Assembly: GCF_037126435.1 (NCBI RefSeq)
Contig: NZ_CP147020.1
Coordinates: 1,587,293 to 1,651,292 of the forward strand
DNA length: 64,000 nucleotides
DNA from: Bernardetia sp. ABR2-2B
GTDB lineage: Bacteria > Bacteroidota > Bacteroidia > Cytophagales > Bernardetiaceae
Direction: 5' to 3'
The position numbers and the translations under genes were made by a program. Below are positions 1 to 64,000 of this stretch, one piece after another. How positions within the stretch are numbered: position 1 is the first letter of the stretch; every line of letters begins with the position of its first letter. The notes under the pieces were generated by a model. It was not told the origin of the DNA. It saw only the letters and a program-made list of their open reading frames with translations, and made no database searches.

Positions 1-459
1 ATTGTGCCTTTGCGCTCATTTGCAAAATCAATAGCAAAAAAAACTACCGTTTTGGCAGGAACAGACGTAGGAGTACCTGCTATTATTCCTGGTCAAGGCT
101 TACACGAAGAGCTGAAAATGCTAGTCCAGCAAATGGGGCTTTCCAACTTACAAGCTCTTCAGGCTGCTACCGTAAATGCTACTCAAAATTTAGGATTACA
201 AAATGAATATGGCTTAGTGAAAGTAAATTATCAAGCTGATTTACTTATTCTTAATTCGAACCCCTTAAAGGAAATTACGAATACCTCTGATATATTTTCT
301 ATCATAAAAAATGGAAATATTATAGACCAAAATACAGTCAAGGAACGATTGATCAACATTGCTAAAAAGGTTGAAGAGAATACTAAAAACTATCAGCCCA
401 ACACATTATATCATCTACAAACTGTCTTAGAAAAAATGCGTAAAGCAGTACAAAAATAA
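1..459 (+). CDS. amidohydrolase-family protein, C-terminal fragment (5' end outside window)
   Basis: ORF runs from the window edge. The C-terminal motif pattern (…GTDVGVPAI…DLLILNSNPL…) is typical of metal-dependent amidohydrolase C-termini. Confidence 0.45.
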   Translation: MVPLRSFAKSIAKKTTVLAGTDVGVPAIIPGQGLHEELKMLVQQMGLSNLQALQAATVNATQNLGLQNEYGLVKVNYQADLLILNSNPLKEITNTSDIFSIIKNGNIIDQNTVKERLINIAKKVEENTKNYQPNTLYHLQTVLEKMRKAVQK

Positions 460-471
460 ACTTTAAAAACT

Positions 472-1149
472 ATGGAAAACTTCGTTCGATATACACTTTC
501 TTTCCACGTTTTGGTGGGAACTATCGCACTTATTACTGGTGCAGTCGCTATTCTTTCTAAGAAAGGCAAAAAGTGGCACAACCAATCAGGCAAAATCTAC
601 TTTTGGGCAATGACTTTAGTTTTCATTACTGGAGTCATCGTGGCAGGGTTCAGATTTAATCGCTTCTTATTTTTGATAGCTTTTTTGAGTTATTACAGCG
701 TTTTTTCTGGCGTTCGTGCTTTGAAATTAAAGAAATTACACAAAGACCAAAACCCAAAATGGTACGATTGGGCTGCAGGAGTTACCAATGGAACTGCCAA
801 TATTATTTTTATTGGATTGGGTTTGTATTACCTTTTTAGAGAAAATAATAATCTTGCTGGTGCATTGCTTTCTATTGGTTTCGGAATCGGAGGTTTTATG
901 ATTTCTTATACTAATCTCAAGTCTTTTATTATTCGTCCTACAAAACCATTTCACTGGTACACAGCACATATCGGCAATATGATGGGAGGTTATATTGCTA
1001 CTTTTACAGCTTTTTCGGCAACGGTAGTTTCTCGTTTTGATTTGATGAATCCATTTGTAGCCTTTGCTTTACCCCCACTTATTGGCGTTCCTATCTTGAT
1101 TTATTTTACAAGCCAAGTAGAGAAAAAATTTACAACTTCAGCTAAATAA
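472..1149 (+). CDS. hypothetical polytopic membrane protein
   Basis: 225-aa ORF with about 6 hydrophobic helices. No recognisable catalytic motif. Confidence 0.5.
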   Translation: MENFVRYTLSFHVLVGTIALITGAVAILSKKGKKWHNQSGKIYFWAMTLVFITGVIVAGFRFNRFLFLIAFLSYYSVFSGVRALKLKKLHKDQNPKWYDWAAGVTNGTANIIFIGLGLYYLFRENNNLAGALLSIGFGIGGFMISYTNLKSFIIRPTKPFHWYTAHIGNMMGGYIATFTAFSATVVSRFDLMNPFVAFALPPLIGVPILIYFTSQVEKKFTTSAK

Positions 1150-1202
1150 TTTATAACCAAATTTTACTATTAATTTAAAAATCATCTAACAAAAATAAAA
1201 CA

Positions 1203-2435
1203 ATGAAAAAAACGAATTTATTTACTCTGATTACTTGTCTGACTTTCGCTTTTTTTAGCTGTACGACAGACGAAGAAACCATTACTCCCATTACTTCAAA
1301 AGAAGAACTCACTACCTATTTACAAGAGGTTTATGAAGAGTCTGAACTTCCTGCTTTTTCTTTAGCAATTGTGAAGAATGGAGAAATTACTTATCAAAAC
1401 TCTTTTGGCTATCAAAATATTGAAAGTAGCAACCTATATACTAATAACACATTACAACCTATTGCTTCAATCAGTAAAACAATTTTGGGCGTAGCCACAG
1501 TCAAGGCAATAGAATTGGGTTATTTTGATTTGGATACTGACATTAATACAATTTTACCTAATCCAATCACTAACCCTAATAACCCTAATGACATTATCAA
1601 AGTTCGTCATTTGGTAACACATACTTCTTCTTTATTAGATGTTTCAGAAGCCTATGTTGATGTTTATTATATTCAAAATGGAGAAAACATAAATACAGAA
1701 GGAGCAGCTCTATTGCAAAGCTATATGGGAATAGAACAAAGAAATAAAAAATCTTTGGAAAGCCTGATTTCAAATTATTTTTATCCAAGTGGTTCGAATT
1801 ATTCTCTTGAAATATTTTCTACTTCAAAAGCTGGAGAAAAGTGGGAATACTCTAATGTAGCTTCCTCTTTGATGGCGTATTTGATTGAAATCAAAGCCAA
1901 TCAGCCTTATCATCAATTTGTAGAAGAACAGGTCTTTGAACCTTTAGAAATGAATGAAAGTACATATTTTCCATCATTGTCAAATGATAAATTAGCCACC
2001 TTATATTTTGATAAAAATACCCCTTTGCCTAAATATGGAAATGATTCTTATCCTGACGGCTCTGTTTTTACTTCCAATGAAGAACTTAGCTTATTTTTAT
2101 TGGCAATGATAAAAGGTTATCATTTTTCAGAGCCTTCTGTGATTTCATCAGAGGGGTTTGAAAGGTTGTTTGCTCCTCTTCTAGCTAGTGAAAAGCTAAT
2201 TTTACAGGCTCATGACAATCATGGCGTTTTTTGGGTACATGACAAAAATATTTTACAACATAGTGGAAGCGACCCAGGTACGACTTGTTTACTAGAGTTT
2301 TCAAAAGAAAAACCAGAAGGTTTTTTATTACTGACTAATAGTGATGCTTCCGTTGAAGAAACTCAACTAGTTTATAACCAAACAGCTCAAAAAATAAAAC
2401 AGGCTATCGCTTCTTTTCTAGATAGTGGTCATTAA
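1203..2435 (+). CDS. serine hydrolase, beta-lactamase/PBP4*-family lipoprotein
   Basis: Signal peptide with lipobox-like FFSC. SxxK motif (SISK) about 90 aa in. Overall class-C beta-lactamase-like architecture. Confidence 0.7.
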   Translation: MKKTNLFTLITCLTFAFFSCTTDEETITPITSKEELTTYLQEVYEESELPAFSLAIVKNGEITYQNSFGYQNIESSNLYTNNTLQPIASISKTILGVATVKAIELGYFDLDTDINTILPNPITNPNNPNDIIKVRHLVTHTSSLLDVSEAYVDVYYIQNGENINTEGAALLQSYMGIEQRNKKSLESLISNYFYPSGSNYSLEIFSTSKAGEKWEYSNVASSLMAYLIEIKANQPYHQFVEEQVFEPLEMNESTYFPSLSNDKLATLYFDKNTPLPKYGNDSYPDGSVFTSNEELSLFLLAMIKGYHFSEPSVISSEGFERLFAPLLASEKLILQAHDNHGVFWVHDKNILQHSGSDPGTTCLLEFSKEKPEGFLLLTNSDASVEETQLVYNQTAQKIKQAIASFLDSGH

Positions 2436-2491
2436 TCACTTTACACAATTTTTTAAATAACCTATTACTTAAACCAAAACTATATTTTTCA

Positions 2492-3232
2492 ATGAAATAT
2501 ATTCTTTCGTTTCTCTTCATTTTTATTATCTTGAATAATATTCAAGCCCAAATAGACACCGTAAATACACAAACCGATGTATTAGAAATCAAGCAACTTC
2601 AAGAAAGCAAAAATTCTTATATCGTCTATATTCAAGATTCTATTTATAAATCAAACTTTGAAATTTGGGATAGGACAGTTTCTAAAAATGAAAATACTTA
2701 TCAACTTCATTGGACAAGACATACCAACGATAAAGATAATTTCCATAAATACCTTATTACTTTTGATGAAAAGTTATGCCCTTTGAGCGAAAAAGTAGTT
2801 CATCAAGAACTGAAAAATGAAGAACAGTCTGTCGAAAAAAAGCACTTTATCTATGAAGAAAATAAAATGTATTCAGATAAGGATACTACGATTCACAATA
2901 CAGAACCTTTTGAAATAGATGATTTAAAACATTCATTCAACTGGGAACTAGATTTAGAAGTTTTGTCTGCATTGCCATTGGAAGAGGATAAACAATTTGC
3001 TATCAGCTTTTATCATCCTGCTTCAAAAACACCTCCTAAATATTACAAATATTGGGTAGATAGAAGTGAAGAAATTTCATTGAATAATAAATCAATGGAT
3101 TGTTGGGTAGTAAAAGTAATTTATTCAGAATATCAATCAAGTGAATTTTGGATTGATAAGTCTACACACCGTGTGCTTCAAATGAAGGAAGGCTTTTTTG
3201 GTAAATACCGATTTAAGAAATTGATACTCTAA
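2492..3232 (+). CDS. secreted hypothetical protein
   Basis: N-terminal signal peptide MKYILSFLFIFIILNNIQAQ and a 246-aa hydrophilic body. Two palindromic A/T hairpins lie downstream (3258-3300). Confidence 0.55.
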   Translation: MKYILSFLFIFIILNNIQAQIDTVNTQTDVLEIKQLQESKNSYIVYIQDSIYKSNFEIWDRTVSKNENTYQLHWTRHTNDKDNFHKYLITFDEKLCPLSEKVVHQELKNEEQSVEKKHFIYEENKMYSDKDTTIHNTEPFEIDDLKHSFNWELDLEVLSALPLEEDKQFAISFYHPASKTPPKYYKYWVDRSEEISLNNKSMDCWVVKVIYSEYQSSEFWIDKSTHRVLQMKEGFFGKYRFKKLIL

Positions 3233-3344
3233 CCTAAGTACATTGACTGAGTTTATAAAAAAGCTTTTTTTTATTTTATTTCTTTCTCTAAAAAAAAGAA
3301 ATACATCTCATATAATCAACCTTAATAGATAAAACTTAGAAAAT

Positions 3345-3746
3345 ATGGAAGTTTACAAAAGTAAGTATATGTTATTGGAATACTGGGAGGAGTATAATTT
3401 AATAGAACTGACTTGGTTACCTGAAACTGAAAACAAGACTGAGGAAGAGTATAAGGAAGAACTTCTAAACTATCTTGAATGTTGTATTATTTATAAACCC
3501 ACTGGACTTATTTCTGACACAAGGGAATACTTTTTTACTGTATCAATTGAGTTGCAGGAATGGACAAATACAACAGTTTTTACTCGCCTTTTAGAGCTAG
3601 GATTATCAAGAGTTGCTTTTGTAAGGAGTCCTGAATTGATAGCACAACTTTCCATAGAACAAACACTTGAAGAAAATGAAGGGAGTAAATTTACTACTCA
3701 GTATTTCGATAACAAGGAGTCTGCCAAAGAATGGATAATTTCTTGA
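3345..3746 (+). CDS. small hypothetical protein; paralog of 50447..50887
   Basis: 133 aa. Shares conserved blocks with the 146-aa protein at 50447-50887: WTNTTVFTRLLELGLSRVAFV vs WTNENWFPRLLEAGIRTAAVV, and C-terminal ESAKEWI vs EEAKKWL. Confidence 0.55.
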   Translation: MEVYKSKYMLLEYWEEYNLIELTWLPETENKTEEEYKEELLNYLECCIIYKPTGLISDTREYFFTVSIELQEWTNTTVFTRLLELGLSRVAFVRSPELIAQLSIEQTLEENEGSKFTTQYFDNKESAKEWIIS

Positions 3747-3957
3747 TAAATTGATAATAAAAAACTGTTTGGTTCTTCCGATATTTTAGCGACTTTCTTT
3801 TTCTAAGGTCTTCCTTCTATTTTAATTTGGTCAAGCCAGACCTTTAGTACAGACTTGAACAAAATACAAGCTTTTTACGCTAAACTGTCGGAAAACCAAC
3901 TATTTTAATAAACCTCTTTACTTCTTATCAATTTCTTACCACTATCTTTTAAAAAGA

Positions 3958-4488
3958 ATGCAAAGAACACTTGAAGAACAACGAATTGAATTTTTGAAGC
4001 GACCATTTCTTGCTACACCATTAGCAGGGTTAATTATTTGGACAGTAATTGGATTATTTGGATTATTTTCTTCTACTATTGTAGCAACATGGTCAATTTT
4101 CATTGGAACTGGCAGCATTGTATATCTAGGTTTCCTTATATCAAAATTTACAGGTGAGAACTTTTTAGATAAAACTAAGCCAAAAAATGAATTTGATGCC
4201 CTTTTCCTCTTCACAACAGCACAGGCGATACTAGTCTATTCAATTGCAATACCATTTTTTCTTATAGATTATTCTTCCCTTCCCATGACTGTTGGAATTA
4301 TGAGTGGATTGATGTGGGTGTCGTTCTCTTGGATTATAAAACACTGGGTTGGAATCTTTCATGCATTAGTTAGAATAATTACAATTCTTATTCTTTGGTA
4401 TCTTTTACCTGAATATAGATTTATAGCTATTCCATTTGCAATCGTATTAATTTACATAATCACACTAATAATCTTAAAGAATAGATAG
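3958..4488 (+). CDS. hypothetical membrane protein
   Basis: 176 aa with 4-5 predicted TM helices. Confidence 0.5.
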   Translation: MQRTLEEQRIEFLKRPFLATPLAGLIIWTVIGLFGLFSSTIVATWSIFIGTGSIVYLGFLISKFTGENFLDKTKPKNEFDALFLFTTAQAILVYSIAIPFFLIDYSSLPMTVGIMSGLMWVSFSWIIKHWVGIFHALVRIITILILWYLLPEYRFIAIPFAIVLIYIITLIILKNR

Positions 4489-4593
4489 AAAATAAATTAA
4501 AAGTCTATCAAAAAAATCTCAATTTTACTCCTTATACTGCTCTCAGAGCTTGCTTGAGCAAACTATTGATACAGTCACATATATTTAAAAACA

Positions 4594-5757
4594 ATGAAAA
4601 ATTATACTTCCTTTCTGCTTTTTGTTTTACTGACTTTTATTTCCTCTTGTTCCTACATCAAAAACGTAGGATTACTTTCAGGGGGAGAATTAAAAGCCAA
4701 AAATTTTGTTCAAGAAGTTCCATTTGAACTCAAAAAAGATTTGATTGTCGTAAAAGTAAAACTAAATGCTGACACCGTTTTACGTGAATTTATTTTTGAT
4801 ACAGGAGCATTTAATAGTAAAGTAGAGAATAATCTAGCAACTGGCTTAGGTTTAGAAACTGTTACGACTAAATCCAACTCAACAGCACAAGGAGTTACTA
4901 AAGAAATTGAAGTTACTCGTTTGGACTCTATCACTTTTGGAGAAACAGCCTTTTATAAAATTGGTGCAGGAAAGGTCGTTTACTCTGAAAAGTCAGCTAG
5001 TCCTTGCATTGCCAAACACGGGCTTATTGGAGCAAATTTAATGAAACTGGCGCATTGGAAAATCAATTATCAAAATCAAAAACTTTATTTTTCAGATACT
5101 CCTTTTTCTATGGAAGGAGAATATTATAGTTTGCCTTTCGAAAGTCCTGTTTTGTCTGGAACGCCAAAAATAAACCTAAAAATAGGAGAAAAAACTGTCG
5201 AAAATGTCCTTTTTGATGTTGGTTTTAATGGTGGTTTGGTTTTGCCTTTGTCTTTGGCACATCATTTTGAGAGTGAAGAAACTGAGATTATTTTAGATAA
5301 ATCTACTTCTGGGATTTATGGCTCAAATGAAGATTCGCTTATTGTAAAGAAATTAAAAGTAGAGTTAGGAGGCTATAAAACTGAAATACTGGTAGAGTTT
5401 TCAAAACTAGGAAAGGCTCTAATAGGAAATGAGTTTTTGAAGCACTTTACAATTTGTATTGATTATGAGGAAGACAAAATTTTGCTACAACCTCAAAAGG
5501 AAGTAAAAATAGAAGCTCCAACAAAATTTTTATTAGGAATGCTAAATGAATCGCTTTGGGTCGTCAATCGTACAAATTCAAAGTTAGATTTACAGTTGGG
5601 AGATACCGTTCTTTCAGTCAATAATCACAAGCCAAAAGATTTATTTTCATCGCATTGTGATTACATAATAAATGCTAAGAAAATGTTTGAAGCTGACACT
5701 TTAGTTTTGGAGATGAAAAATGGCGATAAGATAGAGTTGAAAGATTACAAAAAATAG
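4594..5757 (+). CDS. retropepsin-like aspartyl protease lipoprotein with C-terminal PDZ-like domain
   Basis: Lipoprotein signal (…FISSCSY). DTGA aspartyl-protease signature (FIFDTGAFNS). A second pseudo-repeat (FDVGFNGG). C-terminal GDTVLSVNN PDZ-like motif. Confidence 0.6.
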   Translation: MKNYTSFLLFVLLTFISSCSYIKNVGLLSGGELKAKNFVQEVPFELKKDLIVVKVKLNADTVLREFIFDTGAFNSKVENNLATGLGLETVTTKSNSTAQGVTKEIEVTRLDSITFGETAFYKIGAGKVVYSEKSASPCIAKHGLIGANLMKLAHWKINYQNQKLYFSDTPFSMEGEYYSLPFESPVLSGTPKINLKIGEKTVENVLFDVGFNGGLVLPLSLAHHFESEETEIILDKSTSGIYGSNEDSLIVKKLKVELGGYKTEILVEFSKLGKALIGNEFLKHFTICIDYEEDKILLQPQKEVKIEAPTKFLLGMLNESLWVVNRTNSKLDLQLGDTVLSVNNHKPKDLFSSHCDYIINAKKMFEADTLVLEMKNGDKIELKDYKK

Positions 5758-5800
5758 ATATTTTTGTAGGAAATAGTGTCAAACCATAAAACCTTCTACA

Positions 5801-6478
5801 ATGAAAAATGTAAATTTGCTTTTCTGTATTCTACCCTTTCTAGTTGTATTTATTGTTTCATCTTGCCAAAGTTCCAAAACAGTTAGTACAAGTAATAATA
5901 CTGATGAAACGAATTATGTTTCTCAAATAAAATCATTTCAAGAAGAAATGAACAGCAGTTATAAAAATGCTAAAGAATCTCCTTTGGAAGAAAGTGAGCG
6001 CAAAAAATTTCAATCATTACCTTTTTTCAAAATTGATGAGAGTTATAAAGTAGAAGCTGATTTTGTCAGAACAACTGATGGAAAACCTTTTGAAATGCAA
6101 ACCACAACAGACAGAAAACCAATTTATCAAAAGTTTGGAGAGGTGAGTTTTGAGTTACTTGGCAAAAGACATATACTCAATGTTTATCAAAGCCAAGATT
6201 TAAGTAAAAAAGAAGAATACAAAAATTACTTATTTTTACCTTTTACAGATTTGAGTAATGGACAAGAATCCTATTACGGAGGACGTTATATTGATTTGCA
6301 AATTCCAGAAAGAGAAGCAGCCGATGGACAAGAGTTAGATAAAATTACGATTGATTTTAATAAAGCCTACAATCCGTATTGCGCTTATAATCATAAATAT
6401 TCTTGCCCAATTCCTCCAAAAGAAAATCATTTGGATGTGAAAGTTTTGGCAGGTGTGAGTTATGAGAAAACAAAGTAA
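5801..6478 (+). CDS. DUF1684-family lipoprotein
   Basis: Lipoprotein signal (VSSCQS). The conserved C-terminal block NPYCAYNHKYSCPIPPKEN is characteristic of DUF1684. Confidence 0.6.
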   Translation: MKNVNLLFCILPFLVVFIVSSCQSSKTVSTSNNTDETNYVSQIKSFQEEMNSSYKNAKESPLEESERKKFQSLPFFKIDESYKVEADFVRTTDGKPFEMQTTTDRKPIYQKFGEVSFELLGKRHILNVYQSQDLSKKEEYKNYLFLPFTDLSNGQESYYGGRYIDLQIPEREAADGQELDKITIDFNKAYNPYCAYNHKYSCPIPPKENHLDVKVLAGVSYEKTK

Positions 6479-6511
6479 GAAGATTAGAAATATAACTTTC
6501 AAAACCTTAGT

Positions 6512-8184
6512 TTACTTCAATCTCAATACATAAGAAAATCCACCTCTAAACTCTTGGAAATCTTGAAAAGACTTTGAAGAATTAGCAATTAAAGAAGAAT
6601 TGAATGAAAAAGTATGACGTTTTTTGAGAGTTGTACTTGCCGTAAAGTTGGATTGAATGACATTTCCATCAGCAATTTTATCTACAATACTTTGATTATA
6701 GGAAGCATCAAAATTGAGTTGAAGAGTCTTTTTGAAGATAGATTTTCCTGCGCCAAGCGTAAAACCATACAAGAGATTTTCTAAGTTAGCAACTTCTACT
6801 CTATTAAAATTCAGCCCAGACATAAACGAAAAACCAGATTGCATATATTGTGTAGAATGATTCAATGAAAAAACTAAGGCTTTCATATCTGCAAAACCTT
6901 GTGTAAAAATATTAAAATCATTGACTTGTTGATAAACAGCAGAAAGTGAAATTGTATGCACCTGCGAAGTATCTTTGATGATGTTATAAAATGGAGAAAC
7001 ACTAATAGATTGAACAGTATTGCGAATACGCAAAGAATCTGAAAGTGGAATATTGCCTTCTTCTTGATTATTGGTATTGTTGGTATAATTGAAATTAACG
7101 CCGTAATGAGGTTTTGGAAGTAAATTTATATTCAAATTTCCGATAGTGCGCCAAGTCGTTTCAGTTCTTGTATTCAATAGATTATTTCGCATTATTCCAA
7201 TCGTTCCATTGACCAAAATTTTATTTTTAGCAAGTGAAATAAAAGGCGTAAGACTAATTCGTTCCATATCATTGGCAAAAAAATACGCTCCCAACGTTTG
7301 ATATTCTGGCATCACTCGTTCATAATCTAATTTCAAAGAATAGGATTTTGCTCTCCAAGCAAGACCAATTTTTCCTGCATACGAAACTCGTGAAGACGCT
7401 TTTGGGTCGACAATCGTATATTCAAAATTACGAAAAGAAGTAGAAGCCAAATCTCTTGTAAAAAAACTCACTCCTACATCTGTATCTAAAGTCAGTTTTT
7501 TGAAAATAGTCAGTTTTCCTACCAAGCCTAGAGCTATATTTTCAGCAGGTGTTACGCCTGTGCTATCTGTCGGACGAAAAATAGAAGTAGAATCATCTTT
7601 TGCTTTAAAAAACACCAAATCCACAAAGTTTTGAGTATTTCCATAACCAGCTTTTATAGCATAACCTTGACGTTTGTAGCGAGGAAGAGCCAAATCTTTT
7701 ACTTCTTGTTGTGGCAAATCACTATTAAAAATTCCATTCATTGCACCAAAACGAAATTTTCCAGTATTGATTTCTACGGCTGCTCCCAAAAAAGTATGAC
7801 CGTTTAAGGTATAATTTGAATAAGTCAAATTTCGGTAACCCAAATGAAGTGTCAAAAATTTCCATTTAGGACTCATTCCAAATTGAAAAAAGGGACGCTG
7901 AAAATCTAGTTGTTGTTTGCCTAGTGTATAAGAAAATGGCAAGTCTATGCCACCTTTCAAACGCAAACCAAAGTTTCCAGTTACATTCCAAAAAAAGGAT
8001 TAGAACGCTGTGGGATTCCACGCACTCCATATACATTAAAAGAAGAAGAAATTGAGCCGTACCAGTTTACAAGATTTGATTTTTTTTGAGTATTTGTTGA
8101 AGTAGAATCGGTATTTTGAGCTGTTGCAGTAAAACAAAGACAACAGAGAAGAGCCAATAAAAGTAGTTTAGATAATGATTTCAT
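6512..8184 (-). pseudogene. outer-membrane beta-barrel protein gene interrupted by a 1-nt indel in a T7 homopolymer (N-terminal 8184..7981 and C-terminal 7966..6512 ORFs)
   Basis: The N-terminal 67-aa ORF carries a signal peptide (MKSLSKLLLLALLCCLCFTATAQ) and ends …SNPFFGM*. The downstream frame reads WNVTGNFGLRLKGG… immediately after the T7 run (plus-strand A7 at 7990-7996). Inserting one T fuses the frames into a roughly 555-aa protein. The body is rich in alternating hydrophobic/Gly/aromatic beta-strand patterns. Confidence 0.6.
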
Positions 8185-8312
8185 AAGCAGTAGGAGTTAT
8201 TCTAGCGCAAGATTCTATCTTGTGCTTATTATTTTGTAAGCATATGCTTACGAAAGAGAGTGTCTAAGCAAGATGCTTGAACGAGAAAAGTTTTTTAAAG
8301 AAAAAGAAGTAA

Positions 8313-10403
8313 TTATCTTAAATCAATTTTTACTTGATTACTCAATTCAGATTCTGAACCGTCTTTATAAATCAATTTTATGACATAGACAAAACCTTTT
8401 TGATTATCATAAAGCGAATAATCTATGTATTCATTTTCTTGAATGGTCGTTAGTGCGACAAATTCAGCTTCTTGTTCCTTACGCAAAATCATCACTTGAA
8501 AACCTTGCTCTTGCTTGTCTTTCCATTCTTTTCCTTCCCAAAACAAACGTAATTGCTTTTCCTTTTTCGAAAACTCTGCTTTTAGTGTTGGAATGAAATT
8601 TTGCTTTCCATTATCATAAAATTGAATTGGTGTAATGGTCGTAATGGCTGATAAATTTTCAGATTGGTCTTTTGCTTGGATAGCATATTGATACCATTTT
8701 GATTTTTCTGTTTTCTTATCCAAAAACTGGCTTGTTGTATCTTCAAAAGTTGCTAAAACCTGCCATTCATCACTCTCTTTTTCTCTTCTCAAAACAGAAT
8801 GCGAAAAAATATCTAAACTACTACTTCTTCTAAAATCTAGTTTAATTCCTTTTTCATTTACTTCATAAAAAGCAACAAAAGGCGAAGTTGGTGGAATAGT
8901 ATCAGGTTTAGATAATTCTAAAATTTCAGAATAATCAGACGCATTATAACGCAAATCTATTGCAGCAATTTTGTAATAAATCTTATTTGAAAGTGTATTT
9001 AAAGAAATTGTATCTAAAAAAATGTCATTTGCAATCGGAGAAACGGTCAGTTGTACAAACTCTCTTTCTTTTGCATTGGCATAATATACTCGGTAGCCTC
9101 TCAAATCTGCTTCTGTTCCTTCTTCCCACTTTAGCCTTACAACTCCCAAACTATCAATCGTTCCTTTTAGGTTTTTTGGTGTTTGAGGTGGAATGCTATC
9201 TACAAGCGTGTGCATTGCCGTCATTGATTTTGAGATATTTCCGTTTTTGTCGTGAGCATAAACAGTATAATAAGAATTAAAAACCTCTTCTGGATTTTTG
9301 TCTATAAATTCATTATTCTTACCTTTTGAGCGTATTGGCTTTTCATTGATATAAATAAATTCGTGTCCAACATCTAATGCTTTTGCTACAAAATACCCTT
9401 CTAAATCAGGTTGTTCGCCTATTGTTTCCCACATTATTTTTACAGAACCATCAGGTAAAGTTTCTGTAAAAATTCCACCAAAACCAGCAGCAGGAGATAA
9501 ATCAATTCCCTGTCCTTCTACCGTTTCAGAAGGCAAACCCATATCTCCAAACGGTGTAATCCCTGTTATTCTGTACGTTGCTTTTTGGTAATTTTGAGAA
9601 ACTGAATCTATATAAAAGTTGTAAGGAATATCTTGGTCTGTAATGCTTGGATTTTCATTTAATGTAAAAAAAGTCTTTCCATCGGTTGATTTTTCTATCT
9701 TAAAAGCTGAAAAAGTATCATTTCCATCTTTATCCCAAGTTATGGTTACTGCGTGTTCGCCTTCCTCCGTCGAAACTCCAATGACAGGATACGGCTCATA
9801 TTTTTCTGTAAAATCAATTCTTACAATCGCTGTATCTACTTCCATTCCTTCAATTTTTTGAGAAGGATAAATAGAATAAATAGCAAAACCCTCTGTTTTT
9901 TGAAAATTATCTTTGAAAGATAAACCCAAACCTTGAGCAGCTTCTTTCTCCATATCAGCCGACAACATTGCAAGAGCATAACGCATCTGTATTTCATTTT
10001 CCGTTTTTTTAGCCGTTTCAAAAGGCGAAGAAATGGCTGCTGTATTTACTGAAACTGTTCCATACATTGCTTCTGCTGCTGCTGTTACATAGGCATTTTC
10101 TGTATTGGTTTTGTTTTTCCATTCTTCTAATGAATATGGTAAAATAGGACTTTGCGTAATTTTTTCAGCTTTGAAATCATCACTATTAATATAAATTTTT
10201 TCAATGGTATAACCAATTTTATTTTTGTGCATTGTGCGCCAAAGCAAAGGTGAAGAAGGAGCAAAGCGCAACAACACTTCCGAGCCTGTAAAACGTCCCA
10301 TTGCTTGAATATTTACTGAATCTTTAAAAGGGTCATTATCTTGTGCAACTGCAAAAGAGAGAGAAACACCCAAAAAGAAGAGAATTAAAAATATATTTTT
10401 CAT
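8313..10403 (-). CDS. secreted multi-FN3 (fibronectin type III-like) repeat protein
   Basis: Signal peptide MKNIFLILFFLGVSLSFAVAQ. At least 5 repeats of about 90-100 aa with FN3 hallmarks (V.I.W…G…Y.V…YY.I.A.D..N.S). Confidence 0.6.
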   Translation of the reverse strand: MKNIFLILFFLGVSLSFAVAQDNDPFKDSVNIQAMGRFTGSEVLLRFAPSSPLLWRTMHKNKIGYTIEKIYINSDDFKAEKITQSPILPYSLEEWKNKTNTENAYVTAAAEAMYGTVSVNTAAISSPFETAKKTENEIQMRYALAMLSADMEKEAAQGLGLSFKDNFQKTEGFAIYSIYPSQKIEGMEVDTAIVRIDFTEKYEPYPVIGVSTEEGEHAVTITWDKDGNDTFSAFKIEKSTDGKTFFTLNENPSITDQDIPYNFYIDSVSQNYQKATYRITGITPFGDMGLPSETVEGQGIDLSPAAGFGGIFTETLPDGSVKIMWETIGEQPDLEGYFVAKALDVGHEFIYINEKPIRSKGKNNEFIDKNPEEVFNSYYTVYAHDKNGNISKSMTAMHTLVDSIPPQTPKNLKGTIDSLGVVRLKWEEGTEADLRGYRVYYANAKEREFVQLTVSPIANDIFLDTISLNTLSNKIYYKIAAIDLRYNASDYSEILELSKPDTIPPTSPFVAFYEVNEKGIKLDFRRSSSLDIFSHSVLRREKESDEWQVLATFEDTTSQFLDKKTEKSKWYQYAIQAKDQSENLSAITTITPIQFYDNGKQNFIPTLKAEFSKKEKQLRLFWEGKEWKDKQEQGFQVMILRKEQEAEFVALTTIQENEYIDYSLYDNQKGFVYVIKLIYKDGSESELSNQVKIDLR

Positions 10404-10466
10404 TGTTTTTTATTGATTAGAAACCGTCGTTGAGACTCAAATGCAGTCGTCAACGAGGCTTTTTAG

Positions 10467-13400
10467 TTATTTTTTGACTTTATAATTGAAAGATTTTCCT
10501 TCTAAAGTGATAGTATAGTTGTGCGAACCAAGCAGGTATAAAGGTCTTTCAAAAGAAGTGTAAAATGACTGATATTTTGAAGGTGTTATTCCTTTATAAT
10601 GACCATTTTGCAGAAAGTGATCTTTAACATTAAGAGCCTTATTGTGTGCAAATTTTTGAAGTTTTTGAATATCTCTAGCCAAAATGTAATTTCTATATTC
10701 GATAATCGGAATGTAGTATTTTGTATTACTATCAAAACCTAAGTTATTATCAAATTGGTTCTTAGAAGGTTTTGGAACATTGATTTGTAAATTCAACCCT
10801 CCTAGATTCAAGTTTTGCTTTGGAGCTTTTGCTCTTGCTTGTTGAATTTCATAAGGCGAAATAAGTGTTTTGGGAAGTGTATACGTTATTCCTTTTGGCT
10901 TAAATAAAGAACTTGGATAATTTGATGAGTTTCTATTCGAACCAACTCTATAAACCTTTTGATAATGAGGACGATAAAACATAATCGTATTTCTCATTTC
11001 CAAATTATAAATTGGGGGTTGAAACGTCTTGTTACTTCCAAAATTATACAATCCATAATAACGAGTAGGGTGGAATGTTGGAACAAAATTTAAAATTCCT
11101 TCTCCATACTTAGCTTTCAAAATAGAATGTTTGAAATGCTCGTTCGCATATTCTTGTGGAAACTGATTTGTATTTTGATAAGCTGTCATTAAACTAATGC
11201 CGTTTGTGGTGGGTGGAGTCAAATCTAAGTTTTTCCCGAAACCTAATTTTCTTGTCGCTTGTACATAACCATACGCATCCACTACATCAATCGGCTCATC
11301 ACAAGCAAGGGCAATCATAGCCACTTCTGCACACTGATTATTTCCTATTGATATAGTTGCTAATTCAGCTTGTTTAATACTCATTTTATTCATCTTATCT
11401 ATCATTTTATTATACTTTCCAGTTCTGAAATGATAAGTAAGAAGTTTGGTTTCAACTTGTTTTTTAGAGTTACGGCTGCCTTTGAGAGCTGTATAATATG
11501 CCATACTACTTCCTCCAATATTTTTCTCTATTTGATTCGTGTTTGCTCCTGCTGACAAGTTATTATTTCCTTCTTTATCAATACGAATAATACTGATTTC
11601 ATAAATGGTAGAACCTTCTAATTGTGGAATTTGGAAATTAACTTGGTCAAAAGTACAGTTTACCTTATCTGTATCTATGCTTTTGCCTGTTTTGAGGTCT
11701 GTAAAACGAGTTACAAAAATAGTTGAGCCTTCAGAAATATGTAGTTTTTCAAATAAAGGTTGGTCGCAAATAGACTTTGTAAGTTTTACATTACCCCACC
11801 TTGCGCCTTTAAAGGCATAACGAGACCTTGCAAAAGGATTTGCACTCACAATCTGACTTTGAGGAATCTTCTTTAATCCTGTATCTGTTGTGAAAGAAGT
11901 TGATTTATGTTGAGTAGCTAGTTTGGTATGAATATTATTTTCAATTTCCCAACCTGAAACTTCTACATAAAACGTATATTTTGTTTTTGGTTTTAAGGCT
12001 TCTTTTGCTACAAAATAGGCTTCTTTTTGGTATTTATCGAATTTGGTTTTACCTTCTACAATTATCTTTTTTCCTCCTTCTTGATATGATAGTTCAGCTT
12101 TTTGCAAACGAACATAAACTGTACTGACTTCATCTTGCTCATCTTCGTTTTCGGCAGGTACAACCAATTTGTAGGTATTACCTGAATAATACTTTGTAAT
12201 GCCTTGGCTTTCATCTCTACCAATTCCCAAATTAAAAGATACGCTTGGGTCAGTCATTACACTTGCTTTTTTAGAGCCTTCTTTTGGAGCAATTTGAGAA
12301 ATTAGAGGATAATCATCAAAAGGATTTTTATTTCCTTGTCCTGTAAACTCACATTTTTCGCCAAACTCAAATTCAAAATCCATATTTATTTTGATGCGAT
12401 TTCCTAAAAGTCCACCCTTTACGACAAAGTTTCCACCCAAATAACTAGGATTTGGAGCTTCTACCTCTACAAGTGCAGCACTCTTCAAGTCTATTATTTT
12501 GAATTCCCTCTCTTTACCAAATAGTTTTCCTTTAAAACCTGCTTCTCCACCAAAATATCCGTAAGCTTGTCCCTTTGCTCTCCATTTATTGATTCCAAAA
12601 TCAGATTTATTATTACAAAGTGTTTCATCACTATATTTAGCAAGAAGAATATCAAAACCTGCAAAGAGTTCAAAGTCAGCATAGAGAAACAAAAACTTTG
12701 CATCTAAAGCTCTTCTGAAACCTAGTCCCATTGCAAAACCTTTTCCTTCTTGCGCTTCTTGGTATTGTGCCTTTTGTGATATTGGAAGATTGAGTGTCTG
12801 ACGTATTTTTTTAGGGACAGATGGCAAATATTGAGGAATATGCGTTCCCATCATAAAATAACCATTGTAAGAAAGTGTGGTAACTTTCAAATCAATATTC
12901 ATATTCAAACGGCTCTTGTCATTCCAAGGCTCATCTTGCATAGCTTGTGATTTTGACCATTTTCCTAAATTCAGATACCATTTGTTTGGTTCAAAATGTA
13001 ATTCAAGGTTTCCGTTTCCTTGCACCACATCTCCAGCTTTTATATTGATTGCACCAGCCATATTAAAAGCAGGTTTGATGGCATCAATTTTTATTCTGAC
13101 CGAAGCACTAGCCACAGCATTTATTTTTTCTGCCATTGGTAAATCAATTGGCTGCATAAAATAACCATCGCCTTTTAAAATAAGCGAATCTAAAGCTAGT
13201 CCTTTTACATTATCATTTCGCATAAATACTTCAAAACCTAAATCAGCATTAAAACTAGAAGCAGCATCTGCACCACCAGAAAGCCCCAAAACCATATTGG
13301 CTTTGAAACCAAATTTGTCTTTTTGAGGTGTAAATGTAGTTCCTGAAACGGTTTGCCCTGCTTCTGAATTTGGATCAAAATCAACTGTTTCAAACTGCTC

Positions 13401-16400
13401 ATAAGAAACTGCTTTTGGCGTTTCTCCTCGTTTCATATTGTACCACGCACCACCACCAAAACCATAGGCAGACAAAGAAGTAGTCATAGGAATACCTGTT
13501 TTTAGCAATGCCATTGCATCAAAATACCAGTATCTAAATCCTTCTTTTGTAACTTGATTATTTTTGTTTTTGATAGAAAGTGTTTTTCCAATCTGTAATG
13601 TAGCATCTACTTTTACTAGCTTTTGAATATCAACACTTACTGCACCTCTAAAACCATTACCAAATGTTTGGTCTTGTTTATAAATATCAACTTCTCCTGT
13701 AAAGTGAGCTACACCGATATTTGCATCAATATTAATACTGTTTAAAGAAGTTTCTTCATAACTTAACTTTTTAGTATTTTTATTATACTTAGAAAAAACA
13801 GTAAAAGTAGTTCCTCCTTTTATTCCGTTAGCAAGGTTTATAAGCGTGAGTTGTGGTGATAACTTTATCCCATATATTTCTCCATTGCCTTTTTGTACAG
13901 AAGTAAGTTCTAAAGGTTTCTCAGGATCAAAGGATAAAGGAAAGTCTGCCAAACGACTTTGTGGTTGGTTTGGGTTTTCTAAAGCAAACTTTGTAAAAGA
14001 CTGAATGAGCTTATTAGAGCCACTTTTTAAAGCTAGTTTTTCGAAACGAATATCAGGAAGTGAAAAACTAGATACATTATTTTTATCTAATTCTTCTTCT
14101 TGTCCTTCCGAATTTTTGGCTTTTCCATCTGCCCAGTTGATACTTATCGCTCCATTTAATTCGGCATCAACGCCCCATTTATTATTCTTTTCTTTGATGG
14201 TAATTTTCGAGTCTTCGTCCAAATCTAAAGTAGCCACCCAAGCTGACACTGAATACTCTTCATTAGTTATGACAGAAAAAATAAAATCAGCATCTCCATT
14301 TTGATTGGCTTGATTGATAGAGCCTTCATAACTCAAGGCTTCATCAGTCAGAGGAATTTTGAGGTTTCCTTCCATAAGTCCACCAGAAAGCGAACTATTT
14401 TTGAGTGTAATTCCAAACTTTTCAAGTGAAATAGCCCAGTCATCAACATTTCCATCATTTAAAGAAAGTAATTCTCCACTTGCATCAATTTTTCCAGAAA
14501 AACCTAACTTGTCTATGATAAATTCATCAGCTTCCAACACTAAAGCCTTTTTATCTTTCTTAAATACTTTTGGCAGCGTTACACTCAAGTTTTGAATATA
14601 AACTCCTACCCAATCATTTCCTTTTTGATGTTTTTGTTTGACAGAAGTAGGTGTTTTTTTACCTGACAAATCCAACGACAAAGAAGGCGCAGCAAAAACC
14701 AAGTTTTGAGCCGATGGCAGTACAAAAGAAGGATAATTAAAATCAGCTTCAAAAATCCAACCTCCAGCCTGTTCGATTTCTGTTTGGAAAGTTGCTTGTA
14801 GTTTTTTGTTTTCGTTCTGAACTACTTTGTTATCTTGATACGGCAAAACTTTATTTCTTGACCACTCCAAATGACCTTTTAAAGCTACGTTTTCGATTCC
14901 TTTACAACTAAAATTTGCATACGTATTTTGCTGTCCTTTTTCTAGGATTAATGTCAAATCATTCGAAAGTTTTAAGGTTTTATCACTAGAAAGTGAAATT
15001 CTACCTTCTGTATCAGCACAAAAACCATTCGGACGGATTCCCAAGCCTGTTCCTGTAAGCATAAAAAGGTCATTCTGTACAACTTGTGGAATTTCCACTC
15101 CCAAAACAGTGTGCATTTTGGCTTCCGTTGGAGAAAAAATAATTCCGACAATCGCCAAATTATAATTATTATTATCTAAACTTAAAGGCAAACCTATCGG
15201 AACATTTCCACCCAATTTAGAAACTTGTCTTGAGACATTTCCTAAAAACTGATTGATTTGTTTGGCTTTACTAGCGATGCTTTCCAAATCTGCATTTGGA
15301 TTTTCACTTATGGCTTGACTAATCAAGTTTTGATTATCTACCTTTGCATAAATATTTCCATCAAAGAGTTGAAAGTTATCATTTACTTTCAGATTATTAA
15401 ATTTTACTTTTATAGGAGCATTCAGAAAGGCTACCAAAATTGTCCCTTCTCCCGAATTATTTCCATTGATAGAAGTAATTTTCATCTTAAATTTTCCTGC
15501 AATTATTTCTTGTCCTACTGAAAGCTTTAGGGGTGCAGAAGGTGTAGGCGCAACAATTTGACAAGCAGCCATACATTCAGGCGAATCTTGTGGGTCTTTA
15601 GGAATGTTTGGATTATCGTCATCGTTTGGTAAATCACCTCCATCCACAACGACTACTACATCATCAGGAGGGGGAGGATTATCATCTTCTCCATCATTAT
15701 CGTTATCATCATCACCTTCGTTATCTCCATCACCCACAACTACAATTTTATCATCTTCATAAGTAAAAGAAGTAACAGGGCTGTGTCCTTGATTTTTGAA
15801 TTGAATCGAATTGCTAGGGTCGTAAGCCGTTACACGAAGCGCATATTTTCGTCCTTCTTGCAAAGGAGGCATCGCCAAAGTATATGAAAATGTATTTGTG
15901 ATAATATTATCTTTCTCAAAATAAGTTTGAATAGATGGATTATTAAAAGCATCGTTGATATTGAATAAATTATTTGCACTCATATCCACAATTTCTAAAC
16001 GATAACGAGTTTTTGAAGGCACACCAGCAGGAGTCCAAACAAAATTCACAAATTGAGGTGTACTAGGATTTATTTTGGCTTCATGAAGTGGCAAAACCAT
16101 AATTGGAGGGTCATAATTGGTAATGACAATCGAAGCACAACCAAACTCAGAAGATAAAAGTGTGTTATTCTGAAACTCAAAAGCCTTTATACACAATGAA
16201 TAAGCACCTTCTGGAAGAGCCTCATTTTGAGCCAATGTAGAAACAGAAACCCCTTGTATTTGTACGTCGTTTTCTGTTAGATTTGCATTAAAACTTTGCA
16301 GTTGGTTGTAAGTAAAAGTTCTTGTTTGTCGTGGATTTAGAACAATAGGAGCAGTCGGAAAGTAACTCTCTTTTACTCTGACAGAAACACCATTATTTCC

Positions 16401-16628
16401 TTCTAAAGAAGGAATTAGACGGATTTGCTTGGTTTCATTGCTTGTGTTGGTAAGCGTAATAATTACAGAATTTCCTCTATTGATATAATTTTCTAAATAA
16501 ATAGAATACGGAGGAACGACTGTAACAGTCACGTTTATAGGTTGTGAAAAAGCTGTTTGAATGTTAAGAATACAAACAAATAAAAATGCTAAAATTGATA
16601 GGTAAGTTTGGTATTTTTGTGTCCTCAT
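10467..16628 (-). CDS. giant (2053-aa) secreted protein: N-terminal Ig-like region, poly-Asp/Asn/Gly/Pro linker, then a very beta-strand-rich C-terminal region of about 1700 aa
   Basis: Signal peptide (…LNIQTAFSQP). An acidic low-complexity tract VVVGDGDNEGDDDNDNDGEDDNPPPPDDVVVVVDGGDLPNDDDNP (about aa 295-345). Long runs of alternating hydrophobic residues with frequent G/Y/F in the remainder. Same strand and tight spacing with the two downstream genes. Confidence 0.6.
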   Translation of the reverse strand: MRTQKYQTYLSILAFLFVCILNIQTAFSQPINVTVTVVPPYSIYLENYINRGNSVIITLTNTSNETKQIRLIPSLEGNNGVSVRVKESYFPTAPIVLNPRQTRTFTYNQLQSFNANLTENDVQIQGVSVSTLAQNEALPEGAYSLCIKAFEFQNNTLLSSEFGCASIVITNYDPPIMVLPLHEAKINPSTPQFVNFVWTPAGVPSKTRYRLEIVDMSANNLFNINDAFNNPSIQTYFEKDNIITNTFSYTLAMPPLQEGRKYALRVTAYDPSNSIQFKNQGHSPVTSFTYEDDKIVVVGDGDNEGDDDNDNDGEDDNPPPPDDVVVVVDGGDLPNDDDNPNIPKDPQDSPECMAACQIVAPTPSAPLKLSVGQEIIAGKFKMKITSINGNNSGEGTILVAFLNAPIKVKFNNLKVNDNFQLFDGNIYAKVDNQNLISQAISENPNADLESIASKAKQINQFLGNVSRQVSKLGGNVPIGLPLSLDNNNYNLAIVGIIFSPTEAKMHTVLGVEIPQVVQNDLFMLTGTGLGIRPNGFCADTEGRISLSSDKTLKLSNDLTLILEKGQQNTYANFSCKGIENVALKGHLEWSRNKVLPYQDNKVVQNENKKLQATFQTEIEQAGGWIFEADFNYPSFVLPSAQNLVFAAPSLSLDLSGKKTPTSVKQKHQKGNDWVGVYIQNLSVTLPKVFKKDKKALVLEADEFIIDKLGFSGKIDASGELLSLNDGNVDDWAISLEKFGITLKNSSLSGGLMEGNLKIPLTDEALSYEGSINQANQNGDADFIFSVITNEEYSVSAWVATLDLDEDSKITIKEKNNKWGVDAELNGAISINWADGKAKNSEGQEEELDKNNVSSFSLPDIRFEKLALKSGSNKLIQSFTKFALENPNQPQSRLADFPLSFDPEKPLELTSVQKGNGEIYGIKLSPQLTLINLANGIKGGTTFTVFSKYNKNTKKLSYEETSLNSINIDANIGVAHFTGEVDIYKQDQTFGNGFRGAVSVDIQKLVKVDATLQIGKTLSIKNKNNQVTKEGFRYWYFDAMALLKTGIPMTTSLSAYGFGGGAWYNMKRGETPKAVSYEQFETVDFDPNSEAGQTVSGTTFTPQKDKFGFKANMVLGLSGGADAASSFNADLGFEVFMRNDNVKGLALDSLILKGDGYFMQPIDLPMAEKINAVASASVRIKIDAIKPAFNMAGAINIKAGDVVQGNGNLELHFEPNKWYLNLGKWSKSQAMQDEPWNDKSRLNMNIDLKVTTLSYNGYFMMGTHIPQYLPSVPKKIRQTLNLPISQKAQYQEAQEGKGFAMGLGFRRALDAKFLFLYADFELFAGFDILLAKYSDETLCNNKSDFGINKWRAKGQAYGYFGGEAGFKGKLFGKEREFKIIDLKSAALVEVEAPNPSYLGGNFVVKGGLLGNRIKINMDFEFEFGEKCEFTGQGNKNPFDDYPLISQIAPKEGSKKASVMTDPSVSFNLGIGRDESQGITKYYSGNTYKLVVPAENEDEQDEVSTVYVRLQKAELSYQEGGKKIIVEGKTKFDKYQKEAYFVAKEALKPKTKYTFYVEVSGWEIENNIHTKLATQHKSTSFTTDTGLKKIPQSQIVSANPFARSRYAFKGARWGNVKLTKSICDQPLFEKLHISEGSTIFVTRFTDLKTGKSIDTDKVNCTFDQVNFQIPQLEGSTIYEISIIRIDKEGNNNLSAGANTNQIEKNIGGSSMAYYTALKGSRNSKKQVETKLLTYHFRTGKYNKMIDKMNKMSIKQAELATISIGNNQCAEVAMIALACDEPIDVVDAYGYVQATRKLGFGKNLDLTPPTTNGISLMTAYQNTNQFPQEYANEHFKHSILKAKYGEGILNFVPTFHPTRYYGLYNFGSNKTFQPPIYNLEMRNTIMFYRPHYQKVYRVGSNRNSSNYPSSLFKPKGITYTLPKTLISPYEIQQARAKAPKQNLNLGGLNLQINVPKPSKNQFDNNLGFDSNTKYYIPIIEYRNYILARDIQKLQKFAHNKALNVKDHFLQNGHYKGITPSKYQSFYTSFERPLYLLGSHNYTITLEGKSFNYKVKK

Positions 16629-16730
16629 TAGTATTGATGATGATTTATGTAATGATTGTTTTCCTATTTTTTATTTAGAAAAGACATTATTTTATAGCCT
16701 CATTTTTTGATAAAAATGAGTATTGGTATT

Positions 16731-16759
16731 CTGATTTAACTTTTGATATTACTGATTTA
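16731..16759 (-). promoter_or_regulatory. candidate LytTR-type operator: direct repeats CTGATTTA spaced 21 bp, about 100-130 bp upstream of the giant gene
   Basis: CTGATTTA occurs at 16731-16738 and 16752-16759. The 21-bp periodicity matches the typical spacing of LytTR (AgrA-like) binding repeats. The background is AT-rich, so chance is possible. Confidence 0.2.
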
Positions 16760-16923
16760 TATATAGAACAAGTGAGTTAAGACTACTTTAAAAATACAGA
16801 AATAACTTACTCCTTTGACTTGTTAAAATATGTTACGTCAAAAATCTTTAAAAAGGTTCTGTAAGGCAAGTAAAATGAGGCAAACGGTAACTTTTGGGGC
16901 GAATGGCAAGGTAATTATATAAC

Positions 16924-19287
16924 TTAATCCTGTTTTTTTGTGAATATTTCTATTTTTTGCTTAATGATAGAATTGTTTTTTCTTGATACAGGGATAAGCT
17001 CATCGCCATAAAATAAGTGTAATTTGTAGCCTTGTGAGTTTCCAGAAATGTGTTTTACTTGATGAAGATTGATAAGATAACTTTTATGACAGCGAAAAAA
17101 TTGAGGAAAATCTTTTTCTAAAATTTCTGAAATAGATTTGAGTGTATTGCGAATTAGTTTTTTTGAAATGATTTTATTCTCTAAAAAAATAATTTCTAAA
17201 TAATTATCAGCAGCTTGAATGTAGAGTAAATTATCTGATTCTATTTTAAAATCTTCTTCTTTGTTTTCAGTTGGTATAGAGATAAGGTTAGATTTTATTT
17301 GCAATGATTCTGTAAGAGTAGGTTCTGTTTTTTTATGCTGTGATACTTCTAGTTGTTTCTCTACTTCCTCTATTTTTTCTAGTCTTTCAAATTCAATTCC
17401 TACAGAATTATTTTGAAACTGTTCTTTGTTATTAGGCAGCTTAGTAGTTTCATAGATCAATTTTCTCCTTGTTTCAAAATAATTTTTGATATAAAATGAA
17501 ATAAGAATAGGAAAAACAGCCACAGAAATAGTATAAAATTCAAATTTTAGGATTCCCCAAATTGTTAAGTCAATAAAACCAGCCCAATTAGCGTATAAAA
17601 TATTTACAAAACCTATTGTTCCAATATTGATAATGGTTACTACAAGTTCTTTTGCTACTGTCCAATTTTCAGTTTGAAATAGTTTAGGAAAAAAATAGAA
17701 TGCTACTACTTGAAATGCAAACATTACAGTAAAACAAATAAGTCCAGACCCAAAAGCGACCTCAAAAATATTTAATTGATGTCCGTAAGCTATTCCAAAA
17801 GGCTGAAAAATGAGCAAGAAAAAGCTGATAAACAGACTATAAACTACACAAGTCCAAATGCGTTTTTGAATAGAAGTTTCTAGTGGATACTGTCGTGTAA
17901 AAAATGAAATTATAGTTTCTTTACTTAAAGAAAACTGATTATTTCTAACTCTTTCTTCCTGTATTACGTTTTGTTTTGGTATAACTTTTTGGTTTTCTTT
18001 TTTAGTTTCTAAAGTCTGCAACTGCTTAATTTCATGTTCTTTTTTCAATACATTTCTTTTGTCTCCCAAAGCAAAAGAAATAAACAAAACTTCTAGGACT
18101 GAGCCTAATTGTACAGGATTTAAGTAATTACTAGGAGGTAACAAAACCAACGTTTGGGCTATGGCTAAGATAAAACCTAGTGTCAAGAATCCCCATCCTA
18201 ATAAATAATATTTGGCAGGTCTAAACCCTCGGTAATAACTTAAAATTCCTGTGATAAGCAATACAATTCCTAAGGTCAGAATTCCCACTTGTGATAACAT
18301 CCAAGCCTCAATTTTGAAGCTGGAAAAAACCAATAGAATAATCAGAAATCCAAAAACAATATAGAAGTTTAAAAGATATGAAAGCCATTTAGGCAATATA
18401 ATTTTTGCAAAAAAAGTCTTGGTAAAAATTACAGCAAAAATTTGCATCAGAGCAGCTTGTAGGATAATAAACTGGTTTAGCTCTGGTATTTCTGGCCACA
18501 AGTATTTAAAAGAATAGCTATAAATACTTGCCATAAAAAACATTGTAAAAAAAGCATAAAGCACATAAGTCAGATACACAAGTTCTCTATTAATCAGAAA
18601 AACAAAAAGGTTATATAAAATGACTAGAATCATAAAACCTAAGTATATGCCTTGAGCAAAATCAAAATCACGAACAAAGGCAAGGTAATTCTCTGCAGAC
18701 CAAGAACGAAAAGAAAACAAAAGGGGTTGTAGCGAACGGATGCGTATGTAAATCATACTTTCAGAAACTTCTTCGACTGGAAATGTAAAATAGCCCACTT
18801 GAAAAGGACGACTTGAAAAGGGGTAATTATCTCCTGTCGTAATTTGTTGAATAATTTTTCCTTGAGCATTTACTTGATAGAAAGTAATCTCATCTAAAGA
18901 ACCTGCTCCTAATTCAATACGGTTATCTCCTTTTGAGATACTTTGATAAGGTATTTTGAGCCAAAAAGACGAATAAGAACTTTCTAAATTTATATATTCT
19001 AATGTATTTTGTTCAAAATTATAGGATTCATTTCCTAGTAAGTCTTGAAGTGTGAGTGTTCTTTTAGCATCTTCAAGTATAGATACCTCTTTGCCTAACG
19101 TATGAAAAGTATAAGCCTGTGCTTTCAAAGACAGGCAAGTTAAAAGTGAGATAAAAAGGCTAAAAGTAAAGGCTACATAAACACACTTTTTAAATGATAT
19201 TCCCAAAGGGTATTGCTTTCTTAGTAATGAGACAAGAAACATAAAAAATAATAGTAGTAGTGGTAATTCTCTGATTGGGAATGTCAA
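16924..19287 (-). CDS. membrane receptor-regulator: 7TMR-DISM (extracellular DISMED2-like domain plus 7TM) fused to a C-terminal LytTR DNA-binding domain
   Basis: Signal/TM, an extracytoplasmic domain of about 170 aa, then 7 or more TM helices (typical 7TMR-DISM_7TM layout). After a coiled-coil linker, the C-terminal 100 aa match the LytTR fold motif (…LLYIQAADNYLEIIF…FFRCHKSYLINLHQV…). Confidence 0.65.
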   Translation of the reverse strand: MTFPIRELPLLLLFFMFLVSLLRKQYPLGISFKKCVYVAFTFSLFISLLTCLSLKAQAYTFHTLGKEVSILEDAKRTLTLQDLLGNESYNFEQNTLEYINLESSYSSFWLKIPYQSISKGDNRIELGAGSLDEITFYQVNAQGKIIQQITTGDNYPFSSRPFQVGYFTFPVEEVSESMIYIRIRSLQPLLFSFRSWSAENYLAFVRDFDFAQGIYLGFMILVILYNLFVFLINRELVYLTYVLYAFFTMFFMASIYSYSFKYLWPEIPELNQFIILQAALMQIFAVIFTKTFFAKIILPKWLSYLLNFYIVFGFLIILLVFSSFKIEAWMLSQVGILTLGIVLLITGILSYYRGFRPAKYYLLGWGFLTLGFILAIAQTLVLLPPSNYLNPVQLGSVLEVLFISFALGDKRNVLKKEHEIKQLQTLETKKENQKVIPKQNVIQEERVRNNQFSLSKETIISFFTRQYPLETSIQKRIWTCVVYSLFISFFLLIFQPFGIAYGHQLNIFEVAFGSGLICFTVMFAFQVVAFYFFPKLFQTENWTVAKELVVTIINIGTIGFVNILYANWAGFIDLTIWGILKFEFYTISVAVFPILISFYIKNYFETRRKLIYETTKLPNNKEQFQNNSVGIEFERLEKIEEVEKQLEVSQHKKTEPTLTESLQIKSNLISIPTENKEEDFKIESDNLLYIQAADNYLEIIFLENKIISKKLIRNTLKSISEILEKDFPQFFRCHKSYLINLHQVKHISGNSQGYKLHLFYGDELIPVSRKNNSIIKQKIEIFTKKQD

Positions 19288-19392
19288 TTAAAACAATCTT
19301 TTGATGCAACAAGAAAAGGATATTTTTTTGTAAAAGCGAATTAGACTTGAAGTCAAATTAAAATAGGGAGTATCCCATCAAGTGTGTAAGTA

Positions 19393-19436
19393 GAAAATAA
19401 CATAGTTTGGGACATGTCCCAAACTATGTTATTTTC
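19393..19436. repeat. perfect 44-bp palindrome followed by a T-rich run
   Basis: GAAAATAACATAGTTTGGGACATGTCCCAAACTATGTTATTTTC is self-complementary with zero mismatches. It is followed by TTTTCTTTTTTCTTTTC on the plus strand. Confidence 0.8.
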
Positions 19437-19469
19437 TTTTTTCTTTTCAACTCTTAAACTTTACATACG

Positions 19470-19948
19470 ATGAATCCAGAAGAGATATTTAATGATGATT
19501 TTTTTAAACAGTTCAAAACAGGTAAAGACCTTACCAACTTTTTAACAGCTCTCCAAAAACGAGGGATAGAAAAAATGTTGGAAGGAGAACTAGATGCTCA
19601 TTTAGAGTACGAAAAACATCAAAAAGTCCTACACAGAACAAACGCAATGGACACAGCACTAAGAGCATAAAGACCAGTTTTGGTCAATCTCAAATCAAAG
19701 TACCTAGAAACCGTGAAGCCTCTTTTAACCCAATGCTTATTCCCAAACGAAAAAGTATGGTAGAAGGTATTGAAAATGTGATTGTTTCGCTCTATGCCAA
19801 AGGAATGAGTGTCTCTGATATTGAAGCTCAAATTAAAGAAGTCTATAATTTTGAGGTCTCTCCTAGTACCATTTCACGTATTACAGATAGCATTACCAAT
19901 GACATCGTAGCATGGCAAAACCGTCCTTTAGAACCTGTCTATTTGTAG
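19470..19948 (+). mobile_element. IS256-family (Mutator-type) transposase N-terminal remnant, frameshifted and truncated
   Basis: Two short ORFs in different frames match the IS256 transposase N-terminus (…LEGELDAHLEYEKHQ… and …IVSLYAKGMSVSDIEAQIKEVYNFEVSPSTISRITD…WQNRPLEPVY). Only about 140 aa are present and the catalytic DDE region is absent. Confidence 0.65.
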
Positions 19949-20053
19949 GTGTTGAATAGAAACGTTTTCAAAGATAATAAAGTTGCTGAACAACAACAAT
20001 TTAGATCTATTTACCGTAAACTAATAAAAAACAATCTCAAAACTTTCACAACA

Positions 20054-20239
20054 ATGAAAAAGCATCAAAACAAAGAAGAAGACAAAGAAGTAGAAAAAAA
20101 ACCTATCCAAAATCAAGAAGAGAAAACTCATATTGAAAATTCAAAAGAGAAAATCACAGAACTCTCAGATGAAGAACAAGAAGACTTGAGAGCAGAAGCT
20201 AGAGAACGTTACAATCGTTTATTGGGCTGTGGGGGTTGA
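20054..20239 (+). CDS. possible small acidic, Lys/Glu-rich protein (61 aa)
   Basis: ORF MKKHQNKEEDKEVEKK…RYNRLLGCGG lies directly downstream of the transposase remnant. There is no homology signal and it may be non-coding. Confidence 0.2.
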   Translation: MKKHQNKEEDKEVEKKPIQNQEEKTHIENSKEKITELSDEEQEDLRAEARERYNRLLGCGG

Positions 20240-20243
20240 TATT

Positions 20244-20699
20244 TTATTCAATACAATATTTTATTTCTGTAAATAAATCTTGATAGGCTTTTTGGTCAAA
20301 TACAAATGAGCCTATTTTTTTATACTCTTCAAAATCTGTTTCTTCATATCCATTTTCATAAGCAAAATCTTTCCAAACAATTGAATCATCTAATCTTTCG
20401 ACTTTGACAGTCATTGCTCCACAACCAATATCTAAACATTCGGAGCAGCCATAAATCATTATCCTACCATTTTCTAATTCTGGTTCTTTTTCTAGTAAAA
20501 GTTCCTTTATTTTTTCTTCTCGGTAATTACTGTTGCTAGATGTCTCGATTACTCCTATCATTCCGAAATCTTTCACACTTAATAATTCAGACAAAGGTTT
20601 TCCATCAATTATAAAATCAAAATAAAACCTTTGACTCATCATTGCCCCTCCAAGTTCTTCAAGTTTAGTTTGAGTTTTGTATGATAAACTATTTTTCAT
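20244..20699 (-). CDS. hypothetical small protein with a CxxC…C cluster
   Basis: The annotated ORF overlaps the upstream gene by 52 nt from 20825. The internal Met at 20699 (MKNSLSYK…) gives a non-overlapping 151-aa product. It contains CSECLDIGCG. Confidence 0.4.
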   Translation of the reverse strand: MKNSLSYKTQTKLEELGGAMMSQRFYFDFIIDGKPLSELLSVKDFGMIGVIETSSNSNYREEKIKELLLEKEPELENGRIMIYGCSECLDIGCGAMTVKVERLDDSIVWKDFAYENGYEETDFEEYKKIGSFVFDQKAYQDLFTEIKYCIE

Positions 20700-20772
20700 C
20701 TTAGTATCTATTTTTATGAAACAGACTAGGAAGTCTGTTATAAAAATGATTTCAGCTTTACTGATAACTGAC

Positions 20773-22896
20773 TTAATACCCTCCTTGAAATTTTCGTACT
20801 CCCCATTCAAAACTAGCAAGTCCAATAATCAAGAGCATAATCCACCATAAATTAATTACTTCTGAAAGCTGTTCATTTCTAAAAACCGTCGGTGTAGGAA
20901 TCTGATTTTGTAGAGAATCTTGCAAAACTTGTAGATTATTAAGCGTATAAAAATTTCCTTTATTTTGCTGTGCCAGTCTTCGCATAACACCAAAATCTGC
21001 CGTAGCATTTAAGCTTTCCAATTTTATTTCTTTTACTGTAAATTGCCCGATTGAAACTTCTGTTTTCCCGTCTAGTTGAGTAGTTGCTTTAAAAGAATAT
21101 GCTCCCTCTGGAAGTGCAGAAGCAGAATATCTAAAGGGAGAAGCATTATTTGTAAAGGTATAAGTTCTTGTTTTTCCTTCTTCATCTTTAATTTCTAAAC
21201 GAATATTTTGCCCTAAAAGTGGTTCATAAATCGCATTATAAATTTCTACATCAAAACTCACACCATCAGAAGTAGAAAACTGTGAAGCTGTCGGCGCAAC
21301 TCTAAAACGTCTTTTGTCTTCTTTAGTAGAAAGATATTGAATTATTTTACTCAAAAGTGCATCATATCCTTCTTGATTTTTATTTTCTGCATATTCATTT
21401 AATCGCCATTGCCACGTATTTTCGGCAAGCCAAACTCCTGCTTTTTTGCCATTTTTTTCACTCATCACTACTAATGGCTTTTTGGTCTGAATATTTCCAA
21501 CTCGTTGATACAACATAATTTCAGCTTGTGGCGAAATATCATAATCAGCAAACGGAACAAGCGCAGGAGGATAGGAAGCAAAACGGCTTTTTTGTTCGTC
21601 TGTTAGATAAAACTTTGAAAAATTGGAGTTCCAAAATGGAATTACTTTATCAGATTGATTCCCTAAAGGACGAATTTTCACACCTGTATTCAATGAATTA
21701 AAAGCATTATAATCACTTTGCGCTCCAATAACAAAAAGCTCGGCAGAAGTGAGTTTGCGAAGTTTTTCTAAAACAGGTAGTGGTCTTCCCATTTTATCAG
21801 GAAATTGATGATAAATAATAAGGTCATACTTATCCTCTAATTTAGTAGTACGTAAATGAGGCAAGTGAATATAAGGCAAATAAATATCAAACTTGTAATT
21901 CTCATTTTTTTCTATCGCTGCACGAAATGCCTTTATATCTGGGTGAGGCGCAGCAGCAACTAAAAGAATTTTTTCTTTGCTATCAATAATGTCAATATAA
22001 GCGTGGGCTGTATTATTTTGCTTTGTAAACTCTCCTTCTTGTGGCACAATCGTAACAACATAATGCTGAATGCCTTTTGAGGTTGCTTTTATCAAAAACT
22101 CAATACTTTTAAGGTCATTTGGATTAGAACTAAATTTCGCTTTTTTGGTAGAAATGGTTTTTCCATTTTGTGATAAAATTACCGTAATTTCTCTATTCTC
22201 AAAACCTGTATGTGTAACTTCTGCCACGATTGGAAATTGATTTCCTAAATACGCCATCTTATTATGAAATAGACTTTTCAATATTATATCTTTTTTTGGA
22301 ATCGTATCGCCTACTCCAATTGTTTGAAGTGAAAAAGAATAGGGCGAAATATCAGGTGCAAGTCCTTGATTGTAAGCACCATCAGAAAGCAAAACTACAT
22401 TAGAAAGGTTACGATTTTCAAATTCACTTTGAATACTTTTGAGCAAATCACTAATAGGAGAAGAAGTATAATTGAAGTTTATTTTATTCGTATTATTATC
22501 AATATTATTTCTCAAACTATCATTTTCTAGTTCTCTCAAAGTTCTGTATTCCACATCAAATCCTTTTTCTTCAAGGTTTTGAGCTGTTTGTTGGATAGAA
22601 TTTAAAGCCGAATTTATTTTAGTAGAATCTTCTTGTAATAAAATTGAAGCCGAATTATCAATCGCAAAAACAACCGTTGGGTTTTCGTAACGAGTAATAA
22701 ATTGCTGCATCAAAAGTCCTATTAACAGGATTGCAAGAACAGAAACCCACAAAAAACGAATGGCAGCCAATGCTTTTTGCCAGTTTTTGCCCCACGGCGA
22801 ACTTCTTTTATAATACAACAAAGCAGCATAACCAGCTCCTAAAAGCAAAGCTACAAGTATCCAAGCACTAGAATATTCTGTTAAAAAGATAGGCAT
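20773..22896 (-). CDS. membrane protein with an N-terminal double-transmembrane (two_anch/TIGR02226-like) domain and a C-terminal TM anchor
   Basis: The N-terminus has two TM helices separated by a short loop (…AWILVALLLGAGYAALLYY…FLWVSVLAILLIGLLM…). A large extracytoplasmic region follows. The terminal helix is WWIMLLIIGLASF. Confidence 0.55.
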   Translation of the reverse strand: MPIFLTEYSSAWILVALLLGAGYAALLYYKRSSPWGKNWQKALAAIRFLWVSVLAILLIGLLMQQFITRYENPTVVFAIDNSASILLQEDSTKINSALNSIQQTAQNLEEKGFDVEYRTLRELENDSLRNNIDNNTNKINFNYTSSPISDLLKSIQSEFENRNLSNVVLLSDGAYNQGLAPDISPYSFSLQTIGVGDTIPKKDIILKSLFHNKMAYLGNQFPIVAEVTHTGFENREITVILSQNGKTISTKKAKFSSNPNDLKSIEFLIKATSKGIQHYVVTIVPQEGEFTKQNNTAHAYIDIIDSKEKILLVAAAPHPDIKAFRAAIEKNENYKFDIYLPYIHLPHLRTTKLEDKYDLIIYHQFPDKMGRPLPVLEKLRKLTSAELFVIGAQSDYNAFNSLNTGVKIRPLGNQSDKVIPFWNSNFSKFYLTDEQKSRFASYPPALVPFADYDISPQAEIMLYQRVGNIQTKKPLVVMSEKNGKKAGVWLAENTWQWRLNEYAENKNQEGYDALLSKIIQYLSTKEDKRRFRVAPTASQFSTSDGVSFDVEIYNAIYEPLLGQNIRLEIKDEEGKTRTYTFTNNASPFRYSASALPEGAYSFKATTQLDGKTEVSIGQFTVKEIKLESLNATADFGVMRRLAQQNKGNFYTLNNLQVLQDSLQNQIPTPTVFRNEQLSEVINLWWIMLLIIGLASFEWGVRKFQGGY

Positions 22897-23084
22897 TTAT
22901 ATTAATGAAATTACGATAGAATACATTTTAAACACAGAGTTCGCAGAGAAATACTGAGAATAAATACAAATTTAGACCTTTGAAATTAGATTTCAGAATT
23001 TGAAATTTTCTTTACTTCTAATTTCTGAAATCTGACTTCTAAATTTGTTTGCAAAACGAAAATACACAATTCTACTTCTTTTAA

Positions 23085-23127
23085 GAAACAAAAAACAAAA
23101 CCTTATGAATTTTTGAGGTTCATAAGG
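23085..23127 (-). terminator. rho-independent terminator downstream of 23177..23854
   Basis: On the minus strand: a 9-bp stem (CCTTATGAA/TTCATAAGG) with a 9-nt loop, followed by TTTTGTTTTTTGTTTC. Confidence 0.6.
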
Positions 23128-23176
23128 CTTTATTTATTCTTTCAAAGTGCAATTCTGAAATTAACTGGTTACTGAT

Positions 23177-23854
23177 TTAAAGTTTCCAAGAGAATCCTAA
23201 AGTAGGAGCTAATGAAGGAGTAAATGGACTTATTTGAACAGGTTTGAAGGTAATTTTTGAAGGCTTGAAACTAGGATAAAAATTCTTTTTTATGTCTGCT
23301 AAACGAGAATTATAATCAACCAGACGGTTTCTTATTGGATTCCTTGAAAAAATAACCAATTGCCTTCCTCCGTACCAACCTGCTCCCCCCATTAAAATAC
23401 CAGCTAATCCTATTTCAGAACCACTTCCTAAAGTAAGGAGAACACCAGAAGCCCCAAATACTAAACCTACCCCTTGAATAACTCTACCAACTCCTGTTCC
23501 CACTTTAGATTTATCAATAGCTTGTACTAGCTTTTTTTCTCCTAATTCTTTCATTAGATTTCTTCCTGCTGTCATTGAAATTGCTTTTTTTTCATCTTCT
23601 AGGTAAAAAGTGCCTGTTCTTCTATGAAACCTTATAGGATTTTCTTTCCATTCGCTCGTATGGTTACTATATAAACTATACTTTTTTTTATTCAAGCTAA
23701 TAGTTCCCATCTGAACTGAACTCTCAACTTCAATAGTTGAGCTTACATTTTTTTCACGCTTTTCATTTCCATATACTCGCTGTTTGAAAAAAACTTGTGC
23801 AGAAACTGAAAAACAAATTAGATTGGCTAAAAGAAATAAAATTAAATACCTCAT
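23177..23854 (-). CDS. secreted protein with a glycine-zipper segment
   Basis: Signal peptide MRYLILFLLANLICFSVSAQ. Gly-rich hydrophobic stretch GTGVGRVIQGVGLVFGASGVLLTLGSGSEIGLAGILMGGAGWYGG. Confidence 0.5.
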   Translation of the reverse strand: MRYLILFLLANLICFSVSAQVFFKQRVYGNEKREKNVSSTIEVESSVQMGTISLNKKKYSLYSNHTSEWKENPIRFHRRTGTFYLEDEKKAISMTAGRNLMKELGEKKLVQAIDKSKVGTGVGRVIQGVGLVFGASGVLLTLGSGSEIGLAGILMGGAGWYGGRQLVIFSRNPIRNRLVDYNSRLADIKKNFYPSFKPSKITFKPVQISPFTPSLAPTLGFSWKL

Positions 23855-23893
23855 AATATATCTAGTTTTTTGTAGTTTTAGTGATTTTATATT

Positions 23894-26104
23894 TTAATAG
23901 ATAAACAAATATTTAAGCTTTTTTCTCCACGTATCCTCTTTATCATAAGAAGTTCTGCCTCGGATAAGTTCTGTTGTTACTAAGCCATTTTTCAAGTTTT
24001 GTACTTGCATAAATACACCATAATCATCTTTATCTAAAATGATAATTATACGAGCTAAATACTTTGTATCATATTTTTCTTGTAGCTTTTTGAGTTGAGG
24101 AATATCAACTAATTTCATTTGCTGTACTACATCTCTACTATAAAATGAACCCAATGAATAATATAAGTTAGCTAAATCATTATACTTTCTTACATCTTGA
24201 GCAGTAAAAACATCAGGGCTTATAAGAGAAAACCTACGTTCTTCTTTTCTCATCTTATTATACTTCTGTACTTTTTGCGTCAGTTCTTTTTGTTCCTTAT
24301 CAAAAAAATCAATCCAAAGTTCTTTCTTTTTTTTCTTATTAATTCTAACCAAAACAGGTCTAACCAAAAGCATATTTTCTTTGAGAATAATATCTGGTGT
24401 ACCAGCAGTTACTCCGAAAAAAGATGTATTTTGTTCGTTATCATACGCTTTTTTAGTAATATAGGCTTCAAACTCTCTAGCAGCTTGTACTTGTTCTGCT
24501 ATAGTATCTTTTTCTAAATATCCTAATTCAAAAAGTTTTGCTAATCCTTTTTTCAATCCCTTGTCTTCATCTAAGAGTCTTATTTCTTTTACTTTCTGAT
24601 TTGTTTTTATTTTATTCCAAGCCTCCTGAATAACTCCCATACCCTCTAATTTCCTCATTGCAACAGTATATTCTCTCTTTTTAGTGATGTCAGAGCCATA
24701 TGCAAATGCTTCTCTAGTAATCTTCAATTCCTCTTCAAAAAACAACTTAGGAACAAAATAATAAAAATACTCATATTCTTTGTACTTATCAGCAAATTCT
24801 ATTAAATGAGAAGCAGCCAAAACAGCTAGTTGGTCGTGGTGCAAATCTTCTAAAGCATAAAACCAATTTCTACCTTTCCAGTTGATTTCATTGTAGGGAT
24901 GTTCTAAATAAATTCGTTTTCCATAAACATCATAAGCAGCCAAACCATACAAAGCCTTTACTATACAGAGTTCTGAATATTTAGTTTTTCCATATTGAGA
25001 TTCCAAAATCAAAGCCGTATAGATAGCATCTACGAATTGCTCTTCCTGTAAATAGAGATTACAAAGCTCAAAACGAGCAATTTTTTGAGCTAACTTAAAA
25101 CGCTCTTCTGAAACTAAATATTTCTCTCCCTCATTTTCAGATTTTGAAGCCATTTTAGTTAAAGCAATTTTCTTTCTTTCTTCAATATCTGGGTGAGTTT
25201 GTAAGGTTTTTATTTTTTCTATTTCCTTCTCACTAAGTTTTGGCATTTCTACAAAATGAGTAATATCTCTATAATAAAAACTATCAGGAAGATTGACATA
25301 CGAATTATTTAGAAATTTACTCTCAAAAACAAGTGTATCAAATGGATAACGAGAATTTTTCAAGGCTTCAAAAGCTGCCACAGCTTCTGATAAATCATAA
25401 GAGGTTTTACTAAAAATGTCCCATCCTTCATCATCAGCTTCTATCTCTTGTTCTTTTGAGTACGAACTTTTCTTTGCCTGTTCTTCATAAAGTGATTTTG
25501 ACCTAGCAAGCAAACGAGCAATACTTCCTCTTCCTTCATTCTTTACTTCTTCATTATAAAGGAACTGATTAACACTGTGTTTTTTGGTAAAATGAGTAAT
25601 TTCGTGAGATAAAATAAAGGCAAGTTGAGCTTCATTTTCTAAATGTGCTAAAAGCCCTAAATTGACAAAAATATACCCTTCAGGCGTAGTAAAGGCATTT
25701 ACAGAATGTTCTTTGGTTACAAAAAAATGAATTTTACCTTGTAAGTCTGGATAATTTTCTAATACTTTATTTCCTACTTCTTGTACATAAGTAGTAATTG
25801 TATCGCCAAACAAAACTGAACCACTCCAAAGAAGTTGATTCAAATGATAACTAGAAATAACATCAAACTTATCTTTATTTTCCTCTAAATTTTTATCAAC
25901 AGTAAGAATATTTTTTTTTCTCTTGGCTTCATAAAAATCACTTGTTCGCTTTAAAAAAACTTCAGGGATTTTTCCTTTTGCTTCTAAAGGTGTGTAATTA
26001 TTGAAATCTAAAGTAGAATTTTGAGCAAAGCTACTCGGGTTAGTAAAGAGAAATAACAAGAATATGCTACTAAAAACAATGTGATGAATAGAAAGAGGAT
26101 TCAT
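23894..26104 (-). CDS. M48-family zinc metallopeptidase with a long C-terminal helical/TPR-like extension
   Basis: Signal peptide. HEXXH (FILSHEITHF) followed by EIEADDEG (the third ligand Glu), as in M48 (Ste24/BepA-like) peptidases. Confidence 0.65.
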   Translation of the reverse strand: MNPLSIHHIVFSSIFLLFLFTNPSSFAQNSTLDFNNYTPLEAKGKIPEVFLKRTSDFYEAKRKKNILTVDKNLEENKDKFDVISSYHLNQLLWSGSVLFGDTITTYVQEVGNKVLENYPDLQGKIHFFVTKEHSVNAFTTPEGYIFVNLGLLAHLENEAQLAFILSHEITHFTKKHSVNQFLYNEEVKNEGRGSIARLLARSKSLYEEQAKKSSYSKEQEIEADDEGWDIFSKTSYDLSEAVAAFEALKNSRYPFDTLVFESKFLNNSYVNLPDSFYYRDITHFVEMPKLSEKEIEKIKTLQTHPDIEERKKIALTKMASKSENEGEKYLVSEERFKLAQKIARFELCNLYLQEEQFVDAIYTALILESQYGKTKYSELCIVKALYGLAAYDVYGKRIYLEHPYNEINWKGRNWFYALEDLHHDQLAVLAASHLIEFADKYKEYEYFYYFVPKLFFEEELKITREAFAYGSDITKKREYTVAMRKLEGMGVIQEAWNKIKTNQKVKEIRLLDEDKGLKKGLAKLFELGYLEKDTIAEQVQAAREFEAYITKKAYDNEQNTSFFGVTAGTPDIILKENMLLVRPVLVRINKKKKKELWIDFFDKEQKELTQKVQKYNKMRKEERRFSLISPDVFTAQDVRKYNDLANLYYSLGSFYSRDVVQQMKLVDIPQLKKLQEKYDTKYLARIIIILDKDDYGVFMQVQNLKNGLVTTELIRGRTSYDKEDTWRKKLKYLFIY

Positions 26105-26206
26105 TCAGTAAGAAATAAAATTTTTAAATAAAAAACCAAGAACTACAAAAGTAATATTTTATTTAAAATATCATCTATAAATATTCAAATAAAGTTAAAT
26201 AAAATT

Positions 26207-27394
26207 TCAATTAAAAGAATTTTCTATCGTTTTAGCAATTTTCTCAAACGACCAATTCTGAATTATTTGATAAGATTTTTCTCCCATATCTTTAGCTTGT
26301 TTTTGGGAGTTAATTTTATTCATAGCTTCTTTCAAAGATTCTACATTTTCACTTTGAAAAACAAAACCATTTTGATTATTCTTCTCTTCTGGCTGAACTA
26401 AATCTACTGCACAGCCTACTTTTGTAGATGCAATAACAGCTTTTTTGGCTGCCATAGCTTCGTTGATAGCTAATCCCCAAGTTTCACCTGCACCTTTTGA
26501 AGGAAGAACAAAAATATCACACAATAGATAAACAATTGGCATTTTGGATTGATTCTGAAAAGGCAAAAAATGAATATTTTGATAGGATTCTGACTTTTGT
26601 TTTAATTCGTTTTCTAGTTCTCCATTTCCTAAGTAAATCAAATGTTCTTTATGTTTATCTTGCTTTCCATTTTTACTTTGCTTTTGAATAAATGCTTCTA
26701 AAAGTAGTAAAGGAGATTTTTTTGGTTCAAATTTTCCTGCAAAAAGCCAAACTACTTCATTTTCTTTTATGCCTAATTTTTTTCTCCATTGTTGGGCTAA
26801 GTCTATATTTTCATTTGTTGGCTTGAAACGAGAGTTATCAATGGCATGTGGAGCAAAAGTAAGTTTTTTATCACTTACTCCTGCCTGTTTATAATAGTTT
26901 TTATTATTTATTCCAACAAAAAAAGCTTTATCAATATGAGAATAGAGCCAAGTAAGAAATAGTTTACGAGCAATTTTTTTTGGAAAAGAAATTTCATCTA
27001 ATAAATGAGAATCACCACGAAACCATATAGGAATTTTATTATTAAAATAACGAATAACTTTTAAATGACTTTTATAACTCCAACCAAAAACCAAGATAGC
27101 ATCAGGATTATAGTTTTTTATCTCTTCAATGATGGTTGGATTATCAATTCCTTTAAAGTGATGTGAGCCTTTATCTAGTGCTATATTTTCTAAAAACTGA
27201 TACTTATATCCTTCTAAAAGAGGAATATCCCATTCTATTTTCTTTCCAAACCCCTCATCAAATTTATCTTTTAAGGCATCTTCTCCCCACGTATAAAAAA
27301 CACAGACTTCTATAGTTGCACGTTCTGAAAGCAATTTAAAGATAGGAGCATAGTATTGGATTGGATGTGTGGTAATGATAGCTAGTTTTTTCAT
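26207..27394 (-). CDS. glycosyltransferase family 4 (GT-B fold)
   Basis: C-terminal Glycos_transf_1 signature …GETWGLAINEAMAAKKAVIAS…. Confidence 0.75.
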   Translation of the reverse strand: MKKLAIITTHPIQYYAPIFKLLSERATIEVCVFYTWGEDALKDKFDEGFGKKIEWDIPLLEGYKYQFLENIALDKGSHHFKGIDNPTIIEEIKNYNPDAILVFGWSYKSHLKVIRYFNNKIPIWFRGDSHLLDEISFPKKIARKLFLTWLYSHIDKAFFVGINNKNYYKQAGVSDKKLTFAPHAIDNSRFKPTNENIDLAQQWRKKLGIKENEVVWLFAGKFEPKKSPLLLLEAFIQKQSKNGKQDKHKEHLIYLGNGELENELKQKSESYQNIHFLPFQNQSKMPIVYLLCDIFVLPSKGAGETWGLAINEAMAAKKAVIASTKVGCAVDLVQPEEKNNQNGFVFQSENVESLKEAMNKINSQKQAKDMGEKSYQIIQNWSFEKIAKTIENSFN

Positions 27395-27402
27395 TTACTT
27401 CG

Positions 27403-28707
27403 TTATTTTCCTGTTATCTTATCAAAAAATTCAGCTTGTTTTCTTGTCATTTCTTTAGCTGTATAAGGTTCAAATTCTTGCCAATCTGTTTTTGGTTTTT
27501 GGTCTATACTTTCTAAATAATTAGTAAAAATTTTATAGGCTTCTTCTATTTTTTCTTGATTATATTCTTCTTCTAAAAAAGGAATTACTGTTCCAGCATT
27601 TGTCTCTCGGAGAATAGAAACGGCACTACTTTTTTCATAAAAAACTGCACAAATAGGCTTTTTAGAAAGAATATAGGGGTACAATTTTGAGGCTGTATAA
27701 TTTTTATCTATTGAACCAAACACCAACAAACCATTAGCTTCAGAAAGCAAACGCAAGGTTTCGAAGTAAGGAATTCTGGCAGGAAATTCTTTTACATAAT
27801 CTTCGATACCATTTTCTTTTGCAATTGGATAAATGGTAGGTAATGGGTTTTGAGAAGAATAATCTGTACCAATAAAAAATAAACGTAATTTTTTAAAAAG
27901 TATAGGATTTTCTTGCAGTCCTTTTTTTATAGCCTTAAAAAAAATCATTGCAGCCGTTTTCATATCATGTCCTCCTCTTCCGACATAGACAAGGTTTATA
28001 AGCTCTTCTTTTTTATCAAAGAAAGGATTTTCAAACTTCATTTCATTTGCTACTTCAAAATCTTTATCAAAAGCACCAAAAGGAAGTGTAACGCAATTTT
28101 GAGGAGTTACATTTGAATAACGCTTTTGCAGAGTTTTACAGTAACCCTCTGAAACTGAAACAATTCCATCTGCTTTCTTCATTGCAATAGGTTCTAAAAA
28201 CTTATGTAATCGATACGAAAACCAATATTTCGCAGGTCGTTCATGCTTAGGACGACTTTCATAATACTCTGAATGCCAAGGGTCTTGGATGTCTATTATA
28301 TACGGGATGTTGAATTTATTCTTCCAATACGCACCCAAAACACACACAGGAAACATCGTTGTAGAAAAATAAATAAGTTCTATTGGATTACCTTCTTTTT
28401 TCTTCTGTTTTATTATTTGATTTACCTTTTTTTTATAAAAATACATAGAGCGTAAGCCCAAATCTCCTAAGCCAAACTTTCGTGTATATTTTGCAGAGAA
28501 TGCGTTTACATGATAAATTTCTAAATCTTGTGGAACTGTTTTGAGTAAAATTTCTTCTTTAGGATACTCTGTCAAATGAGGCTTCACGCCTACCACAACA
28601 GGATTCCAACCAAAGTTTCTCCAGTAATTAACCCCTTGTCTCACACGGTGCATATCAGCAGCATTATTTGGTGGAAAAGTAGGCGAAATAATAAGTAGGT
28701 TTTTCAT
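27403..28707 (-). CDS. glycosyltransferase, GT4-like
   Basis: 434 aa with a GT-B-like two-domain layout. Gene context is within the GT cluster. Confidence 0.55.
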   Translation of the reverse strand: MKNLLIISPTFPPNNAADMHRVRQGVNYWRNFGWNPVVVGVKPHLTEYPKEEILLKTVPQDLEIYHVNAFSAKYTRKFGLGDLGLRSMYFYKKKVNQIIKQKKKEGNPIELIYFSTTMFPVCVLGAYWKNKFNIPYIIDIQDPWHSEYYESRPKHERPAKYWFSYRLHKFLEPIAMKKADGIVSVSEGYCKTLQKRYSNVTPQNCVTLPFGAFDKDFEVANEMKFENPFFDKKEELINLVYVGRGGHDMKTAAMIFFKAIKKGLQENPILFKKLRLFFIGTDYSSQNPLPTIYPIAKENGIEDYVKEFPARIPYFETLRLLSEANGLLVFGSIDKNYTASKLYPYILSKKPICAVFYEKSSAVSILRETNAGTVIPFLEEEYNQEKIEEAYKIFTNYLESIDQKPKTDWQEFEPYTAKEMTRKQAEFFDKITGK

Positions 28708-28716
28708 TATATAAGA

Positions 28717-29988
28717 TTAGCTCAATATTTTTTCTATAACTTCAAGAAATTTTTGTCCTTCAATATCCCAATTATATTTTGTTTTTGATAGGTTTTTAGA
28801 AGCTATTTTCATTTTTCCCAATACATCTGAATTATTTTTTTTACTGTCAGCTAAAACTTCAATCTTTTGAGCTATTTGTTGTATATTTTGAATATCAATT
28901 AAAAAGCCTGTTTCTATATTTTTTGTCATCACTTGATACTGCGCTTCTGTATCAGATGCCAAAATAGCCAATCCTGTGTTCATGTATTGAAATATTTTGT
29001 TAGTTAAGCAAAGATTACGATTAACTGGTTCTTTTAATTCTAAAGCAAGTCCAACATCATGTTCTGCTGTTCTGAAAGGAAGTTCTTGATTAGAAACCAA
29101 TGCATGGAAAAATATATTTTGTTTTGTGTTTTCAGTTGTAGCTAAATCTAAAAAATATTTTTTTGTTTCTTGACTTGCTTCTCCTCTCAAATGTAATTCT
29201 ATATCTTTTCTATCCAATAAACTCAATGCTTCAATTATTTGTTCTATCCCCCTTCCTTTACCTGTCGTTTGAGAAAACCAATACAAAGATAAGTGATTTG
29301 TATTATTTCGATCTTTATACTCTTTATTTTCTTGTTCTTCTATATCATCAAAAACATTTAGAATGGGTAGTATATTTGGCAATTTTTGATATAATTTATC
29401 GTAAAAATCTACATACAAAGGGCTGGCGCAAGTAATATAATCTGTTTTTGGAAGATACTTTTTTTCTAACTCTACTATGTTCTTATCCATCTCTTTTGAA
29501 GTTACACTATAAGCATCCTCTATGTCAAAGCCTATTTTTGCATTATTTTTTTTTGCAATTTTGGCGACTAGAGGCAACATATTAATATTATGCGCAATAT
29601 ATAAATCAGCTTTTACAGATTTGAGAGAATAGTAAAGAGGAAGCCACAAAGAAGTAGAACTACTTAATTTTCCAAGCACAAATTGATTTGCTAATTTGGA
29701 TAATTGTTTGGCAAAATGATGAAAAGCTGTTCCAAACAAATAAAGCATTCCTTTTTTGTAAAAAGGATAAATGAATGTATTCCAAGTAGGATTTTTTTTT
29801 ATTAATTCATTATCAAAAGGCACAAGTTTTTCTAATGTCTGAATGCCTATAACAGAAACTTGATAGCCTTTATTAGCCAATAAAGTAGCTTCCTTTATTA
29901 AACGAGGATTAGAAGAAATATGTCCGACTGAAACGAAACAAATATGTTTTTTACTATCTAATTTATTTTCTATTCTTTGCTTCTTCAT
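28717..29988 (-). CDS. glycosyltransferase family 4
   Basis: GT-B fold with a Glycos_transf_1-like C-terminal half. Confidence 0.65.
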   Translation of the reverse strand: MKKQRIENKLDSKKHICFVSVGHISSNPRLIKEATLLANKGYQVSVIGIQTLEKLVPFDNELIKKNPTWNTFIYPFYKKGMLYLFGTAFHHFAKQLSKLANQFVLGKLSSSTSLWLPLYYSLKSVKADLYIAHNINMLPLVAKIAKKNNAKIGFDIEDAYSVTSKEMDKNIVELEKKYLPKTDYITCASPLYVDFYDKLYQKLPNILPILNVFDDIEEQENKEYKDRNNTNHLSLYWFSQTTGKGRGIEQIIEALSLLDRKDIELHLRGEASQETKKYFLDLATTENTKQNIFFHALVSNQELPFRTAEHDVGLALELKEPVNRNLCLTNKIFQYMNTGLAILASDTEAQYQVMTKNIETGFLIDIQNIQQIAQKIEVLADSKKNNSDVLGKMKIASKNLSKTKYNWDIEGQKFLEVIEKILS

Positions 29989-31231
29989 GGAGTAAATATT
30001 GATTTTGGACAGTTTCAGCTGTTTTTTTTCTATAATCTTTCCATTGCCATTTTTTAGCTGTTTCTAAAGCCTCATGGCTTATTTTTGGAATCAAATGCTT
30101 GTTTTCTACACACCATTTCATTTGATTTAGTAACTCCTCCTCTTTTCCGACAGGTACAATCCATCCATTTTTGTTATGTATTATAAAATCTGGCGCCATA
30201 CTATTCGGTGTCGTAATTACTGGTACTCCTTGCGACATTGCCTCTGAAAGAACCATAGCAAAGCCATCTGCCAAAGTAGGTAAGATAAAAATATCAGCTT
30301 CTTTGTATAGCTGCATTAGTTCTTCCCTAGGAATACTGTCTTTTATTCTTACATTTTGTCCTATACCTTGTAATAATTTTTCTGGTAGTGTGTTCTTTCC
30401 AATTAACCAAAGTTCTGCTTCTTTTTCAGAAAAGTTTGCTTTTTTCCAAGCATTATATAGCAGATGTATTCCTTTACGAAGATTTTGAGTACCTGCATTT
30501 AGGAAAACGACAGGTCTATCATTTATATTTTTTTCCTTTATTATGGATAACGATTTTGGAAACCCATGAGGAATGACGTGTATTTTCTTCTTATCTATAT
30601 TTGCATCGACTAAGGTACGCTTGGTAAAAGAAGAGTTACAGAGAATTATATCTGTTGTGGAGAGTTCCTTATCACGTCTTTTATTTCTGTAAATTGATTT
30701 GTCATTAATCAATAAACTGGTTTCATTTGATGCTAATTCTGGATATTTTTTGAGTTGCTCAGTTACTATGGGAGCAAAAAAAGTATGATGCTGACTTGGC
30801 TGTTCATAGACTGTAAAAATACCTTTCTTTTTAGCCATTTGTAGAGTAGCTAAAGAAGCGTGTTCATAACAATGTACAGCATTAGGTTGAATAGCTTTTA
30901 TTTGACTAGCTACCCATCTATCAAAAGAATACTCTGCCCATTCAAATACGGTATCAGTAGTAGCTGCAGAAGTATAGCGACTAGCAAAAAGTCTTAAAAG
31001 CTCTTTATAAGGATATGTTTTGATTCTACTATAAGGAATTTCATGTATAGCTTTTCTTTCTAGTTGTGTTTTGAGGTAAGGAGCAATTTTGGTAATTAAA
31101 TTAGACAAGAAATATTCTTTGTGGCTAATAAAAGTAGTAAGAAAACTCTCCAATAAGTTATTTTCGTGATAAGCCAAAGCTGTTTGACGTATAAAAATAC
31201 CAGCCTGTGGATGAGCATGTAAAACTTTCAT
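29963..31231 (-). CDS. glycosyltransferase family 4
   Basis: Signature …ADGFAMVLSEAMSQGVPVITT…. Confidence 0.75.
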   Translation of the reverse strand: MKVLHAHPQAGIFIRQTALAYHENNLLESFLTTFISHKEYFLSNLITKIAPYLKTQLERKAIHEIPYSRIKTYPYKELLRLFASRYTSAATTDTVFEWAEYSFDRWVASQIKAIQPNAVHCYEHASLATLQMAKKKGIFTVYEQPSQHHTFFAPIVTEQLKKYPELASNETSLLINDKSIYRNKRRDKELSTTDIILCNSSFTKRTLVDANIDKKKIHVIPHGFPKSLSIIKEKNINDRPVVFLNAGTQNLRKGIHLLYNAWKKANFSEKEAELWLIGKNTLPEKLLQGIGQNVRIKDSIPREELMQLYKEADIFILPTLADGFAMVLSEAMSQGVPVITTPNSMAPDFIIHNKNGWIVPVGKEEELLNQMKWCVENKHLIPKISHEALETAKKWQWKDYRKKTAETVQNQYLLHEEAKNRK

Positions 31232-31246
31232 AAAGTAAAGAAACTA

Positions 31247-31966
31247 TTATTTAATACAATCAACATATAAAGAATAAGGACGATGGTTTTCCAAATCATC
31301 TTTTAGCTTATCGTCTATCGACACCTTCCATTTTTGATGAATTACTTTACTAAACCCTGCTTTTTTGACTACATGTTTTAAGGTTTCGAAGTCGTAAGCA
31401 AACTTATGTTCTCCGTCTTGTCTGAAGACATGGTTTAATAAATAAGCTGCTGTTGGAGCTTCTTCATTGCCTACTTCAAAACCCATTTCTTTCCATAAAA
31501 CCATATCTTTTTCGTAATATGCTTTTATAAACTTTGTGATGTCAGGTACTACAATTCTTAATACTGCATCTTCTTTCAACACTCTTCTACATTCTCTCAA
31601 AAAATCAGGCACTTCGTCTTGCATAGTTAGATGTTCAAAAACGTGTTCACAACGAATACGCTTAACAGAGTTATCTCTAAAAGGCATTTTACGACGACAA
31701 TCATACGTAAATGTAACGTTATCTAATTTGAACATATCGACGTTGATCCATCCTTTTTTACCAAAAGGACCTGCTCCTACATTCAAAGATATATTGTCTT
31801 GCTTAGTGTATTTTGTTACGTTAGCTCTTTTAAGAGGATTCAAACTTGTATTAAGTCTCAAAAAAAAGGCATTCAACTCATGTCTAAAAATATTAAAATT
31901 TTCTTTAGATAAAGGAAGTTTAGGAATTAAAATTTTTCCTATTCGCTGTTTGAATGTTAGGCTCAT
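31247..31966 (-). CDS. class I SAM-dependent methyltransferase
   Basis: Gly-rich motif I LNVGAGPFGKKGWINVD and an acidic motif II downstream. Confidence 0.5.
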   Translation of the reverse strand: MSLTFKQRIGKILIPKLPLSKENFNIFRHELNAFFLRLNTSLNPLKRANVTKYTKQDNISLNVGAGPFGKKGWINVDMFKLDNVTFTYDCRRKMPFRDNSVKRIRCEHVFEHLTMQDEVPDFLRECRRVLKEDAVLRIVVPDITKFIKAYYEKDMVLWKEMGFEVGNEEAPTAAYLLNHVFRQDGEHKFAYDFETLKHVVKKAGFSKVIHQKWKVSIDDKLKDDLENHRPYSLYVDCIK

Positions 31967-31969
31967 AAA

Positions 31970-32836
31970 TTAGGTATTGATTCGATTTCTGACGTAGTCT
32001 ATATCTGCAATCGCCAAAATATTTATATGTGTATCTTGGGGTAAGTTTGTTAGAGGAATAAGCTTATTTTTGTGGTAATTATAATCATAAAAAGAATATC
32101 CTGCTTCTCTTAAAATAGCTGCTACATCTTTTTTCCCTGTATCAAACTTTTCTTGTTGTTGATTTACTTCAAGTAATATACATTTAATTTTTTGACTAGT
32201 TAGTAGTTTGTTTGCTCCTTCAAAGACAAACTTTTCAGCTCCTTCAACGTCAATTTTGACAAAATCAAGTGAAGAAATATTCTCTTCTTGGCAATAATCA
32301 TCCATTTTTTGAGATTTAACCTCAATAGAATTTAATGCCTTAGACTCTTTTATATTGAGAAGTAAATGGTTTTCCATATCTTTTCCGATAGAAAACTCTA
32401 AGATACCATTTTGGTCTGCTAATGCGATATCTTCCAATACTATGTGCTGAAGATTATTAACAAGTAACTGCTCTTTACAACGTTGGTGGTTTTTAGGATC
32501 TGGTTCGAAAGCTATAATTTTACCATCCTCTACAAATTTGGACATCCATAAAGAATAGATACCTATATTAGCCCCTATATCAAATACTGTATCTGTATTT
32601 TTGAGGTATTTGGATAAAAAAACAAACTCTTTTTTGTCGTAAAAATAAGAATATATCAACCACATTGAGCTAGTGGAGTCGGGATAACAATAGATGCTTC
32701 TATTTCCCCAAAAAGTATATTTTAGTTTTTGATTTTGATTTTTGGCTTGCTTCCACTTAAGAAGTCTAATTAATGCTTCTATAGGTTTTTTTCTGTTGTA
32801 GTCATATGAAAATAATGTCTTCAGTTTACTAATCAT
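31970..32836 (-). CDS. FkbM-family methyltransferase
   Basis: Motifs VFDIGANIGIYSLW and FEPDPKN are typical of the FkbM domain. Confidence 0.7.
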   Translation of the reverse strand: MISKLKTLFSYDYNRKKPIEALIRLLKWKQAKNQNQKLKYTFWGNRSIYCYPDSTSSMWLIYSYFYDKKEFVFLSKYLKNTDTVFDIGANIGIYSLWMSKFVEDGKIIAFEPDPKNHQRCKEQLLVNNLQHIVLEDIALADQNGILEFSIGKDMENHLLLNIKESKALNSIEVKSQKMDDYCQEENISSLDFVKIDVEGAEKFVFEGANKLLTSQKIKCILLEVNQQQEKFDTGKKDVAAILREAGYSFYDYNYHKNKLIPLTNLPQDTHINILAIADIDYVRNRINT

Positions 32837-32838
32837 AA

Positions 32839-33873
32839 CTATACTACAATTTTATTATAAATTTCTAAATAATTATTTGCGATAACGGAAGCACTAAATC
32901 TACTTTCTGTATCTTTTCTTACTTCTAAACGAGAAATAGCCTCTATTTTTTCCACAGCTTCTATCATTTGCTGAATAGTTTGGCAAATGTAACCATTTAT
33001 TCCGTGCTGGACAACCTCTGGAACAGAACCTCTACCAAAACCAATAACAGGAGTTCCACATGCCATTGCTTCTGCCATCACAATACCAAAAGGCTCATTC
33101 CATAGAATAGGCATCAAAAAAGCAGATGCTTTTCCTAAAATTTCATTTTTTTGCATATCGTTTACAGCTCCTACATACATAATTTGAGTATCATCTAAAT
33201 GAGGTTTTATTTGAGAGTTGAAATACCCTGTTTGCTCATCATCTTTTGGTATATTTCCAGCAATGACTAATTTTCTACCTGTTTTCTTTGCTACTTCAAT
33301 GGCAACATGAGTTCCTTTTATGTGTTCTACTCTACCCAAAAAAACCAAGGGCGCATCCTCTTCTACTTTTTCTTGATAATCATAAATTTCTATTGGAACA
33401 CCATTAAAAACAGCATAACTAGGCGCATAAGGACGAATCTGTGAGGCAATATATTCACTACATCCAGAAAAATGCAATGTATTTTTTTTGGATAATTGTA
33501 TGGCTTTCTTGATTTGTGAAATAGTTGGTTCACGTTGGTAGCTCATCAAAATTGGAATAGAAGTAGGCAAAATAGGAGTTAAATAAGCCAAACGTCCAAA
33601 ACTATGTACTACATCAACATCTTTTAATTCCTTATTTATCAACAATTTACTAACTGTAATAGTGTTTTTGAGTATATTTTTGATACCTATACTACTTTTA
33701 CTAGGGTAAGGAATTAGTTTTGCAGAGGTAACTGAATCTTCATTTCCAAATAAGATTATCTCATGTCCTTTTTTAGTATATTGAGCAATAAGCATATCTA
33801 TAATACGCTCAATTCCTCCATATAAAAGAGGTGGGACTGCAACTTCAGCATCTGTTGTAATGGCTATTTTCAT
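32839..33873 (-). CDS. glycosyltransferase family 4
   Basis: Signature …EPFGIVMAEAMACGTPVIGF…. Confidence 0.75.
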   Translation of the reverse strand: MKIAITTDAEVAVPPLLYGGIERIIDMLIAQYTKKGHEIILFGNEDSVTSAKLIPYPSKSSIGIKNILKNTITVSKLLINKELKDVDVVHSFGRLAYLTPILPTSIPILMSYQREPTISQIKKAIQLSKKNTLHFSGCSEYIASQIRPYAPSYAVFNGVPIEIYDYQEKVEEDAPLVFLGRVEHIKGTHVAIEVAKKTGRKLVIAGNIPKDDEQTGYFNSQIKPHLDDTQIMYVGAVNDMQKNEILGKASAFLMPILWNEPFGIVMAEAMACGTPVIGFGRGSVPEVVQHGINGYICQTIQQMIEAVEKIEAISRLEVRKDTESRFSASVIANNYLEIYNKIVV

Positions 33874-34133
33874 TTTTTTATTTTTGTCCGATAAAAAGAG
33901 AATTATAAATAATAAACATCTCCTCTCCTACTTTTTTCGTGGTTATAGGAGTTTTTATACTTTTTTAGTATAGATATTGACTTTTGCTGTTTCGCTATTT
34001 TAGTTTTTTTAAGTATTTACATATGATTAATGTAGAATATTTCTTTGGGAGTTGAGGTTAAATAAATCAGTATTTTTAATTTACTGATATTCAGAATTTT
34101 GTAACGTTTTTTAAGAATAGATTTTATACGTGT

Positions 34134-34175
34134 ACTTGTTGGTATCGCCGAGCTAAAACACCAACAAAGGCTAGG
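34134..34175. repeat. copy 1 of the hairpin repeat family (core GCTAAAACACCAACAAAGGCTAG)
   Basis: TTGTTGGT…ACCAACAA inverted arms around the loop ATCGCCGAGCTAAA. Near-identical copies at 50347-50386 and 57696-57732. Confidence 0.75.
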
Positions 34176-34176
34176 T

Positions 34177-34224
34177 TATTTTTCCTTAGAATTGGGTTTA
34201 CAAACCCAATTCTAAGGAAAAATA
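34177..34224. repeat. perfect 48-bp palindrome (TATTTTTCCTTAGAATTGGGTTTACAAACCCAATTCTAAGGAAAAATA)
   Basis: Self-complementary over the full length with a 3-nt centre (ACA). Sits about 25 nt 3' of the stop of 34248..35486. Confidence 0.8.
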
Positions 34225-34247
34225 TGCATTCTTAAAAACTTCACTAT

Positions 34248-35486
34248 TTAAAAGTAATACTTACTAACTAATATTCTTCCCATATACATTATCCCTGACA
34301 TGCTATGCAAAGCTATTAAAAACCATATGCTTATTTTTTTTAAATCTAGTGATTCTGTTAGAGTACGTTTCATAAACTCTACTCCAAAGACTAAGAACAT
34401 AATATAATTACACATAGTAACTTGCCAAAGGAAATTACCAGATGGAGCAATAGAGCTATTATTTACTTCTGCAAATGAAACAAATATCATAAGAGCAAGT
34501 ATAGAAAAAGCTAAGGAGTAGTAAACCAAATTACTATGTTTCTTATAAAAGACAAAATATAGAATTGGTAATATAGACACAGAAAAAAATGAAAGGATAG
34601 GAGCTAATATAGGATTACCTAACTGTAGTTGCCACACAGAAAATGGCGAAAATATAATACTTGGCTGGTTTATCTGTGCATAACTTCCTCCATAATCAGA
34701 ACTAAACAATATTAAAGAATGTAACAATATTAAAATAAAAGGAATTACACAAGCTGGTAAAGCCAACCAAAAGTTTTTTGTTAATTTATATTTGTAGAAG
34801 ATACAACAAAAATAAATAGGTGAAAAACATAACGTAAAGTTTGGTTTGACAAAAAAACAAGTTATAGCTAGTATAGTAATTAAAGTATTTAATCCTTTTT
34901 CGTTTAGAAAAACTTTTTTGTAGGTCAAATAAAACAGAAGCACACAAAAAGGTAACATAAAAGTAGTGGTAGAATTGTGCCAAGTATTAGGAGACAATTC
35001 ACCCATATAGAAATTTAAGTGATTTCTATCTAAAATTGTATTAAACGGAATATGCCCTACAAAACATATTGCTATCGCCAAATAATTAATATAATTATCA
35101 AAAACCTTTGTATCGATATTATAAATAATTAAGTAATCTTTTATAATCCATTTACTTATACTATATTTTGCTGCCCATGATAAAGAAAGCACAATAGCAG
35201 AAATAAAACCCAGCCACTGAAGGTTAGCATAAAAACCTCCCAAGACTATGACCGTACCAAAGTATAAAAAATTTAGAGGAGCATGAGATAATCCTTTTTC
35301 TATCCACAGTTTAGCAAATCCAGCATGTGGCTTTATGTCAGTGAAATTTTTACCTGCTAGAGCTGGATGCAATAAATAAACATACATTAAAAATGCAATA
35401 AAAAAAGTTATATAAAAAAACTTATCTTTCAAAACAAATTTTATTATTGCTGATGTTTTTTCTTTATTCATTTTTTCTTTATTCAT
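34248..35486 (-). CDS. polytopic membrane protein, candidate Wzy-like polymerase (paralog of 43681..44901)
   Basis: 412 aa with about 10 TM helices. Clear paralogy to 43681..44901 (…KDKFFYITFFIAFLMYVYLLHP… vs …KDKTFYIVLALSFMVYVYMLHP…; NTWHNSTT, KPNFTLCFSPIYF and NFLWQV(T/V)MCNYIM are shared). Confidence 0.45.
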   Translation of the reverse strand: MNKEKMNKEKTSAIIKFVLKDKFFYITFFIAFLMYVYLLHPALAGKNFTDIKPHAGFAKLWIEKGLSHAPLNFLYFGTVIVLGGFYANLQWLGFISAIVLSLSWAAKYSISKWIIKDYLIIYNIDTKVFDNYINYLAIAICFVGHIPFNTILDRNHLNFYMGELSPNTWHNSTTTFMLPFCVLLFYLTYKKVFLNEKGLNTLITILAITCFFVKPNFTLCFSPIYFCCIFYKYKLTKNFWLALPACVIPFILILLHSLILFSSDYGGSYAQINQPSIIFSPFSVWQLQLGNPILAPILSFFSVSILPILYFVFYKKHSNLVYYSLAFSILALMIFVSFAEVNNSSIAPSGNFLWQVTMCNYIMFLVFGVEFMKRTLTESLDLKKISIWFLIALHSMSGIMYMGRILVSKYYF

Positions 35487-35512
35487 TTTTTCTATTATGA
35501 AATAATATAGAT

Positions 35513-36841
35513 TTACAAAGATAAATATATTTTTATCATTTCTCTACCTACCTCTTTCGTGGTTCTGGGAGTTTTTATATTTCTTTTGAGTTTATGAGCT
35601 AAATCTTTTTGATGAGCTACTTTTACTAATGTCTTTTTTAATGATTCTGTATCATCAAATTGATATAAAAAACCTGTTTTATTGTCTTCAACAAGTTCTA
35701 CTACTCCTCCTATGTTTGCAGCAATAATCGGAATTTGATTTGCAAATGCCTCATAAGCTACAATAGGTCCTGTTTCTAAACACGTCGAAGGGATACATAA
35801 ATAATCTAGTTTTTCCATAAAAGAGTTTACCTTTTCTGCTGGTAGATTTTCTTGATATTTTATATTTGGTAAAGATTGTATTTTTTTTTGTAAACTATTA
35901 TAATATTCTAAATAATAATCCTGCTTTACACCTACAATATCTAGTTCAAGTTCAAGATTTGGATTTTCTGTCAATGCCTTTTCATATCCATCTAACAAAA
36001 CATGCAACCCTTTCATGGGTTCTAGTCTTCCAATAAATCCAATTTTTATATTCTCTTGTGGCTTTTCTGTTTTTGTTGCCTCTTGTGCATTTATATTTTC
36101 TAAATAGGTCGTACTTACTCCTTGCCTACAAATTTTGAGGTGACTTGATGAAACATTGTTTATTAAAAAAGCATCATAGAGCCACTGACAAACTGCAATA
36201 ATATAATTTGTATTTTTTTCTAATTCTACAAGCGTATTTTTTTTCTGACTGACAATACTAAATTGAGGAACTTTACTTTTCAGAAGGTTTGATATAAGAG
36301 TTGATTTGGCAAGTATTCCTGTAACTTCTGCCACTATTTTGTTTTTGTGTCTCTGTTGTGCCTGACAATAACCACAGGTAGTGTTTTGTAGTTTTCCATT
36401 ACAAACTTTGTTGGGGTATTGTATAAAATCTCCTTTTGGACAAATAACACCAGGGATATGTGCCGTAAAAAGTGTTTTGATTCCTTTCTCTTTGGCTATT
36501 TTGAGATGACGATAATTAAGTGGTGTGGAGAGGGTATGTAAATGAAAAATATCAGGTTTTAACTTGTTCAGTAATTCTTCAAAATTTTGCCACCCTCTAC
36601 AAATTACTTTATCTGTTACTTCCTCATGAGTTAGCTCTTCTGGAACTCCAAATCGATGTACTTTATGTTCTTTTCCTTTTACATCTTCGTTTTGATAGGA
36701 ATAATTTCCTTTAGAACTAGGCGCAATAACAATAACTTCTATATTTTGAGAAACAAGATAGATAGCCAAATCGTGGACATACTTTTCTGTTCCTCCAATA
36801 GAATCGGGATAATAATAGCCTACTCCTAATGCAATTTTCAT
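35513..36841 (-). CDS. glycosyltransferase family 4
   Basis: N-terminal …YYPDSIGGTEKYVHDLA… and C-terminal …GGVVELVEDNKTGFL… motifs. Confidence 0.75.
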   Translation of the reverse strand: MKIALGVGYYYPDSIGGTEKYVHDLAIYLVSQNIEVIVIAPSSKGNYSYQNEDVKGKEHKVHRFGVPEELTHEEVTDKVICRGWQNFEELLNKLKPDIFHLHTLSTPLNYRHLKIAKEKGIKTLFTAHIPGVICPKGDFIQYPNKVCNGKLQNTTCGYCQAQQRHKNKIVAEVTGILAKSTLISNLLKSKVPQFSIVSQKKNTLVELEKNTNYIIAVCQWLYDAFLINNVSSSHLKICRQGVSTTYLENINAQEATKTEKPQENIKIGFIGRLEPMKGLHVLLDGYEKALTENPNLELELDIVGVKQDYYLEYYNSLQKKIQSLPNIKYQENLPAEKVNSFMEKLDYLCIPSTCLETGPIVAYEAFANQIPIIAANIGGVVELVEDNKTGFLYQFDDTESLKKTLVKVAHQKDLAHKLKRNIKTPRTTKEVGREMIKIYLSL

Positions 36842-36853
36842 TTTTCTGTCTAT

Positions 36854-37819
36854 TTATTTTTTTCTTATTTTTCTATACGAATTAGCTAACCGTTCAGCCT
36901 TTGTGTACCCTATCAGAGAACTCAAATATTTCATTCCTTTTGATTTTTGAGGAATAAAATGAGGTTCTATTTCGTAAATTTTAGCAATTGCTTCTTTAAA
37001 AAGTTGCTTTTCATTATTTAATCCAAAAACTTGAATGCAATAACGATAACACTCTATTAAAGCATGTGCTTTGTCTTTTCTAGTTTTTAAATCACTCTTC
37101 CATAATTCATGAATTTGTTTTGCATTTGTAAAAACATCACTTACAAACTTCACTTCACCATGACGTTGTGATAAAGAAGTTCCTTCCGAAACTCTATATT
37201 TTGCCATTATTCCTTTAGTATAAACAAACTTTCCTTTTTGAATAGCTGCATCTAAAAAATAACGAGCGTCTTGAATAATTGGTAAGTCCGTATTCCAAAC
37301 TCCAATTTTATCTACAATAGATTTAGAATATAAAATAGCAGCAGGAGGACACCAAAAGTCTGTAAAAAGAGCAATTTCTTCATCTCCTTCAATTTGTCTT
37401 TCTACTTTTTCTAAATACTTCTTTTCTTTATTTTGATCACTTATTTTTTCAGAAAACTTCTGCCAATCTCCGTAGGCTACATCAGCTTTGTTTTCTTCTA
37501 AGGCTTTGTATTGAATTTCTATTTTCTGAGAAGTAAGCAAATCATCACTATCCAAATATTGAATATATTCTCCTTTTGCTAGTTTTCTACCTGTTTCTCT
37601 AGCTGCACTTACACCTCTATTGGGCGTATCTATTAAAATAATTTGATTCTGTTGTTCATACTCTTTCAGAATAGTTAAAGTAGAATCTGTTGAACCATCA
37701 TTAACTACAATAACTTCTACATTTTCAATTCCAATACTTTGATTAAATACACTTTCTAAGGTCTCTTTAATAAAAGATTCGCAATTGTAAGCAGGAATAA
37801 TAACAGAAATGAGTTTCAT
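36854..37819 (-). CDS. glycosyltransferase family 2
   Basis: N-terminal VIIPAYNCESFIKETLESV…VVNDGSTD (GT-A fold, DxD region). Confidence 0.8.
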   Translation of the reverse strand: MKLISVIIPAYNCESFIKETLESVFNQSIGIENVEVIVVNDGSTDSTLTILKEYEQQNQIILIDTPNRGVSAARETGRKLAKGEYIQYLDSDDLLTSQKIEIQYKALEENKADVAYGDWQKFSEKISDQNKEKKYLEKVERQIEGDEEIALFTDFWCPPAAILYSKSIVDKIGVWNTDLPIIQDARYFLDAAIQKGKFVYTKGIMAKYRVSEGTSLSQRHGEVKFVSDVFTNAKQIHELWKSDLKTRKDKAHALIECYRYCIQVFGLNNEKQLFKEAIAKIYEIEPHFIPQKSKGMKYLSSLIGYTKAERLANSYRKIRKK

Positions 37820-38066
37820 TAAAATAATTACGAATTAAAGATTACGGATTACGGATTACGAATGTAAATACTTTGAACTCTATATGATTTTAAGCTGCAA
37901 CTTAAGGAAATTTGACTTATCAGTACACCTTCAAGGTGTCAGATAATTTGTTTTTGAACTGTACTGACACTTATGAAAGTGTCTGACAGAGTAAAGTGCA
38001 ACTAATTTGATAAAGAACCATAGTTTGTAATAAAATTTTTACTGTAAAAACTGTCAAACGACCAGT

Positions 38067-40331
38067 TTATTCTACATCTAAAAAAACTTTTTCTTTGAGC
38101 CACTCTGTCGTGAGTTGCATTCCTTCTTGAAAATCAATTTTTGGTTTCCAGTTTAGTTGTTCTTTTGCCTTTTGGGAAGAAAACTTCGTTTTTGTATCAG
38201 CAAACAGATTATTAAGCCAGTTAGGTGGATTAAATGGAGCTTCACTTGGTTTCATTATAGTATCAAAATTTGCTGTACTTTCTCTATGCTGATAGACTTT
38301 TTGTTTTACATTTGGCGTAAGTGATAAAGCTACTTTTTTGAGAGACTTTAGAGAAGGATTACGGTTTATGATTTCCATCATTTCATAACTTCCTAATAAG
38401 CTTTTGGCTGTAACGATAAGATTTTCCGATTTATTAAAACTTCCCTTTTCTAATTCATTTTTGGTCAGAGAAGGAATATTTTGTGCTTTATCTAATAAAA
38501 GAGGCATCAAAAATTCTTTCCAAGTTGTATGTCCATCATTAATAATATAATTTTCTCCATGTGCTTTTGGTGTATGCAAAGCAAGTAACATCGCTTCAAT
38601 AAGATTATCTATATAGACGTAATTTGCAATTCCTTGTCCGTTATTTATCCAAGAAAAACAATTTGTATTCCTCAAAGTATAAGGAAGTGTTGTATAAGTT
38701 TTGCCATCTACTCCATATACGCACGTTGGGTTTACGATAGAAAGATGAAGTTCTGGGTGTTTTTTTGCCCAGTTTAACGCCCATTTTTGCATAACAGCCT
38801 TAGTCGCTCCATAATTTTGTCCAGCAGGAACTACTTTTTTATTATTCCAAGATTCATCGACAACTCCATCCGTGGCTGGTGATGTGGGGAAGCCATATAC
38901 ATTCATTGTGCTTGTGATGACTATCCCTTTTACGCCATTTTCGGTAGCTGCTTTTACTAAGTTTTTTGTTCCATTTACATTTACTTCATAGGCATTGTTT
39001 CCATCAGCTGCTACTGCCAAATGAAAAATATACTCTTTCCCTTTTGTAGCTTCTTTTACAGCTTCATAATCTAATAAGTTTAGACGAGGCATTTCTACAT
39101 TTTCCCACCTTGAAATAGAAGCACAATTTCGATAATGCCTAACAGGTGCAGTTATTTGATTTCCTTCTTCTGCCAAACGATTTATCAAAGCTGTTCCTAT
39201 AAATCCTGTTCCACCTGTAACTAGGTATTTACTAGCCTCTTTTTTAAGAAAAGGAGTGGATGTATTTCGTTTGTTGTATGCCCATTCTACTAAAGCTACT
39301 GTTTTTGATGCTTGATTGGCATCTACATAATTCACTTCTTTTTTTCCTTCTTTTTTAGTCAGTATTGTTTGAGCAAAATCATAAATCTGTTCTACAAAAG
39401 CAGCTTCAAACGTATGAGTAAGCAAATCAGAAGCTGAAAAAGGTTCTTCATTTCGTAGCGTACGAATAGCTAAATCTTTTTTGTTTTGGAAAAACGCCTT
39501 TTCAAAGTCATCTTTTTCTATCCATGCTGTTCCATTCTCTCCAATTACCTCAAGTCTGTTTTTTAATGTATGCGTACGAGAAAACTTTAAATTAACAGGA
39601 ATATTTTCTTTTGTTTTGAGCGAATACGTACAATTTGCTTCTGTTCTTCCTTTCCAATCTTCTTGATACTCAATAGGCTCTAAATCTCCAAACAAACTAT
39701 ATAACATATCCAAATAGTGGATACCCATATCAGCCAAAACACCTCCGTTTTTTCCATTATAAAAATCATAACTATCAGCTACCCAAGCAAAATTTCCTCC
39801 ATCAGCCACTTTTATCTCTTTTACCTTACCTATTATATTATTATCAATAATAAATTGTAATGATTTCAGACTTGCTAATTTTCTTCTAACCATTGCAGCA
39901 GCTATAACTACATTTTTTTGCCTTGCTTGTTCGAATAATTCTAAGGAGCTTTCTTTATCTAAAGTAAGAGGTTTTTCACACAAAACATCAATTCCTTTCT
40001 CAATACACATTTGCATTGCCTCAAAATGCAGAAAATTAGGTAGTGCAATAATTACTAAAGTTGGTCTATCTTTATTTGGGGTATAATTATTCAAAAAGCT
40101 TTCAAAGTCTTGTTGAATTACTTTTATTCCTAAATTATTCAGTTTTTCTTGCTCTTTGTTAGAAGGCTCTATAATAGATATATTTTTATCTAACTTTAGA
40201 ATTTGAAACGCTGGAATATAAAACTCTTGAACAACAGCTCCACCTCCTAGTATAACCCAATCAAAATTTTCGATCATTTTTTTCTGTTTTATTGTTTTTA
40301 TGTTTGTATTGGTAGAAGAAATTGTAGTCAT
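38067..40331 (-). CDS. bifunctional fusion: Gfo/Idh/MocA-family oxidoreductase (N-terminal) plus NAD-dependent sugar epimerase/dehydratase (C-terminal)
   Basis: N-terminal Rossmann WVILGGGAVVQE and a GFO_IDH_MocA-like layout. C-terminal half starts VTGGTGFIGTALINRL with a YxxxK-type SDR catalytic region (YGATK). Confidence 0.65.
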   Translation of the reverse strand: MTTISSTNTNIKTIKQKKMIENFDWVILGGGAVVQEFYIPAFQILKLDKNISIIEPSNKEQEKLNNLGIKVIQQDFESFLNNYTPNKDRPTLVIIALPNFLHFEAMQMCIEKGIDVLCEKPLTLDKESSLELFEQARQKNVVIAAAMVRRKLASLKSLQFIIDNNIIGKVKEIKVADGGNFAWVADSYDFYNGKNGGVLADMGIHYLDMLYSLFGDLEPIEYQEDWKGRTEANCTYSLKTKENIPVNLKFSRTHTLKNRLEVIGENGTAWIEKDDFEKAFFQNKKDLAIRTLRNEEPFSASDLLTHTFEAAFVEQIYDFAQTILTKKEGKKEVNYVDANQASKTVALVEWAYNKRNTSTPFLKKEASKYLVTGGTGFIGTALINRLAEEGNQITAPVRHYRNCASISRWENVEMPRLNLLDYEAVKEATKGKEYIFHLAVAADGNNAYEVNVNGTKNLVKAATENGVKGIVITSTMNVYGFPTSPATDGVVDESWNNKKVVPAGQNYGATKAVMQKWALNWAKKHPELHLSIVNPTCVYGVDGKTYTTLPYTLRNTNCFSWINNGQGIANYVYIDNLIEAMLLALHTPKAHGENYIINDGHTTWKEFLMPLLLDKAQNIPSLTKNELEKGSFNKSENLIVTAKSLLGSYEMMEIINRNPSLKSLKKVALSLTPNVKQKVYQHRESTANFDTIMKPSEAPFNPPNWLNNLFADTKTKFSSQKAKEQLNWKPKIDFQEGMQLTTEWLKEKVFLDVE

Positions 40332-40361
40332 GAGTAATGAAAATTAGTTACTTTTTTTAGA

Positions 40362-41309
40362 TTATTTTGTGAGTAAAGATTTTACTTTATTGGCTTGAAA
40401 AAACAATTTCATTCCTTTTTCTACACCAAAAAAATAACACCAACCTGTTAGCCCAGCTTTTTTAAAGTTAGGCGCTGTTTTGAGCTGTTTTCTTTCTATA
40501 CTTTGATAGAGATATTTTTCGATAGTCAAGTTATTTTGAACTGCTTGATATACAAAATTTAGAAGTTGATAATTGAGAGCTTCTGTTTTTTGATAATCAA
40601 GTTTATTATTTTGTTTCAGTTTTTGATAAAGACGAGCAAAAAATTTAGCAGAATTAATTGGCTCATAATGATTATAAACTGTTGTTACTCTATCCTCATT
40701 TTCGTAGTCATTTATCTGGCTGACATAATAGTCTGTAAAAGTACATGAAAAATCGCAGTCTAATAAAACTCTGAAGAAATAATCTACTACTTCCCATACT
40801 TTCATTTTTTCATCCCATTTTATAGTATTTTTTCTGACCATTACAGCAGAAATAGGCCACCACCTTTTTATGAGACTTGCCATTGGGTTGTCTAAATACT
40901 CAAAAAAAGAAAAGTCATTTTTCATTATTTCTCCTTTTGTGTTTAGGGTAGTCAGCCCAACCACTATGTCTGTATTTTTTTCGTTTTGCTTTTCTACAAG
41001 ATGAAGAATTGAATTAGGAAGAAGAGTATCATCAGCATCTAAAAAGATAAAAAAATCTCCTTTTGCTATTTCTAATCCTGCATTTCGGGCAGTGCAAACA
41101 CCTTTGTTTTCTTGAAAAATAGGTTTGATTTGAGAAAACTGTTTTGATAGGTTTTCAATAATTTTTTTAGAATTATCTTTCGAACCATCATCAATCAGAA
41201 TTACTTCAACATTTTTATAAGTCTCTTGCAAACAAGAATGTATAGCATTTTCTACAAACTCTTCTCCATTATAACAAGGAATAATGATTGAAATCAAAGG
41301 CAGTTTCAT
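40362..41309 (-). CDS. glycosyltransferase family 2
   Basis: ISIIIPCYNGEEFVENAIHSC…ILIDDGSKDNS. Confidence 0.8.
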   Translation of the reverse strand: MKLPLISIIIPCYNGEEFVENAIHSCLQETYKNVEVILIDDGSKDNSKKIIENLSKQFSQIKPIFQENKGVCTARNAGLEIAKGDFFIFLDADDTLLPNSILHLVEKQNEKNTDIVVGLTTLNTKGEIMKNDFSFFEYLDNPMASLIKRWWPISAVMVRKNTIKWDEKMKVWEVVDYFFRVLLDCDFSCTFTDYYVSQINDYENEDRVTTVYNHYEPINSAKFFARLYQKLKQNNKLDYQKTEALNYQLLNFVYQAVQNNLTIEKYLYQSIERKQLKTAPNFKKAGLTGWCYFFGVEKGMKLFFQANKVKSLLTK

Positions 41310-41329
41310 ATAAACAAGTTAATAGATGA

Positions 41330-42823
41330 CTATTTTTTTAAGAAAAGATTATAGAATTTTTTTTGAGGAAAAAATCGCATTGGAAATTTATTCTTTATCA
41401 AAAAATTATATAGCTTCAAGTATAGATAAATACTGTTTTTTTTGGTTTCAAATCTATTATTTTTTGTAAAGAGAGGAAATTTATACTCTTTTAATTCTTC
41501 TCCTCTTTCGCTAATGTAGTAACCATAAATAATTGCAGCTTCTTTTGATAGAGGTTCTAATTTTTTATCTTTTAGAATTGCTATTAATTTTTCAAAAGAA
41601 TCTGGAAAGTAAGCAGCATTTGGAATATTTTTATAAAACCCTGAACCATATACTATTGAAGGCTTTCCCCAAAAAGTTGATTCTACACCCATAGTAGAGC
41701 CAAAGCTAAGTATTTTATGGCTCTCTTCCATAAGTGCATACGTGTCTATATCTTCTGCTGGAAGAATAACTTCTACATTAGTATATTTTTGAGGTATCTG
41801 AATTATTTTCTGAACTTCAGCCGAATCAATTAAGTTTTTTTGGTTAGGGTGTATTCTGATGTAAAAAACATAGTTTGGATAATTTCTATCAAACTCTTCT
41901 ATCACTTGTTCCATAACATCACTCTGTCTTCCGTAGGTTTCCCAAATGTCACTACCTAATGCAGCTACTTCATCTTCTGAAGAGTTAAAAACAGAAATAA
42001 TATGTTTTCTATCTTCTTTATGCTTTTGAAAACTTGTTGGCAATTTATATTTCTTTTGACCTCCAATATGATTAATATCCATTTTTTCTTTGGGAACGCT
42101 TCCTTGCTTTCTATTAACAAACCAAGCTGTTCCTTTCTCTTTTGCTTCTTTTGGGTTTTTGTTACTAAACTCTATTGCAAGTTTTCCACTCAAATTTGTG
42201 TCATGAGGTAGCGTATTTTCAAAAGTTGTGTACTTATTAATCGTACTTCCTACCTCATAGGTAGTAAACGGTATATTTTGATTCCTACAATACTCTAAAA
42301 CAGTTCTGTATTCGACAATTCTTCCATTATAAAAATATACTTTATCAGGCTTTACTTCTTCAAAGATTGGAATTATAGAATCAATTATTGTATGGGCTGT
42401 GTTTGTTATGGCTTCCAAAAGCTCTTTATTATCTTTCAAACTAGCGTCTATGTCTCTCGTACAAGATATAAAAGAAGATGCGATTCCTATTCCTACATTT
42501 ATGTCTTTATAAAGGTATGGTTTTATATCTTCTATGTGTTTTGAGTTTTCGAAAGGATACGGTTTGGCTATGTTTTTCTTTAAAAAGAATATATTATTTT
42601 CATCTATATTTATGTCTTTCAATAGCGTTCTTTGTTTGTATTGGCATTGAATACAAGTGATATAAGACTTATTCGTTTTGAGTGCCGAACAATAATCTAC
42701 CCCTCTATCACAACCTACAAAATATAGCTCATTTCCTTTTTCTTTTTCTATTTTAGCCAACTCCATTGTCTCGGCCAAAATATCTTCTTGAAAAGCAATT
42801 GTATTAAAAAAAAGCACCTTCAT
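41330..42823 (-). CDS. capsule-polysaccharide biosynthesis protein, KpsC/KpsS/LpsZ-like (Capsule_synth-type) candidate
   Basis: C-terminal …SFGSTMGVESTFWGKPSIVYGSGFY… resembles the conserved S.G.E.L..GKP block of capsule phospho/glycosyl-transferases. N-terminal Cys pairs are present. The call is family-level only. Confidence 0.35.
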   Translation of the reverse strand: MKVLFFNTIAFQEDILAETMELAKIEKEKGNELYFVGCDRGVDYCSALKTNKSYITCIQCQYKQRTLLKDINIDENNIFFLKKNIAKPYPFENSKHIEDIKPYLYKDINVGIGIASSFISCTRDIDASLKDNKELLEAITNTAHTIIDSIIPIFEEVKPDKVYFYNGRIVEYRTVLEYCRNQNIPFTTYEVGSTINKYTTFENTLPHDTNLSGKLAIEFSNKNPKEAKEKGTAWFVNRKQGSVPKEKMDINHIGGQKKYKLPTSFQKHKEDRKHIISVFNSSEDEVAALGSDIWETYGRQSDVMEQVIEEFDRNYPNYVFYIRIHPNQKNLIDSAEVQKIIQIPQKYTNVEVILPAEDIDTYALMEESHKILSFGSTMGVESTFWGKPSIVYGSGFYKNIPNAAYFPDSFEKLIAILKDKKLEPLSKEAAIIYGYYISERGEELKEYKFPLFTKNNRFETKKNSIYLYLKLYNFLIKNKFPMRFFPQKKFYNLFLKK

Positions 42824-42840
42824 TGTATCGTATTATTTAA

Positions 42841-43656
42841 TTATCTGTAGTTGGAAAAATCAGGGAGAAGAAGTTCTGTGTAAACTAATTTATTATGGTA
42901 TTTAAGACATAGTGGATGAAATATATCTCCTAATATTTCTGTCCATTCGATGGGATAACCCTCATTGTCTCCCATTATATTTCCTTTGTTTTGCTTTAAA
43001 TTTTCATAAAAACCATCTAACCTTTTATGTAATTCGTTGTACCATTCTTGAGTAAAATAGGTAGCAGGACGAAAAATATAAGCACAATTACCTATCAATA
43101 ACGAATAATTTTCTCTTATATCGATTCCAATTGTTCCCAAAAGCTGTGCAGTCATTCCTTTACTAACTTCTCTATATCCCATCGCCCAACTTTCACTATC
43201 TTTATTGAATGCTTGAAAGGCTTCTTTCCAAGAATTTGAAGTGGCTTTTATATCAGAGTATCCACCTCCATAATGATGCATAAAATAACATCTCAAATAA
43301 TCTGATTTATGAACATGTGATAGATACGGATAAGCTTTATGTAAAGGAAAATCAGAAAGTATATAATCATCTAAATTATGAATGGTAATGAGTTTTACTT
43401 CCACACCACAATTTTCTTTTAGAGAAGTAAACGCCTTTTTTCGATTCTCAGACATTTCATTTTCTCCTGTCCAAAAACAATAAATAATAGGCTTTACATT
43501 TTCAATTTTGATAGTTGGTAGATGAATAGAGTTATTCAAAAATGATTTTTTATATCTTCCTTTCCTAAAATAATAAGGTTGAATATACCATCTTAGTCTT
43601 CTTGAGGCTACTCTTGCTCTTCGATATTGTTCTTTTATAAAAGATTTTATTTCCAC
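42841..43656 (-). CDS. GT32/Caps_synth-like glycosyltransferase (DXD sugar-binding region)
   Basis: …SDYLRCYFMHHYGGGYSDIK… matches the sD.lRy..l..yGG.Y.D.D block of Gly_transf_sug/Caps_synth. FWTG lies near the N-terminus. Confidence 0.5.
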   Translation of the reverse strand: MEIKSFIKEQYRRARVASRRLRWYIQPYYFRKGRYKKSFLNNSIHLPTIKIENVKPIIYCFWTGENEMSENRKKAFTSLKENCGVEVKLITIHNLDDYILSDFPLHKAYPYLSHVHKSDYLRCYFMHHYGGGYSDIKATSNSWKEAFQAFNKDSESWAMGYREVSKGMTAQLLGTIGIDIRENYSLLIGNCAYIFRPATYFTQEWYNELHKRLDGFYENLKQNKGNIMGDNEGYPIEWTEILGDIFHPLCLKYHNKLVYTELLLPDFSNYR

Positions 43657-43680
43657 TTCTAAGCTAGTTCGATTAATAAT

Positions 43681-44901
43681 TTATGAGTATGCTTTATTGA
43701 TTATGATATACATAATATATAAAAAGCCACTTACAAAATGAGCAAAAAATATAGCTCCTACTACTATATCTTTTGTTTCTATTTGTCTTGAAAAGATTTT
43801 TTTAAGGAAATGCGTCAAGAAAACAAGCATCATTATATAATTACACATAACTACTTGCCATAAAAAATTACCATCTCTATTATAATCTCCATTTGCTATT
43901 TCTGCAAAAAGAATCAGAATAGACAAGGCAGTCAGAACAAAAAACAAAGATAATAATTGTAGTTTAGAATATTTTTTATAAACTATTCCGTAGATAATTG
44001 GAAAAGTATAAATTCCTAAAAAGGCAAATAAGAACTTGAAATAAGTAACAAAGTCAGTTGCTCTCATCTGTGCATTCCAGCCTTGGAAAAGAGCTATTGT
44101 TATTCCTCCATTATTTTTTTGAGCATACTGTCCTCCTAACTCATTACTAAAAAGATGCAAAGATTGAGTAGCCAAAAGCAATAGGGGAACGATTACGGCA
44201 GGAAGAGCATACCAAAACTCTCTGTTCAATCTATACTTATATGCAATACATAAAAAGTAAATGGGAGAGAAGCATAAAGTAAAATTAGGCTTTATAAAAA
44301 AACACACAATGGCTAATAGATTAATGTATTTTGTGTAATTTTCCTTCTCTAAAAATATTTTCTTGTATGCTAAATAAAAAAGTAGTGTACTGAAAGGAAG
44401 CATAAAAATTGTGGTAGAATTATGCCACGTGTTGGGCATCAATTCTGCAAGATAAAAATATACGTGCTGCCTATACAAAATACTATTCAAAGGGATGTGC
44501 ATGACAAACGTAAGTAGAAATGCAAACACTTTGATTGTAGTTTCTCTTTCTGAAATGTCTACTTTTTGTTGCCTCAAACAATCTGTAATAATATATCTGC
44601 TTACACTATATTTAGCTGCCCACATAATGGAAAGGACTACTGCCGAAGCAATATATAAAATTACTATACTTTTTTGAAGACCTGCAAATATAGCTACCGT
44701 TCCAAAGTACAAGAAATTCATAGGCATTGCCTCAAAACCTTGTTCTAGCCACTTCAATACAAATTCAGCGTGTACTCTTACGTCTGTCCACATAGTTCCA
44801 CCCAAACGAGGATGTAACATATAGACATACACCATAAAGGAGAGAGCCAAAACGATATAGAATGTTTTGTCTTTCGCTACGAAGTTAATGATAGATTTCA
44901 T
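43681..44901 (-). CDS. polytopic membrane protein, candidate Wzy-like polymerase (paralog of 34248..35486)
   Basis: 406 aa with about 10 TM helices. Paralogy as described for 34248..35486. Confidence 0.45.
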   Translation of the reverse strand: MKSIINFVAKDKTFYIVLALSFMVYVYMLHPRLGGTMWTDVRVHAEFVLKWLEQGFEAMPMNFLYFGTVAIFAGLQKSIVILYIASAVVLSIMWAAKYSVSRYIITDCLRQQKVDISERETTIKVFAFLLTFVMHIPLNSILYRQHVYFYLAELMPNTWHNSTTIFMLPFSTLLFYLAYKKIFLEKENYTKYINLLAIVCFFIKPNFTLCFSPIYFLCIAYKYRLNREFWYALPAVIVPLLLLATQSLHLFSNELGGQYAQKNNGGITIALFQGWNAQMRATDFVTYFKFLFAFLGIYTFPIIYGIVYKKYSKLQLLSLFFVLTALSILILFAEIANGDYNRDGNFLWQVVMCNYIMMLVFLTHFLKKIFSRQIETKDIVVGAIFFAHFVSGFLYIMYIIINKAYS

Positions 44902-44931
44902 TATTTAATCAACTACAAATTATTTTTTGTC

Positions 44932-45648
44932 CTAAAACTCTTTTACCAAAGTTACTTTCTCAGTCAGTTCAAGCACTCTATTTACTTGCTGCTCAAATTC
45001 CAAATCTGTAGTATCTATTTCAATAGCATCATCAGCTTTTCTAAGTGGACTTTCTTCTCTAGTAGAATCTATAAAATCTCTTTTCTCAAGATTAGTAATA
45101 ATCTCTGAAAGCTCTACACTTTGCCCTAAACGCTCCAGTTCTTTTTGACGGCGCAATGCTCTAACAGGCACTTGTGCAGTCATAAATACTTTGAGTTCTG
45201 CGTTAGGAAAAACGACTGTTCCGATGTCTCTTCCATCCATTACAATTCTCTTTTTTTCTCCCATCAAACGCTGCTGTGCTACCAAAAAATGACGTACTTC
45301 AGCAATCGTACTTACTTCGCTTACTCGTTCTGAAATATGCATCTGACGAATAAGTGATTCTACATTTTCTCCATTCAAATAAATATGGCTACTTTTGGTT
45401 TCCTCATCAAACTTAAACTCTAATAAAATAGAAGTAAGTGCTTTTCTAACTTGTCCTTTGCTAAAATGATCTACCTTATGGCGATAGAAATAGAGCGTTA
45501 CGGCTCTATACATAGCCCCAGTATCGATATAGGCATAACTCAAGCGAGAAGCAACAGCTTTTGCCGTGCTGCTTTTCCCACAACCTGAATAGCCATCAAT
45601 AGCAATAATGATATTTTTGGTTTCTATATTTTGATGAGATTGATTCAT
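44932..45648 (-). CDS. cmk: (d)CMP kinase
   Basis: P-loop IIAIDGYSGCGKSSTAKAVASRLSYAYIDTGAMYRAV is the canonical Cmk N-terminus. Start is chosen at the Met at 45648. The listed ORF extends a further 15 codons to 45693. Confidence 0.85.
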   Translation of the reverse strand: MNQSHQNIETKNIIIAIDGYSGCGKSSTAKAVASRLSYAYIDTGAMYRAVTLYFYRHKVDHFSKGQVRKALTSILLEFKFDEETKSSHIYLNGENVESLIRQMHISERVSEVSTIAEVRHFLVAQQRLMGEKKRIVMDGRDIGTVVFPNAELKVFMTAQVPVRALRRQKELERLGQSVELSEIITNLEKRDFIDSTREESPLRKADDAIEIDTTDLEFEQQVNRVLELTEKVTLVKEF

Positions 45649-45808
45649 AGCATTTGATATTTTTTCAAAAAATAATGTGTCGCAAAGGTACAAAACTTAT
45701 AGAAATAATTTTATGCTGCTCTCAAAACAAAACTCTTTTGTTAGTTTTAGTTTAATAGATGTAATTTTGTTGTATCCTATTCAAGTAAAAAATAATTACG
45801 GATTTAAA

Positions 45809-46357
45809 ATGATGAACACCAACAAACTCAAAAAGATGACTTTATTGAAAAATACACTAGTTATTTTCGCTTTACTTTTCTTATTTAGTTGTACAGCAAA
45901 TCAAGGAGATTATACGATTCCTACAGATGCTTATATTGTAGCGAAATTTGTAGTTTTAGATGAAAAACTAAGTCCAAAAAATCAAAATTGTGTCGCAGAA
46001 ATTAATAATTTTAAAAAATTTGATTTTCATAAACATTGCTCTTTTTTGCTAGAAGAAATGGAATTTGATATAGATGAACAATATATTTTTGATAAAAGTG
46101 GAGAGTTAATTGGTTATTTAGATTATAAATCAGAAGGTGCAATTATTTATTCATGGGAAAATTCTGAAAATTTATCTGATTGGGATTCACTTTACCAAAA
46201 TAATAAACATAGTTTTTTAGAAGATAAAAAATATATTATTGATAGTTCTGATACTTTAGAAATTGAGCGTATTTTTTCAGATGAAAAACTAATTTTTACA
46301 AAAAGAACACAAAAACAAATTGAAGATAGTAGAAGAGTAATTTATCAATATGAATAA
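45809..46357 (+). CDS. hypothetical lipoprotein
   Basis: In-frame Met at 45809 gives MMNTNKLKKMTLLKNTLVIFALLFLFSCTANQ (signal plus lipobox). The upstream part of the listed ORF overlaps the cmk start and is unlikely to be coding. Confidence 0.5.
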   Translation: MMNTNKLKKMTLLKNTLVIFALLFLFSCTANQGDYTIPTDAYIVAKFVVLDEKLSPKNQNCVAEINNFKKFDFHKHCSFLLEEMEFDIDEQYIFDKSGELIGYLDYKSEGAIIYSWENSENLSDWDSLYQNNKHSFLEDKKYIIDSSDTLEIERIFSDEKLIFTKRTQKQIEDSRRVIYQYE

Positions 46358-46393
46358 AATTTGATTATCCCTTTCCCACCAAAAAATTGTAAT

Positions 46394-46582
46394 TTTAACG
46401 TAAACTCGGGATTATACCTACTGACTGTCAAATAGTTAGCCTGTTCTTTTTAATCTTCGATGCTGTCCTTTCGGGCTGACCTTGATTAAAAATAGGTCAG
46501 TCTCGTTAGAGCAGACCGAAAGTAGCTTTCCTTGTAGATAGAGAGATATTTCAGACTGTTTTTAATACCGAGTTCACGTTAA
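46394..46582. repeat. 189-bp MITE-like or structured element bounded by 15-18-bp terminal inverted repeats
   Basis: The left end TTAACGTAAACTCGG (46394-46408) is the reverse complement of the right end CCGAGTTCACGTTAA (46568-46582) with 1 mismatch. The interior carries nested GGTCAG/CTGACC hairpin motifs. The core ATAGGTCAGTCTCGTTAGAGCAGACC recurs in inverted orientation at about 51040-51075. Confidence 0.55.
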
Positions 46583-46730
46583 TTTTAGATAAGACAAAAA
46601 TTATATGAAAATTAAAAAGGAATTATAAATAATTTCAAACATTCTCAACGTAAAGCCTAATCCTTACGTTCTACTTATACACAGTAAAAAGAAATTTATC
46701 CTAACTAAAAACTAAGCTACAAATCTCTGT

Positions 46731-47891
46731 ATGCCCTCTCAAAACCATTCACGTAACTCTAATAATTCACGAAGAAGAAGAAGAAAAAAAGATTCTTGGC
46801 GTAGGCGAAATACAAGACGTACATTTCGTTTTATCAATAGTATCGTTTTGGTAGTTTCTTGTATTGCATATTTGTCTGTTCTTGTTTCTCCTGAATACTT
46901 TTGGTTTGCAGGTTTTGTTTCAATGTCAATTCCTTTTTGTTTGATAGCTAATATTTTTTTTGTTTTTCTGTGGTGGTGGCGCAAACGATGGTATGCACTT
47001 TATTCTTTGTTTATTTTATTGCTTGGTTTTCCTTTTTTTCTAGCCAGTATAAGTTTGGGAGGAATTTGGAATGAAAATATTGAAAACGACAAAAATTACT
47101 TATCAGTTTTGTCTTATAATGTAAGAGAGTTTGATATTTATCAAAGGCAGAAAGATGACTATACAGTTACCAAAAACACTATTAAGTGGATAAAAAACGA
47201 TACTTCAGATGTAAAATGTATTCAAGATTTTTATAACTCTGAAAGCGCAAAAATATTTAATACAAGGGAAAAGTTATCAGAACAAGATTCAGAAACTCCT
47301 TATAATTTTCATGTTCGCTATACATCTGCAAATCATCGTAAAGGTCAGTTTGGAATCGCCATTTTTTCGAAATATCCATTTATTAATAAAGGAGAAGTTA
47401 CTTTTAAAGTAAAGACAGATAATGGTGCTATTTTCGCTGATATCGTAAAAGGAAAAGATACAATCAGAATTTATAATATTCATTTGGAATCAATGAGCAT
47501 TAATCAAAACGAACTACAACTCATTGACCAGCCCGAGCAAACTTTTTGGTATGCAGGAAAACGCCTTAAAAGAGGATTTGCGATGAGAGCTGGGCAAGTA
47601 CAGACAATTGCAGAACACATAAAAACAAGTCCTTATCCTGTTATTTTGTGTGGAGATTTGAATGATTTGCCCTATAGTTATACCTATTTCAAACTTCGCA
47701 GAAACCTAAAAAACGCATTTGAAAGCAAAGGATTAGGAACAGGATTTACATTTAATGGAAAACTATTTTTTCTTAGAATAGATAATCAGTTTTATGATAA
47801 CGAAAATTTAGATTGTATTTATTTCAATACACATAGAGAAGTTCCCTTTTCAGACCATTACCCTGTTCGTGCAGTTTATGAAATAGAATAA
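46731..47891 (+). CDS. membrane-anchored endonuclease/exonuclease/phosphatase (EEP)-family protein
   Basis: Arg/Lys-rich N-terminus, 3 TM helices, then an EEP domain (…LSYNVREFD…IYNIHLESMS…ILCGDLNDLP…FSDHYPVRAVYEIE). Confidence 0.65.
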   Translation: MPSQNHSRNSNNSRRRRRKKDSWRRRNTRRTFRFINSIVLVVSCIAYLSVLVSPEYFWFAGFVSMSIPFCLIANIFFVFLWWWRKRWYALYSLFILLLGFPFFLASISLGGIWNENIENDKNYLSVLSYNVREFDIYQRQKDDYTVTKNTIKWIKNDTSDVKCIQDFYNSESAKIFNTREKLSEQDSETPYNFHVRYTSANHRKGQFGIAIFSKYPFINKGEVTFKVKTDNGAIFADIVKGKDTIRIYNIHLESMSINQNELQLIDQPEQTFWYAGKRLKRGFAMRAGQVQTIAEHIKTSPYPVILCGDLNDLPYSYTYFKLRRNLKNAFESKGLGTGFTFNGKLFFLRIDNQFYDNENLDCIYFNTHREVPFSDHYPVRAVYEIE

Positions 47892-48000
47892 AAAAGAAAA
47901 ATCTATTTTTTTGAGTACAAATGACTTTCAAAATCTAAAATGTTTTGATTTTTTGGTGTTCTATTCTTTATTTTTGCTCAAAAAAAGCGTTATTTGTAGT

Positions 48001-48534
48001 ATGAAAGAAGAAGAAAAAATAATAGAAGCAAGAGCAAAACTTAGTTTTGAAGAATACCTCCGACTAAACTTTTCACTATTACTACGTAGCAAAATGGTTT
48101 GGTTAAGTCTCTTTTTGGCGACTATGCTTATCGTGATGCTTTTGGAAAAACGCCTTACAGATGGGCAATGGGCAGATTCAGAACTAAAACTTGGTTTGCT
48201 TTTGAGCTTGACAGTTTCTTTATTTTTGGTATTGCCCTTACTCACTTACCTAAGAACGAAAAATTATTTTGAGAAAAACCCTTCTCTTTCAGAACTAACA
48301 ACTTTTTATTTTGAGCCTGAACGAATAGAAGTAGTTACCTTAGAAAGCCATACGACACTCACTTGGCGACGAATTTATAAAATAAGAGAATTCAAACATT
48401 ACTTGCTTATCTATCAAAATAGACATATTGCTTACGTAGTTCCCAAAAAATCCTTTGATTCGGTTTCAGATATGGAGGCAGTAAAAGAAATGATTCGTAG
48501 CAAAACAAAACTAGGATATCGTCTAAAAAGTTAA
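48001..48534 (+). CDS. hypothetical membrane protein (YcxB-like layout)
   Basis: Met at 48001 gives MKEEEKIIEARAKLSFEEYLRLN… followed by two TM helices and a soluble C-terminal domain. Upstream ORF codons are probably non-coding. Confidence 0.4.
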   Translation: MKEEEKIIEARAKLSFEEYLRLNFSLLLRSKMVWLSLFLATMLIVMLLEKRLTDGQWADSELKLGLLLSLTVSLFLVLPLLTYLRTKNYFEKNPSLSELTTFYFEPERIEVVTLESHTTLTWRRIYKIREFKHYLLIYQNRHIAYVVPKKSFDSVSDMEAVKEMIRSKTKLGYRLKS

Positions 48535-48631
48535 ATTATTTGAATCATTAACTATTAAATGACGGATAATCAACAACTAATCAACTCCTATTTTTTTATA
48601 CTATCCCAAATTTTTATTATCCTACAACGAT

Positions 48632-49162
48632 ATGCTTTGCTCTGTTTCTACTTTTGGTTTAGTTTTACTCTTTCTGATTGTCGGTGCTTTTTTTGCTCTA
48701 ATTGCTTTGAGTATTGGAAAAATTTTTCGTCCTAATAATCCTACACCAGAAAAAATAACTACCTATGAATGTGGAGAAGAAACTGTAATTGGAAGTTGGG
48801 GTAAGTTCAATATTCGTTTTTACTTAATTGCACTAGTTTTTGTACTCTTTGAGGTAGAAATTATATTTTTATTCCCTTGGTCAAAAATTCTGACTGATGC
48901 TAAATTACAAGCCTTAGAAAGTAATTGGAAAATATATGCGTTTACAGAAGGACTTTTATTTATTGGTATATTAGTGATGGGATTGGCTTACCTTTGGAAA
49001 AATAACTTTTTAGATTGGAATCTTGACTTTTCAGAAAAAGATAGAAACCAACCAAATAAATTAGAAAATTTAGATTTGTCTCAACAAGGCAAAGACGGAG
49101 AAAATAGTTCTAAGACAATTCCTAGTTCTGTTTATCAACAAATAAATATGCGTTATGACTAA
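48632..49162 (+). CDS. NADH-quinone oxidoreductase subunit A (NuoA/ND3)-like protein, orphan copy with a hydrophilic C-terminal tail
   Basis: Three TM helices. The diagnostic loop YECGEE… and FYLIALVFVLFEVEIIFLFPW match the NuoA/ND3 family. No other nuo genes are adjacent. Confidence 0.6.
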   Translation: MLCSVSTFGLVLLFLIVGAFFALIALSIGKIFRPNNPTPEKITTYECGEETVIGSWGKFNIRFYLIALVFVLFEVEIIFLFPWSKILTDAKLQALESNWKIYAFTEGLLFIGILVMGLAYLWKNNFLDWNLDFSEKDRNQPNKLENLDLSQQGKDGENSSKTIPSSVYQQINMRYD

Positions 49163-49240
49163 AAAACTACTACATAATTAAAATAAATTTGAATGGATAA
49201 CACCTCATTTTATAAAAAATAATTATCTAATAATCTCACT

Positions 49241-50311
49241 ATGACTTGGATTAAGTTACTTCTTAGCTTGGGAACTGCATTCGCTATCTGTTTGCTACTC
49301 ATTCCCGAAATCATCAAAATTGCTAATTCTCGTAATATACACGACCAACCCAACGAGCGAAAAATTCATACAGGAAAAATTTGTTCTTTTGGAGGAATAG
49401 GTATTTTTTTTGGTTTTATTATTTCTACATTGATATGGTCTTTTGTAGATATGACCCTAAACATGGAGTTTTTGATGGGTGCTGTTTTGGTTATGGTAGT
49501 GGTTGGAATGCGAGATGATTTTTTGCCGTTAAGTGCCTTTTGGAAACTAATAGGACAACTTGTAGCAATCGCTGTTCTTTTGATTGGAGATATTCGTATT
49601 TCTTCTCTGTATGGCTTTTTGGGAGTTTATGAACTCAATATCGTTTTTAGTTATCTAGTTACTGGTTTTATTGTGATTGTCATTACAAATGCTTTTAACT
49701 TGATTGATGGAATTGATGGATTAGCTGGTTCGGTTGCCTTGATTGTTTTTAGCTTTTTTGGGCTTTGGTTTGCTTTGGAGGGTAGTTTTGCTCTTTCTGC
49801 AATGTGTTTGGCTGTTTTGGGTAGTGTTGGAGGTTTCTTGTATTATAACTATAGTCCTGCTCGTATTTTTATGGGCGATACAGGCTCTTTGATGCTTGGT
49901 TTTTTGGCTACTGGTCTTTTAATTATTTTTTTAAATAAAAATGCTGCTTTACCTACTACGAGCGAATTGCATATTGTAGCTCCATTATCGCTGCTTTCTG
50001 CACTGATGGTTTATCCACTTTTTGATACTATTCGTGTTTTTATGTTGAGAGCTTTTGCTGGTCGTTCTCCTCTTTCTCCTGACCGTAATCATATTCATCA
50101 CTTGCTTTTAGACATCGGTTGTAGTCATTATTATATTGTAGGAATTGTAATTTTCTTGAATATTTTGTTTGTCTTTATTTTTACTTTTATTGGACAAATG
50201 GGTTATCTATCTGATAATTGGCTTGTTCCTATTATTGTCTTGACGGCAAGTAGTTTGGCAGTTTTTCTACATAGAAAAGTAAAACGAAGAAGAGAAGTAG
50301 TAAATATTTAA
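49241..50311 (+). CDS. undecaprenyl-phosphate sugar-1-phosphate transferase, glycosyltransferase family 4 (MraY/WecA/WbpL family)
   Basis: NAFNLIDGIDGLAGSVALIV and NYSPARIFMGDTGSLMLGF are signature motifs of the MraY/WecA superfamily. About 10 TM helices. Confidence 0.85.
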   Translation: MTWIKLLLSLGTAFAICLLLIPEIIKIANSRNIHDQPNERKIHTGKICSFGGIGIFFGFIISTLIWSFVDMTLNMEFLMGAVLVMVVVGMRDDFLPLSAFWKLIGQLVAIAVLLIGDIRISSLYGFLGVYELNIVFSYLVTGFIVIVITNAFNLIDGIDGLAGSVALIVFSFFGLWFALEGSFALSAMCLAVLGSVGGFLYYNYSPARIFMGDTGSLMLGFLATGLLIIFLNKNAALPTTSELHIVAPLSLLSALMVYPLFDTIRVFMLRAFAGRSPLSPDRNHIHHLLLDIGCSHYYIVGIVIFLNILFVFIFTFIGQMGYLSDNWLVPIIVLTASSLAVFLHRKVKRRREVVNI

Positions 50312-50346
50312 ATAATTAAGTTATCTAAGCAGGGGGTTTGTTCATA

Positions 50347-50386
50347 TTTGTTGGTGTCGCTACGCTAAAACACCAACAAAGGCTAG
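50347..50386. repeat. copy 2 of the hairpin repeat family (TTTGTTGGTGT-CGCTACGCTAAA-ACACCAACAAAGGCTAG)
   Basis: 11-bp stem and 12-nt loop. Lies between convergent genes 49241..50311 (+) and 50447..50887 (-). Confidence 0.75.
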
Positions 50387-50446
50387 TGTATTTTAAAATA
50401 TCCTAAACAAAAAAAAGGATTCAAATAGTATGAATCCTCTTTTAAT

Positions 50447-50887
50447 TTATTCTTCTTCTTCCTGTTCTGTTATGAGGGTTTCTTTCTCTTGAATTTCGTA
50501 TTCTTTTAGCCATTTTTTTGCTTCTTCAAGGTCGTCAAAAAAGTGCATTGTATAACTATTGTCAGTCATGTCTTCACCTATTTTTTTAACAGCAAGTTGG
50601 TTAAAAACATCTTTTGACATAACCACAGCAGCCGTTCTGATACCAGCTTCTAAAAGGCGAGGAAACCAATTTTCATTTGTCCATTTTTGATCATCAGGCG
50701 TTATCGCACCCATTTCAGCCATATTTGCAAGCCATCTAGTAACTCCTTTTTCTTGTACTTTTTCTAATCCTGTATTCATTCCATGTTTGTATTTTGCAGA
50801 AGTAGCAAAGCCAGTCCATTGCATATGAATACAATTTACATCTTCGTCATGATGAATCGTTAAATGTTTTTCTTCAAATAAAGGCAT
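50447..50887 (-). CDS. small hypothetical protein; paralog of 3345..3746
   Basis: See 3345..3746. 146 aa with an acidic C-terminal tail EQEEEE. Confidence 0.55.
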   Translation of the reverse strand: MPLFEEKHLTIHHDEDVNCIHMQWTGFATSAKYKHGMNTGLEKVQEKGVTRWLANMAEMGAITPDDQKWTNENWFPRLLEAGIRTAAVVMSKDVFNQLAVKKIGEDMTDNSYTMHFFDDLEEAKKWLKEYEIQEKETLITEQEEEE

Positions 50888-51153
50888 GATATATAAAATT
50901 AATAGTAATAGTAGTTTTTATAATTAGAAATTATTTAAGAATAGAAAACTAGATTTTCAAAATGATTTTTTTATAGCAAATAGGTCAGTCCCAAAGGGCA
51001 GACTGTCTACTAAAGTTGCAAGTATCAACTACAAAACGGTCTGCTCTACGAGACTAACCTATCTAGAAGTAATTCTTAAACAGCTTCTTAAAAAAGTAGC
51101 TTTTTTTGTAATTACAATTTATATATTTTAGACAAGAATTAAAAATTTGCCTT

Positions 51154-52236
51154 TTATTTTCCGTAAAGCATCAATAAATCAGCCACCTGTTCCATAAGTT
51201 CTTTAGAGTGGGTTGGAAAATTAGCAATTCGGATTTGAGAATCTTTAAAGCTGCCATATCCTTTTCCAATAATAATCCCTCTTTTTTCTAAAAATGCAAG
51301 TACATCAGAGGAAGTTCCTTTTTCTACATTTGCTACAATAACCGTTTTCGAACGCTGCGATTTTTCATTTACTAAAGGCGACAAAAATTCCGATTGCTCT
51401 AAAGTATGATATAATAATTCAGCTTTATAATCAGTTTCTCTTCGAATCATTGCAATTCCCTTTTTATTCATTGCCTCAACTACTTTTCCCAAAACAAAGA
51501 TTGCCAAAACATTTGGTGTTTCGGGTGTTTGATTCTCTTTGGCATATTTATCAAGTTCCAAAATCGAATGATACGTTCCAATACTTTTACCTTTTGCTTC
51601 TAGTTGTTGCGCTTTTTCAATCATTTTTTGATTATACACCCAAACTCCCAAACCAGCAGGAACACCAAAACCTTTTTGTACAGAAAAATAAAGTGAATCT
51701 ATTTGAGAAAAATCAAGATTAGCATAAGGAAGAGAAGAAACAGCATCAACAACAATTAACTTATCCTTATTTTGCTCTCTAATTTTTGCAATATTTTCAA
51801 TAGGAAACTGAACACCACTACTTGTCTCATTCTGAATCAGAGCAATAAGTTCAGCCGAGCTAGGAACATCAATATTTTCCACTAAAAAACCTTTACTAAA
51901 ATCAACTTCATATTTAGATGGACTAAGATTCAATTGCTCTGAAAAGCGATAAAACTTCCTTGAAAAAGAACCATTTACTAAATGAAAACTCTCTTTTTCT
52001 ACACAATTTTGAAGGATTCGTTCCCAAATTTCGTTGGCAGAACCAGTAAAGGCAATAGAAAAATCATCAGGAATTTGCAAAAGCTCTTTAAGCTGGGTAA
52101 CTGTATGCTCAAAGATTATTTTAAACTCTTTACTACGATGTGAAATAGCTGTTACTTTTTTCTGTAAAGCTTCTTTTATTGCTTCTTCTACTATAAAATA
52201 GTTTTCAGAAGGACCTGGTGTAAGATAAATTTTCAT
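51154..52236 (-). CDS. class V aminotransferase, phosphoserine aminotransferase (SerC)-like
   Basis: 360 aa. Candidate PLP-lysine motif FSVQKGFGVPAGLGV resembles the SerC …AQKN.GP.G… block. Overall AAT-V fold length. Confidence 0.55.
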   Translation of the reverse strand: MKIYLTPGPSENYFIVEEAIKEALQKKVTAISHRSKEFKIIFEHTVTQLKELLQIPDDFSIAFTGSANEIWERILQNCVEKESFHLVNGSFSRKFYRFSEQLNLSPSKYEVDFSKGFLVENIDVPSSAELIALIQNETSSGVQFPIENIAKIREQNKDKLIVVDAVSSLPYANLDFSQIDSLYFSVQKGFGVPAGLGVWVYNQKMIEKAQQLEAKGKSIGTYHSILELDKYAKENQTPETPNVLAIFVLGKVVEAMNKKGIAMIRRETDYKAELLYHTLEQSEFLSPLVNEKSQRSKTVIVANVEKGTSSDVLAFLEKRGIIIGKGYGSFKDSQIRIANFPTHSKELMEQVADLLMLYGK

Positions 52237-52244
52237 AGAATATA

Positions 52245-53057
52245 TTAGTTTTTCAAATAAGCATTTTGCATCATTTCAAAGGCTTTTAACTTGAGTTTTT
52301 GAAGGTCTTGAATAGTCATTCCTTCGGTAGAAATAGGTTCTAAAAATTCTACTTCGACAAACCCAGCTTTTACTCTCCAACTATTTTTGGGAAGCATTTT
52401 TCGTGTATTCTTTATGACAATAGGCGCAATTGGTGTTTGCGTTTCGATAGCCACCATAAATGCACCCTCATGAAAACGCAACATATCGTGCTGCGAATTA
52501 TTCATTGTTCCTTCTGGAAAAATCATAACATGAATTTGTTTTCTTAGCTTTTCTTTCACTTGTCTTAGGCTTCGTCTTTTACTTTCCATACTACTTCTAT
52601 CGACGATAACACCAATGTATTTAAAAATTAAACCAAAAACAGGCATTTTCAGAATTTCAATCTTTCCCAAAGCTCTAAACTGATTTGGAATAGCGAGTGT
52701 AATGGCTGGTGAATCTAAAAACGAGTTATGATTAGCCACAAAAATATAAGGTTGATTTTTTTGAAGCGTTTTTTTATTTTTTATCTTATAAATAATTCCA
52801 CTCAAAAAACTAAAACTAAAACCCCAAATCTTCATGATTTTAAAAGCAAAAGTTCCACCTCTTTTCTCATCAATTAAAATAGGAAGTATGATAAAAGGCG
52901 CACAAACAACCATAATCCAAAAGAAATTGAAGAATGTCCACATCGAAAATGCAATCTGAAAAAAAGTAGTGAAAGGACGTGTCAAGACGGTCAGTCCTCT
53001 ATCTTCGATGTAAAGTAATAGAGAGTTTCTCAACTCATATAATTTTTCCTGTATCAT
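52245..53057 (-). CDS. plsC: 1-acyl-sn-glycerol-3-phosphate acyltransferase
   Basis: N-terminal TM, HxxxxD motif (ANHNSFLD) and FPEGT motif of LPLAT acyltransferases. Confidence 0.75.
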   Translation of the reverse strand: MIQEKLYELRNSLLLYIEDRGLTVLTRPFTTFFQIAFSMWTFFNFFWIMVVCAPFIILPILIDEKRGGTFAFKIMKIWGFSFSFLSGIIYKIKNKKTLQKNQPYIFVANHNSFLDSPAITLAIPNQFRALGKIEILKMPVFGLIFKYIGVIVDRSSMESKRRSLRQVKEKLRKQIHVMIFPEGTMNNSQHDMLRFHEGAFMVAIETQTPIAPIVIKNTRKMLPKNSWRVKAGFVEVEFLEPISTEGMTIQDLQKLKLKAFEMMQNAYLKN

Positions 53058-53374
53058 AATTAAAAAAAATTCGTTTGTTTTAAGAGAAAGAGAGATTATT
53101 TTATAAAAAATACGTTGTTTGAAGGTTTATTGTATGTTACATTGCTTAGGAACTGAATATCTAAAAAGGTTTGTGCTTAAATACTATTTTGAATAGAAAA
53201 ATAAGAGAAACATAAACTCTTAATTTAGAATACTATTTATAACGTAAATACTTTCAAAAAATTCAATAAAAAATCAAATAATTGCAAAGATAAGAACAAA
53301 TAAAGTAGCTAACTATAAAAAAGTTACTTGAAATAGTTAAATTATTTCTAGTCTTATCATAAAGCAAAAGCTAT

Positions 53375-54097
53375 CTATTTTTTTACTTCTCTTGGCTTCC
53401 ACTCTTCCAAAAACTGCTCAATTGTTTGTGCCTCTTCAACGACAAAATTACCTATTTTTGTGCGACGAAGCCCTGAAAGATGTGCACCTGTTTCTAGTTT
53501 TTGCCCCAAATCATGTGCTAGACTTCTGATATAAGTTCCTTTACTACAAACAATTCTCAAAGAAATTATAGCTTCATTTTCTGATATATTAGATTCTATG
53601 ATTTCTAATTCTGAAATTGTTACTTTTCTTGATTTGAGTTTTATTTCTTCTCCTTCTCTTGCAGACTGATAGGCTCTTTTTCCATTGACTTGCACAGCCG
53701 AAAAAATAGGAGGAACTTGGTCTATTTCTCCTTCAAAATCACTTAAAGCTGTTTGAATTTTTTCTAATGTAAGGTCAGAAATATCTTTTTTATTTTCTAA
53801 TTCTGATTCCAAATCATAAGAAGCTGTTGTAAAACCAAATGTAATTTGTGCTACATATTCTTTTTCTTGTCCTTGAAAATTTTCAATCTGCTTTGTCATT
53901 TTTCCAGAACAAAGAATTAATAAACCTGTGGCTAATGGGTCAAGCGTTCCTGCATGTCCTACTTTTACTTTTTTCTTTTGCTCAAATTTTTTGATAGCAT
54001 AACGAATCTTATTTACTACATCAAAAGATGTCCAAGTAAGAGGTTTATCTATCAAAATTACTTTCCCTTGTGAAAATACTCCTTGTTCTTCTTGCAT
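53375..54097 (-). CDS. truB: tRNA pseudouridine(55) synthase
   Basis: Catalytic-Asp motif KVGHAGTLDPLATGLLILC and TruB-length protein. Confidence 0.85.
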   Translation of the reverse strand: MQEEQGVFSQGKVILIDKPLTWTSFDVVNKIRYAIKKFEQKKKVKVGHAGTLDPLATGLLILCSGKMTKQIENFQGQEKEYVAQITFGFTTASYDLESELENKKDISDLTLEKIQTALSDFEGEIDQVPPIFSAVQVNGKRAYQSAREGEEIKLKSRKVTISELEIIESNISENEAIISLRIVCSKGTYIRSLAHDLGQKLETGAHLSGLRRTKIGNFVVEEAQTIEQFLEEWKPREVKK

Positions 54098-54127
54098 TTT
54101 TTTTCGCTCGTATTTTAAAATTTATTT

Positions 54128-54757
54128 CTAAGAAACATTGTCTATTTCTTTATTGCTTTCCTCTTTCTGGTTCTTCTTTATCTCTTTATAAAGTATTTTT
54201 TCAATGCGTTTGTCAGGAACAACCCAAAGCAAAGCAACGCCAATATAAATAGAAATAGAAATCCATTGACTAACAAAAGAAAGAGGAATAGCAACAGCGT
54301 ACAAAACTAGTGAAATTTTACCTTTATAGTCTTTTCCGATAGCTTTATTTAAAATTGAGTTTTCTCCATGAATTTTGAGAATGAGAGATTGTAAAATAAA
54401 ATAAGCAATAGCACTCATCAACAAAACAACTCCATAAAGAGCCTCTGGAACAGCCGAAAAATTAGTTCTTCCTACCCAACCTGATGTAAAAGGAATTAGA
54501 GAAAGCCAAAAAAGTAAGTGCAGATTTGCCCAAAGCACTTTTCCATTTACGTATTTTGTGGCTTGAAAAAGGTGATGATGATTATTCCAATAAATCCCCA
54601 AATACAGAAAGCTCAAAATATAACTCAAAAAAATAGGATATACTTTTTCTAAATCGTGTAAAGCTCCTCCTGTTGGAACTTTCATTTCCAAAACCATAAT
54701 AGTAATAAGAATTGCCAAAACGCCATCACTAAAGGCTTCTAGTCTGCTTGATTTCAT
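54128..54757 (-). CDS. DUF1211/TMEM175-like membrane protein (putative K+ channel family)
   Basis: N-terminal RLEAFSDGVLAILITIMVLE is the hallmark of DUF1211. 6 TM helices. Confidence 0.65.
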   Translation of the reverse strand: MKSSRLEAFSDGVLAILITIMVLEMKVPTGGALHDLEKVYPIFLSYILSFLYLGIYWNNHHHLFQATKYVNGKVLWANLHLLFWLSLIPFTSGWVGRTNFSAVPEALYGVVLLMSAIAYFILQSLILKIHGENSILNKAIGKDYKGKISLVLYAVAIPLSFVSQWISISIYIGVALLWVVPDKRIEKILYKEIKKNQKEESNKEIDNVS

Positions 54758-55002
54758 TTATAAAATAATTATTGGAGTTACGAATGAGATTTATTTATCA
54801 GATGGAGTAATTGTGAGTTCAACTCTTAAAAACTAGATAGTAGTATTTGTTGCTTGTAAAGCAAAGATAATAAATCAGACTACGAAAATCTATGAAATTG
54901 TTTGAAGGAGAATATATTTTACCTGTTATACAACTTGATTTAGATTACAAACAATTCTCTCATTTTTATTTAGAATTATTCTAAAAAATGACAAAAGTCA
55001 TT

Positions 55003-55032
55003 TTTTTTTGTGCCTTCTCTACCGTATTTTTG
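55003..55032 (+). promoter_or_regulatory. candidate Bacteroidota sigma-A-type promoter (-33 TTG / -7 TAnnTTTG)
   Basis: TATTTTTG at about 55024-55031 with TTG about 20 bp upstream. It lies 35 bp before the ATG at 55068. Confidence 0.3.
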
Positions 55033-55067
55033 CATAAAATGAAATTGTCTATAATTAGTCTAAATAA

Positions 55068-57689
55068 ATGAACACATTTCTCACCTCTTCTTTTTGTTGT
55101 TTTTACAAAAACCTTTTTTGTCTTTGTTGTTGTTGCTGTTGTATAGCTTGTCATTTTTGCCTAGCTCAAAATAGTAATGACTTAGAAGCATCTATCAAGA
55201 CAAATACGAGATTAGAAACACAGATTCGAATAAAAGGAAAGGTTTCTACCTCTTCTAATTTTGACAAAAACGAACCTCTTTTTGGTGCAACTATCGTCGT
55301 TCAGGAGCTGAATAAATACGCTCAAAGTGATACAGATGGCAATTTTTTATTAGAGTTTTTTACTACCTCTTCTACTTCCCATCAATCTACTTATACATTA
55401 GTTGCTTATTTGTATGGCTTCAAAACGGTTTCAAAAGAGATAAATATTAGAGAAAAAAACACATTAACTATTGATTTTAACTTAGAAGAGCTACAAGATT
55501 CTTTGAAAACAATAGTGGTAGAAGGAAATTCAGAATTAGAAAACTCTAATTTAATGGCTCGTCTTAATACCGTTGATGGAATGGGGATTTATGAATCTAA
55601 AAAGACGGAAGTAATTGTTTTGGACAACACAACAGCAAATTTGGCAGCCAATAACTCAAGACAAATTTATGCAAAAGTAGCAGGGCTGAACGTTTGGGAA
55701 AGTGATGGAGCAGGTATTCAGTTAGGAATCGGAGCTAGAGGACTTTCACCCAACCGAACAGCAAATTTTAATACTCGTCAAAATGGTTATGATATTTCTG
55801 CTGATGCACTCGGTTATCCTGAAAGCTATTATACGCCACCAGTTGAGGCTGTTGAGAGAATTGAACTTGTGCGTGGTGCAGCTTCTTTGCAGTATGGAAC
55901 GCAGTTTGGTGGAATGCTCAATTTCGTAATGAAAGATGCTCCTAAAAACAAAAACTTTGAGACTAACTTACGCCAAACAGTAGGTTCTTATGGCTTTACA
56001 AGTAGTTTTGTTGATGTAGGTGGGAATTTGGGAAAGACAAATCAAAACGGAGATTCAAAACTAAGTTATTACGGATTTTATCAATATAAACGTGGCGATG
56101 GTTGGAGAGAAAACTCTGGCTTTGATGTGCATACAGGTTTTGCAAAACTTACTTTCCGTCCTTCTTCAAAATTCAAAATTTCGGTAGAATATACTGGAAT
56201 GAATTACCTTGCACAACAAGCTGGTGGACTTACTGATGCTATGTTTGAGCAAAATCCACGTCAGTCGATTAGAGATAGAAACTGGTTTGCCGTAAACTGG
56301 AACTTAGGAGCAGTTATTTTAGATTATAAAATTTCTAATAAAACAAAAATCAATAGCCGTACTTTTGGGCTTTTGGCAGGAAGAAAAACAGTAGGAAATT
56401 TGGATAAGATAAGTGTCATTGATTTTGGACAAAATAGAACTTTAATAGATGGGGATTTCAAAAACTTTGGAAATGAAACTCGCCTTTTACATCGTTATTC
56501 TATTCATTTTTTAGGAGAAAAATTAAAGAAACAAACACACGCTTTTATCACAGGTTTTAGATATTACAGTGGCTTCACAACACAACGACAAGGCGATGCA
56601 GATGCAACAAATAAACCTAACTTTGCTTTCTTAAACTCTGAAAATTTAGAAAATTCTTCCTACCAGTTTCCAAATCAAAATGCTTCTTTTTTTATAGAAA
56701 ATGTCTTTAACCTTTCTGATAAATGGAGCATTACCCCTGGAATTAGAGCCGAATATATCAAAACACAAGCTGACGGATTTTATAAAGAACGAGTTTTTGA
56801 TTTTGCAGGAAATTTGATTTCTGAAACCAAAAATGAAGAAAATTTAGAACGCCCTAGAAGTTTTGTTTTAGGTGGAATAGGAATTAGTTATAAACCTGTT
56901 TTGAATAACAAAAACGAATTAGAGATTTATGCAAATTTCTCTCAAAATTATCGTTCGGTTACCTTTAGTGATTTGCGTATTCAGAATCCAAATTTGGTAA
57001 TTAGTCCAGATATAAAAGATGAAAGTGGTTATAATGCAGACTTAGGTTTTCGTGGTAAAATCAATACGCTTTTACAATTTGATGTAAGTCTTTTTTACTT
57101 GAATTATAATGACAGAATCAGTCAAGTAGAACGTACAGGCGTTGCTCCAACGTACACTCCCTATCGTTTTAGAGGAAATATCGCTCAAGCTAGAATTTAT
57201 GGAATTGAATCACTTTTAGAATTTAATGTCGGAAAATTAGGTAATAATTGGATTGAGAATATTCTACCAAAATCATATTTGGGACTTTATTTGAATACTT
57301 CTATTCTGAAAAGTAAATATACAAATTCAGAAGAAACAGCAATTTTGGGAAGAGAAGTTGAGCTTGTTCCACCTATTACGCTGCGTACAGGTTTGCAGTT
57401 TGGTTACAAAGATTTCAAACTCTCTTATCAATATTCCTACACACATGAGCATTTTACAGATGCCACCAACGTTGTCAGAAGTGCGACGGCTGTTAGTGGA
57501 ATTATTCCTTCATATTATGTGATGGATTTGTCGATGAGCTATTCTTACAAATGGCTAAAACTAGAAGGAAGCATAAATAATCTCACAAACAATTCTTATT
57601 TTACAAGACGTGCAGATGGCTATCCTGGACCTGGAATTATTCCTGCTGATGCTAGAGCTTTTTTCTTGACTTTGGGAGCTAGTTTTTAG
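55068..57689 (+). CDS. TonB-dependent outer-membrane receptor with an N-terminal carboxypeptidase-regulatory-like domain
   Basis: CarbopepD_reg-like block (GATIVVQELNKYAQSDTDGNFLL), a plug region and a long beta-barrel ending …FFLTLGASF (C-terminal Phe). The signal region is unusually Cys-rich (CLCCCCCCIAC). Confidence 0.8.
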   Translation: MNTFLTSSFCCFYKNLFCLCCCCCCIACHFCLAQNSNDLEASIKTNTRLETQIRIKGKVSTSSNFDKNEPLFGATIVVQELNKYAQSDTDGNFLLEFFTTSSTSHQSTYTLVAYLYGFKTVSKEINIREKNTLTIDFNLEELQDSLKTIVVEGNSELENSNLMARLNTVDGMGIYESKKTEVIVLDNTTANLAANNSRQIYAKVAGLNVWESDGAGIQLGIGARGLSPNRTANFNTRQNGYDISADALGYPESYYTPPVEAVERIELVRGAASLQYGTQFGGMLNFVMKDAPKNKNFETNLRQTVGSYGFTSSFVDVGGNLGKTNQNGDSKLSYYGFYQYKRGDGWRENSGFDVHTGFAKLTFRPSSKFKISVEYTGMNYLAQQAGGLTDAMFEQNPRQSIRDRNWFAVNWNLGAVILDYKISNKTKINSRTFGLLAGRKTVGNLDKISVIDFGQNRTLIDGDFKNFGNETRLLHRYSIHFLGEKLKKQTHAFITGFRYYSGFTTQRQGDADATNKPNFAFLNSENLENSSYQFPNQNASFFIENVFNLSDKWSITPGIRAEYIKTQADGFYKERVFDFAGNLISETKNEENLERPRSFVLGGIGISYKPVLNNKNELEIYANFSQNYRSVTFSDLRIQNPNLVISPDIKDESGYNADLGFRGKINTLLQFDVSLFYLNYNDRISQVERTGVAPTYTPYRFRGNIAQARIYGIESLLEFNVGKLGNNWIENILPKSYLGLYLNTSILKSKYTNSEETAILGREVELVPPITLRTGLQFGYKDFKLSYQYSYTHEHFTDATNVVRSATAVSGIIPSYYVMDLSMSYSYKWLKLEGSINNLTNNSYFTRRADGYPGPGIIPADARAFFLTLGASF

Positions 57690-57695
57690 ATGCTT

Positions 57696-57732
57696 TTTTG
57701 TTAGTGTAGTTGCGCTAAAACACCAACAAAGG
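57696..57732. repeat. copy 3 of the hairpin repeat family (TTTGTTAGTGT-AGTTGCGCTAAA-ACACCAACAAAGG)
   Basis: Immediately 3' of the TonB-receptor stop. One G-to-A mismatch in the left arm. Confidence 0.7.
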
Positions 57733-57794
57733 TAAAGCACATTATTTAGAAACTAATGGAATAGAACAATCAAAATGAAAAAAACACCAAAAAA

Positions 57795-58166
57795 ATGATT
57801 AGTGGTAATGCTAATAAAAACAGAATGAAGGAGATTATTGAAATAATTGAATCTAATTCAATTACAGTAGATAATTCTCGTTTTATAGAAAGTCTCCTAA
57901 TAGAATTTAATAAAGAGAGACGGAAAATGAATCTTAACCCTGATAATCATTCCTGTTTGATGTTAGATATTACAGAACAACGGTGGACTAATGTAAAAGA
58001 ACAAGTAGCTAACCAATCAAAGTCTTACAATAAATCTATTGTCAAACATATGAAATTGGTTATTGAAGGAAAAGAGGAAAGGATAGAATTAAATAGATTT
58101 GAGGGAATGCATATTATACAGTTAATTACTGAATCAATTAAAAAAAAAATTGGTTTGAATTCATAG
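57795..58166 (+). CDS. hypothetical protein
   Basis: 123-aa ORF with no recognisable motifs. Confidence 0.35.
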   Translation: MISGNANKNRMKEIIEIIESNSITVDNSRFIESLLIEFNKERRKMNLNPDNHSCLMLDITEQRWTNVKEQVANQSKSYNKSIVKHMKLVIEGKEERIELNRFEGMHIIQLITESIKKKIGLNS

Positions 58167-58235
58167 CCTTTAGCTCTTTGGCAAAGCCAAGCGACGGCTA
58201 TTTTGAGTAGCCGAGATACATAAAGCTACTATTTT

Positions 58236-58475
58236 CTACAAAACCACAATACCAAATTCAATTCCTTCTTTTACTAAAGGTTTGAAGTAATGGTTCATTC
58301 TTCCTACGTGAGTATCGATATCATATTCGCCTCTAAGATTACTTTTATTTACTCTTAGCAACACTTTTTTCTCGTTAGATGTATCTATTTCTATTGCCAA
58401 ACCAAACAGATTTTCAAACTGTTGTGAATAAGATGTAATTGTAGAATAGGCTTCTTGATTCTTAAACTGTTCCAT
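58236..58475 (-). CDS. hypothetical small protein
   Basis: 79-aa ORF convergent with the previous gene. No motifs. Confidence 0.3.
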   Translation of the reverse strand: MEQFKNQEAYSTITSYSQQFENLFGLAIEIDTSNEKKVLLRVNKSNLRGEYDIDTHVGRMNHYFKPLVKEGIEFGIVVL

Positions 58476-58615
58476 TTTTTTGGGTTGATTTGTTGTAAGT
58501 TAAGTTTATTCCCCATTTCAACATTTTGCACTAAAAAAATGTTATTGTTTGCCACAAAAAAATCACAAACCAAAAGACTTTGATTTGTGATTTGAGCTAA
58601 ATAAAAATTGATTTT

Positions 58616-59065
58616 TTATCTAAAAGAAACATTTTTTTTATTCTCAACAGAATAATAAATAGCGACTTCTTCTCCTACGCTCAAATTATCATATTGATTT
58701 TTGGTAAGTTCTACGCTTGTAGAAGTAAGGTCGTCTGTTCTGCCAATTTCTTTTCCTGTGTTTTTCACTCCTTCTCCGATATCTTCCAAAACATCTTCCA
58801 AGTTTTCATTTACTCCGTTTGTATTTTTTTCTGATTGAGAAACTTCAGGAGAGGCAAAATAATACAAAACAGCAAAATATTTCAAATCTGCACCTTTATT
58901 TTCTGTGTACTTATTAGTAATACGAGCTTCTACTGGAACTTTATCATCAAAAACATCTGTTCCTTGAGAAACTGTTCTTTTGGCACATGAAGAAAATAGC
59001 AAAGCAAAAGAAAATAAGAGTGCAATTATAAAAGAACTGTTTTTTAGTTTTTTTGAGGTTAGCAT
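58616..59065 (-). CDS. hypothetical lipoprotein
   Basis: Met at 59065 gives MLTSKKLKNSSFIIALLFSFALLFSSCAK (lipobox). Confidence 0.5.
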   Translation of the reverse strand: MLTSKKLKNSSFIIALLFSFALLFSSCAKRTVSQGTDVFDDKVPVEARITNKYTENKGADLKYFAVLYYFASPEVSQSEKNTNGVNENLEDVLEDIGEGVKNTGKEIGRTDDLTSTSVELTKNQYDNLSVGEEVAIYYSVENKKNVSFR

Positions 59066-59281
59066 AATTCTAAAAATTGAGTTTAAAAAATAAAGATTAA
59101 AAAATTTAGATTTTTGAAAATCTACACTATATAACATTCTTGATTATAGAATTGTTTGATTTGCTCCAATTATTGATTTCATTTTTATTTTGTGTAAATT
59201 ACTCTAAAGTCTCTTATTGTTAATAAGAGATTTTGTAAAAAACCAAGTTCACGCTTATCATTTTTATCAAAATATTCAATT

Positions 59282-62233
59282 ATGAAAAAGCAATCTTTTT
59301 TACTCTCATTTTTCTTACTGCTTACTTTTAGCTTTACATTTTTTATCTCTCCTAACCTGTATGCACAAGGTTGGCTAGACAAAATCAAGAAAAAAGCAAA
59401 AGAAAAAACAGAAGAAATCCAAGAAAAAATTGAAGAAGCAGTAGAAGAAAAAACCGAAAAAGAAGTTGAGACTGCAACAGAAAAAGAGTTTAAAGAGCTT
59501 CGTACTTCTTACGATACTTCTACTTTTGGTTATGCCATTGCTTTTATTGATAATACTGATTTGTATGAAGAGCAACAAAGAGGACAAAAAGCCAAGCGTT
59601 TTTTGATGCGCTTATCTGATAATATAGGAATCACAGAAAACACACAAAAAGACCCTTTAGCAAAGGCAAAAAATTATTATGATTTGGGAGAAATAGCTTA
59701 CTCTTCTCGTTATTATAAGAGGGCTGAAGAAAATTTCTTAAAATCTGAAGAAGAGTTCAAAAAATTAAATAAAACTTCTCATCCACTTTATCCTAAACTT
59801 GTAAATAATTTAGGCTTACTTTATTATACCATAAAACACCTTTCAGATGCTGAGGAATATATTCAAGAAGCACTCAAAATAAGCCAAAAAGAAAAAGGAG
59901 AAAACTACACAGCAGCCCTAAACAATCAAGCAATGATTTGGAAAGACAAGGGGCTTTATACAGAATCAGAAAAACAATTTGAACAAATCAAGAAAATTCA
60001 AACTCAAAATAAGCAAGAGTATAGCATATCGGCAGCTATTGTTTTGAATAACCAAGCTATTTTATTTCAAGAATTAGGACGTTATAAGGAAGCTGAAAAG
60101 TACCTGTCTCAAGCCATGGAAATTGCTGCGCTGACTTTAAAAGGAACATCAAATACATATCAGCGTTTTTTAATTAATCAAGCTCTTTTGTATCAACAGA
60201 TGAAGCGTTATCAAGAGGCTGAAACTCTTTTTCTGCAAAGTATAGAGTTAAAAGAAAAACGAATAGGAACACGCAACCACCCAGATTTGGCACACATGCT
60301 GACTGGTTTGGCTGGCTTATATATAGAAATAGGAAAAACTGAAAAGACAGAGGAATTACTTTTAGAAGCTCAACGAATTTATGAAAAAAAACTGGGAGCA
60401 GACAATCTTTCTTATGCAAAGGCAAGTAATTATTTAGGTCAATTTTATAAGAATCAAAATCAACTAAAAAAATCAGAAAAACAACTCAAAATAGCTCTAA
60501 AAATCAGAGAACAACAGCTTGGAGAAAATCATGTCAAGACAATAGAAACAAAAGAACAGTTAGCTTTACTGTATTGGAAACAAGATAAAGTAGAAAAAAG
60601 TATAGAGTTATTTGAAAATGTAATTGCTCATAATTATGATTTCATCAAAAACTACTTTCCTGCAATGAGCGAAACTGAAAAAGAACGATACTGGGACAAA
60701 ATCCGTCCTACTTTCTTGCGTTTTTACAATTTTGTCGTGGATACAGAAAAAAAATATCCCAATGAATATCCTATGCTCGTTACACAGATGCACAACGCAC
60801 ATCTTGCAACAAAAGCAATTTTACTCAACACAACCAACCGAATAAAAAAAGGTGTTTTGAGAAGTAATAATCAAAGATTAAAAAATGATTACAAAAAATG
60901 GATAAAAAATAGAGAACAACTTATAAAACTTTATGCCTACACACCCGAAGAGCTTAAAGAACAAGGAATTGACAGAGACAAAATAGAAAAAGAAACTAAT
61001 CAAATTGAAAAAAGATTATCAGAGAGCCTTCCAAATCTTTTCAAAGAAAATGACCTCAAAACATATCAAGATATTCGCAATGCTTTACCACAAAACACTG
61101 CTTTTGTAGATATAATTTCGTTTCCAAAATACAATAATGACCAACTCTCAGAAAATCAATATGTTGCCTTGATTGGAACTCCAGATTATGATGCTCCAAA
61201 AATCGTTTTCTTAAAAGATGGAAATGAACTAGATAATGAAGATTTTTTCTATAACCGAAACAATATTCAATTTCAATTAGAAGACAGAGAAAGTTTTTTA
61301 GCTTATTGGAAACCAATTTATGACAAACTGGAAAAAATAAAATCAGAAGAGCCTACAGAGAGAATTTTTGTTTCTTTAGATGGAATTTATAATCAAATCA
61401 GTATAAATACGCTCCAAGTTTCTGACACTTCGTATGTCATTGACCATCAAAACCTTATATTTCTAAATAATTTAAAGGACTTGACAAGGAAAAAAAGTTA
61501 TGCTAATACAACCAAAGATAACAAGGTCGTTTTGGTAGGTTATCCAAATTATGGAAATCAAGGAAAAATCACACCTCTCCCTGGAACTAAAGTAGAGATA
61601 GAGACTATCAAAACTTTATTGCAAAAAAGTGGACAAAGAACACAAACGATATTAGGAAATTCGGCAGATGAAAAAACAATTAAGGCTATCCAAAAACCTC
61701 GTATTTTACATATTGCAACTCACGGTTTTTTCTTGGCTGATAGTAAAGTTTCTAGTGGAGACAATGCTCGTTCGTTTGGTTTACAGGCAAACTTAGTTCG
61801 TCAGAATCCACTTTTGCGTTCGGGTTTGATGTTTACTGATGCAGAATCAGCTTTAAATACCCAAAACTCAAAAGAAAAAACAGAAAGCAACAACGGAATC
61901 TTGACAGCCTATGAAGCTAGAGGATTAGATTTGGAAGGAACAGAACTTGTCGTTTTGAGTGCCTGTGAAACAGGTTTGGGTGATATAAAAGCAGGTGAAG
62001 GAGTTTACGGACTTCAAAGAGCCTTTCAACTGGCAGGAGCAAAATCAACTATTATGAGTCTTTGGCAAGTGAGTGATGAAGCAACAGCCAAACTAATGAC
62101 CTACTTCTATGAAAATTGGGCAACAACTAAAGATGTAAATAAAGCATTCAGAGAAGCACAAGAAAAACTCAAAACAGAATACCCAGAGCCTTATTTTTGG
62201 GGTGCTTTTATGCTTATTCAGACAGAGAAGTAA
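59282..62233 (+). CDS. secreted TPR-repeat protein with a C-terminal CHAT (caspase-like) domain
   Basis: Signal peptide. A coiled-coil KE-rich segment. About 8 TPR-like repeats. CHAT hallmarks: His motif ILHIATHGFF and Cys motif VVLSACETGLGD, then …GLQRAFQLAGAKSTIMSLW…. Confidence 0.75.
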   Translation: MKKQSFLLSFFLLLTFSFTFFISPNLYAQGWLDKIKKKAKEKTEEIQEKIEEAVEEKTEKEVETATEKEFKELRTSYDTSTFGYAIAFIDNTDLYEEQQRGQKAKRFLMRLSDNIGITENTQKDPLAKAKNYYDLGEIAYSSRYYKRAEENFLKSEEEFKKLNKTSHPLYPKLVNNLGLLYYTIKHLSDAEEYIQEALKISQKEKGENYTAALNNQAMIWKDKGLYTESEKQFEQIKKIQTQNKQEYSISAAIVLNNQAILFQELGRYKEAEKYLSQAMEIAALTLKGTSNTYQRFLINQALLYQQMKRYQEAETLFLQSIELKEKRIGTRNHPDLAHMLTGLAGLYIEIGKTEKTEELLLEAQRIYEKKLGADNLSYAKASNYLGQFYKNQNQLKKSEKQLKIALKIREQQLGENHVKTIETKEQLALLYWKQDKVEKSIELFENVIAHNYDFIKNYFPAMSETEKERYWDKIRPTFLRFYNFVVDTEKKYPNEYPMLVTQMHNAHLATKAILLNTTNRIKKGVLRSNNQRLKNDYKKWIKNREQLIKLYAYTPEELKEQGIDRDKIEKETNQIEKRLSESLPNLFKENDLKTYQDIRNALPQNTAFVDIISFPKYNNDQLSENQYVALIGTPDYDAPKIVFLKDGNELDNEDFFYNRNNIQFQLEDRESFLAYWKPIYDKLEKIKSEEPTERIFVSLDGIYNQISINTLQVSDTSYVIDHQNLIFLNNLKDLTRKKSYANTTKDNKVVLVGYPNYGNQGKITPLPGTKVEIETIKTLLQKSGQRTQTILGNSADEKTIKAIQKPRILHIATHGFFLADSKVSSGDNARSFGLQANLVRQNPLLRSGLMFTDAESALNTQNSKEKTESNNGILTAYEARGLDLEGTELVVLSACETGLGDIKAGEGVYGLQRAFQLAGAKSTIMSLWQVSDEATAKLMTYFYENWATTKDVNKAFREAQEKLKTEYPEPYFWGAFMLIQTEK

Positions 62234-62354
62234 AAAAATAGCGCATTGATAATCAACAACTTTTAAACTAATTTAAGAATATAATAAACTATTCAGACTT
62301 AAACAACGTACATACACAAATCTAATTTATTCAAATAGCCAAAAAATATTTTCC

Positions 62355-64000
62355 ATGAAAATATACGAAATAGTTGTTATTGCCTTATTCATTATTACTA
62401 TTATTCTTCAATTTTTCAATATAGGCGAAGATACAGCCTTGATAATTTTGCTTTCGGCAGATACTCTTTTGGCTCTTTCTTATTTTATTGGTGGCTATTG
62501 GTTATTTAAAAAGAAACAAAATGATGAGGAAGGAAATAAAAATAAAGCTATTTCTATTCTTGGAGGTTTTGCTTTTGGTATTGCTCTTATTTGCTTTTGG
62601 ACTAGGATAATAGTTACTCCAAATGAAATTATATCTTATCTTCCTTTTGCAAATATTGTATTTTTCGTAATTCTTTTGATTTTAATAATTATCAAAAGAA
62701 ATGATTCTATTTTCACAAAAAATAATAAGCCTATTTTGATTCGTTCTTTTGTCATTCTTATCATAACCTGTTTTTTCTTTTATGTTCCTATAGAATTTGA
62801 GCCTTATAATGATTTGATTCGTTCTATGAACGTAAGTAGCAAAAGATTACAGCACAATCTAAATATGGCAAAATACCACGAGAAAGCTAAAATAGAATTA
62901 GATAATGAAAATTATGAAAAAGCTGTTGAATATGCTGAAATAGCTGAATTAGAAGGTAGAAGAGGTTTTTTGCTTCCTGATAACCCTATTTTTTTAGAAA
63001 ATGGAGAAGTAGATACTACCTTTTTTAAAAAATTACCTTTGAGAAATATGAATCTTGTATATGCTAGACTTTATACTGCTTATACTAATTTGGCAAATGA
63101 GAATTTAGAAAATGATGATGATCAACAAGCTCTAAAAAATTATGAAATAGCGCATCAAATTCTTTACATCTATAACCTTAATGATGGACAATGGGAACAA
63201 CAAAATGTCATTTCTTTCGCTAATATGGGTAAAGCTTTGAGTTACTTAAATCGATTTGAAGAAGCTGATGATGAATTTAACAAGGCTTTTTTATTAATTG
63301 ACTCTTCAAATGTTGATTCAAAAAAAATTAGCTTTGCTTATAGTGTAACTGCGAAATCTTTAGCTATGAGAGAGCTTTATGAAGAATCAAATAACTATCA
63401 TAAAGCTTCTATTGATATTCAATTACAAAGTTCTATACATACAGATAGTAAAGAATATTTAGCTGAAAACTATATGGAAATGGGTAAGAATTATGTTTTT
63501 TTATTAAAAACAGATAAAGCTATACAAGCTTATCAACAAGTATTTCATTATTCAAATAAAAATAGTGATACATACAGGCAAACTTGTATTTATTATGGAA
63601 TTGTAAATTTTCAACTTTATAACTATGAAAAAGCTGAATCTATTTTTTTGGAATGTATAAAACTATATGGAAATATACAAGACGGACTATCAAATGTGGG
63701 CGTAAGTAAAAATCTTCTAGCAAGAAACTATATTCAACTAAATAAATACAAAGAGGCTGAAAAATTCTTGCAAGAAGGAATCGAAATTACAAGGACAGAA
63801 GAAGGAAAGACAAGTTCGAATTATGTGTTTGCTTTATCTGTCTATGCAAATCTAAATTCTATTTTGAGTAATTATAAAGAAGCAGAAAAGCAATATCAAG
63901 AAGCATTTGAATTAAGTAAAAACAGATCTGGAAAGAACAGCTCTGAAACCATTCAATTGTTCATTCAACTAGCAAACACGAAGATAAATCTTTCTAAGTT
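62355..64000 (+). CDS. TPR-repeat membrane protein (3' end outside window)
   Basis: ATG at 62355. 4 TM helices in the first roughly 150 aa, then repeated TPR-like helices (…YEKAVEYAEIAEL…, …YHKASIDIQL…). The frame is open to the window end. Confidence 0.55.
   Translation, partial: MKIYEIVVIALFIITIILQFFNIGEDTALIILLSADTLLALSYFIGGYWLFKKKQNDEEGNKNKAISILGGFAFGIALICFWTRIIVTPNEIISYLPFANIVFFVILLILIIIKRNDSIFTKNNKPILIRSFVILIITCFFFYVPIEFEPYNDLIRSMNVSSKRLQHNLNMAKYHEKAKIELDNENYEKAVEYAEIAELEGRRGFLLPDNPIFLENGEVDTTFFKKLPLRNMNLVYARLYTAYTNLANENLENDDDQQALKNYEIAHQILYIYNLNDGQWEQQNVISFANMGKALSYLNRFEEADDEFNKAFLLIDSSNVDSKKISFAYSVTAKSLAMRELYEESNNYHKASIDIQLQSSIHTDSKEYLAENYMEMGKNYVFLLKTDKAIQAYQQVFHYSNKNSDTYRQTCIYYGIVNFQLYNYEKAESIFLECIKLYGNIQDGLSNVGVSKNLLARNYIQLNKYKEAEKFLQEGIEITRTEEGKTSSNYVFALSVYANLNSILSNYKEAEKQYQEAFELSKNRSGKNSSETIQLFIQLANTKINLSK

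Follow-up and report, generated by a model that had tools for sequence, protein, structure and literature searches.

The window, a stretch of 64,000 nucleotides from Bernardetia sp. ABR2-2B, carries four co-oriented genes on the minus strand, just as the preliminary description had it (Table 1). They code for a membrane-bound regulator, a giant exported protein, an FN3-like repeat protein and an outer-membrane beta-barrel. The spacing given earlier was borne out by measurement. The regulator gene, placed about 300 bp upstream of the giant gene, is separated from it by 295 bp; 63 bp lie between the giant gene and the FN3-like gene, and 128 bp between the latter and the barrel gene, counted to the barrel ATG at 8184. 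As was claimed, the three downstream proteins start with what look like signal peptides; Q is the residue at +1 in all three. These putative signal peptides were read from the sequence. With blastn the block 6512-19365 aligns to three related genomes at 80-90% nucleotide identity and the DNA on either side of it does not align to them at all. Therefore the block is more than a chance arrangement. Its borders at 6512 and 19365 are the points where all similarity stops; the alignments to the related loci L089 and L090, for example, run as far as 19365 and end there. Among the Bernardetia-like genomes the four genes, including the regulator gene, are kept as a discrete unit amid differing genomic contexts.

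Table 1. Genes, protein regions and non-coding elements of the locus (nucleotide positions in the window; aa, residues of the encoded protein)
Feature	Position	Strand	Remarks
Upstream region of the regulator gene	19288..19365	-	conserved; outer edge of the block
Regulator gene	16924..19287	-	787 aa; one-component membrane regulator; Pfam and hydropathy topology
Conserved non-coding block	16815..16923	-	109 bp; directly past the regulator stop codon; candidate operator/promoter
Small hairpin CTCATTTTT-ATC-AAAAAATGAG	16699..16720	-	~70 nt upstream of the giant ATG
Giant exported protein, gene	10467..16628	-	2053 aa
Giant, signal peptide	aa 1-29	-	MRTQKYQTYLSILAFLFVCILNIQTAFS followed by QP; read straight from the sequence; putative
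Giant, N-terminal module	aa 30-295; 15744-16541	-	TANFOR-like and FN3-like
Giant, acidic linker	aa 296-345; 15594-15743	-
Giant, all-beta core	aa 346-1470; 12219-15593	-	AlphaFold2
Giant, C-terminal region	aa 1471-2053	-	conserved less than the rest
FN3-like repeat protein, gene	8313..10403	-	696 aa; five tandem units at aa 201-696
Barrel gene	6512..8184	-	outer-membrane beta-barrel, 557 aa once repaired; -1 frameshift splits the ORF (6512-7966/8184)
T7 homopolymer	7990..7996	-	barrel frame breaks here; T8 would encode Phe-Phe of RSNPFFW

The barrel gene had been described as coding for a beta-barrel of roughly 555 aa. It is not one intact open reading frame. Translation from the ATG at 8184 ends at 7981-7983 after 67 codons, and the remaining part of the barrel is encoded in a different frame. 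Adding one T to the homopolymer run yields a protein of 557 aa, restores the conserved family motif RSNPFFW and gives 94% identity to an intact homologue of 559 aa. The frameshift may be a sequencing error, a recent mutation or a slippage-based switch. If the sequence is correct, a barrel gene out of frame would leave the system impaired or switched off here. At 50% identity the barrel family comprises 3,537 clusters, and it has no relatives in Pfam, NCBIfam or the PDB; we identify here a large outer-membrane protein family which is unannotated and unnamed. The AlphaFold2 model of the barrel is confident (pLDDT 88) and consists of ~26 strands with no plug, POTRA or periplasmic domain. The 26-strand barrels of LptD-LptE and MtrB-MtrA are occupied by a partner. 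By analogy, a barrel of ~26 strands would be expected to house a partner as well.

The preliminary description could place the trio, the giant included, in no named system. By homology, the giant falls among the TANFOR-domain proteins (Jana, Salomon and Bosis 2020; PMC7073777). These proteins (TIGR02542) were proposed in 2020 to be polymorphic toxins of the Bacteroidetes; ~87% of the members have an N-terminal Sec signal peptide, and export via the type 9 secretion system (T9SS) was suggested with the route left open (PMC7073777). The match of the giant to TIGR02542 (aa 31-160, model positions 4-136 of 145, E 4.9e-7) reaches 29.8 bits and falls under the curated cutoff of 67 bits. With the same model 24-49 bits are reached by giants from other cassettes, and a homologue of 54% identity carries the name TANFOR at JGI. 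Judged by sequence, we assign the N-terminal ~290 aa to a divergent TANFOR module, homologous though under the curated threshold. Comparison by hhalign shows the module to be homologous among all giants, at a probability of 100%. Beyond it the giant bodies have a single further module of ~156 columns in common, and in about half of the cassettes the body is an unrelated CarboxypepD_reg-rich sequence of 1400-2700 aa. The acidic linker noted in the preliminary description is indeed present; of the ~1700 aa of beta-patterned sequence described there, AlphaFold2 models aa 345-1470 as all-beta. Past aa 839 the giant has no Pfam or NCBIfam match at E<=0.1; it has no PDB profile match, nor do aa 1576-2052 have a PDB sequence match.

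For the 696-aa protein five FN3 domains had been proposed. Five mutually homologous units of ~100 aa were found (hhalign probability 98-99%), preceded by a related N-terminal unit with an insertion; their similarity to Pfam fn3 is, however, sub-threshold only.

Homologues of the barrel, giant and FN3-like genes stand side by side in different classes of Bacteroidota. A lack of co-conservation would have spoken against the earlier reading, and the gene neighbourhoods show strongly the opposite. In 80 species-genome loci found by the presence of the barrel, a TANFOR giant adjoins the barrel in 65 and homologues of the 696-aa protein come after the giant gene in 55. The 15 loci lacking an adjacent giant are mostly cut by contig ends, or are giant-first with the 5′ end of the giant gene beyond the fetched flank; at three barrel loci (L010, L014 and L016) TANFOR and FN3 genes are absent from the available flanks. 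The sampled genomes with the cassette are those of Cytophagia, Sphingobacteriia and Saprospiria together with Chitinophagales and Bacteroidales MAGs, and the three genes are neighbours in taxa as distant as Fulvivirga, Saprospiraceae, Parapedobacter, Mucilaginibacter and Algoriphagus. Most often the barrel gene ends 17 or 41 nt past the start of the giant gene (spacing -17 or -41 nt), so that the two usually overlap.

The regulator was correctly described as a 7TMR-DISM receptor fused to a LytTR output. Pfam recognises 7TMR-DISMED2 (PF07696, E 8e-24, 84.6 bits versus a cutoff of 22), 7TMR-DISM_7TM (PF07695, 5e-38, 131.5 bits versus 29) and LytTR (PF04397, 1e-13, 51.8 bits versus 22.6). In order, the protein has a signal or anchor segment (aa 36-54), 7TMR-DISMED2 (65-197), the 7TM region with seven hydrophobic segments (214-407), a cytoplasmic linker, four TM segments (477-600) and LytTR (680-779). 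The hydropathy-based topology counts 7+4 TM helices and therefore places the LytTR domain in the cytoplasm. The ATG at 19242 is the probable start. The same fusion (776 aa) is found upstream of the cassette in L090, and L089 has a 342-aa derivative without DISMED2 and 7TM. No description of a 7TMR-DISM-LytTR fusion was found in the literature searched.

Directly behind the regulator gene, the 109-bp block shares 85-89% identity with its counterparts in L009, L090 and L089, which is the level of the neighbouring coding DNA; the intergenic region outside of it reaches only 33-41%. The block holds TTAC-N-TTGCC-like repeats and the inverted pair GTTACCG/CGTAAC, and its sequence occurs once within the window. 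Neither a stable conserved RNA fold nor a conserved open reading frame was found in it, and no recognisable LytTR direct-repeat operator with the canonical ~21-bp spacing came to light. We suggest the block as a candidate operator or promoter of the giant-protein operon. The hairpin closer to the giant gene is kept in all four related loci; in OM2101 both bases of one pair have changed, from T-A to C-G, and L089 has a single mismatch.

Elsewhere the cassette is flanked by signal-transduction genes of varying type. In L009, L090 and L089 the gene immediately upstream codes for the fusion or for a LytTR protein; such adjacency in related genomes counts as dependent evidence. LytTR response regulators or LytS-type kinases adjoin the cassettes of Fulvivirga, Saprospiraceae, Arsenicibacter, Parapedobacter and Algoriphagus, and other two-component types occur elsewhere. 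Only the Bernardetia clade has the 7TMR-DISM-LytTR fusion; outside of it HK+RR-LytTR, TPR-HisKA_3+RR-GerE or 7TMR-DISM-SpoIIE take its place. Since its type varies among lineages, the regulator is an exchangeable add-on and not a defining part.

The locus is one instance of a three-gene unit that occurs throughout the Bacteroidota and points to a possible dedicated export or anchoring route. We suggest that it is a regulated TANFOR cassette whose barrel exports or anchors the giant via the conserved N-terminal module, and we give this reading an even chance. The export or anchoring step itself is inferred. The three Sec-exported proteins, that is, the plug-less barrel of ~26 strands, the all-beta giant and the FN3-like protein of five to six repeats, would form one functional unit. 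The N-terminal ~290 aa of the giant, with the TANFOR and the FN3-like domain, is the sole part that is constant across all cassettes. Once exported by Sec, the giant could have in the barrel a conduit or anchor of its own, which would recognise or house the TANFOR module, as TpsB does with the TPS domain or LptD with LptE. The remainder of the giant would be shown on the cell surface or released from it, and the FN3-repeat protein might be an accessory which spans the periplasm or sits at the surface. The 7TMR-DISM-LytTR protein would sense an extracytoplasmic ligand and turn expression on by binding the conserved block of 109 bp that follows its own gene. A bolder proposal, which we hold possible rather than probable, is that barrel and FN3-repeat protein constitute a dedicated outer-membrane pathway, so far unrecognised, by which Bacteroidota secrete proteins or anchor them at the surface, with substrates set by the N-terminal TANFOR module. 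If true, this pathway would do with unrelated parts what two-partner secretion does, and it would explain the exit of TANFOR proteins, toxin-bearing ones included, without a T9SS signal.

The giant could itself be a very large outer-membrane beta-barrel or an amphipathic beta-belt like SprA or LptD. It would then not be cargo; giant, second barrel and FN3 protein would make up a fixed machine of the envelope that transports, for example, a polymer, lipid or nutrient. This we consider unlikely. Closure of such a barrel is unsupported, as the giant model has a pTM of only 0.48 and TM-scores of 0.1-0.2 with very high rmsd. An acidic disordered linker sets the N-terminal module apart from the core, and Pfam matches to SprA_N and LptD are absent from the giant. 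Moreover, part of a machine should be conserved, whereas the giant body is swapped in about half of the cassettes.

Improbable is also that the giant is a T9SS substrate and the barrel a PorP/SprF-like or PorV-like attachment partner and no translocon. In favour of it, SprB, Por_Secre_tail, Fn3 and PKD are found enriched around TANFOR genes, and >95% of the TANFOR genomes encode a T9SS (PMC7073777); in the Saprospiraceae locus L002 a SprB + Por_Secre_tail gene is inserted between the FN3 and barrel genes. A T9SS assembly differs, however, from what is found here. The three proteins lack T9SS C-terminal domains, as had been noted (type A, TIGR04183/PF18962, and type B, TIGR04131, are unmatched at E<=0.1), and SprA_N, PorV or PorP_SprF matches are missing.

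The regulator might be a mere neighbour which controls other genes, with the trio expressed independently. The 295-bp gap would allow this, as would the variation of regulator families between lineages and the many cassette loci without a LytTR gene in their flanks. We regard it as quite improbable, because regulator and trio form one sharply bordered block in four genomes with differing flanking genes, because the DNA behind the regulator stop codon is conserved like coding DNA and because a sensor or regulator module of some kind directly adjoins the cassette in at least nine lineages.

Toxins and bacteriocins are classic targets of LytTR regulators, and LytTR control would suit a strict polymorphic-toxin locus, interbacterial or anti-eukaryotic, with an unrecognised toxin in the C-terminal ~300 aa of the giant and an immunity function nearby. 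TANFOR proteins with AHH, BaCT (a DNase), VIP2 and other toxin ends do exist (PMC7073777) and conservation within the giant's family is lowest in the C-terminal region, but this explanation is very improbable in our view, as a recognisable toxin domain is found neither in the giant nor in 12 other barrel-linked TANFOR proteins scanned, the C-terminus has no PDB relative and is kept, not swapped, among relatives down to 54% identity, and behind the giant gene there is no small immunity-like gene but, 63 bp on and with no small open reading frame between, the conserved FN3-like gene.

TANFOR proteins in the sampled genomes are encoded in a fixed cassette with a barrel of an unnamed family and an FN3-repeat protein. 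The pairing with the barrel makes the TANFOR export route a direct experimental question, and the one-polypeptide sensor-regulator with its candidate operator could help to find the inducing signal. As a system the cassette appears to be undescribed in the literature searched.

Among known systems, the trio was rightly set apart from T9SS PorP/SprF, SusCD, TamAB and BAM, to whose defining domains it has no Pfam or NCBIfam match. We rejected a PorP/SprF or PorV identity of the barrel, for which PorP_SprF and FadL-like family matches are absent. The PorV barrel has 14 strands and SprA forms a closed barrel of 36. Against SprA the giant reaches a TM-score of ~0.19 when the query length is used for normalisation and of 0.12 with the target length, and its body is unconserved between cassettes. 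A TamB/AsmA-like giant was discarded as well (no DUF490/TamB or AsmA domain in Pfam or NCBIfam, no PDB profile match). So was a SusC/TonB-dependent transporter, since plug and TonB_dep_Rec are unmatched in barrel and giant; as a positive control, the same type of search caught the genuine TonB-dependent receptor elsewhere in the window, at 55068-57689. Chaperone-usher systems (usher PapC/FimD with an Ig-like chaperone of the PapD type) do not fit either, with no Usher Pfam match, plug, N- or C-terminal usher domains or pilin-like subunits and with one 2000-aa protein as cargo. LptD-LptE and MtrB-MtrA share only the generic barrel geometry; their sequences are unrelated to those of the cassette, which has neither the N-terminal jellyroll of LptD nor a cytochrome or an LptE homologue. 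The regulator resembles known LytTR and 7TMR-DISM proteins in its output and in its input domains, all above the Pfam cutoffs, and an operon for exported proteins fits the usual LytTR targets. Response regulators of the AgrA/ComE/BlpR type and membrane-linked LytTR systems differ, as here input and output are fused in one polypeptide of 11 TM helices with no kinase or receiver domain.

Like the described TANFOR proteins, the giant is a large Bacteroidota protein with a putative Sec signal, a divergent TANFOR module at the N-terminus ahead of an FN3-like domain, and an Fn3-rich neighbourhood. It differs in its score under the TIGR02542 cutoff and in having no recognisable C-terminal toxin or immunity gene. 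The word "barrel" has 0 occurrences in PMC7073777, so the co-encoded barrel of ~560 aa is unmentioned there; orthologous cassettes of Spirosoma panaciterrae, S. oryzae and Dyadobacter jiangsuensis (our L040, L056 and L043) are contained in its Supplemental Data 1 with the barrel unannotated. Two-partner secretion (TpsA/TpsB, e.g. FhaB/FhaC or CdiA/CdiB) differs in its parts: with no POTRA, no Bac_surface_Ag match and ~26 instead of 16 strands the barrel is not of the Omp85 type, and we rejected an Omp85/TpsB/BamA/TamA identity on these grounds; TPS and haemagglutination-activity domains are lacking and the cassette has an obligatory third gene, that for the FN3-repeat protein. Its plan is nevertheless similar, as both systems pair a gene for a dedicated outer-membrane barrel with a gene for a giant beta-rich exoprotein, whose conserved module, in the cassette a putative recognition module, is N-terminal and whose distal part is variable.

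A barrel gene, a gene for a giant TANFOR-class protein and a gene for an FN3-like repeat protein form a conserved cassette, which in the Bernardetia clade lies in a discrete four-gene block together with a 7TMR-DISM-LytTR regulator. The cassette combines a TANFOR-class giant with a new barrel family. The preliminary description had treated these genes as a unit and had named their co-conservation as a check. We scanned one genome per species for the barrel, found a relative in 243 genomes and examined 80 loci. The giant adjoins the barrel in 65 of the 80 loci and the FN3 protein is also present in 55, which bears out the co-conservation. The barrel comes first in 59 of the 65 giant-linked loci, with a stop/start overlap of typically 17 or 41 nt. 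Loci without a giant are mostly cut by contig ends or have giant-first orders beyond the flank examined; in three of the 80 the barrel stands alone in the flanks examined. Parapedobacter, Mucilaginibacter and Algoriphagus, which carry distant barrel homologues, have the order barrel, giant of 2,100-2,650 aa, ~670-aa protein, and all three parts are homologous to those of the window. Fulvivirga ligni has barrel, giant, FN3. The order giant, ~700-aa protein, ~555-aa protein is seen on a metagenome contig and in a Saprospiraceae genome, there with an inserted SprB/CTD gene.

Within the window, whose GC content is low (about 31%), ORFs are found where the four minus-strand genes had been placed, with exact gaps of 63 bp and 295 bp. 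A gap of 128 bp and a barrel of "555 aa" presuppose a start at the ATG at 8184, and that frame breaks early: it reaches a TAA at 7981-7983 after 67 codons, and the long ORF goes on in another frame. The break lies within a T7 run (7990-7996). With one T added, the product has 557 aa, shares 94% identity with P0036, an intact homologue of 559 aa, and regains RSNPFFW, a motif common to all near and distant barrel relatives. At this site Bernardetia sp. OM2101 reads CCATTTTACTGG. Thus the preliminary description, largely right as a whole, overlooked a frameshift in a gene it took as intact. From the sequence, homopolymer sequencing error, recent inactivation and slippage are all possible causes of the frameshift. 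A decayed and truncated IS256-family fragment just outside the four-gene block is frameshifted at an A run, the second homopolymer-associated frameshift in the window. Two minus-strand ORFs at 20244-20825 (193 aa) and 20773-22896 (707 aa, with a weak VWA match only) overlap by 53 nt and may be one gene split by a further frameshift; if real, this split bears on the sequence quality of the window.

Positions of the four-gene block and of other features in the window
Feature	Position	Strand	Remark
Barrel, long ORF	6512-7966	-	ORF call
FN3-like protein	8313-10403	-	ORF call
Giant protein	10467-16628	-	ORF call
Regulator	16924-19287	-	ORF call
IS256/Mutator-family transposase, N-terminal fragment	19469-19950, on to about 20240	+	model positions 15-160 of 379
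Polysaccharide-biosynthesis cluster	26207-45693	-	at least 4 GT4 glycosyltransferases, epimerase/oxidoreductase fusion, capsule-synthesis protein
CarboxypepD_reg-Plug-TonB-dependent receptor	55068-57689	+	
TPR-CHAT protein	59282-62233	+	983 aa

The barrel with the restored frame has no sequence relative in Pfam, NCBIfam or the PDB. An indexed search gave at least 254 homologues and an exhaustive profile search 3,537 clusters at 50% identity, 1,813 of them with E<=1e-30; among the best 150 of the 3,537 almost all are 540-600 aa long.

The sole family signal in the giant is TIGR02542 (TANFOR) at aa 31-160, a sub-threshold match (E 4.9e-7) that is nevertheless full-length. Behind it come an FN3-like domain and an acidic linker. 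A word-indexed search returned 35 homologues, all annotated as "hypothetical" or "TANFOR domain-containing" and most about 1,900-2,300 aa long. In the genome collection searched, Bernardetia sp. OM2101 comes closest, with amino-acid identities from 92% (giant) to 95% (barrel). The N-terminal ~290 aa are homologous in all cassettes and the body is modular. The all-beta core behind the linker is found in about 30 giants, and the remaining ones are rich in CarboxypepD_reg. Besides the N-terminal module, core-type and CarboxypepD_reg-type giants have only one module of ~156 columns in common, the second conserved part (columns 1105-1288 of the core-alignment profile versus 1927-2092 of the non-core profile; hhalign probability 94%, E 1.6e-7). 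The C-terminus is kept among relatives down to 54% identity. Pfam and NCBIfam profile searches and a PDB search of the C-terminus revealed neither a toxin domain nor a CTD, PDB sequence and profile searches with the giant and its C-terminus were empty, and no immunity gene accompanies the giant in the window.

TANFOR proteins have been described before (Jana et al. 2020, PMC7073777). That study identified 339 of them, about 87% with Sec signals and many with a nuclease or another toxin at the C-terminus and an immunity gene behind; SprB, Fn3, PKD and Por_Secre_tail are enriched around their genes, and export by the T9SS was put forward as a hypothesis. Its Supplemental Data 1 already lists trios like ours, and its text never mentions the barrel. 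In Dyadobacter beijingensis, for example, a 2,467-aa TANFOR protein has a 559-aa signal-peptide protein upstream at -17 and a 662-aa FN3 protein downstream (PMC7073777). The label "undescribed system" was thus only partly apt: the class of the giant has been published and such cassettes are common, but neither the barrel family nor the whole cassette, taken as a system, is described in the open-access literature searched, which held no relevant paper on the 7TMR-DISM-LytTR fusion either.

The 696-aa FN3-like protein had no match in a look-up by exact sequence, and it matches Pfam fn3 below threshold. Profile-profile comparison resolves aa 201-696 into five mutually homologous units of ~100 aa (probability 98-99%), and the N-terminal part holds one related unit carrying an insertion. 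Orthologues in Supplemental Data 1 have CDD FN3/COG3401 matches (PMC7073777).

Several lineages depart from this arrangement. In Emticicia (L081, L087, about 9880-12540) the gene after the barrel encodes nothing but the TANFOR N-terminal module (281 aa), so that this module apparently exists there without any payload. Upstream lie three tandem ~620-aa genes matching a single-sequence HMM of the window's DISMED2 and 7TM region. In Bacteroidales MAGs (L076 11568-18910; L059 11580-15749) one barrel precedes two to three separate TANFOR-module proteins of 311-1062 aa; they resemble alternative-cargo arrays and are free of toxin domains by Pfam. In Spirosomataceae, core-type cassettes (L055, L058, L067 and L071 among them) have the giant and FN3 genes about 1 kb apart. 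For Runella sp. SP2 the 2020 supplement lists an extra ~350-aa signal-peptide protein that corresponds to this gap (PMC7073777); it is a fourth cassette gene in this lineage. Flavobacteriia TANFOR proteins, including VIP2/AHH toxins, have a different recurring trio (Supplemental Data 1 rows 1-14) with a ~450-aa PKD-repeat lipoprotein upstream and a ~790-800-aa signal-peptide protein without domain downstream (PMC7073777). Together these neighbours may make up an analogous set of outer-membrane partners.

The regulator is a 7TMR-DISM receptor fused to LytTR, as had been described: Pfam 7TMR-DISMED2, 7TMR-DISM_7TM and LytTR all score well over their cutoffs. By hydropathy the protein begins with a signal/anchor and continues with seven TM helices (aa 214-407), a Lys/Glu-rich linker, another four TM helices (aa 477-600) and LytTR, an order that puts the output domain in the cytoplasm. 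In one Bernardetia-like relative (L090) a 776-aa version precedes the cassette. In another (L089) a 342-aa membrane LytTR protein takes this position (8492-9520), with DISMED2 and the 7TM region deleted and the signal/N-terminal region joined directly to the 4TM-LytTR half. This sensorless natural derivative might act constitutively or be blind to the signal.

Nucleotide similarity to OM2101 and these two relatives covers 6512 to about 19365 and ends sharply on either side, and the neighbouring genes are different in each genome compared. It follows that the four genes move together as a single block. The 109 non-coding bp right behind the LytTR stop (16815-16923) are 85-89% identical across the three relatives, as much as the adjacent coding DNA, and the remaining spacer is not alignable. 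This stretch is unique in the window and has no conserved RNA fold. An opposite ORF of 31 codons was rejected as coding because it is truncated in OM2101. Its conservation makes the stretch a candidate operator or promoter of the operon. A scan for sigma-70-type promoters and terminators performed no better than on shuffled sequence, inspection by eye revealed no Bacteroidetes-type -33/-7 promoter and no canonically spaced LytTR repeats, and Rfam gave no meaningful match over 6000-20500. The FN3-to-barrel spacer (8185-8312, minus strand) contains three palindromes, including a perfect 16-bp one, GTAAGCATATGCTTAC, with an RNA fold z-score of -2.15. The spacer is about 98% identical to OM2101, above the flanking coding DNA. 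We rejected the palindromes as a conserved RNA element since they are kept only in OM2101 and not in L089, L090 or a further locus, L004.

Other lineages have other regulators beside the cassette: a histidine kinase and a response regulator with LytTR flank it in Fulvivirga and Saprospiraceae; in a Bacteroidales MAG the adjoining LytTR gene is followed by a kinase gene at a distance of a few hundred bp, and in Arsenicibacter a LytTR gene immediately precedes the cassette. TPR-His_kinase occurs in Parapedobacter and Algoriphagus, Y_Y_Y-HisKA_3 with RR-GerE in Mucilaginibacter and 7TMR-DISM-SpoIIE at L004. In Spirosomataceae the cassettes are preceded by genes for ~640-aa proteins; these are TPR-HisKA_3 kinases accompanied by GerE response regulators and not of the 7TMR-DISM/LytS type; a universal LytTR link was therefore dropped. 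Given these differing kinds, the cassette looks like a tightly regulated unit with an exchangeable regulator.

Beyond the block, between the regulator upstream region and the transposase fragment, a hairpin with a perfect 20-bp stem precedes a T run (19392-19437). It has spurious miRNA-type Rfam matches only and may serve as a terminator in both directions or mark the end of an IS. OM2101 has a 72%-identical transposase piece (L009 18299-18470) about 6.7 kb beyond the barrel. Nothing evident ties the polysaccharide cluster to the cassette. The Parapedobacter cassette, too, has a TPR-CHAT gene nearby (L006 2004-4661), which is probably coincidence.

We suggest that the barrel would act as conduit or anchor for the giant via the TANFOR module, with the FN3 protein as an accessory, and that the regulator would turn the operon on upon an external ligand. 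A real alternative is that the giant itself may be membrane-embedded. An AlphaFold2 model of aa 345-1470 is all-beta (pLDDT 79, pTM 0.48), and residues 935-1425 form a meander of about 20 long amphipathic strands, counted from DSSP strings. The model used 29 sequences only, because a second search with the giant-family profile gave almost nothing new. We rank a membrane-embedded giant lower because the body varies between cassettes and the N-terminal module does not.

The question of TANFOR export becomes directly testable. It is possible, if somewhat doubtful, that the cassette is a dedicated route of secretion or anchoring that is genuinely new. By the membership tests applied it belongs neither to Omp85/TpsB, the ushers, TamAB or SusCD nor to the T9SS partners; in its working it would most resemble two-partner secretion or a plug-and-barrel complex.

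Follow-up and report, generated by a model that had tools for sequence, protein, structure and literature searches.

A one-base frame break beside a T7 run splits a predicted outer-membrane barrel gene next to a TANFOR-type giant gene in Bernardetia

We found that a gene for a predicted outer-membrane beta-barrel of Bernardetia sp. ABR2-2B is divided between two reading frames by an indel of a single nucleotide, and that one added base restores a protein that is carried elsewhere as a single chain. The gene lies in the 64,000-nt stretch of DNA analysed here (the window). Our leading explanation, to which we give about even chances, is that a genuine, lineage-specific, non-programmed and recent loss of one base knocked out the barrel gene.

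On the minus strand the junction reads ...CAG CGT TCT AAT CCT TTT TTT GGA ATG TAA CTG GAA ACT TTG GTT..., and the break point falls where the Pro codon meets the T run (Table 1). After the run, the upstream reading frame (ORF-N) continues for two out-of-frame codons (GM) and then meets its TAA. The downstream reading frame (ORF-C) lies in the -1 frame, where the last upstream stop is a TAA at 8002-8000 and the frame stays open from 7999 over 490-odd codons to 6512. Both frames are open together only in the 16-nt overlap, thus any event that restores the frame must fall there. Insertion of one T gives ...NPFFWNVTGNFGLRLKGG... / ...IPQRSNPFFWNVTGNFGLRLKGG... and a product of full length. In a tblastn search with this repaired protein, residues 1-65 mapped to 8184..7990 and residues 64-557 to 7996..6515. 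Consecutive ORFs on the same strand but in different frames therefore match one protein found elsewhere, as expected of a gene disrupted by a frameshift. Deletion of two T residues (T5, ...NPFWNV) was considered as another repair; it also restores the frame, but it loses a residue that close orthologues keep (PFFW or PFYW), and we regard it as less likely. An earlier note on this DNA had proposed that an indel in a T7 run splits the barrel gene, that one extra T joins the N-terminal ORF to the downstream one, and that the TTG start of the latter is artificial. Its coordinates are accurate, with exactly seven T residues at 7990-7996; the 557-aa product is the same as the orthologue across the junction; and the TTG at 7966, the earliest possible start in the downstream frame, is nothing more than the next start-like codon to follow a stop.

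Table 1. Features of the split gene and of its upstream neighbours, with positions in the window
Feature	Position	Strand	Description
Whole disrupted gene	6512..8184	-	557 aa after addition of one base
ORF-N	7981..8184	-	ATG start, 67 codons, TAA stop at 7983-7981; Sec-type signal peptide (MKSLSKLLLLALLCCLCFTATA, followed by Q), linker, first barrel strand
ORF-C (mechanical ORF list)	7966..6512	-	484 aa, TTG start
Open downstream frame	6512..7999	-	Rest of the barrel, strands 2-26; without a signal peptide of its own
Two-frame overlap	7984..7999	-	16 nt, both frames open; T7 run inside
T7 homopolymer	7990..7996	-	A7 on the plus strand; preceded by CC
A8 run	8080..8087	-	In frame, same gene; T8 on the plus strand; 90 nt upstream of T7
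Fn3-repeat protein	8313..10403	-	696 aa, intact, signal peptide; weak Pfam fn3 match
Giant protein	10467..16628	-	2053 aa, intact, signal peptide, N-terminal TANFOR region

A homologue search with the repaired protein returned 254 matches, mostly from Bacteroidota (Saprospiraceae, Mucilaginibacter, Parapedobacter and Algoriphagus), and nearly all of them are single chains of 550-570 aa that span both parts. At the junction the top two, both 559 aa long and aligned at 100% coverage with about 94-95% and 92% identity, have the sequence RSNPFFWNVTGNFGLRLKGG. The motif RSNPFFWNVTGNFG is common to the repaired protein and the full-length homologues, and distant homologues retain RSNPF(F/T)W at the same place. 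As 254 homologues span both parts in one chain, the continuity of ORF-N and ORF-C is far beyond chance. What speaks for two genuine genes, one for a small secreted peptide and one for a cytoplasmic protein of 484 aa, is only the mechanical ORF list. We regard that reading as effectively refuted and its probability as negligible, because the homologues are nearly all single chains of about 560 aa and because the downstream ORF has neither a signal peptide nor strand 1 of a closed barrel. A functional ORF-C acting by itself was rejected on the same two absences, as such a product would not be exportable.

From its predicted structure, the gene product should be an outer-membrane beta-barrel with about 26 strands. 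AlphaFold2 was run with the 94% orthologue as the query and an alignment of 48 sequences, and it gave a confident model (pLDDT 87.5, pTM 0.77) with an N-terminal signal helix and 26 strand elements in one barrel, bearing out the name of outer-membrane barrel under which the gene had first been described. In this model the break interrupts the turn that links strand 1 (residues 41-57) to strand 2 (residues 66-78). The top Foldseek matches in the PDB are all outer-membrane barrels (MtrB, the FimD/PapC ushers, LptD and SprA), with MtrB in first place (6r2q_B, E 1.6e-10, TM 0.49). Like MtrB (26 strands), the ushers (24), LptD (26) and SprA, the protein is predicted to form one large barrel, but at 7-12% identity and TM-scores of 0.3-0.5 the likeness is one of general architecture only. 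Unlike these known large barrels, it lacks plug, POTRA and usher accessory domains and belongs to no Pfam or NCBIfam family; searches of both libraries gave no family for the repaired 557-aa protein, and its homologues likewise contain no Pfam domain. Bacteroidota habitually carry an N-terminal Gln after cleavage by signal peptidase I, and Q23, which directly follows the predicted signal peptide and is invariant in the family alignment, fits this habit. The C-terminus (...FSYVLRLK) shows the aromatic C-terminal region of barrel proteins. No paralogue of the barrel gene was found in the window by tblastn.

We compared the site with the DNA of close relatives in five assemblies from independent sources, which represent four distinct sequences: two metagenome lineages (L001, and L002 with L003), the complete genome of Bernardetia sp. 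OM2101 (L004) and a Cytophagales MAG (L005). The site reads AAT CCA TTT TTT TGG, with an in-frame T7, in L001 and L005, AAT CCA TTT TTC TGG in L002 and L003, and AAT CCA TTT TAC TGG in L004, against AAT CC- TTT TTT TGG in the window. The missing base thus aligns with the third position of the Pro codon, which is A (CCA) in all four distinct relatives. This comparison with orthologues had been proposed in the earlier note; the split is present in none of the five close assemblies, each of which reads in frame, indicating that it is a singleton.

Two histories fit the site: a direct loss of the A, or a change of A to T that produced T8, followed by slippage to T7. A/T runs of at least 7 cover 29 of the 1673 nt of the gene, and a random indel would touch one of them with a probability of about 0.02. 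Together with the standing of CCT as the preferred Pro codon, this low probability leads us to favour slippage from T8 over direct loss of the A. Pro codons in the window are CCT in 259 cases and CCA in 179, and CCT-TTT occurs 23 times against 8 for CCA-TTT; as CCT is the commoner codon, a CCT precursor is plausible. The postulated T8 precursor is seen in no relative, all of which carry CCA.

Homopolymer tracts in surface genes underlie phase variation at the simple-sequence contingency loci of Neisseria, Haemophilus, Campylobacter and Helicobacter. A reversible switch of this kind would make the T run a contingency tract alternating between T7 (OFF) and T8 (ON), and would switch the barrel and with it the display or export of the TANFOR giant. 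As at contingency loci, the homopolymer lies near the 5' end of a surface or outer-membrane gene, in or beside the break at codon 64 of 557, and one base toggles between full-length and truncated products; the gain of one base gives back the exact orthologous protein, and a reversible state would be consistent with the absence of decay. In contrast to contingency loci, the tract is short (7) and of A/T instead of G/C composition; orthologues do not conserve it, and no length variants are seen among the relatives. Its length is ordinary for the window, where we counted 135 A/T runs of at least 7, about one per 470 bp (100 of 7, 29 of 8, five of 9 and one of 10). A first-order Markov model predicts 60 A runs and 76 T runs of at least 7, which is about the observed count. 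The same gene holds an A8 run that is longer than the broken tract; it is A8 in the window and in L001-L003 and is interrupted by a G in L004 and L005. After the CC of the Pro codon the relatives carry A followed by TTTTTTT, TTTTTCT or TTTTACT, all in frame. Substitutions interrupt the T run in two lineages, thus the tract is not conserved as a tract. Length variants were absent among the four distinct sequences, all of which are relatives at the species level (dS about 0.4-0.5) and not strains; a scan of genome contigs likewise gave species-level relatives only, with no conspecific strain, a scan of JGI metagenomes gave no relative, and two window proteins had no exact match on record. A search of the window for invertible promoters and tandem repeats found only short repeats at chance level, and a scan for promoters and terminators scored below shuffle expectation. 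In many genomes, A/T runs have to reach about 9 nt before selection against them shows clearly (Baranov et al. 2005, PMC1088944), an onset that implies modest instability at 7-8. With an ordinary T7, a tract that is interrupted in two related lineages and every relative in frame, slipped-strand phase variation, raised as a possibility in the earlier note, finds little support, and we consider it improbable.

We examined whether the gene shows signs of decay. Between the repaired window gene and the four relatives dN/dS is 0.058-0.090, and among the intact relatives it is 0.063-0.111. The window lineage has accumulated 28 synonymous and 8 nonsynonymous changes of its own, and the other lineages 14/2, 19/10, 23/7 and 29/3. 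Comparison with the relatives revealed no second disabling lesion. With dN/dS not raised and a single lesion, the gene does not resemble an old or decaying pseudogene. Judged by these substitution patterns, the gene in the window lineage has evidently been under purifying selection for essentially its whole history. Its two upstream partners are intact and have overall omega values of 0.10-0.22 (0.12 for the Fn3 protein and 0.11-0.21 for the TANFOR giant). The lack of both relaxed selection and a second lesion suggests that the break is very recent, or artefactual, or tolerated because the product is still made.

In the artefactual case the real gene would be intact, with CCT followed by T7 (a T8 run) or with CCA followed by T7, and one base would have been lost in base-calling or in the consensus. 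We take this to be a serious possibility, albeit one that we would sooner doubt than accept. The gene is otherwise perfect, with no relaxed selection, no second lesion and intact partners, and the break is found where under-calling classically occurs, at a homopolymer. For homology-validated singleton frameshifts of finished genomes, sequencing errors were expected to be the main cause (Antonov et al. 2013, PMC3711429), an expectation that favours this explanation, and the neighbouring giant gene is fragmented in some relatives represented by long-read MAGs (L010 and L011), showing that artefacts are common. On the other hand, a true sequence with CCA before T7, like that of the relatives, would require the error to have removed a non-repeated A, and this is not typical of homopolymer errors.

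The state of the rest of the assembly also argues against an error. The window is colinear with the OM2101 genome from 6513 to 17945 at about 90% identity, and the indel at 7996/7997 is the only frame-breaking one in about 10 kb of coding alignment between the two; the other coding indels are multiples of three or closely compensated pairs. Among about 55 ORFs in the window we found no other split gene, despite the 135 runs, and Pfam scans of 35 other window ORFs detected no domain divided between adjacent ORFs. One further candidate for a split gene, at 20244-20825 and 20773-22896 (53-nt overlap), proved to be two separate genes, since the latter starts from an ATG of its own (MKNSLSYK...) beyond the upstream stop and the junction has no homopolymer. 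As 35 runs of at least 8 are accommodated and no other broken gene is seen, the assembly does not appear to be generally error-prone at homopolymers, and for this reason we slightly favour a genuine null. The alternatives first offered for the split, a recently inactivated gene or a homopolymer sequencing error, thus both remain in the lead, and the absence of relaxed selection agrees with the word recent.

The known class closest to this gene is that of the GeneTack fs-genes (Antonov et al. 2013, PMC3711429). As in those genes, a one-base frame transition separates two halves that match one foreign protein, the break is not common to orthologues and no conserved recoding motif surrounds it. 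Nothing essential differs; the lesion in the window is demonstrably very young.

The full-length barrel might still be made from the T7 allele by recoding, programmed or adventitious, although we give this very little credence. In -1 ribosomal frameshifting the P- and A-site tRNA-Phe would re-pair one base back on U_UUU_UUU, the next codon would be UGG and the product would read NPFFW; in transcriptional slippage RNA polymerase would add an extra U within the run. Either mechanism would yield exactly the orthologous protein, and CCU UUU UUU GGA presents a formally perfect X_XXY_YYZ slippery heptamer in the zero frame. Low-level compensatory frameshifting on broken homopolymers is known (Atkins et al. 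2016, PMC5009743), and it provides a precedent for such a rescue. In E. coli, however, U_UUU_UUU shifts rather poorly and much less readily than A_AAA_AAG (Atkins et al. 2016, PMC5009743). The runs documented to give productive transcriptional slippage are 9 and sometimes 8 nt long (Baranov et al. 2005, PMC1088944); a run of 7 lies below this length, and a few percent of product is the most that we would expect. A stimulatory structure is absent: the downstream 90 nt fold at -18.6 kcal/mol (z = -1.38), and 19 of 200 shuffled sequences reach an equally good fold. Rfam gave no match either: a search by E-value over positions 6000-9000 returned a spurious snoRNA hit only. The out-of-frame arrangement is not conserved, and with every orthologue in frame it cannot count as programmed in this family. 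Like Thermus dnaX (A9), Shigella mxiE (T9) and IS elements, the gene has a slippery run on which an extra U or a -1 shift leads to the orthologous product, but in contrast to those systems its run is shorter than 8-9, has no stimulator and forms part of an unconserved arrangement. A trace of adventitious rescue is possible, whereas a programmed device is not supported.

For the genuine null mutation that we favour, the following course of events may be proposed. A synonymous change of CCA to CCT at Pro64 would have lengthened the run to T8, and replication slippage would then have turned T8 into T7, with one base lost at the junction of Pro64 and the T run. Translation would now end two codons past the run and yield a peptide of 67 residues that holds the signal peptide and strand 1. 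The rest of the gene, 490-odd codons, would lack a start codon bearing a signal peptide, and no barrel would reach the outer membrane. The allele would be a null except for trace read-through by slippage. That the cells truly lack the base, that a T8 intermediate existed and that the loss has a consequence for the TANFOR protein are inferences.

The Fn3 and giant genes lie upstream of the barrel gene on the same strand. The description of the latter as a neighbouring giant surface protein holds, as this 2053-aa neighbour has an N-terminal region that resembles the TANFOR domain. Its match to the NCBIfam model TIGR02542 (E 4.9e-07, 29.8 bits) lies below the curated cut-off of 67. Its N-terminal 290 aa share 28-33% identity (E 1e-26 to 1e-43) with giants that stand beside distant barrel homologues. 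The Fn3 protein is 91% identical to its counterparts in L004 and L005, 32% to that in L009 and 29% to that in L013. The trio occurs intact and in the same order in L004 (2050, 696 and 559 aa) and L005 (2056, 711 and 557 aa). We sampled ten loci whose barrel homologues reach down to 29% identity. In eight of the ten, as well as in the window, the barrel gene has a TANFOR-type N-terminal region no more than 10 kb away and mostly adjacent, and an Fn3 partner accompanies the barrel in seven of the ten. The genes follow one another as giant-Fn3-barrel or as barrel-giant-Fn3.

TANFOR proteins form a class of polymorphic toxins of Bacteroidetes whose export route is unknown, with the T9SS as a hypothesised pathway, and Fn3 is enriched near their genes (Jana, Salomon & Bosis 2020, PMC7073777); a barrel partner finds no mention in that study. 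Like those toxins, the window giant has a signal peptide and an adjacent Fn3 protein, and its N-terminal region is TANFOR-like. In contrast to them, its TANFOR match stays below the cut-off, Pfam detects no toxin domain in its C-terminal region, and the next gene encodes the Fn3 protein and not a small immunity protein. The barrel gene adjoins its presumed cargo gene, as do those of MtrB, the ushers and the TpsB proteins. Together these neighbourhoods suggest that barrel and giant work as partners, with the barrel possibly serving as an outer-membrane component for export or anchoring of the giant. A joint reading goes further, in which the barrel is dedicated to exporting or anchoring TANFOR giants along a previously undescribed, two-partner-like route that involves the Fn3 protein as well, and in which the T7/T8 run gates display; we think it very improbable. 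If it were true, the run would switch reversibly at low frequency, or act as a leaky site of slippage, and so control display of the giant in this strain.

The frameshift itself is a minor matter, and the annotation of the gene should be flagged as 'frameshifted; possible sequencing error'. If the lesion is real, the strain would be a natural barrel null in which the TANFOR giant and the Fn3 partner are intact, and thus a convenient tool. The association of barrel, TANFOR and Fn3 genes may matter more than the frameshift. A conserved large barrel that has no recognised domain and stands beside TANFOR genes would be a testable candidate for the missing outer-membrane component.

The barrel gene belongs to a conserved trio. 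Its two partners encode a giant protein that begins with a TANFOR region and an Fn3-repeat protein, and it encodes a domain-less barrel with 26 predicted strands. Across the module the giant measures 2050-2650 aa, the Fn3-repeat protein ~660-735 aa and the barrel ~560 aa. The Fn3 partner is present in 7 of the 10 sampled barrel loci, and the genes occur in two arrangements among them.

Coordinates of features (window positions unless a relative's locus is named)
Feature	Position	Strand	Remarks
DUF1684, aspartyl-protease-like and DUF7010 genes	3958-6478
Three-gene module	6512-16628	minus	also L004, L005, L006, L008, L010-L013
10-bp hairpin	8204-8226		Fn3-barrel spacer, after the palindrome
Perfect 14-nt palindrome TAAGCATATGCTTA	8237-8250		128-nt Fn3-barrel spacer
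Giant TANFOR gene	10467-16628	minus
7TMR-DISM sensor fused to LytTR DNA-binding domain	16924-19287	minus	787 aa
Long polysaccharide-biosynthesis cluster	~26200-44900	minus
Fragmented giant TANFOR/Fn3 genes	L010 2226-9994; L011 11676-14582		long-read-derived MAGs

Among close relatives, the body of the giant has changed far more rapidly than either of its two partner proteins, barrel and Fn3. Compared with its counterpart in L005, a Cytophagales MAG, identity is 73% over residues 349-2052 and 88% in the TANFOR N-terminus. Searches of Pfam and NCBIfam revealed neither a recognisable toxin domain nor a T9SS C-terminal sorting domain in the C-terminal ~400 aa, and no small immunity-like gene follows the giant gene in the window.

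The gene for the 7TMR-DISM-LytTR fusion immediately precedes the giant gene, in the same orientation, and its 3' part is kept at the same position in L005 and in Bernardetia sp. OM2101 (L004; blastn 86-88% identity); its product may be a locus-specific regulator. The spacer palindrome occurs once in the window, versus 0.01 occurrences expected. Palindrome and hairpin are nearly base-for-base identical in OM2101 and are not conserved in the close relatives L001, L002 or L005; they may serve as operator, internal promoter or attenuator.

Synteny between the window and OM2101 ends exactly at the barrel stop codon (window ~6512, L004 ~11616), and the three genes beyond it in the window have no L004 counterpart within 10 kb downstream. 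A rearrangement boundary therefore marks the end of the TANFOR-Fn3-barrel block. The polysaccharide cluster encodes no fewer than seven glycosyltransferases of the GT1/GT4 and GT2 types. Its other products include methyltransferases, FkbM among them, as well as capsule-synthesis proteins and a GFO/IDH/MocA oxidoreductase fused to an NAD-epimerase (754 aa). T8 and T9 runs are abundant there, and every one is in frame.

In two relatives represented by long-read-derived MAGs (L010 and L011), the giant TANFOR and Fn3 genes beside the barrel are called as many short genes. These fragments look like assembly frameshifts, illustrating how frequently splits in the barrel-TANFOR neighbourhood are artefacts.

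A TANFOR gene is a close neighbour of the barrel gene in 8 of the 10 sampled loci, at identities as low as 29-33%. The paper describing TANFOR proposed export by the T9SS and makes no mention of a barrel partner (PMC7073777). The 26-strand barrel is therefore a candidate dedicated outer-membrane component for TANFOR giants.

Follow-up and report, generated by a model that had tools for sequence, protein, structure and literature searches.

A 37-nt intergenic hairpin repeat in a polysaccharide locus of Bernardetia that probably represents a RAYT-linked REP family

The window, a stretch of 64,000 nucleotides from Bernardetia sp. ABR2-2B (contig NZ_CP147020.1), contains a polysaccharide locus in which three intergenic copies of a hairpin, here termed P2, were located. 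A core 19-mer, GCTAAAACACCAACAAAGG, is present exactly at 34152, 50364 and 57714, each time on the plus strand. Given that 0.02 exact matches were expected and that none of 100 shuffles contained three or more, the three-copy hairpin repeat reported in an earlier, sequence-only reading of this DNA is real. The P2 copies and the features surrounding them are as follows (minus strand for P2 refers to the foot-first orientation described below):

34103 to 34242, no strand assigned: MITE-1, a composite of 140 nt bounded by degenerate terminal inverted repeats of 16 bp (34103-34118 and 34228-34242)
34135 to 34171, minus strand: P2 copy 1, partly decayed, a passenger in MITE-1; the plus strand reads CTTGTTGGTATCGCCGAGCTAAAACACCAACAAAGGC
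34179 to 34222, no strand assigned: P3, a 44-nt perfect palindrome, TTTTTCCTTAGAATTGGGTTTACAAACCCAATTCTAAGGAAAAA, forming a separate repeat module
50347 to 50383, minus strand: P2 copy 2, a perfect match to the family consensus, between convergent genes
50411 to 50443, no strand assigned: a terminator-like bidirectional hairpin, 28 nt from P2 copy 2
50927 to 51087, no strand assigned: MITE-2, with terminal inverted repeats of the MITE-1 type (GAAATTATTTAAGAAT ... ATTCTTAAACAGCTTC) and a 3-bp TTA duplication on both sides
57697 to 57733, minus strand: P2 copy 3, left arm and loop decayed, 3' of the stop of a TonB-dependent receptor gene

The placements 3' of gene stops that had been noted earlier (within a convergent pair, after the TonB receptor and after a Wzy-like gene) were all confirmed. 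Copy 2 lies 35 nt past the stop of a WecA-like GT4 gene, and copy 3 lies 7 nt past the receptor stop, with orthologous copies present in two other loci (L040 and L013). Copy 1 lies 77 nt past the stop of the Wzy-like gene, which is on the opposite strand, and is also 260 nt upstream of the next glycosyltransferase gene. Copies 1 and 3 carry three to five substitutions in the left arm and loop, as well as one or two stem mismatches.

P2 is a sharply bounded unit of 37 nt with the structure NTTGTTGGTGT-CGCTNCGCTAAA-ACACCAACAAN'-GGC, and the right half of each unit is the shared 19-mer. Information content climbs sharply at position 1 and drops to background past position 37. At position 16, each of the 91 copies scored has A, T or G; one RAYT-flanking copy outside those 91 (L173:6617) has C. 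After the stem, the only conserved bases are an unpaired GG followed by C or T (GCC before the stem on the other strand), and the trailing CTAG that had been noted in two copies is not a feature of the family. The strand that begins with the foot (GCC, a RAYT-type 5' foot) is the minus strand in the window, a point overlooked in the sequence-only reading. Read in this direction, the GCC foot is followed by an 11-bp stem, a 12-nt loop (TTTAGCGNAGCG) and the returning stem.

As a 37-nt imperfect palindrome that forms a hairpin, P2 falls within the size range of REP elements, or repetitive extragenic palindromes (20-40 nt). Copy 2 folds as single-stranded DNA with an 11-bp stem and 12-nt loop at −10 kcal/mol (z −3.6 to −4.5). 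Both stem and loop are almost invariant across the family, in agreement with the earlier observation that the loop is conserved as well as the stem. The closing pair among 76 distinct sequences was UA in 30, GC in 13, CG in 8 and AU in 4; this covariation spans all four Watson-Crick pairs, and its score was matched by none of 500 shuffles. The hairpin is thus kept by compensatory change at the closing pair and is selected.

Approximately 150 P2 copies were recovered from Cytophagales genomes and metagenomes. The genome search yielded 82 stretches, of which about 70 were true copies from Bernardetia, Raineyaceae and other Cytophagales, and a loop-centred scan of metagenomes added 54 further copies. 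The 5.9-Mb chromosome of Bernardetia sp. OM2101 contains 17 copies with the exact core on mixed strands, and Bernardetia plasmids carry copies as well. In a first pass, nine of 85 exact-core matches fell within a called ORF of at least 100 aa, six of these nine being chance matches in unrelated taxa. The copies are therefore many, dispersed and mainly intergenic, at a number that is low for a REP family. Given that an identical 36-mer was found in Bernardetia, Raineyaceae and other Cytophagales or Bacteroidota bins, describing the element as specific to this lineage was too narrow.

Turnover of P2 was visible between genomes, where only a few sites are orthologous, decayed copies exist, and presence differs between close relatives. 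For example, 3' of orthologous WecA-like genes (88-92% amino acid identity), P2 is present in the window and absent from three relatives (L165, L166 and L167), and a fourth (L168) carries P2 of another subtype. No target-site duplication was detected: the best 3-mer flank match at any offset occurred in 8% of 126 copies against a background of 2%, and the matches had no consistent offset. Foot-outward inverted doublets resembling REPINs were found in L072, L055 and L062, and as units of approximately 125 nt in L159, L095 and L114, with Raineyaceae bins among the carriers; the window contains no inverted doublet. In behaviour, P2 is a scattered repeat that decays and inserts without duplicating its target.

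The decisive evidence came from gene context, which points to a candidate transposase partner: genes of the RAYT type (REP-associated tyrosine transposase, HUH/Y1 class) are flanked by inverted P2 copies in three independent contigs and gene contexts from related lineages. The first (L164) encodes an ORF of 171 aa that carries NHIH and YIHNNP motifs, with P2 in inverted orientation 43 nt upstream and 62 nt downstream, and a truncated second RAYT copy at the same locus abuts P2. Homologues of this ORF with 78-80% identity have the same P2 flanking in two other contexts (L173/L174/L175 and L176/L177); in the stored annotation, the gene of the former matches Y1_Tnp clearly and that of the latter only weakly. 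In these related Bacteroidota, the P2 feet point outward around the RAYT gene (PF01797). RAYTs at 59% and 40% identity are accompanied by hairpins that share the TTGGTG/CACCAA core and have a foot of GGC or GGAC but short loops, as is expected if enzyme and repeat coevolve; hairpins related to P2 flank the more distant RAYTs of L182 and L117. Neither the window nor any of the Bernardetiaceae loci retrieved yielded a RAYT of the P2-linked clade. The RAYTs inspected in Bernardetia (B. litoralis P0126 and two plasmid copies) have different repeats on their flanks, and P2 does not occur within 5 kb of them. That P2 is mobilised in the lineage of the window is hence an inference, and in this lineage it may be a relic.

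Because P2 flanks RAYT genes and relatives carry the same core with a GGC foot, we assign it to a REP family. This upholds the earlier description "REP-like", given the inverted RAYT flanking and the dispersed, decaying copies without target duplication. It is highly probable that P2 is a non-autonomous 37-nt unit linked to a RAYT, mostly solitary and in part decaying in this lineage, with copy 1 captured by a MITE. For the RAYT of E. coli and the IS200/IS605 enzymes, hairpin binding in single-stranded DNA, reading of the foot, and cutting and rejoining are established. By analogy with these enzymes, the P2-linked RAYT would bind the hairpin in single-stranded DNA, read the foot, cut and rejoin at it, and so move or copy P2 in trans. 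In the lineage of the window most copies are solitary units, two of the three window copies are decaying, and an unrelated MITE has captured copy 1 and provides a second route for its spread.

P2 shares many properties with the REP/REPIN and RAYT (TnpA_REP) systems of E. coli (REP/BIME) and Pseudomonas (REPINs). These are likewise short, imperfect, intergenic and dispersed palindromes, without target duplication and often close to stop codons. They, too, occur as singlets, tandem copies and inverted doublets, with inverted copies on either side of one small HUH/Y1 transposase gene; next to the stem is a conserved unpaired foot, and the hairpin seems to diverge together with its enzyme. In contrast to those REPs, the P2 foot is GCC (GGC on the other strand) rather than GTAG or CGTC, the loop of 12 nt is almost invariant, copies number in the tens rather than hundreds per genome, a 36-mer is common to divergent families, and no cognate RAYT was found in the lineage of the window. 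Neither end of P2 bears GTAG or CGTC, the tags by which the two large REP superfamilies are known; untagged and "atypical" REP families are allowed for in the literature. The size and near-invariance of the loop, the retention of the whole 36-mer across family-level divergence and the low copy number are unusual for a REP.

According to the main text of Quentin et al. 2018 (PMC6006769), Bacteroidetes RAYT subclasses 2.4 and 2.6 have NH[IV]H and YIHNNP motifs and "atypical secondary structures", with flanking hairpins copied elsewhere in the genome and REP insertions beside or within the RAYT gene. The P2-linked RAYT shares both motifs without being confidently placed in either subclass as that text describes them, and P2 differs from the subclass 2.4 elements described there in having neither three G-C base pairs nor a GT[AG]G double foot. 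Term searches of the same main text located no sequences for the "atypical" structures of 2.4 and 2.6.

The composites around P2 have the properties of MITEs. MITE-1 (fold z −8.0) encloses P2 copy 1 and P3; the sequence-only reading had overlooked that copy 1 lies in a MITE. This MITE copy is old, its ends are degenerate and no duplication can be recognised. P3 has T's before and A's after it on both strands and is therefore not terminator-like. MITE-2 shares the ends of MITE-1 and has a different hairpin cargo with no P2, which shows that membership of the MITE family depends on the inverted ends and not on P2. Among 17 inverted-repeat pairs found, 16 enclose a P2-bearing composite and ten have identical 3-bp flanks, compared with approximately 2% expected. 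Like MITEs, the composites at 34103-34242 and 50927-51087 (140-160 nt) combine 16-bp terminal inverted repeats, 3-bp target duplications and many near-identical copies in Bernardetia chromosomes and plasmids. P2 alone differs from MITEs in having no inverted ends beyond its own stem and no target duplications, and in lying mostly outside a MITE. P2, P3 and inverted ends of two kinds are modules that occur in varied order and number in intergenic regions, much as modules are combined in the mosaic repeats of E. coli (BIMEs), Neisseria (NIMEs/Correia) and pneumococcus (BOX); the sequences are unrelated to these, and one module, P2, has an identifiable transposase partner.

The orientation of P2 relative to genes bears on whether it serves the host. 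At 47 independent sites between co-directional genes in the genome set, orientation was split 36:11 (p = 3.5e-4), the GCC-first strand being mRNA-sense in the 36, and in one third of these 6-27 nt separate the end of the hairpin from the next ATG. An ORF boundary is also found much more often within 30 nt of the TTTG end of P2 than of the opposite end. Neither pattern is obviously predicted by a purely selfish element. That P2 has been domesticated, with a host factor or domesticated RAYT binding it and tuning expression or promoting cassette-like gene shuffling, is unlikely. This reading rests on the near-invariant 36-mer, a low and similar copy number across Cytophagales families and the orientation bias; P2 ends shortly before starts or just past stops, in hosts that are Shine-Dalgarno-poor, and the shuffling is hinted at by the array and the bracketed insert described below. 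If P2 is a REP, effects on genes nearby would arise as by-products, candidates being protection of mRNA 3' ends and, for copy 3, interference with translation termination.

We consider it quite improbable that P2 serves the host as a cis-acting RNA. In that case a conserved host factor would bind the transcribed hairpin, the minus-strand reading being the functional one, and would affect translation initiation at the adjacent gene or the stability of its mRNA. The orientation bias, the spacing ahead of start codons, and the conservation of sequence, including the loop, across families with a covarying closing pair are all consistent with such an element; however, the bias was gone in the independent metagenome set (10:9), and the preference for G-U pairs on the minus strand was an artefact of a search with a fixed right arm (three versus two wobble pairs in an unbiased set). 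Flanking genes are functionally unrelated, sites are mostly non-orthologous between genomes and copies decay. RAYT flanking explains the conservation of P2 sequence without a host function. Rfam returned no P2 match at gathering score, only generic hairpins far below threshold, and ARAGORN detected no tRNA.

A recombination site of attC type at gene-cassette boundaries, through which a recombinase would shuffle genes in variable loci of the polysaccharide type, is very improbable. Six units in 12 kb on one strand with unrelated genes between them (L159), an insert of approximately 850 bp bracketed by a duplicated TonB-receptor 3' end and P2 (L013), a synteny break at the P2 position 3' of the WecA-like gene in two relatives and the shared strand of the window copies fit this model, yet homologous recombination between dispersed REPs would give the same rearrangements. 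No integrase or recombinase gene, IntI included, was found near any array inspected (window and L159 genes scanned), the RYYYAAC/GTTRRRY (R'/R'') core motifs of integron attC sites are absent (GTTGTTG and GTTGGTG do not fit GTTRRRY), orientation is mixed genome-wide, and most copies are solitary, between housekeeping genes.

Still more doubtful is that P2 is a mere internal fragment of the GAAGTTGTTTAAGAAT-ended MITE, solitary copies being its remnants. Window copy 1 does lie inside a decayed copy of this MITE, and one or both MITE ends accompany about 24 of the roughly 82 copies scored in genome and plasmid loci, but 59 have no MITE part, and in the wider set a flanking inverted repeat of at least 10 bp was found for only about 25 of 120 copies. 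Information content falls to background right outside positions 1 and 37, some lineages and subtypes have P2 but showed no MITE ends, the same ends enclose different cargo in the window, and RAYT-flanking P2 has no MITE ends.

The least probable reading, an intrinsic terminator or attenuator, as had been proposed, fits the stable hairpins and the position of all three window copies downstream of stop codons, but neither strand has a T-run after the stem (the flanks are AAAGGC and AAATA), a terminator scan passed over all three copies and flagged the neighbouring hairpin at 50411-50443, likely the real terminator of the convergent pair, and 45-50% of copies family-wide face a gene start, with others between divergent genes.

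As a REP family, P2 is ordinary in kind: a palindromic "selfish" repeat scattered through Cytophagales genomes. Much work has been done on REPs and RAYTs in Proteobacteria; to our knowledge, those of Bacteroidota are known only as "atypical secondary structures" beside RAYT genes, and no description of the P2 family was found in the literature. P2 is a concrete and easily recognised Bacteroidota REP: its unit is defined, its foot is GCC instead of GTAG, and its 12-nt loop is conserved. It offers a candidate enzyme clade as well as relatives that show joint change of hairpin and enzyme, and its hitch-hiking in a MITE points to a second way for a REP to spread. For annotation, three conserved intergenic hairpins of a polysaccharide locus are explained without terminators or new RNAs, and P2 flags likely recombination-prone spots in these fluid genomes.

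The window contains three exact occurrences of the 19-mer GCTAAAACACCAACAAAGG, at 34152, 50364 and 57714, always on the plus strand (0.02 matches expected; three reached by 0 of 100 shuffles). Alignment of the surrounding sequence showed approximately 37 nt in common and no likeness outside, and this hairpin unit is referred to here as P2. Its copies lie as follows:

34135-34171: P2 copy 1, past the end of a Wzy-like gene that belongs to a polysaccharide cluster on the minus strand
50347-50383: P2 copy 2, between two convergent genes, one WecA-like (GT4) and one SpoIIAA-like
57697-57733: P2 copy 3, 7 nt past the stop of a TonB-dependent receptor gene

The hairpin of copy 2 is perfect (stem 11 bp, loop 12 nt); substitutions are present in the left arm and loop of copies 1 and 3. 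Copy 3 was shared by two of the compared loci (genome, plasmid or metagenome; L numbers), L040 and L013, and is therefore older. The sequence-only reading had placed one hairpin between convergent genes and one each after the TonB-receptor and Wzy-like genes, in agreement with the gene calls. It had also proposed a comparison with Rfam, and had named identity with a known element such as a tRNA fragment as a refuting outcome; P2 matched no Rfam family and no tRNA.

Two further repeats were observed around the polysaccharide cluster. A 77-nt direct repeat (33890-33966 and 35510-35586, 70%) lies just 5' of each of two consecutive cluster genes on the minus strand, and a 159-nt repeat (34905-35063 and 44350-44508, 71%) joins the Wzy-like gene to a second gene (406 aa, no Pfam match), which is probably a paralogue.

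An exact scan using one genome per species returned 82 stretches, approximately 70 of which held the whole hairpin, from Bernardetia, a 'Flexibacter' bin, Raineyaceae bins and other Cytophagales. On the complete 5.9-Mb chromosome of Bernardetia sp. OM2101, the 17 copies were mixed between strands with no replichore pattern, and a replication-strand bias was rejected on this basis. Information content was near zero in the flanks, jumped at position 1 and dropped after position 37. Metagenomes were then scanned with the loop as the sole anchor so that both arms were free to vary, which yielded 54 further copies. Across these the loop and ten inner stem pairs were unchanged, and the closing pair appeared as T-A, G-C, C-G and A-T. 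Among 76 distinct P2 sequences the closing pair was UA in 30, GC in 13, CG in 8 and AU in 4, a covariation reached by 0 of 500 shuffles. Loop position 16, scored in 91 copies, was A, T or G in these, and one RAYT-flanking copy (L173:6617) had C. The covarying closing pair together with the invariant inner stem and loop indicates that the hairpin is under selection, with most of it read as sequence as well. The better folding of minus-strand RNA was traced to searching with a fixed right arm, under which any transition in the left arm mimics a minus-strand wobble; a strand assignment from G-U pairs was rejected, as the loop-centred set gave 3 versus 2.

A candidate gene partner of P2 was found in the metagenome set. 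Metagenome contig L164, recovered by the loop scan, has an ORF of 171 aa that contains the HUH motif NHIH and the tyrosine motif YIHNNP of a REP-associated tyrosine transposase (RAYT; PF01797). Inverted copies of P2 flank this ORF, 43 nt ahead of the start and 62 nt past the stop, and their feet (conserved unpaired bases beside the stem, GGC on the window plus strand and GCC on the minus strand) face outward. In two further gene neighbourhoods, homologues (78-80% identity) had the same flanking, and stored annotation gave a clear Y1_Tnp match for the gene of L173-L175 and a weak one for that of L176/L177. This arrangement is the layout of a REPtron, and foot-outward inverted P2 doublets that enclose no gene also exist and resemble REPINs. 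At 59% identity, the RAYT of L182 is flanked by a hairpin that keeps the P2 stem and foot and has a short loop, and that of L180 (upstream flank only) by one with a different stem, the same short loop and the GCC foot. At 40% identity the flanking hairpin keeps a TTGGTG/CACCAA core and a GGAC foot. These related hairpins fit the co-divergence expected of RAYTs and their REPs. Beyond the RAYT stop, L164 (1288-1491) has two incomplete left arms (GTTGTTGGTGCTAATTG..) followed by an entire P2, after which the RAYT coding sequence recurs from about codon 57; this recurrence is either a truncated second RAYT copy that borders P2 or a repeat introduced by assembly.

Motif and tblastn scans of the genome loci found no RAYT adjoining P2. 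The single match there, in L007, was a pseudogene 3.2 kb away from P2 and not flanked by it, in which two W codons and one Q codon are in-frame stops; its intact Bernardetia homologues are flanked by another repeat. These and other Bernardetia RAYT genes (L170 4100-5620, from B. litoralis DSM 6794; L171; L172; L007 1100-1760; L179 2820-3620) have very different multi-hairpin repeats in their flanks, e.g. ACACGGCTACAAGCCGAATACATA..CTCACTCGGCAAAGCCAAGCGAGAGC and CACGCTTCTGAGGAAGCG.. units, and several RAYT/REP pairs therefore coexist in the genus. Bacteroidetes RAYT subclasses have been described as flanked by 'atypical secondary structures' (Quentin et al. 2018, PMC6006769), for which term searches of the main text gave no sequences. 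A literature search gave no description of the P2 motif.

The distribution of P2 is that of a dispersed mobile repeat and not of gene-specific regulatory sites. Flanking genes had no common function, very few sites were common to different genomes, decayed copies were common, and in an intergenic region shared by L039 and L069 the copies lay in opposite orientations. No target-site duplication was found at P2 copies. The site 3' of the WecA-like gene (orthologues at 88-92% identity) holds P2 in the window, lacks it in three relatives and has another subtype in a fourth. Gene order around this site (window 44932-50311 versus L165, L166 and L168) differs on both sides of a conserved Exo_endo_phos-YcxB-NuoA-WecA block; the relatives compared are at 88-92% protein identity, and the genomes are very fluid. 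In L168 (11076-11197), 3' of the orthologous gene, a 15-16-bp inverted repeat (TTAGAGTACTGGACA) that had no second occurrence in the loci compared encloses a P2 variant together with another hairpin, and the whole folds as a three-way junction (z about -8.5). A general outer stem around P2 was rejected, being present only in the MITE family described below and once in L168. In L013 (1047-2042), approximately 95 nt comprising the 3' end of the TonB-receptor gene and P2 are duplicated on either side of an insert of about 850 bp with a 143-aa ORF on the opposite strand; the first P2 copy is degraded, and the arrangement looks like recombination at or near P2. In L001 (1349-1640), an element of approximately 240 bp with inverted ends TGTCYGTCAAG sits within a P2 copy, with GCTAAAACACCA (12 bp) duplicated on both sides.

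There is a small chance that P2 has acquired a host role. The 36-mer is near-invariant across families and copy number is low, and the bracketed insert in L013 and a six-unit array in L159 also favour this reading. The array (2638-10020; see also L095, L114 and L154) consists of six units of about 125 nt within 12 kb, all on one strand. Each unit joins a P2-like hairpin, its loop expanded, through a spacer to P2, and the genes that the units separate are unrelated (lectin-like, PEBP, outer-membrane, 2Fe-2S). At 36 of 47 co-directional sites in the genome set, the mRNA-sense strand was the GCC-first one, and the TTTG end lay ≤30 nt from an ORF boundary in 24 of 78 cases versus 4 of 74 for the other end. 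The orientation bias was not reproduced in the metagenome set (10:9), and the end asymmetry was reproduced weakly. The 5' flank of P2 is T-rich, which together with the nearness of the TTTG end to ORF boundaries hints at a target preference; one for T-runs beside genes would explain both patterns.

Copy 1 lies within a larger composite, and a second element with the same ends is present in the window:

34103-34242: MITE-1, 140 nt, 16-bp inverted ends of GAAGTTGTTTAAGAAT type, enclosing P2 copy 1 and P3 (fold z = -8)
34179-34222: P3, 44-nt palindrome, TTTTTCC..GGGTTTGCAAACCC..GGAAAAA
50927-51087: MITE-2, GAAGTTGTTTAAGAAT ends, TTA duplication on both sides, other long-hairpin cargo (fold z -6.5), no P2

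Near-identical P2-bearing composites were frequent on Bernardetia chromosomes and plasmids, and identical 3-bp flanks at 10 of 17 end pairs (approximately 2% by chance) identify the composite as a MITE. An invertible promoter bounded by the inverted repeats was also considered; the opposite orientations in L039 and L069 would favour it, but one side of that pair lacks inverted ends and the 3-bp target duplications favour a MITE. Because GAAGTTGTTTAAGAAT ends enclose other cargo in MITE-2, P2 is a passenger and not a defining part: 59 of approximately 82 copies scored in genome and plasmid loci had no MITE parts, and few in a wider set of 120 had any flanking inverted repeat. Copy 1 was thus captured by a MITE. 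P3 is a separate module with a repeat family of its own (also at L004:7352, L040:6062, L086:9568, L098:12216 and L162:5161), and compensatory changes are seen in its central 6 bp. Where it occurs outside the P2 composite, P3 forms the centre of another element with inverted ends ATGAGTGACAT...ATGTCACTCAT.

Other identities were rejected. The terminator proposed by the sequence-only reading was not borne out: neither strand has a T-run after the stem, and a terminator scan passed over all three copies, flagging a separate hairpin at 50411-50443. No enrichment was found by Pfam scan among 51 genes whose start faces P2, which argues against a regulon. Spacings were wrong, on inspection by eye, for a -33/-7 Bacteroidetes, sigma-54 or ECF promoter within P2, and TAnnTTTG was found only in Bernardetia MITE copies. 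A TnpB/omega-RNA at copy 1 was dismissed, the 412-aa neighbour having no Pfam match and being bordered by glycosyltransferases; neither motif nor nearby genes agree with an attC-like site, and a phage origin was rejected, with no match in phage records or viral contigs.

The REP-like alternative, also raised from the sequence, held up, with P2 flanking RAYT genes in inverted orientation in L164, L173-L175 and L176/L177 and otherwise behaving as a dispersed, decaying repeat. P2 is a genuine repeat family found throughout the lineage and of a kind already known, a REP for which a RAYT clade can be identified.

Follow-up and report, generated by a model that had tools for sequence, protein, structure and literature searches.

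MITECca01 and MITECca02 of the Cardinium endosymbiont cOegib are miniature inverted-repeat transposable elements (MITEs) of ~240 bp that derive from ISCca4, an insertion sequence (IS) of the IS982 family (PMC9769881). These Cardinium MITEs were reported to be lineage-specific, amount to 169 copies and share their genome with the parental IS (PMC9769881). The ends of IS982-family elements start with 5'-AC and follow the consensus 5'-AC(N)6T(N)5TT, and the family includes IS1187 of Bacteroides fragilis, which is flanked by 7-bp direct repeats (PMC7335449). Additionally, insertions of IS982-family elements have been documented to change the expression of adjacent genes (PMC7335449).

Here we analyzed a short intergenic element in a 64-kb stretch of Bernardetia DNA, referred to below as the window. 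A first-pass annotation made from the sequence alone had left two alternatives for this element, a MITE or a structured non-coding RNA (ncRNA). The former is supported by ends that are shared with other elements, by the 6–8-bp duplications that flank such ends elsewhere, by IS982-family ISs carrying the same ends and by an 8-bp duplication at the element itself. We conclude with high confidence that positions 46398–46579 hold a non-autonomous IS982-family MITE and that it is ordinary selfish DNA.

Results

Boundaries and terminal inverted repeats of the element

The element lies in a gap (46358–46730) that contains no ORF of 40 aa or longer, and there is none inside the element. The first-pass annotation had pointed to this ORF-free gap and put it at 370 bp; it measures 373 bp. 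We set the boundaries of the element at 46398 and 46579 by comparison with related elements and by the published rule that the tips of IS982-family ends read 5'-AC (PMC7335449). The resulting element is short (182 bp, under ~300 bp) and has no coding capacity. The coordinates of its parts and of its relatives are collected in Table 1.

An element of 189 bp starting at 46394 had been proposed earlier, with inverted ends of 15 bp that could be extended to about 18 bp. The quoted left end, TTAACGTAAACTCGG, is found at 46395–46409, and CCGAGTTCACGTTAA, its imperfect reverse complement with one mismatch, at 46568–46582; these two ends span 188 bp from 46395. The inverted repeat is real, but its boundaries and its length required correction, to 46398–46579 and to ends of 17 nt. 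The extension AATTTTAACG/CGTTAATTTT is not inverted repeat and is instead part of the target-site duplication TAATTTTA. The same duplication accounts for the outer TTA/TAA of TTAACG...CGTTAA, which had also been counted as inverted repeat.

The two 17-nt inverted repeats agree at 15 of 17 positions, and both tips are 5'-AC, as is typical of IS982. Parsed on the IS982 consensus, the left end reads ACGTAAAC-T-CGGGA-TT and the right end, read inward, ACGTGAAC-T-CGGTA-TT; both ends satisfy the published 5'-AC(N)6T(N)5TT. The first 12 nt of the right inverted repeat, ACGTGAACTCGG, recur unchanged at the ends of L087, L021 and L018, which are full-length IS982 copies. A repeat search of the window returned the arms 46390–46414 and 46563–46587 (25 nt, 84% complementary).

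Inside the left end, the element carries a subterminal palindrome-like motif that is kept at the same offset in L058, L086 and L124 (~24–34 nt inside the left end). L091, from another MITE subfamily, and the full-length IS982 copies L018 and L049 have a similar motif close to their ends. This motif may serve as a second contact for the transposase or for a host factor.

Table 1. Coordinates of the element, its parts and related elements (window positions unless a locus is named; TSD, target-site duplication; TIR, terminal inverted repeat).
Feature	Location	Strand	Sequence or description
MITE proper	46398–46579	.	182 bp, non-coding, IS982-family ends; bounds from AC tips and duplication
TSD, left copy	46390–46397	.	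TAATTTTA; equals 46580–46587; directly abuts the AC tip
TSD, right copy	46580–46587	.	TAATTTTA; equals 46390–46397
Left TIR	46398–46414	+	ACGTAAACTCGGGATTA; 15/17 against reverse complement of right end; fits IS982 consensus
Right TIR	46563–46579	-	TAATACCGAGTTCACGT on + strand; inward reading ACGTGAACTCGGTATTA
Subterminal palindrome-like motif	46421–46431	.	CTGACTGTCAA in window copy, TTGATTATCAA in relatives
Central palindrome, left arm	46463–46481	.	CTGTCCTTTCGGGCTGACC; decayed; diverged without compensation in window copy, L086 and L085
Central palindrome, right arm	46495–46517	.	GGTCAGTCTCGTTAGAGCAGACC; itself a small hairpin; nearly invariant in 5 copies
Full-length homologue	L058 205–386		MAG CAVXHP01; duplication TATTTA
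Full-length homologue	L086 2209–2389		MAG CAVXHP01; duplication TAAAATA
Full-length homologue	L124 250–430		Metagenome contig, found via conserved internal 27-mer; duplication TAATTTA
Truncated homologue	L085		5'-truncated copy
Full-length IS	L018 674–1691		Microcoleus; ORF 303 aa, 182 bits on NF033520
Full-length IS	L087 5578–6607		Pontibacter rufus; ORF 301 aa, 185 bits on NF033520
Full-length IS	L021		Pontibacter sp.; encodes transposase homologue, 75% identity
Full-length IS	L049		Chryseobacterium MAG; encodes transposase homologue, 45–51% identity

A target-site duplication abuts both tips

A target-site duplication, which had been named earlier as a feature to look for, is present: TAATTTTA forms a perfect 8-bp direct repeat, nearly palindromic, that is flush with both tips of the element. 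For the chance expectation of the inverted repeat, we counted 15-mers in the AT-rich window that have an inverted partner with at most one mismatch at a distance of 100–300 nt. Four such 15-mers occur in the window and 4.5 on average in 30 shuffles, which is within chance, and because of these counts we dropped the inverted repeat alone as evidence. In contrast, only one place in the window, exactly 46398–46579, combines a 15/17 inverted repeat with an abutting 8-bp direct repeat, and none of 200 shuffles does. The element is present in a single copy within the 64-kb window.

The same ends bound short elements in other genomes

We scanned the query TTAACGTRAACTCGG across 185,579 species-representative genomes, which returned at least 120 loci. 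Among the loci listed, most are single matches of the kind expected by chance, yet there is a clear excess in Cytophagales. The listed loci include at least seven in the Cytophagales MAG CAVXHP01, three in Bernardetia, three in the MAG CAKZOK01 and several in Pontibacter species. The seven or more CAVXHP01 loci place the family with these ends at several unrelated sites.

Ends were then paired in the fetched loci by a 12-nt core with up to two mismatches, giving at least 30 pairs, some of them due to chance. Most of these pairs belong to Cytophagales MAGs, to Bernardetia and Pontibacter or to other Bacteroidota, and one Chlamydiae MAG and one Poribacteria MAG also contributed. In many genomes, the shared ends ACGTGAACTCGGGAWT bound elements of 170–304 bp with unrelated interiors. 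Perfect duplications of 6–8 bp abut the AC tips in 20 of the 30 end pairs found (for example TATTTTTA, TAATACTA, TACTTTA, TAAAATA, TACTTA, TAAATA and TATTTA), and most are of the form TA..TA. All of the short copies are essentially intergenic and lie between unrelated genes, and one and the same MITE subfamily is present in both orientations (L046 versus L054). Multiple copies bounded by the same inverted repeats, the pattern that the first-pass annotation had expected of a MITE, are thus found many times in other genomes, mostly of Bacteroidota. A scan of viral contigs for paired ends 145–175 nt apart found none, and a literature search for the end sequence returned only unrelated primer matches.

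Full-length IS982 elements carry these ends

The same ends, placed 1018–1046 bp apart, enclose one ORF in L018, L087, L021 and L049. The ORFs of L018 and L087 were scored against NCBIfam NF033520, the IS982 family transposase model with a cut-off of 130 bits (Table 1), and match Pfam DDE_Tnp_1_3 at 1e-49 to 1e-51. The shared ends therefore bound full-length elements that encode a transposase. Duplications of 7–8 bp flank L021, L049 and L087. The full-length copies agree with the published description of the family in their size, AC tips and variable direct repeats and in having a single ORF (PMC7335449).

Counted by eye, 29 of the first 33 nt of the L058 copy, a homologue of the window element, agree with the right end of L018, the IS982 copy from Microcoleus. 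This similarity reaches past the inverted repeat and fits descent from an IS of that group. No transposase homologue was found in the 64-kb window or in L090, L091 and L110, the three Bernardetia loci obtained through the scan for the ends.

A 182-bp subfamily with a conserved palindrome arm

Other genomes yielded four homologues of the 182-bp form; three are full length and have duplications of their own. The alignment of subfamily copies has a mean column identity of 77% over the full length, and the window copy is only ~75% identical to its nearest relatives. Since the 181–182-bp form occupies three unrelated sites with different duplications, the short form itself has transposed.

The internal hairpins quoted in the first-pass annotation were located at the two arms of a central palindrome (Table 1). 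This palindrome is perfect (~25 bp) in L058 and L124. The right arm block GGTCAGTCTCGTTAGAGCAGACCGAAA (46495–46521; alignment columns 97–124) is almost invariant in five copies from three genomes, whereas the left arm decays in three of the five copies and the remaining interior is only ~60–75% identical. Neither the full-length IS982 copies nor the other MITE subfamilies contain the right arm, and among 241 million metagenome records the conserved internal 27-mer matched one further contig, L124.

The right arm is more conserved than the neutral decay of a dead element predicts, and this counts against reading the element as a plain MITE. Its conservation weakly supports the idea that the arm is under selection. 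We consider it improbable that the hairpin GGTCAGTCTCGTTAGAGCAGACC(GAAA), which is nearly invariant in copies from three genomes while its partner arm and the interior decay, is a selected module of the subfamily. Such a module could be a binding site for a host or transposase protein, or an RNA-level signal acting on flanking genes, and the element would then be more than inert selfish DNA.

The locus in Bernardetia relatives

The gap is flanked by the ORFs 45677–46357 and 46731–47891. The element begins 40 bp past the stop codon of the former, which is lipoprotein-like, and ends 151 bp before the latter, whose protein is 100% identical to an endonuclease/exonuclease/phosphatase (EEP)-family protein of Bernardetia sp. 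ABR2-2B. For comparison, eight loci were fetched for seven Bernardetia relatives (L121, L122/L123, L125, L126, L127, L129 and L130). All seven lack the element in front of the orthologous EEP-family gene. Where nothing else has inserted, the gaps of the relatives measure 106–186 bp; the window gap of 373 bp minus 190 bp (the element plus one copy of the duplication) gives 183 bp.

Homology to the relatives starts at ~46636, and the surroundings of the insertion point cannot be aligned. Because homology begins only there, the element lies upstream of the conserved 5' region of the gene and interrupts nothing recognisable. With upstream neighbour genes that differ among the relatives, no precise empty site could be placed in an alignment. 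On the downstream side of the EEP-family gene, all relatives share one gene order (YcxB-like, NuoA, glycosyltransferase family 4). Directly upstream, in a comparison with L121, L122, L125, L126, L127 and L130, nearly every relative has a different gene, among them radical SAM, PD-(D/E)XK, methyltransferase, PBP and unknown genes. The boundary upstream of the EEP-family gene (45677–46730) is a recurrent synteny breakpoint.

The upstream ORF (45677–46357) encodes 226 aa with a lipoprotein-like signal (..LFLFSC..) and has a G+C content of 21–29%, compared with ~33–38% in its neighbours. It matches no Pfam family and is found beside the EEP-family gene in none of the fetched relatives; the gene may be specific to this lineage or acquired.

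Additionally, a hairpin with a 7-bp stem (AACGTAA/TTACGTT), CTCAACGTAAAGCCTAATCCTTACGTTCTACTT, is located at 46646–46680 upstream of the EEP-family start codon. The hairpin recurs at a similar short distance in the relatives, clearly in L121, L122, L126, L127 and L129 and more weakly in L125 and L130. It has no Rfam match and is a candidate cis-regulatory or promoter-associated site.

One of the relatives, L127, carries unrelated MITE-like insertions at 1967–2500 and 3670–4019, in the gaps that flank the same gene. The inverted ends of these insertions are ATATGAGTGACATT.../...AATGTCACTCATAT and AACAGGGCATGTTCATAAAA.../...TTTTATGAACATGCCCTGTT. This suggests that several MITE families reside in intergenic regions of Bernardetia.

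Discussion

The ends, the duplication and the shared occurrence of these ends with IS982 transposase genes identify the window element as a member of the IS982 family. As a MITE of this family, it keeps only the two ~17-nt inverted repeats that an IS982-type DDE transposase recognises (tip 5'-AC, ACGTRAACTCGGKATTA), with a short non-coding interior of nested palindromes. A full-length IS982-family element would provide the transposase in trans, and this enzyme would bind both ends and excise or copy the element. The element would then be inserted where the AT-rich target TAATTTTA had been cut in a staggered way, with 8 bp between the cuts, and repair of the gaps would leave the flanking 8-bp direct repeat. 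This course of events follows what is established for DDE transposons and MITEs.

The window copy looks old, with two mismatches between its ends, one decayed palindrome arm and ~75% identity to its relatives, and it is probably immobile. Most likely, the element has no function at its locus and would be neutral there. A regulatory effect on the neighbouring genes is not indicated; the gap contains neither a Bacteroidota-type -7 motif (TAnnTTTG) nor a terminator-like site.

It is very unlikely that the MITE has been co-opted at this locus or that its subfamily carries a functional module. Such a role might take the form of a read-through hairpin that stabilises or terminates the lipoprotein mRNA, of altered expression of the EEP-family gene, or of a protein site in GGTCAGTCTCGTTAGAGCAGACC. 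The element is 40 bp away from the stop codon upstream and 151 bp away from the start codon downstream, a position that would suit an effect on either gene, and IS982-family insertions provide a precedent for changed expression of adjacent genes (PMC7335449); however, no promoter or terminator motifs were found in the gap, and the orthologous genes of seven relatives are without the element. A long hairpin is impaired in the window copy because the left arm of its palindrome has decayed. The 23–27-nt right arm, nearly invariant in copies from three genomes, argues for a function, but this conserved module turned up in just one further contig among 241 million metagenome records.

The second alternative of the first-pass annotation, a stand-alone structured ncRNA gene of ~190 nt in which the inverted repeat is a long-range closing helix, was not borne out and is highly improbable. 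The region does fold well on the + strand (MFE -58.4 kcal/mol, z = -3.96 against dinucleotide shuffles), but the opposite strand folds equally well (z = -3.98), a symmetry to be expected of a DNA palindrome. It also sits in an ORF-free gap, yet this gap lacks the -7 motif and any terminator-like site, and sigma-70-like matches in it are no commoner than in shuffles. One compensatory change distinguishes copies of the small internal hairpin (CTCGTTAGAG versus CCCGTTAGGG). RNAalifold on the four full copies, however, returned a penalty of +3.06 as its covariation term. In that alignment the closing helix has no double changes and several broken pairs, the window copy does not keep the central helix intact, and the homologues thus lack the compensatory base-pair support that a generic structured ncRNA would display. 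Moreover, the supposed closing helix is a conserved IS982 transposon end that bounds unrelated interiors and transposase genes, and copies occur in both orientations with target duplications.

The failure to match known RNA families, noted already in the first-pass annotation, held up in Rfam. Rfam 15 at gathering thresholds gave no matches in the whole window, and a permissive search of 46300–46780 gave noise only, with best scores of 13–18 bits against thresholds of 50–211. A tRNA/tmRNA scan found none. We reject the structured ncRNA because nothing matched in Rfam, RNAalifold penalised the covariation and base pairs are disrupted at several places, in addition to the decayed palindrome arm and the IS982 identity of the ends.

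A chance inverted repeat in AT-rich DNA, or the remnant of a full-length IS deleted in situ, is almost certainly not the explanation: 15-mer inverted repeats are as frequent in shuffles and the window has a single copy, but the inverted repeat combined with the 8-bp duplication never arose in 200 shuffles, the ends are common to dozens of elements, and the homologous 181–182-bp form stands at three unrelated sites with different duplications, so that the full-length homologues L058, L086 and L124, each with its own duplication, led us to reject the deletion remnant.

In annotation, the 182-bp element is best entered as a mobile-element repeat and not as a candidate ncRNA. IS982-type MITEs are rarely annotated in Cytophagales and other Bacteroidota, and the end motif ACGTGAACTCGGGAWT together with a 6–8-bp TA..TA duplication offers a ready signature for them in these groups. 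Several subfamilies with unrelated interiors share these ends, which shows that a single IS982 lineage has given rise to MITEs repeatedly. For genome dynamics this point is a modest one, and it involves no new mechanism.

Among bacterial MITEs built of nested palindromes are the Correia elements of Neisseria, the enterobacterial ERIC/IRU elements and the pneumococcal RUP elements. The window element resembles them in being small and intergenic, with terminal inverted repeats, short duplications and the ability to form a long hairpin when transcribed. It differs from them in that their ends are unrelated and their partner transposases are different or unknown. Regulatory roles, as promoters, RNase III sites or IHF sites, have been shown for some elements of the Correia/ERIC/RUP type.

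Compared with IS982-family ISs such as IS1187, the window element has the same 5'-AC tips, the same AC(N)6T(N)5TT pattern and direct repeats of a few bp (6–8 bp across its family). The full-length elements with identical ends (L087, L021, L049 and L018) encode a single IS982-type DDE transposase of ~300 aa, whereas the window element has no transposase gene and is ~850 bp shorter. It cannot move on its own.

Similar to MITECca01 and MITECca02, the window element is a short, transposase-less element of a Bacteroidota genome that has IS982 inverted repeats, belongs to a mostly intergenic set and is presumably mobilised in trans. In contrast to them, it measures 182 bp, has an unrelated interior and is visible in one copy in 64 kb, where no parental IS was found; this comparison covers description, size, copy number and interior, with the letters of the inverted repeats outside it. 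Additionally, whereas the Cardinium MITEs were reported to be lineage-specific, the ends of the window element are common to several Bacteroidota lineages and to a cyanobacterial IS copy. IS982-derived MITEs have already been described in Bacteroidota, and the window element adds a member with an unrelated interior.
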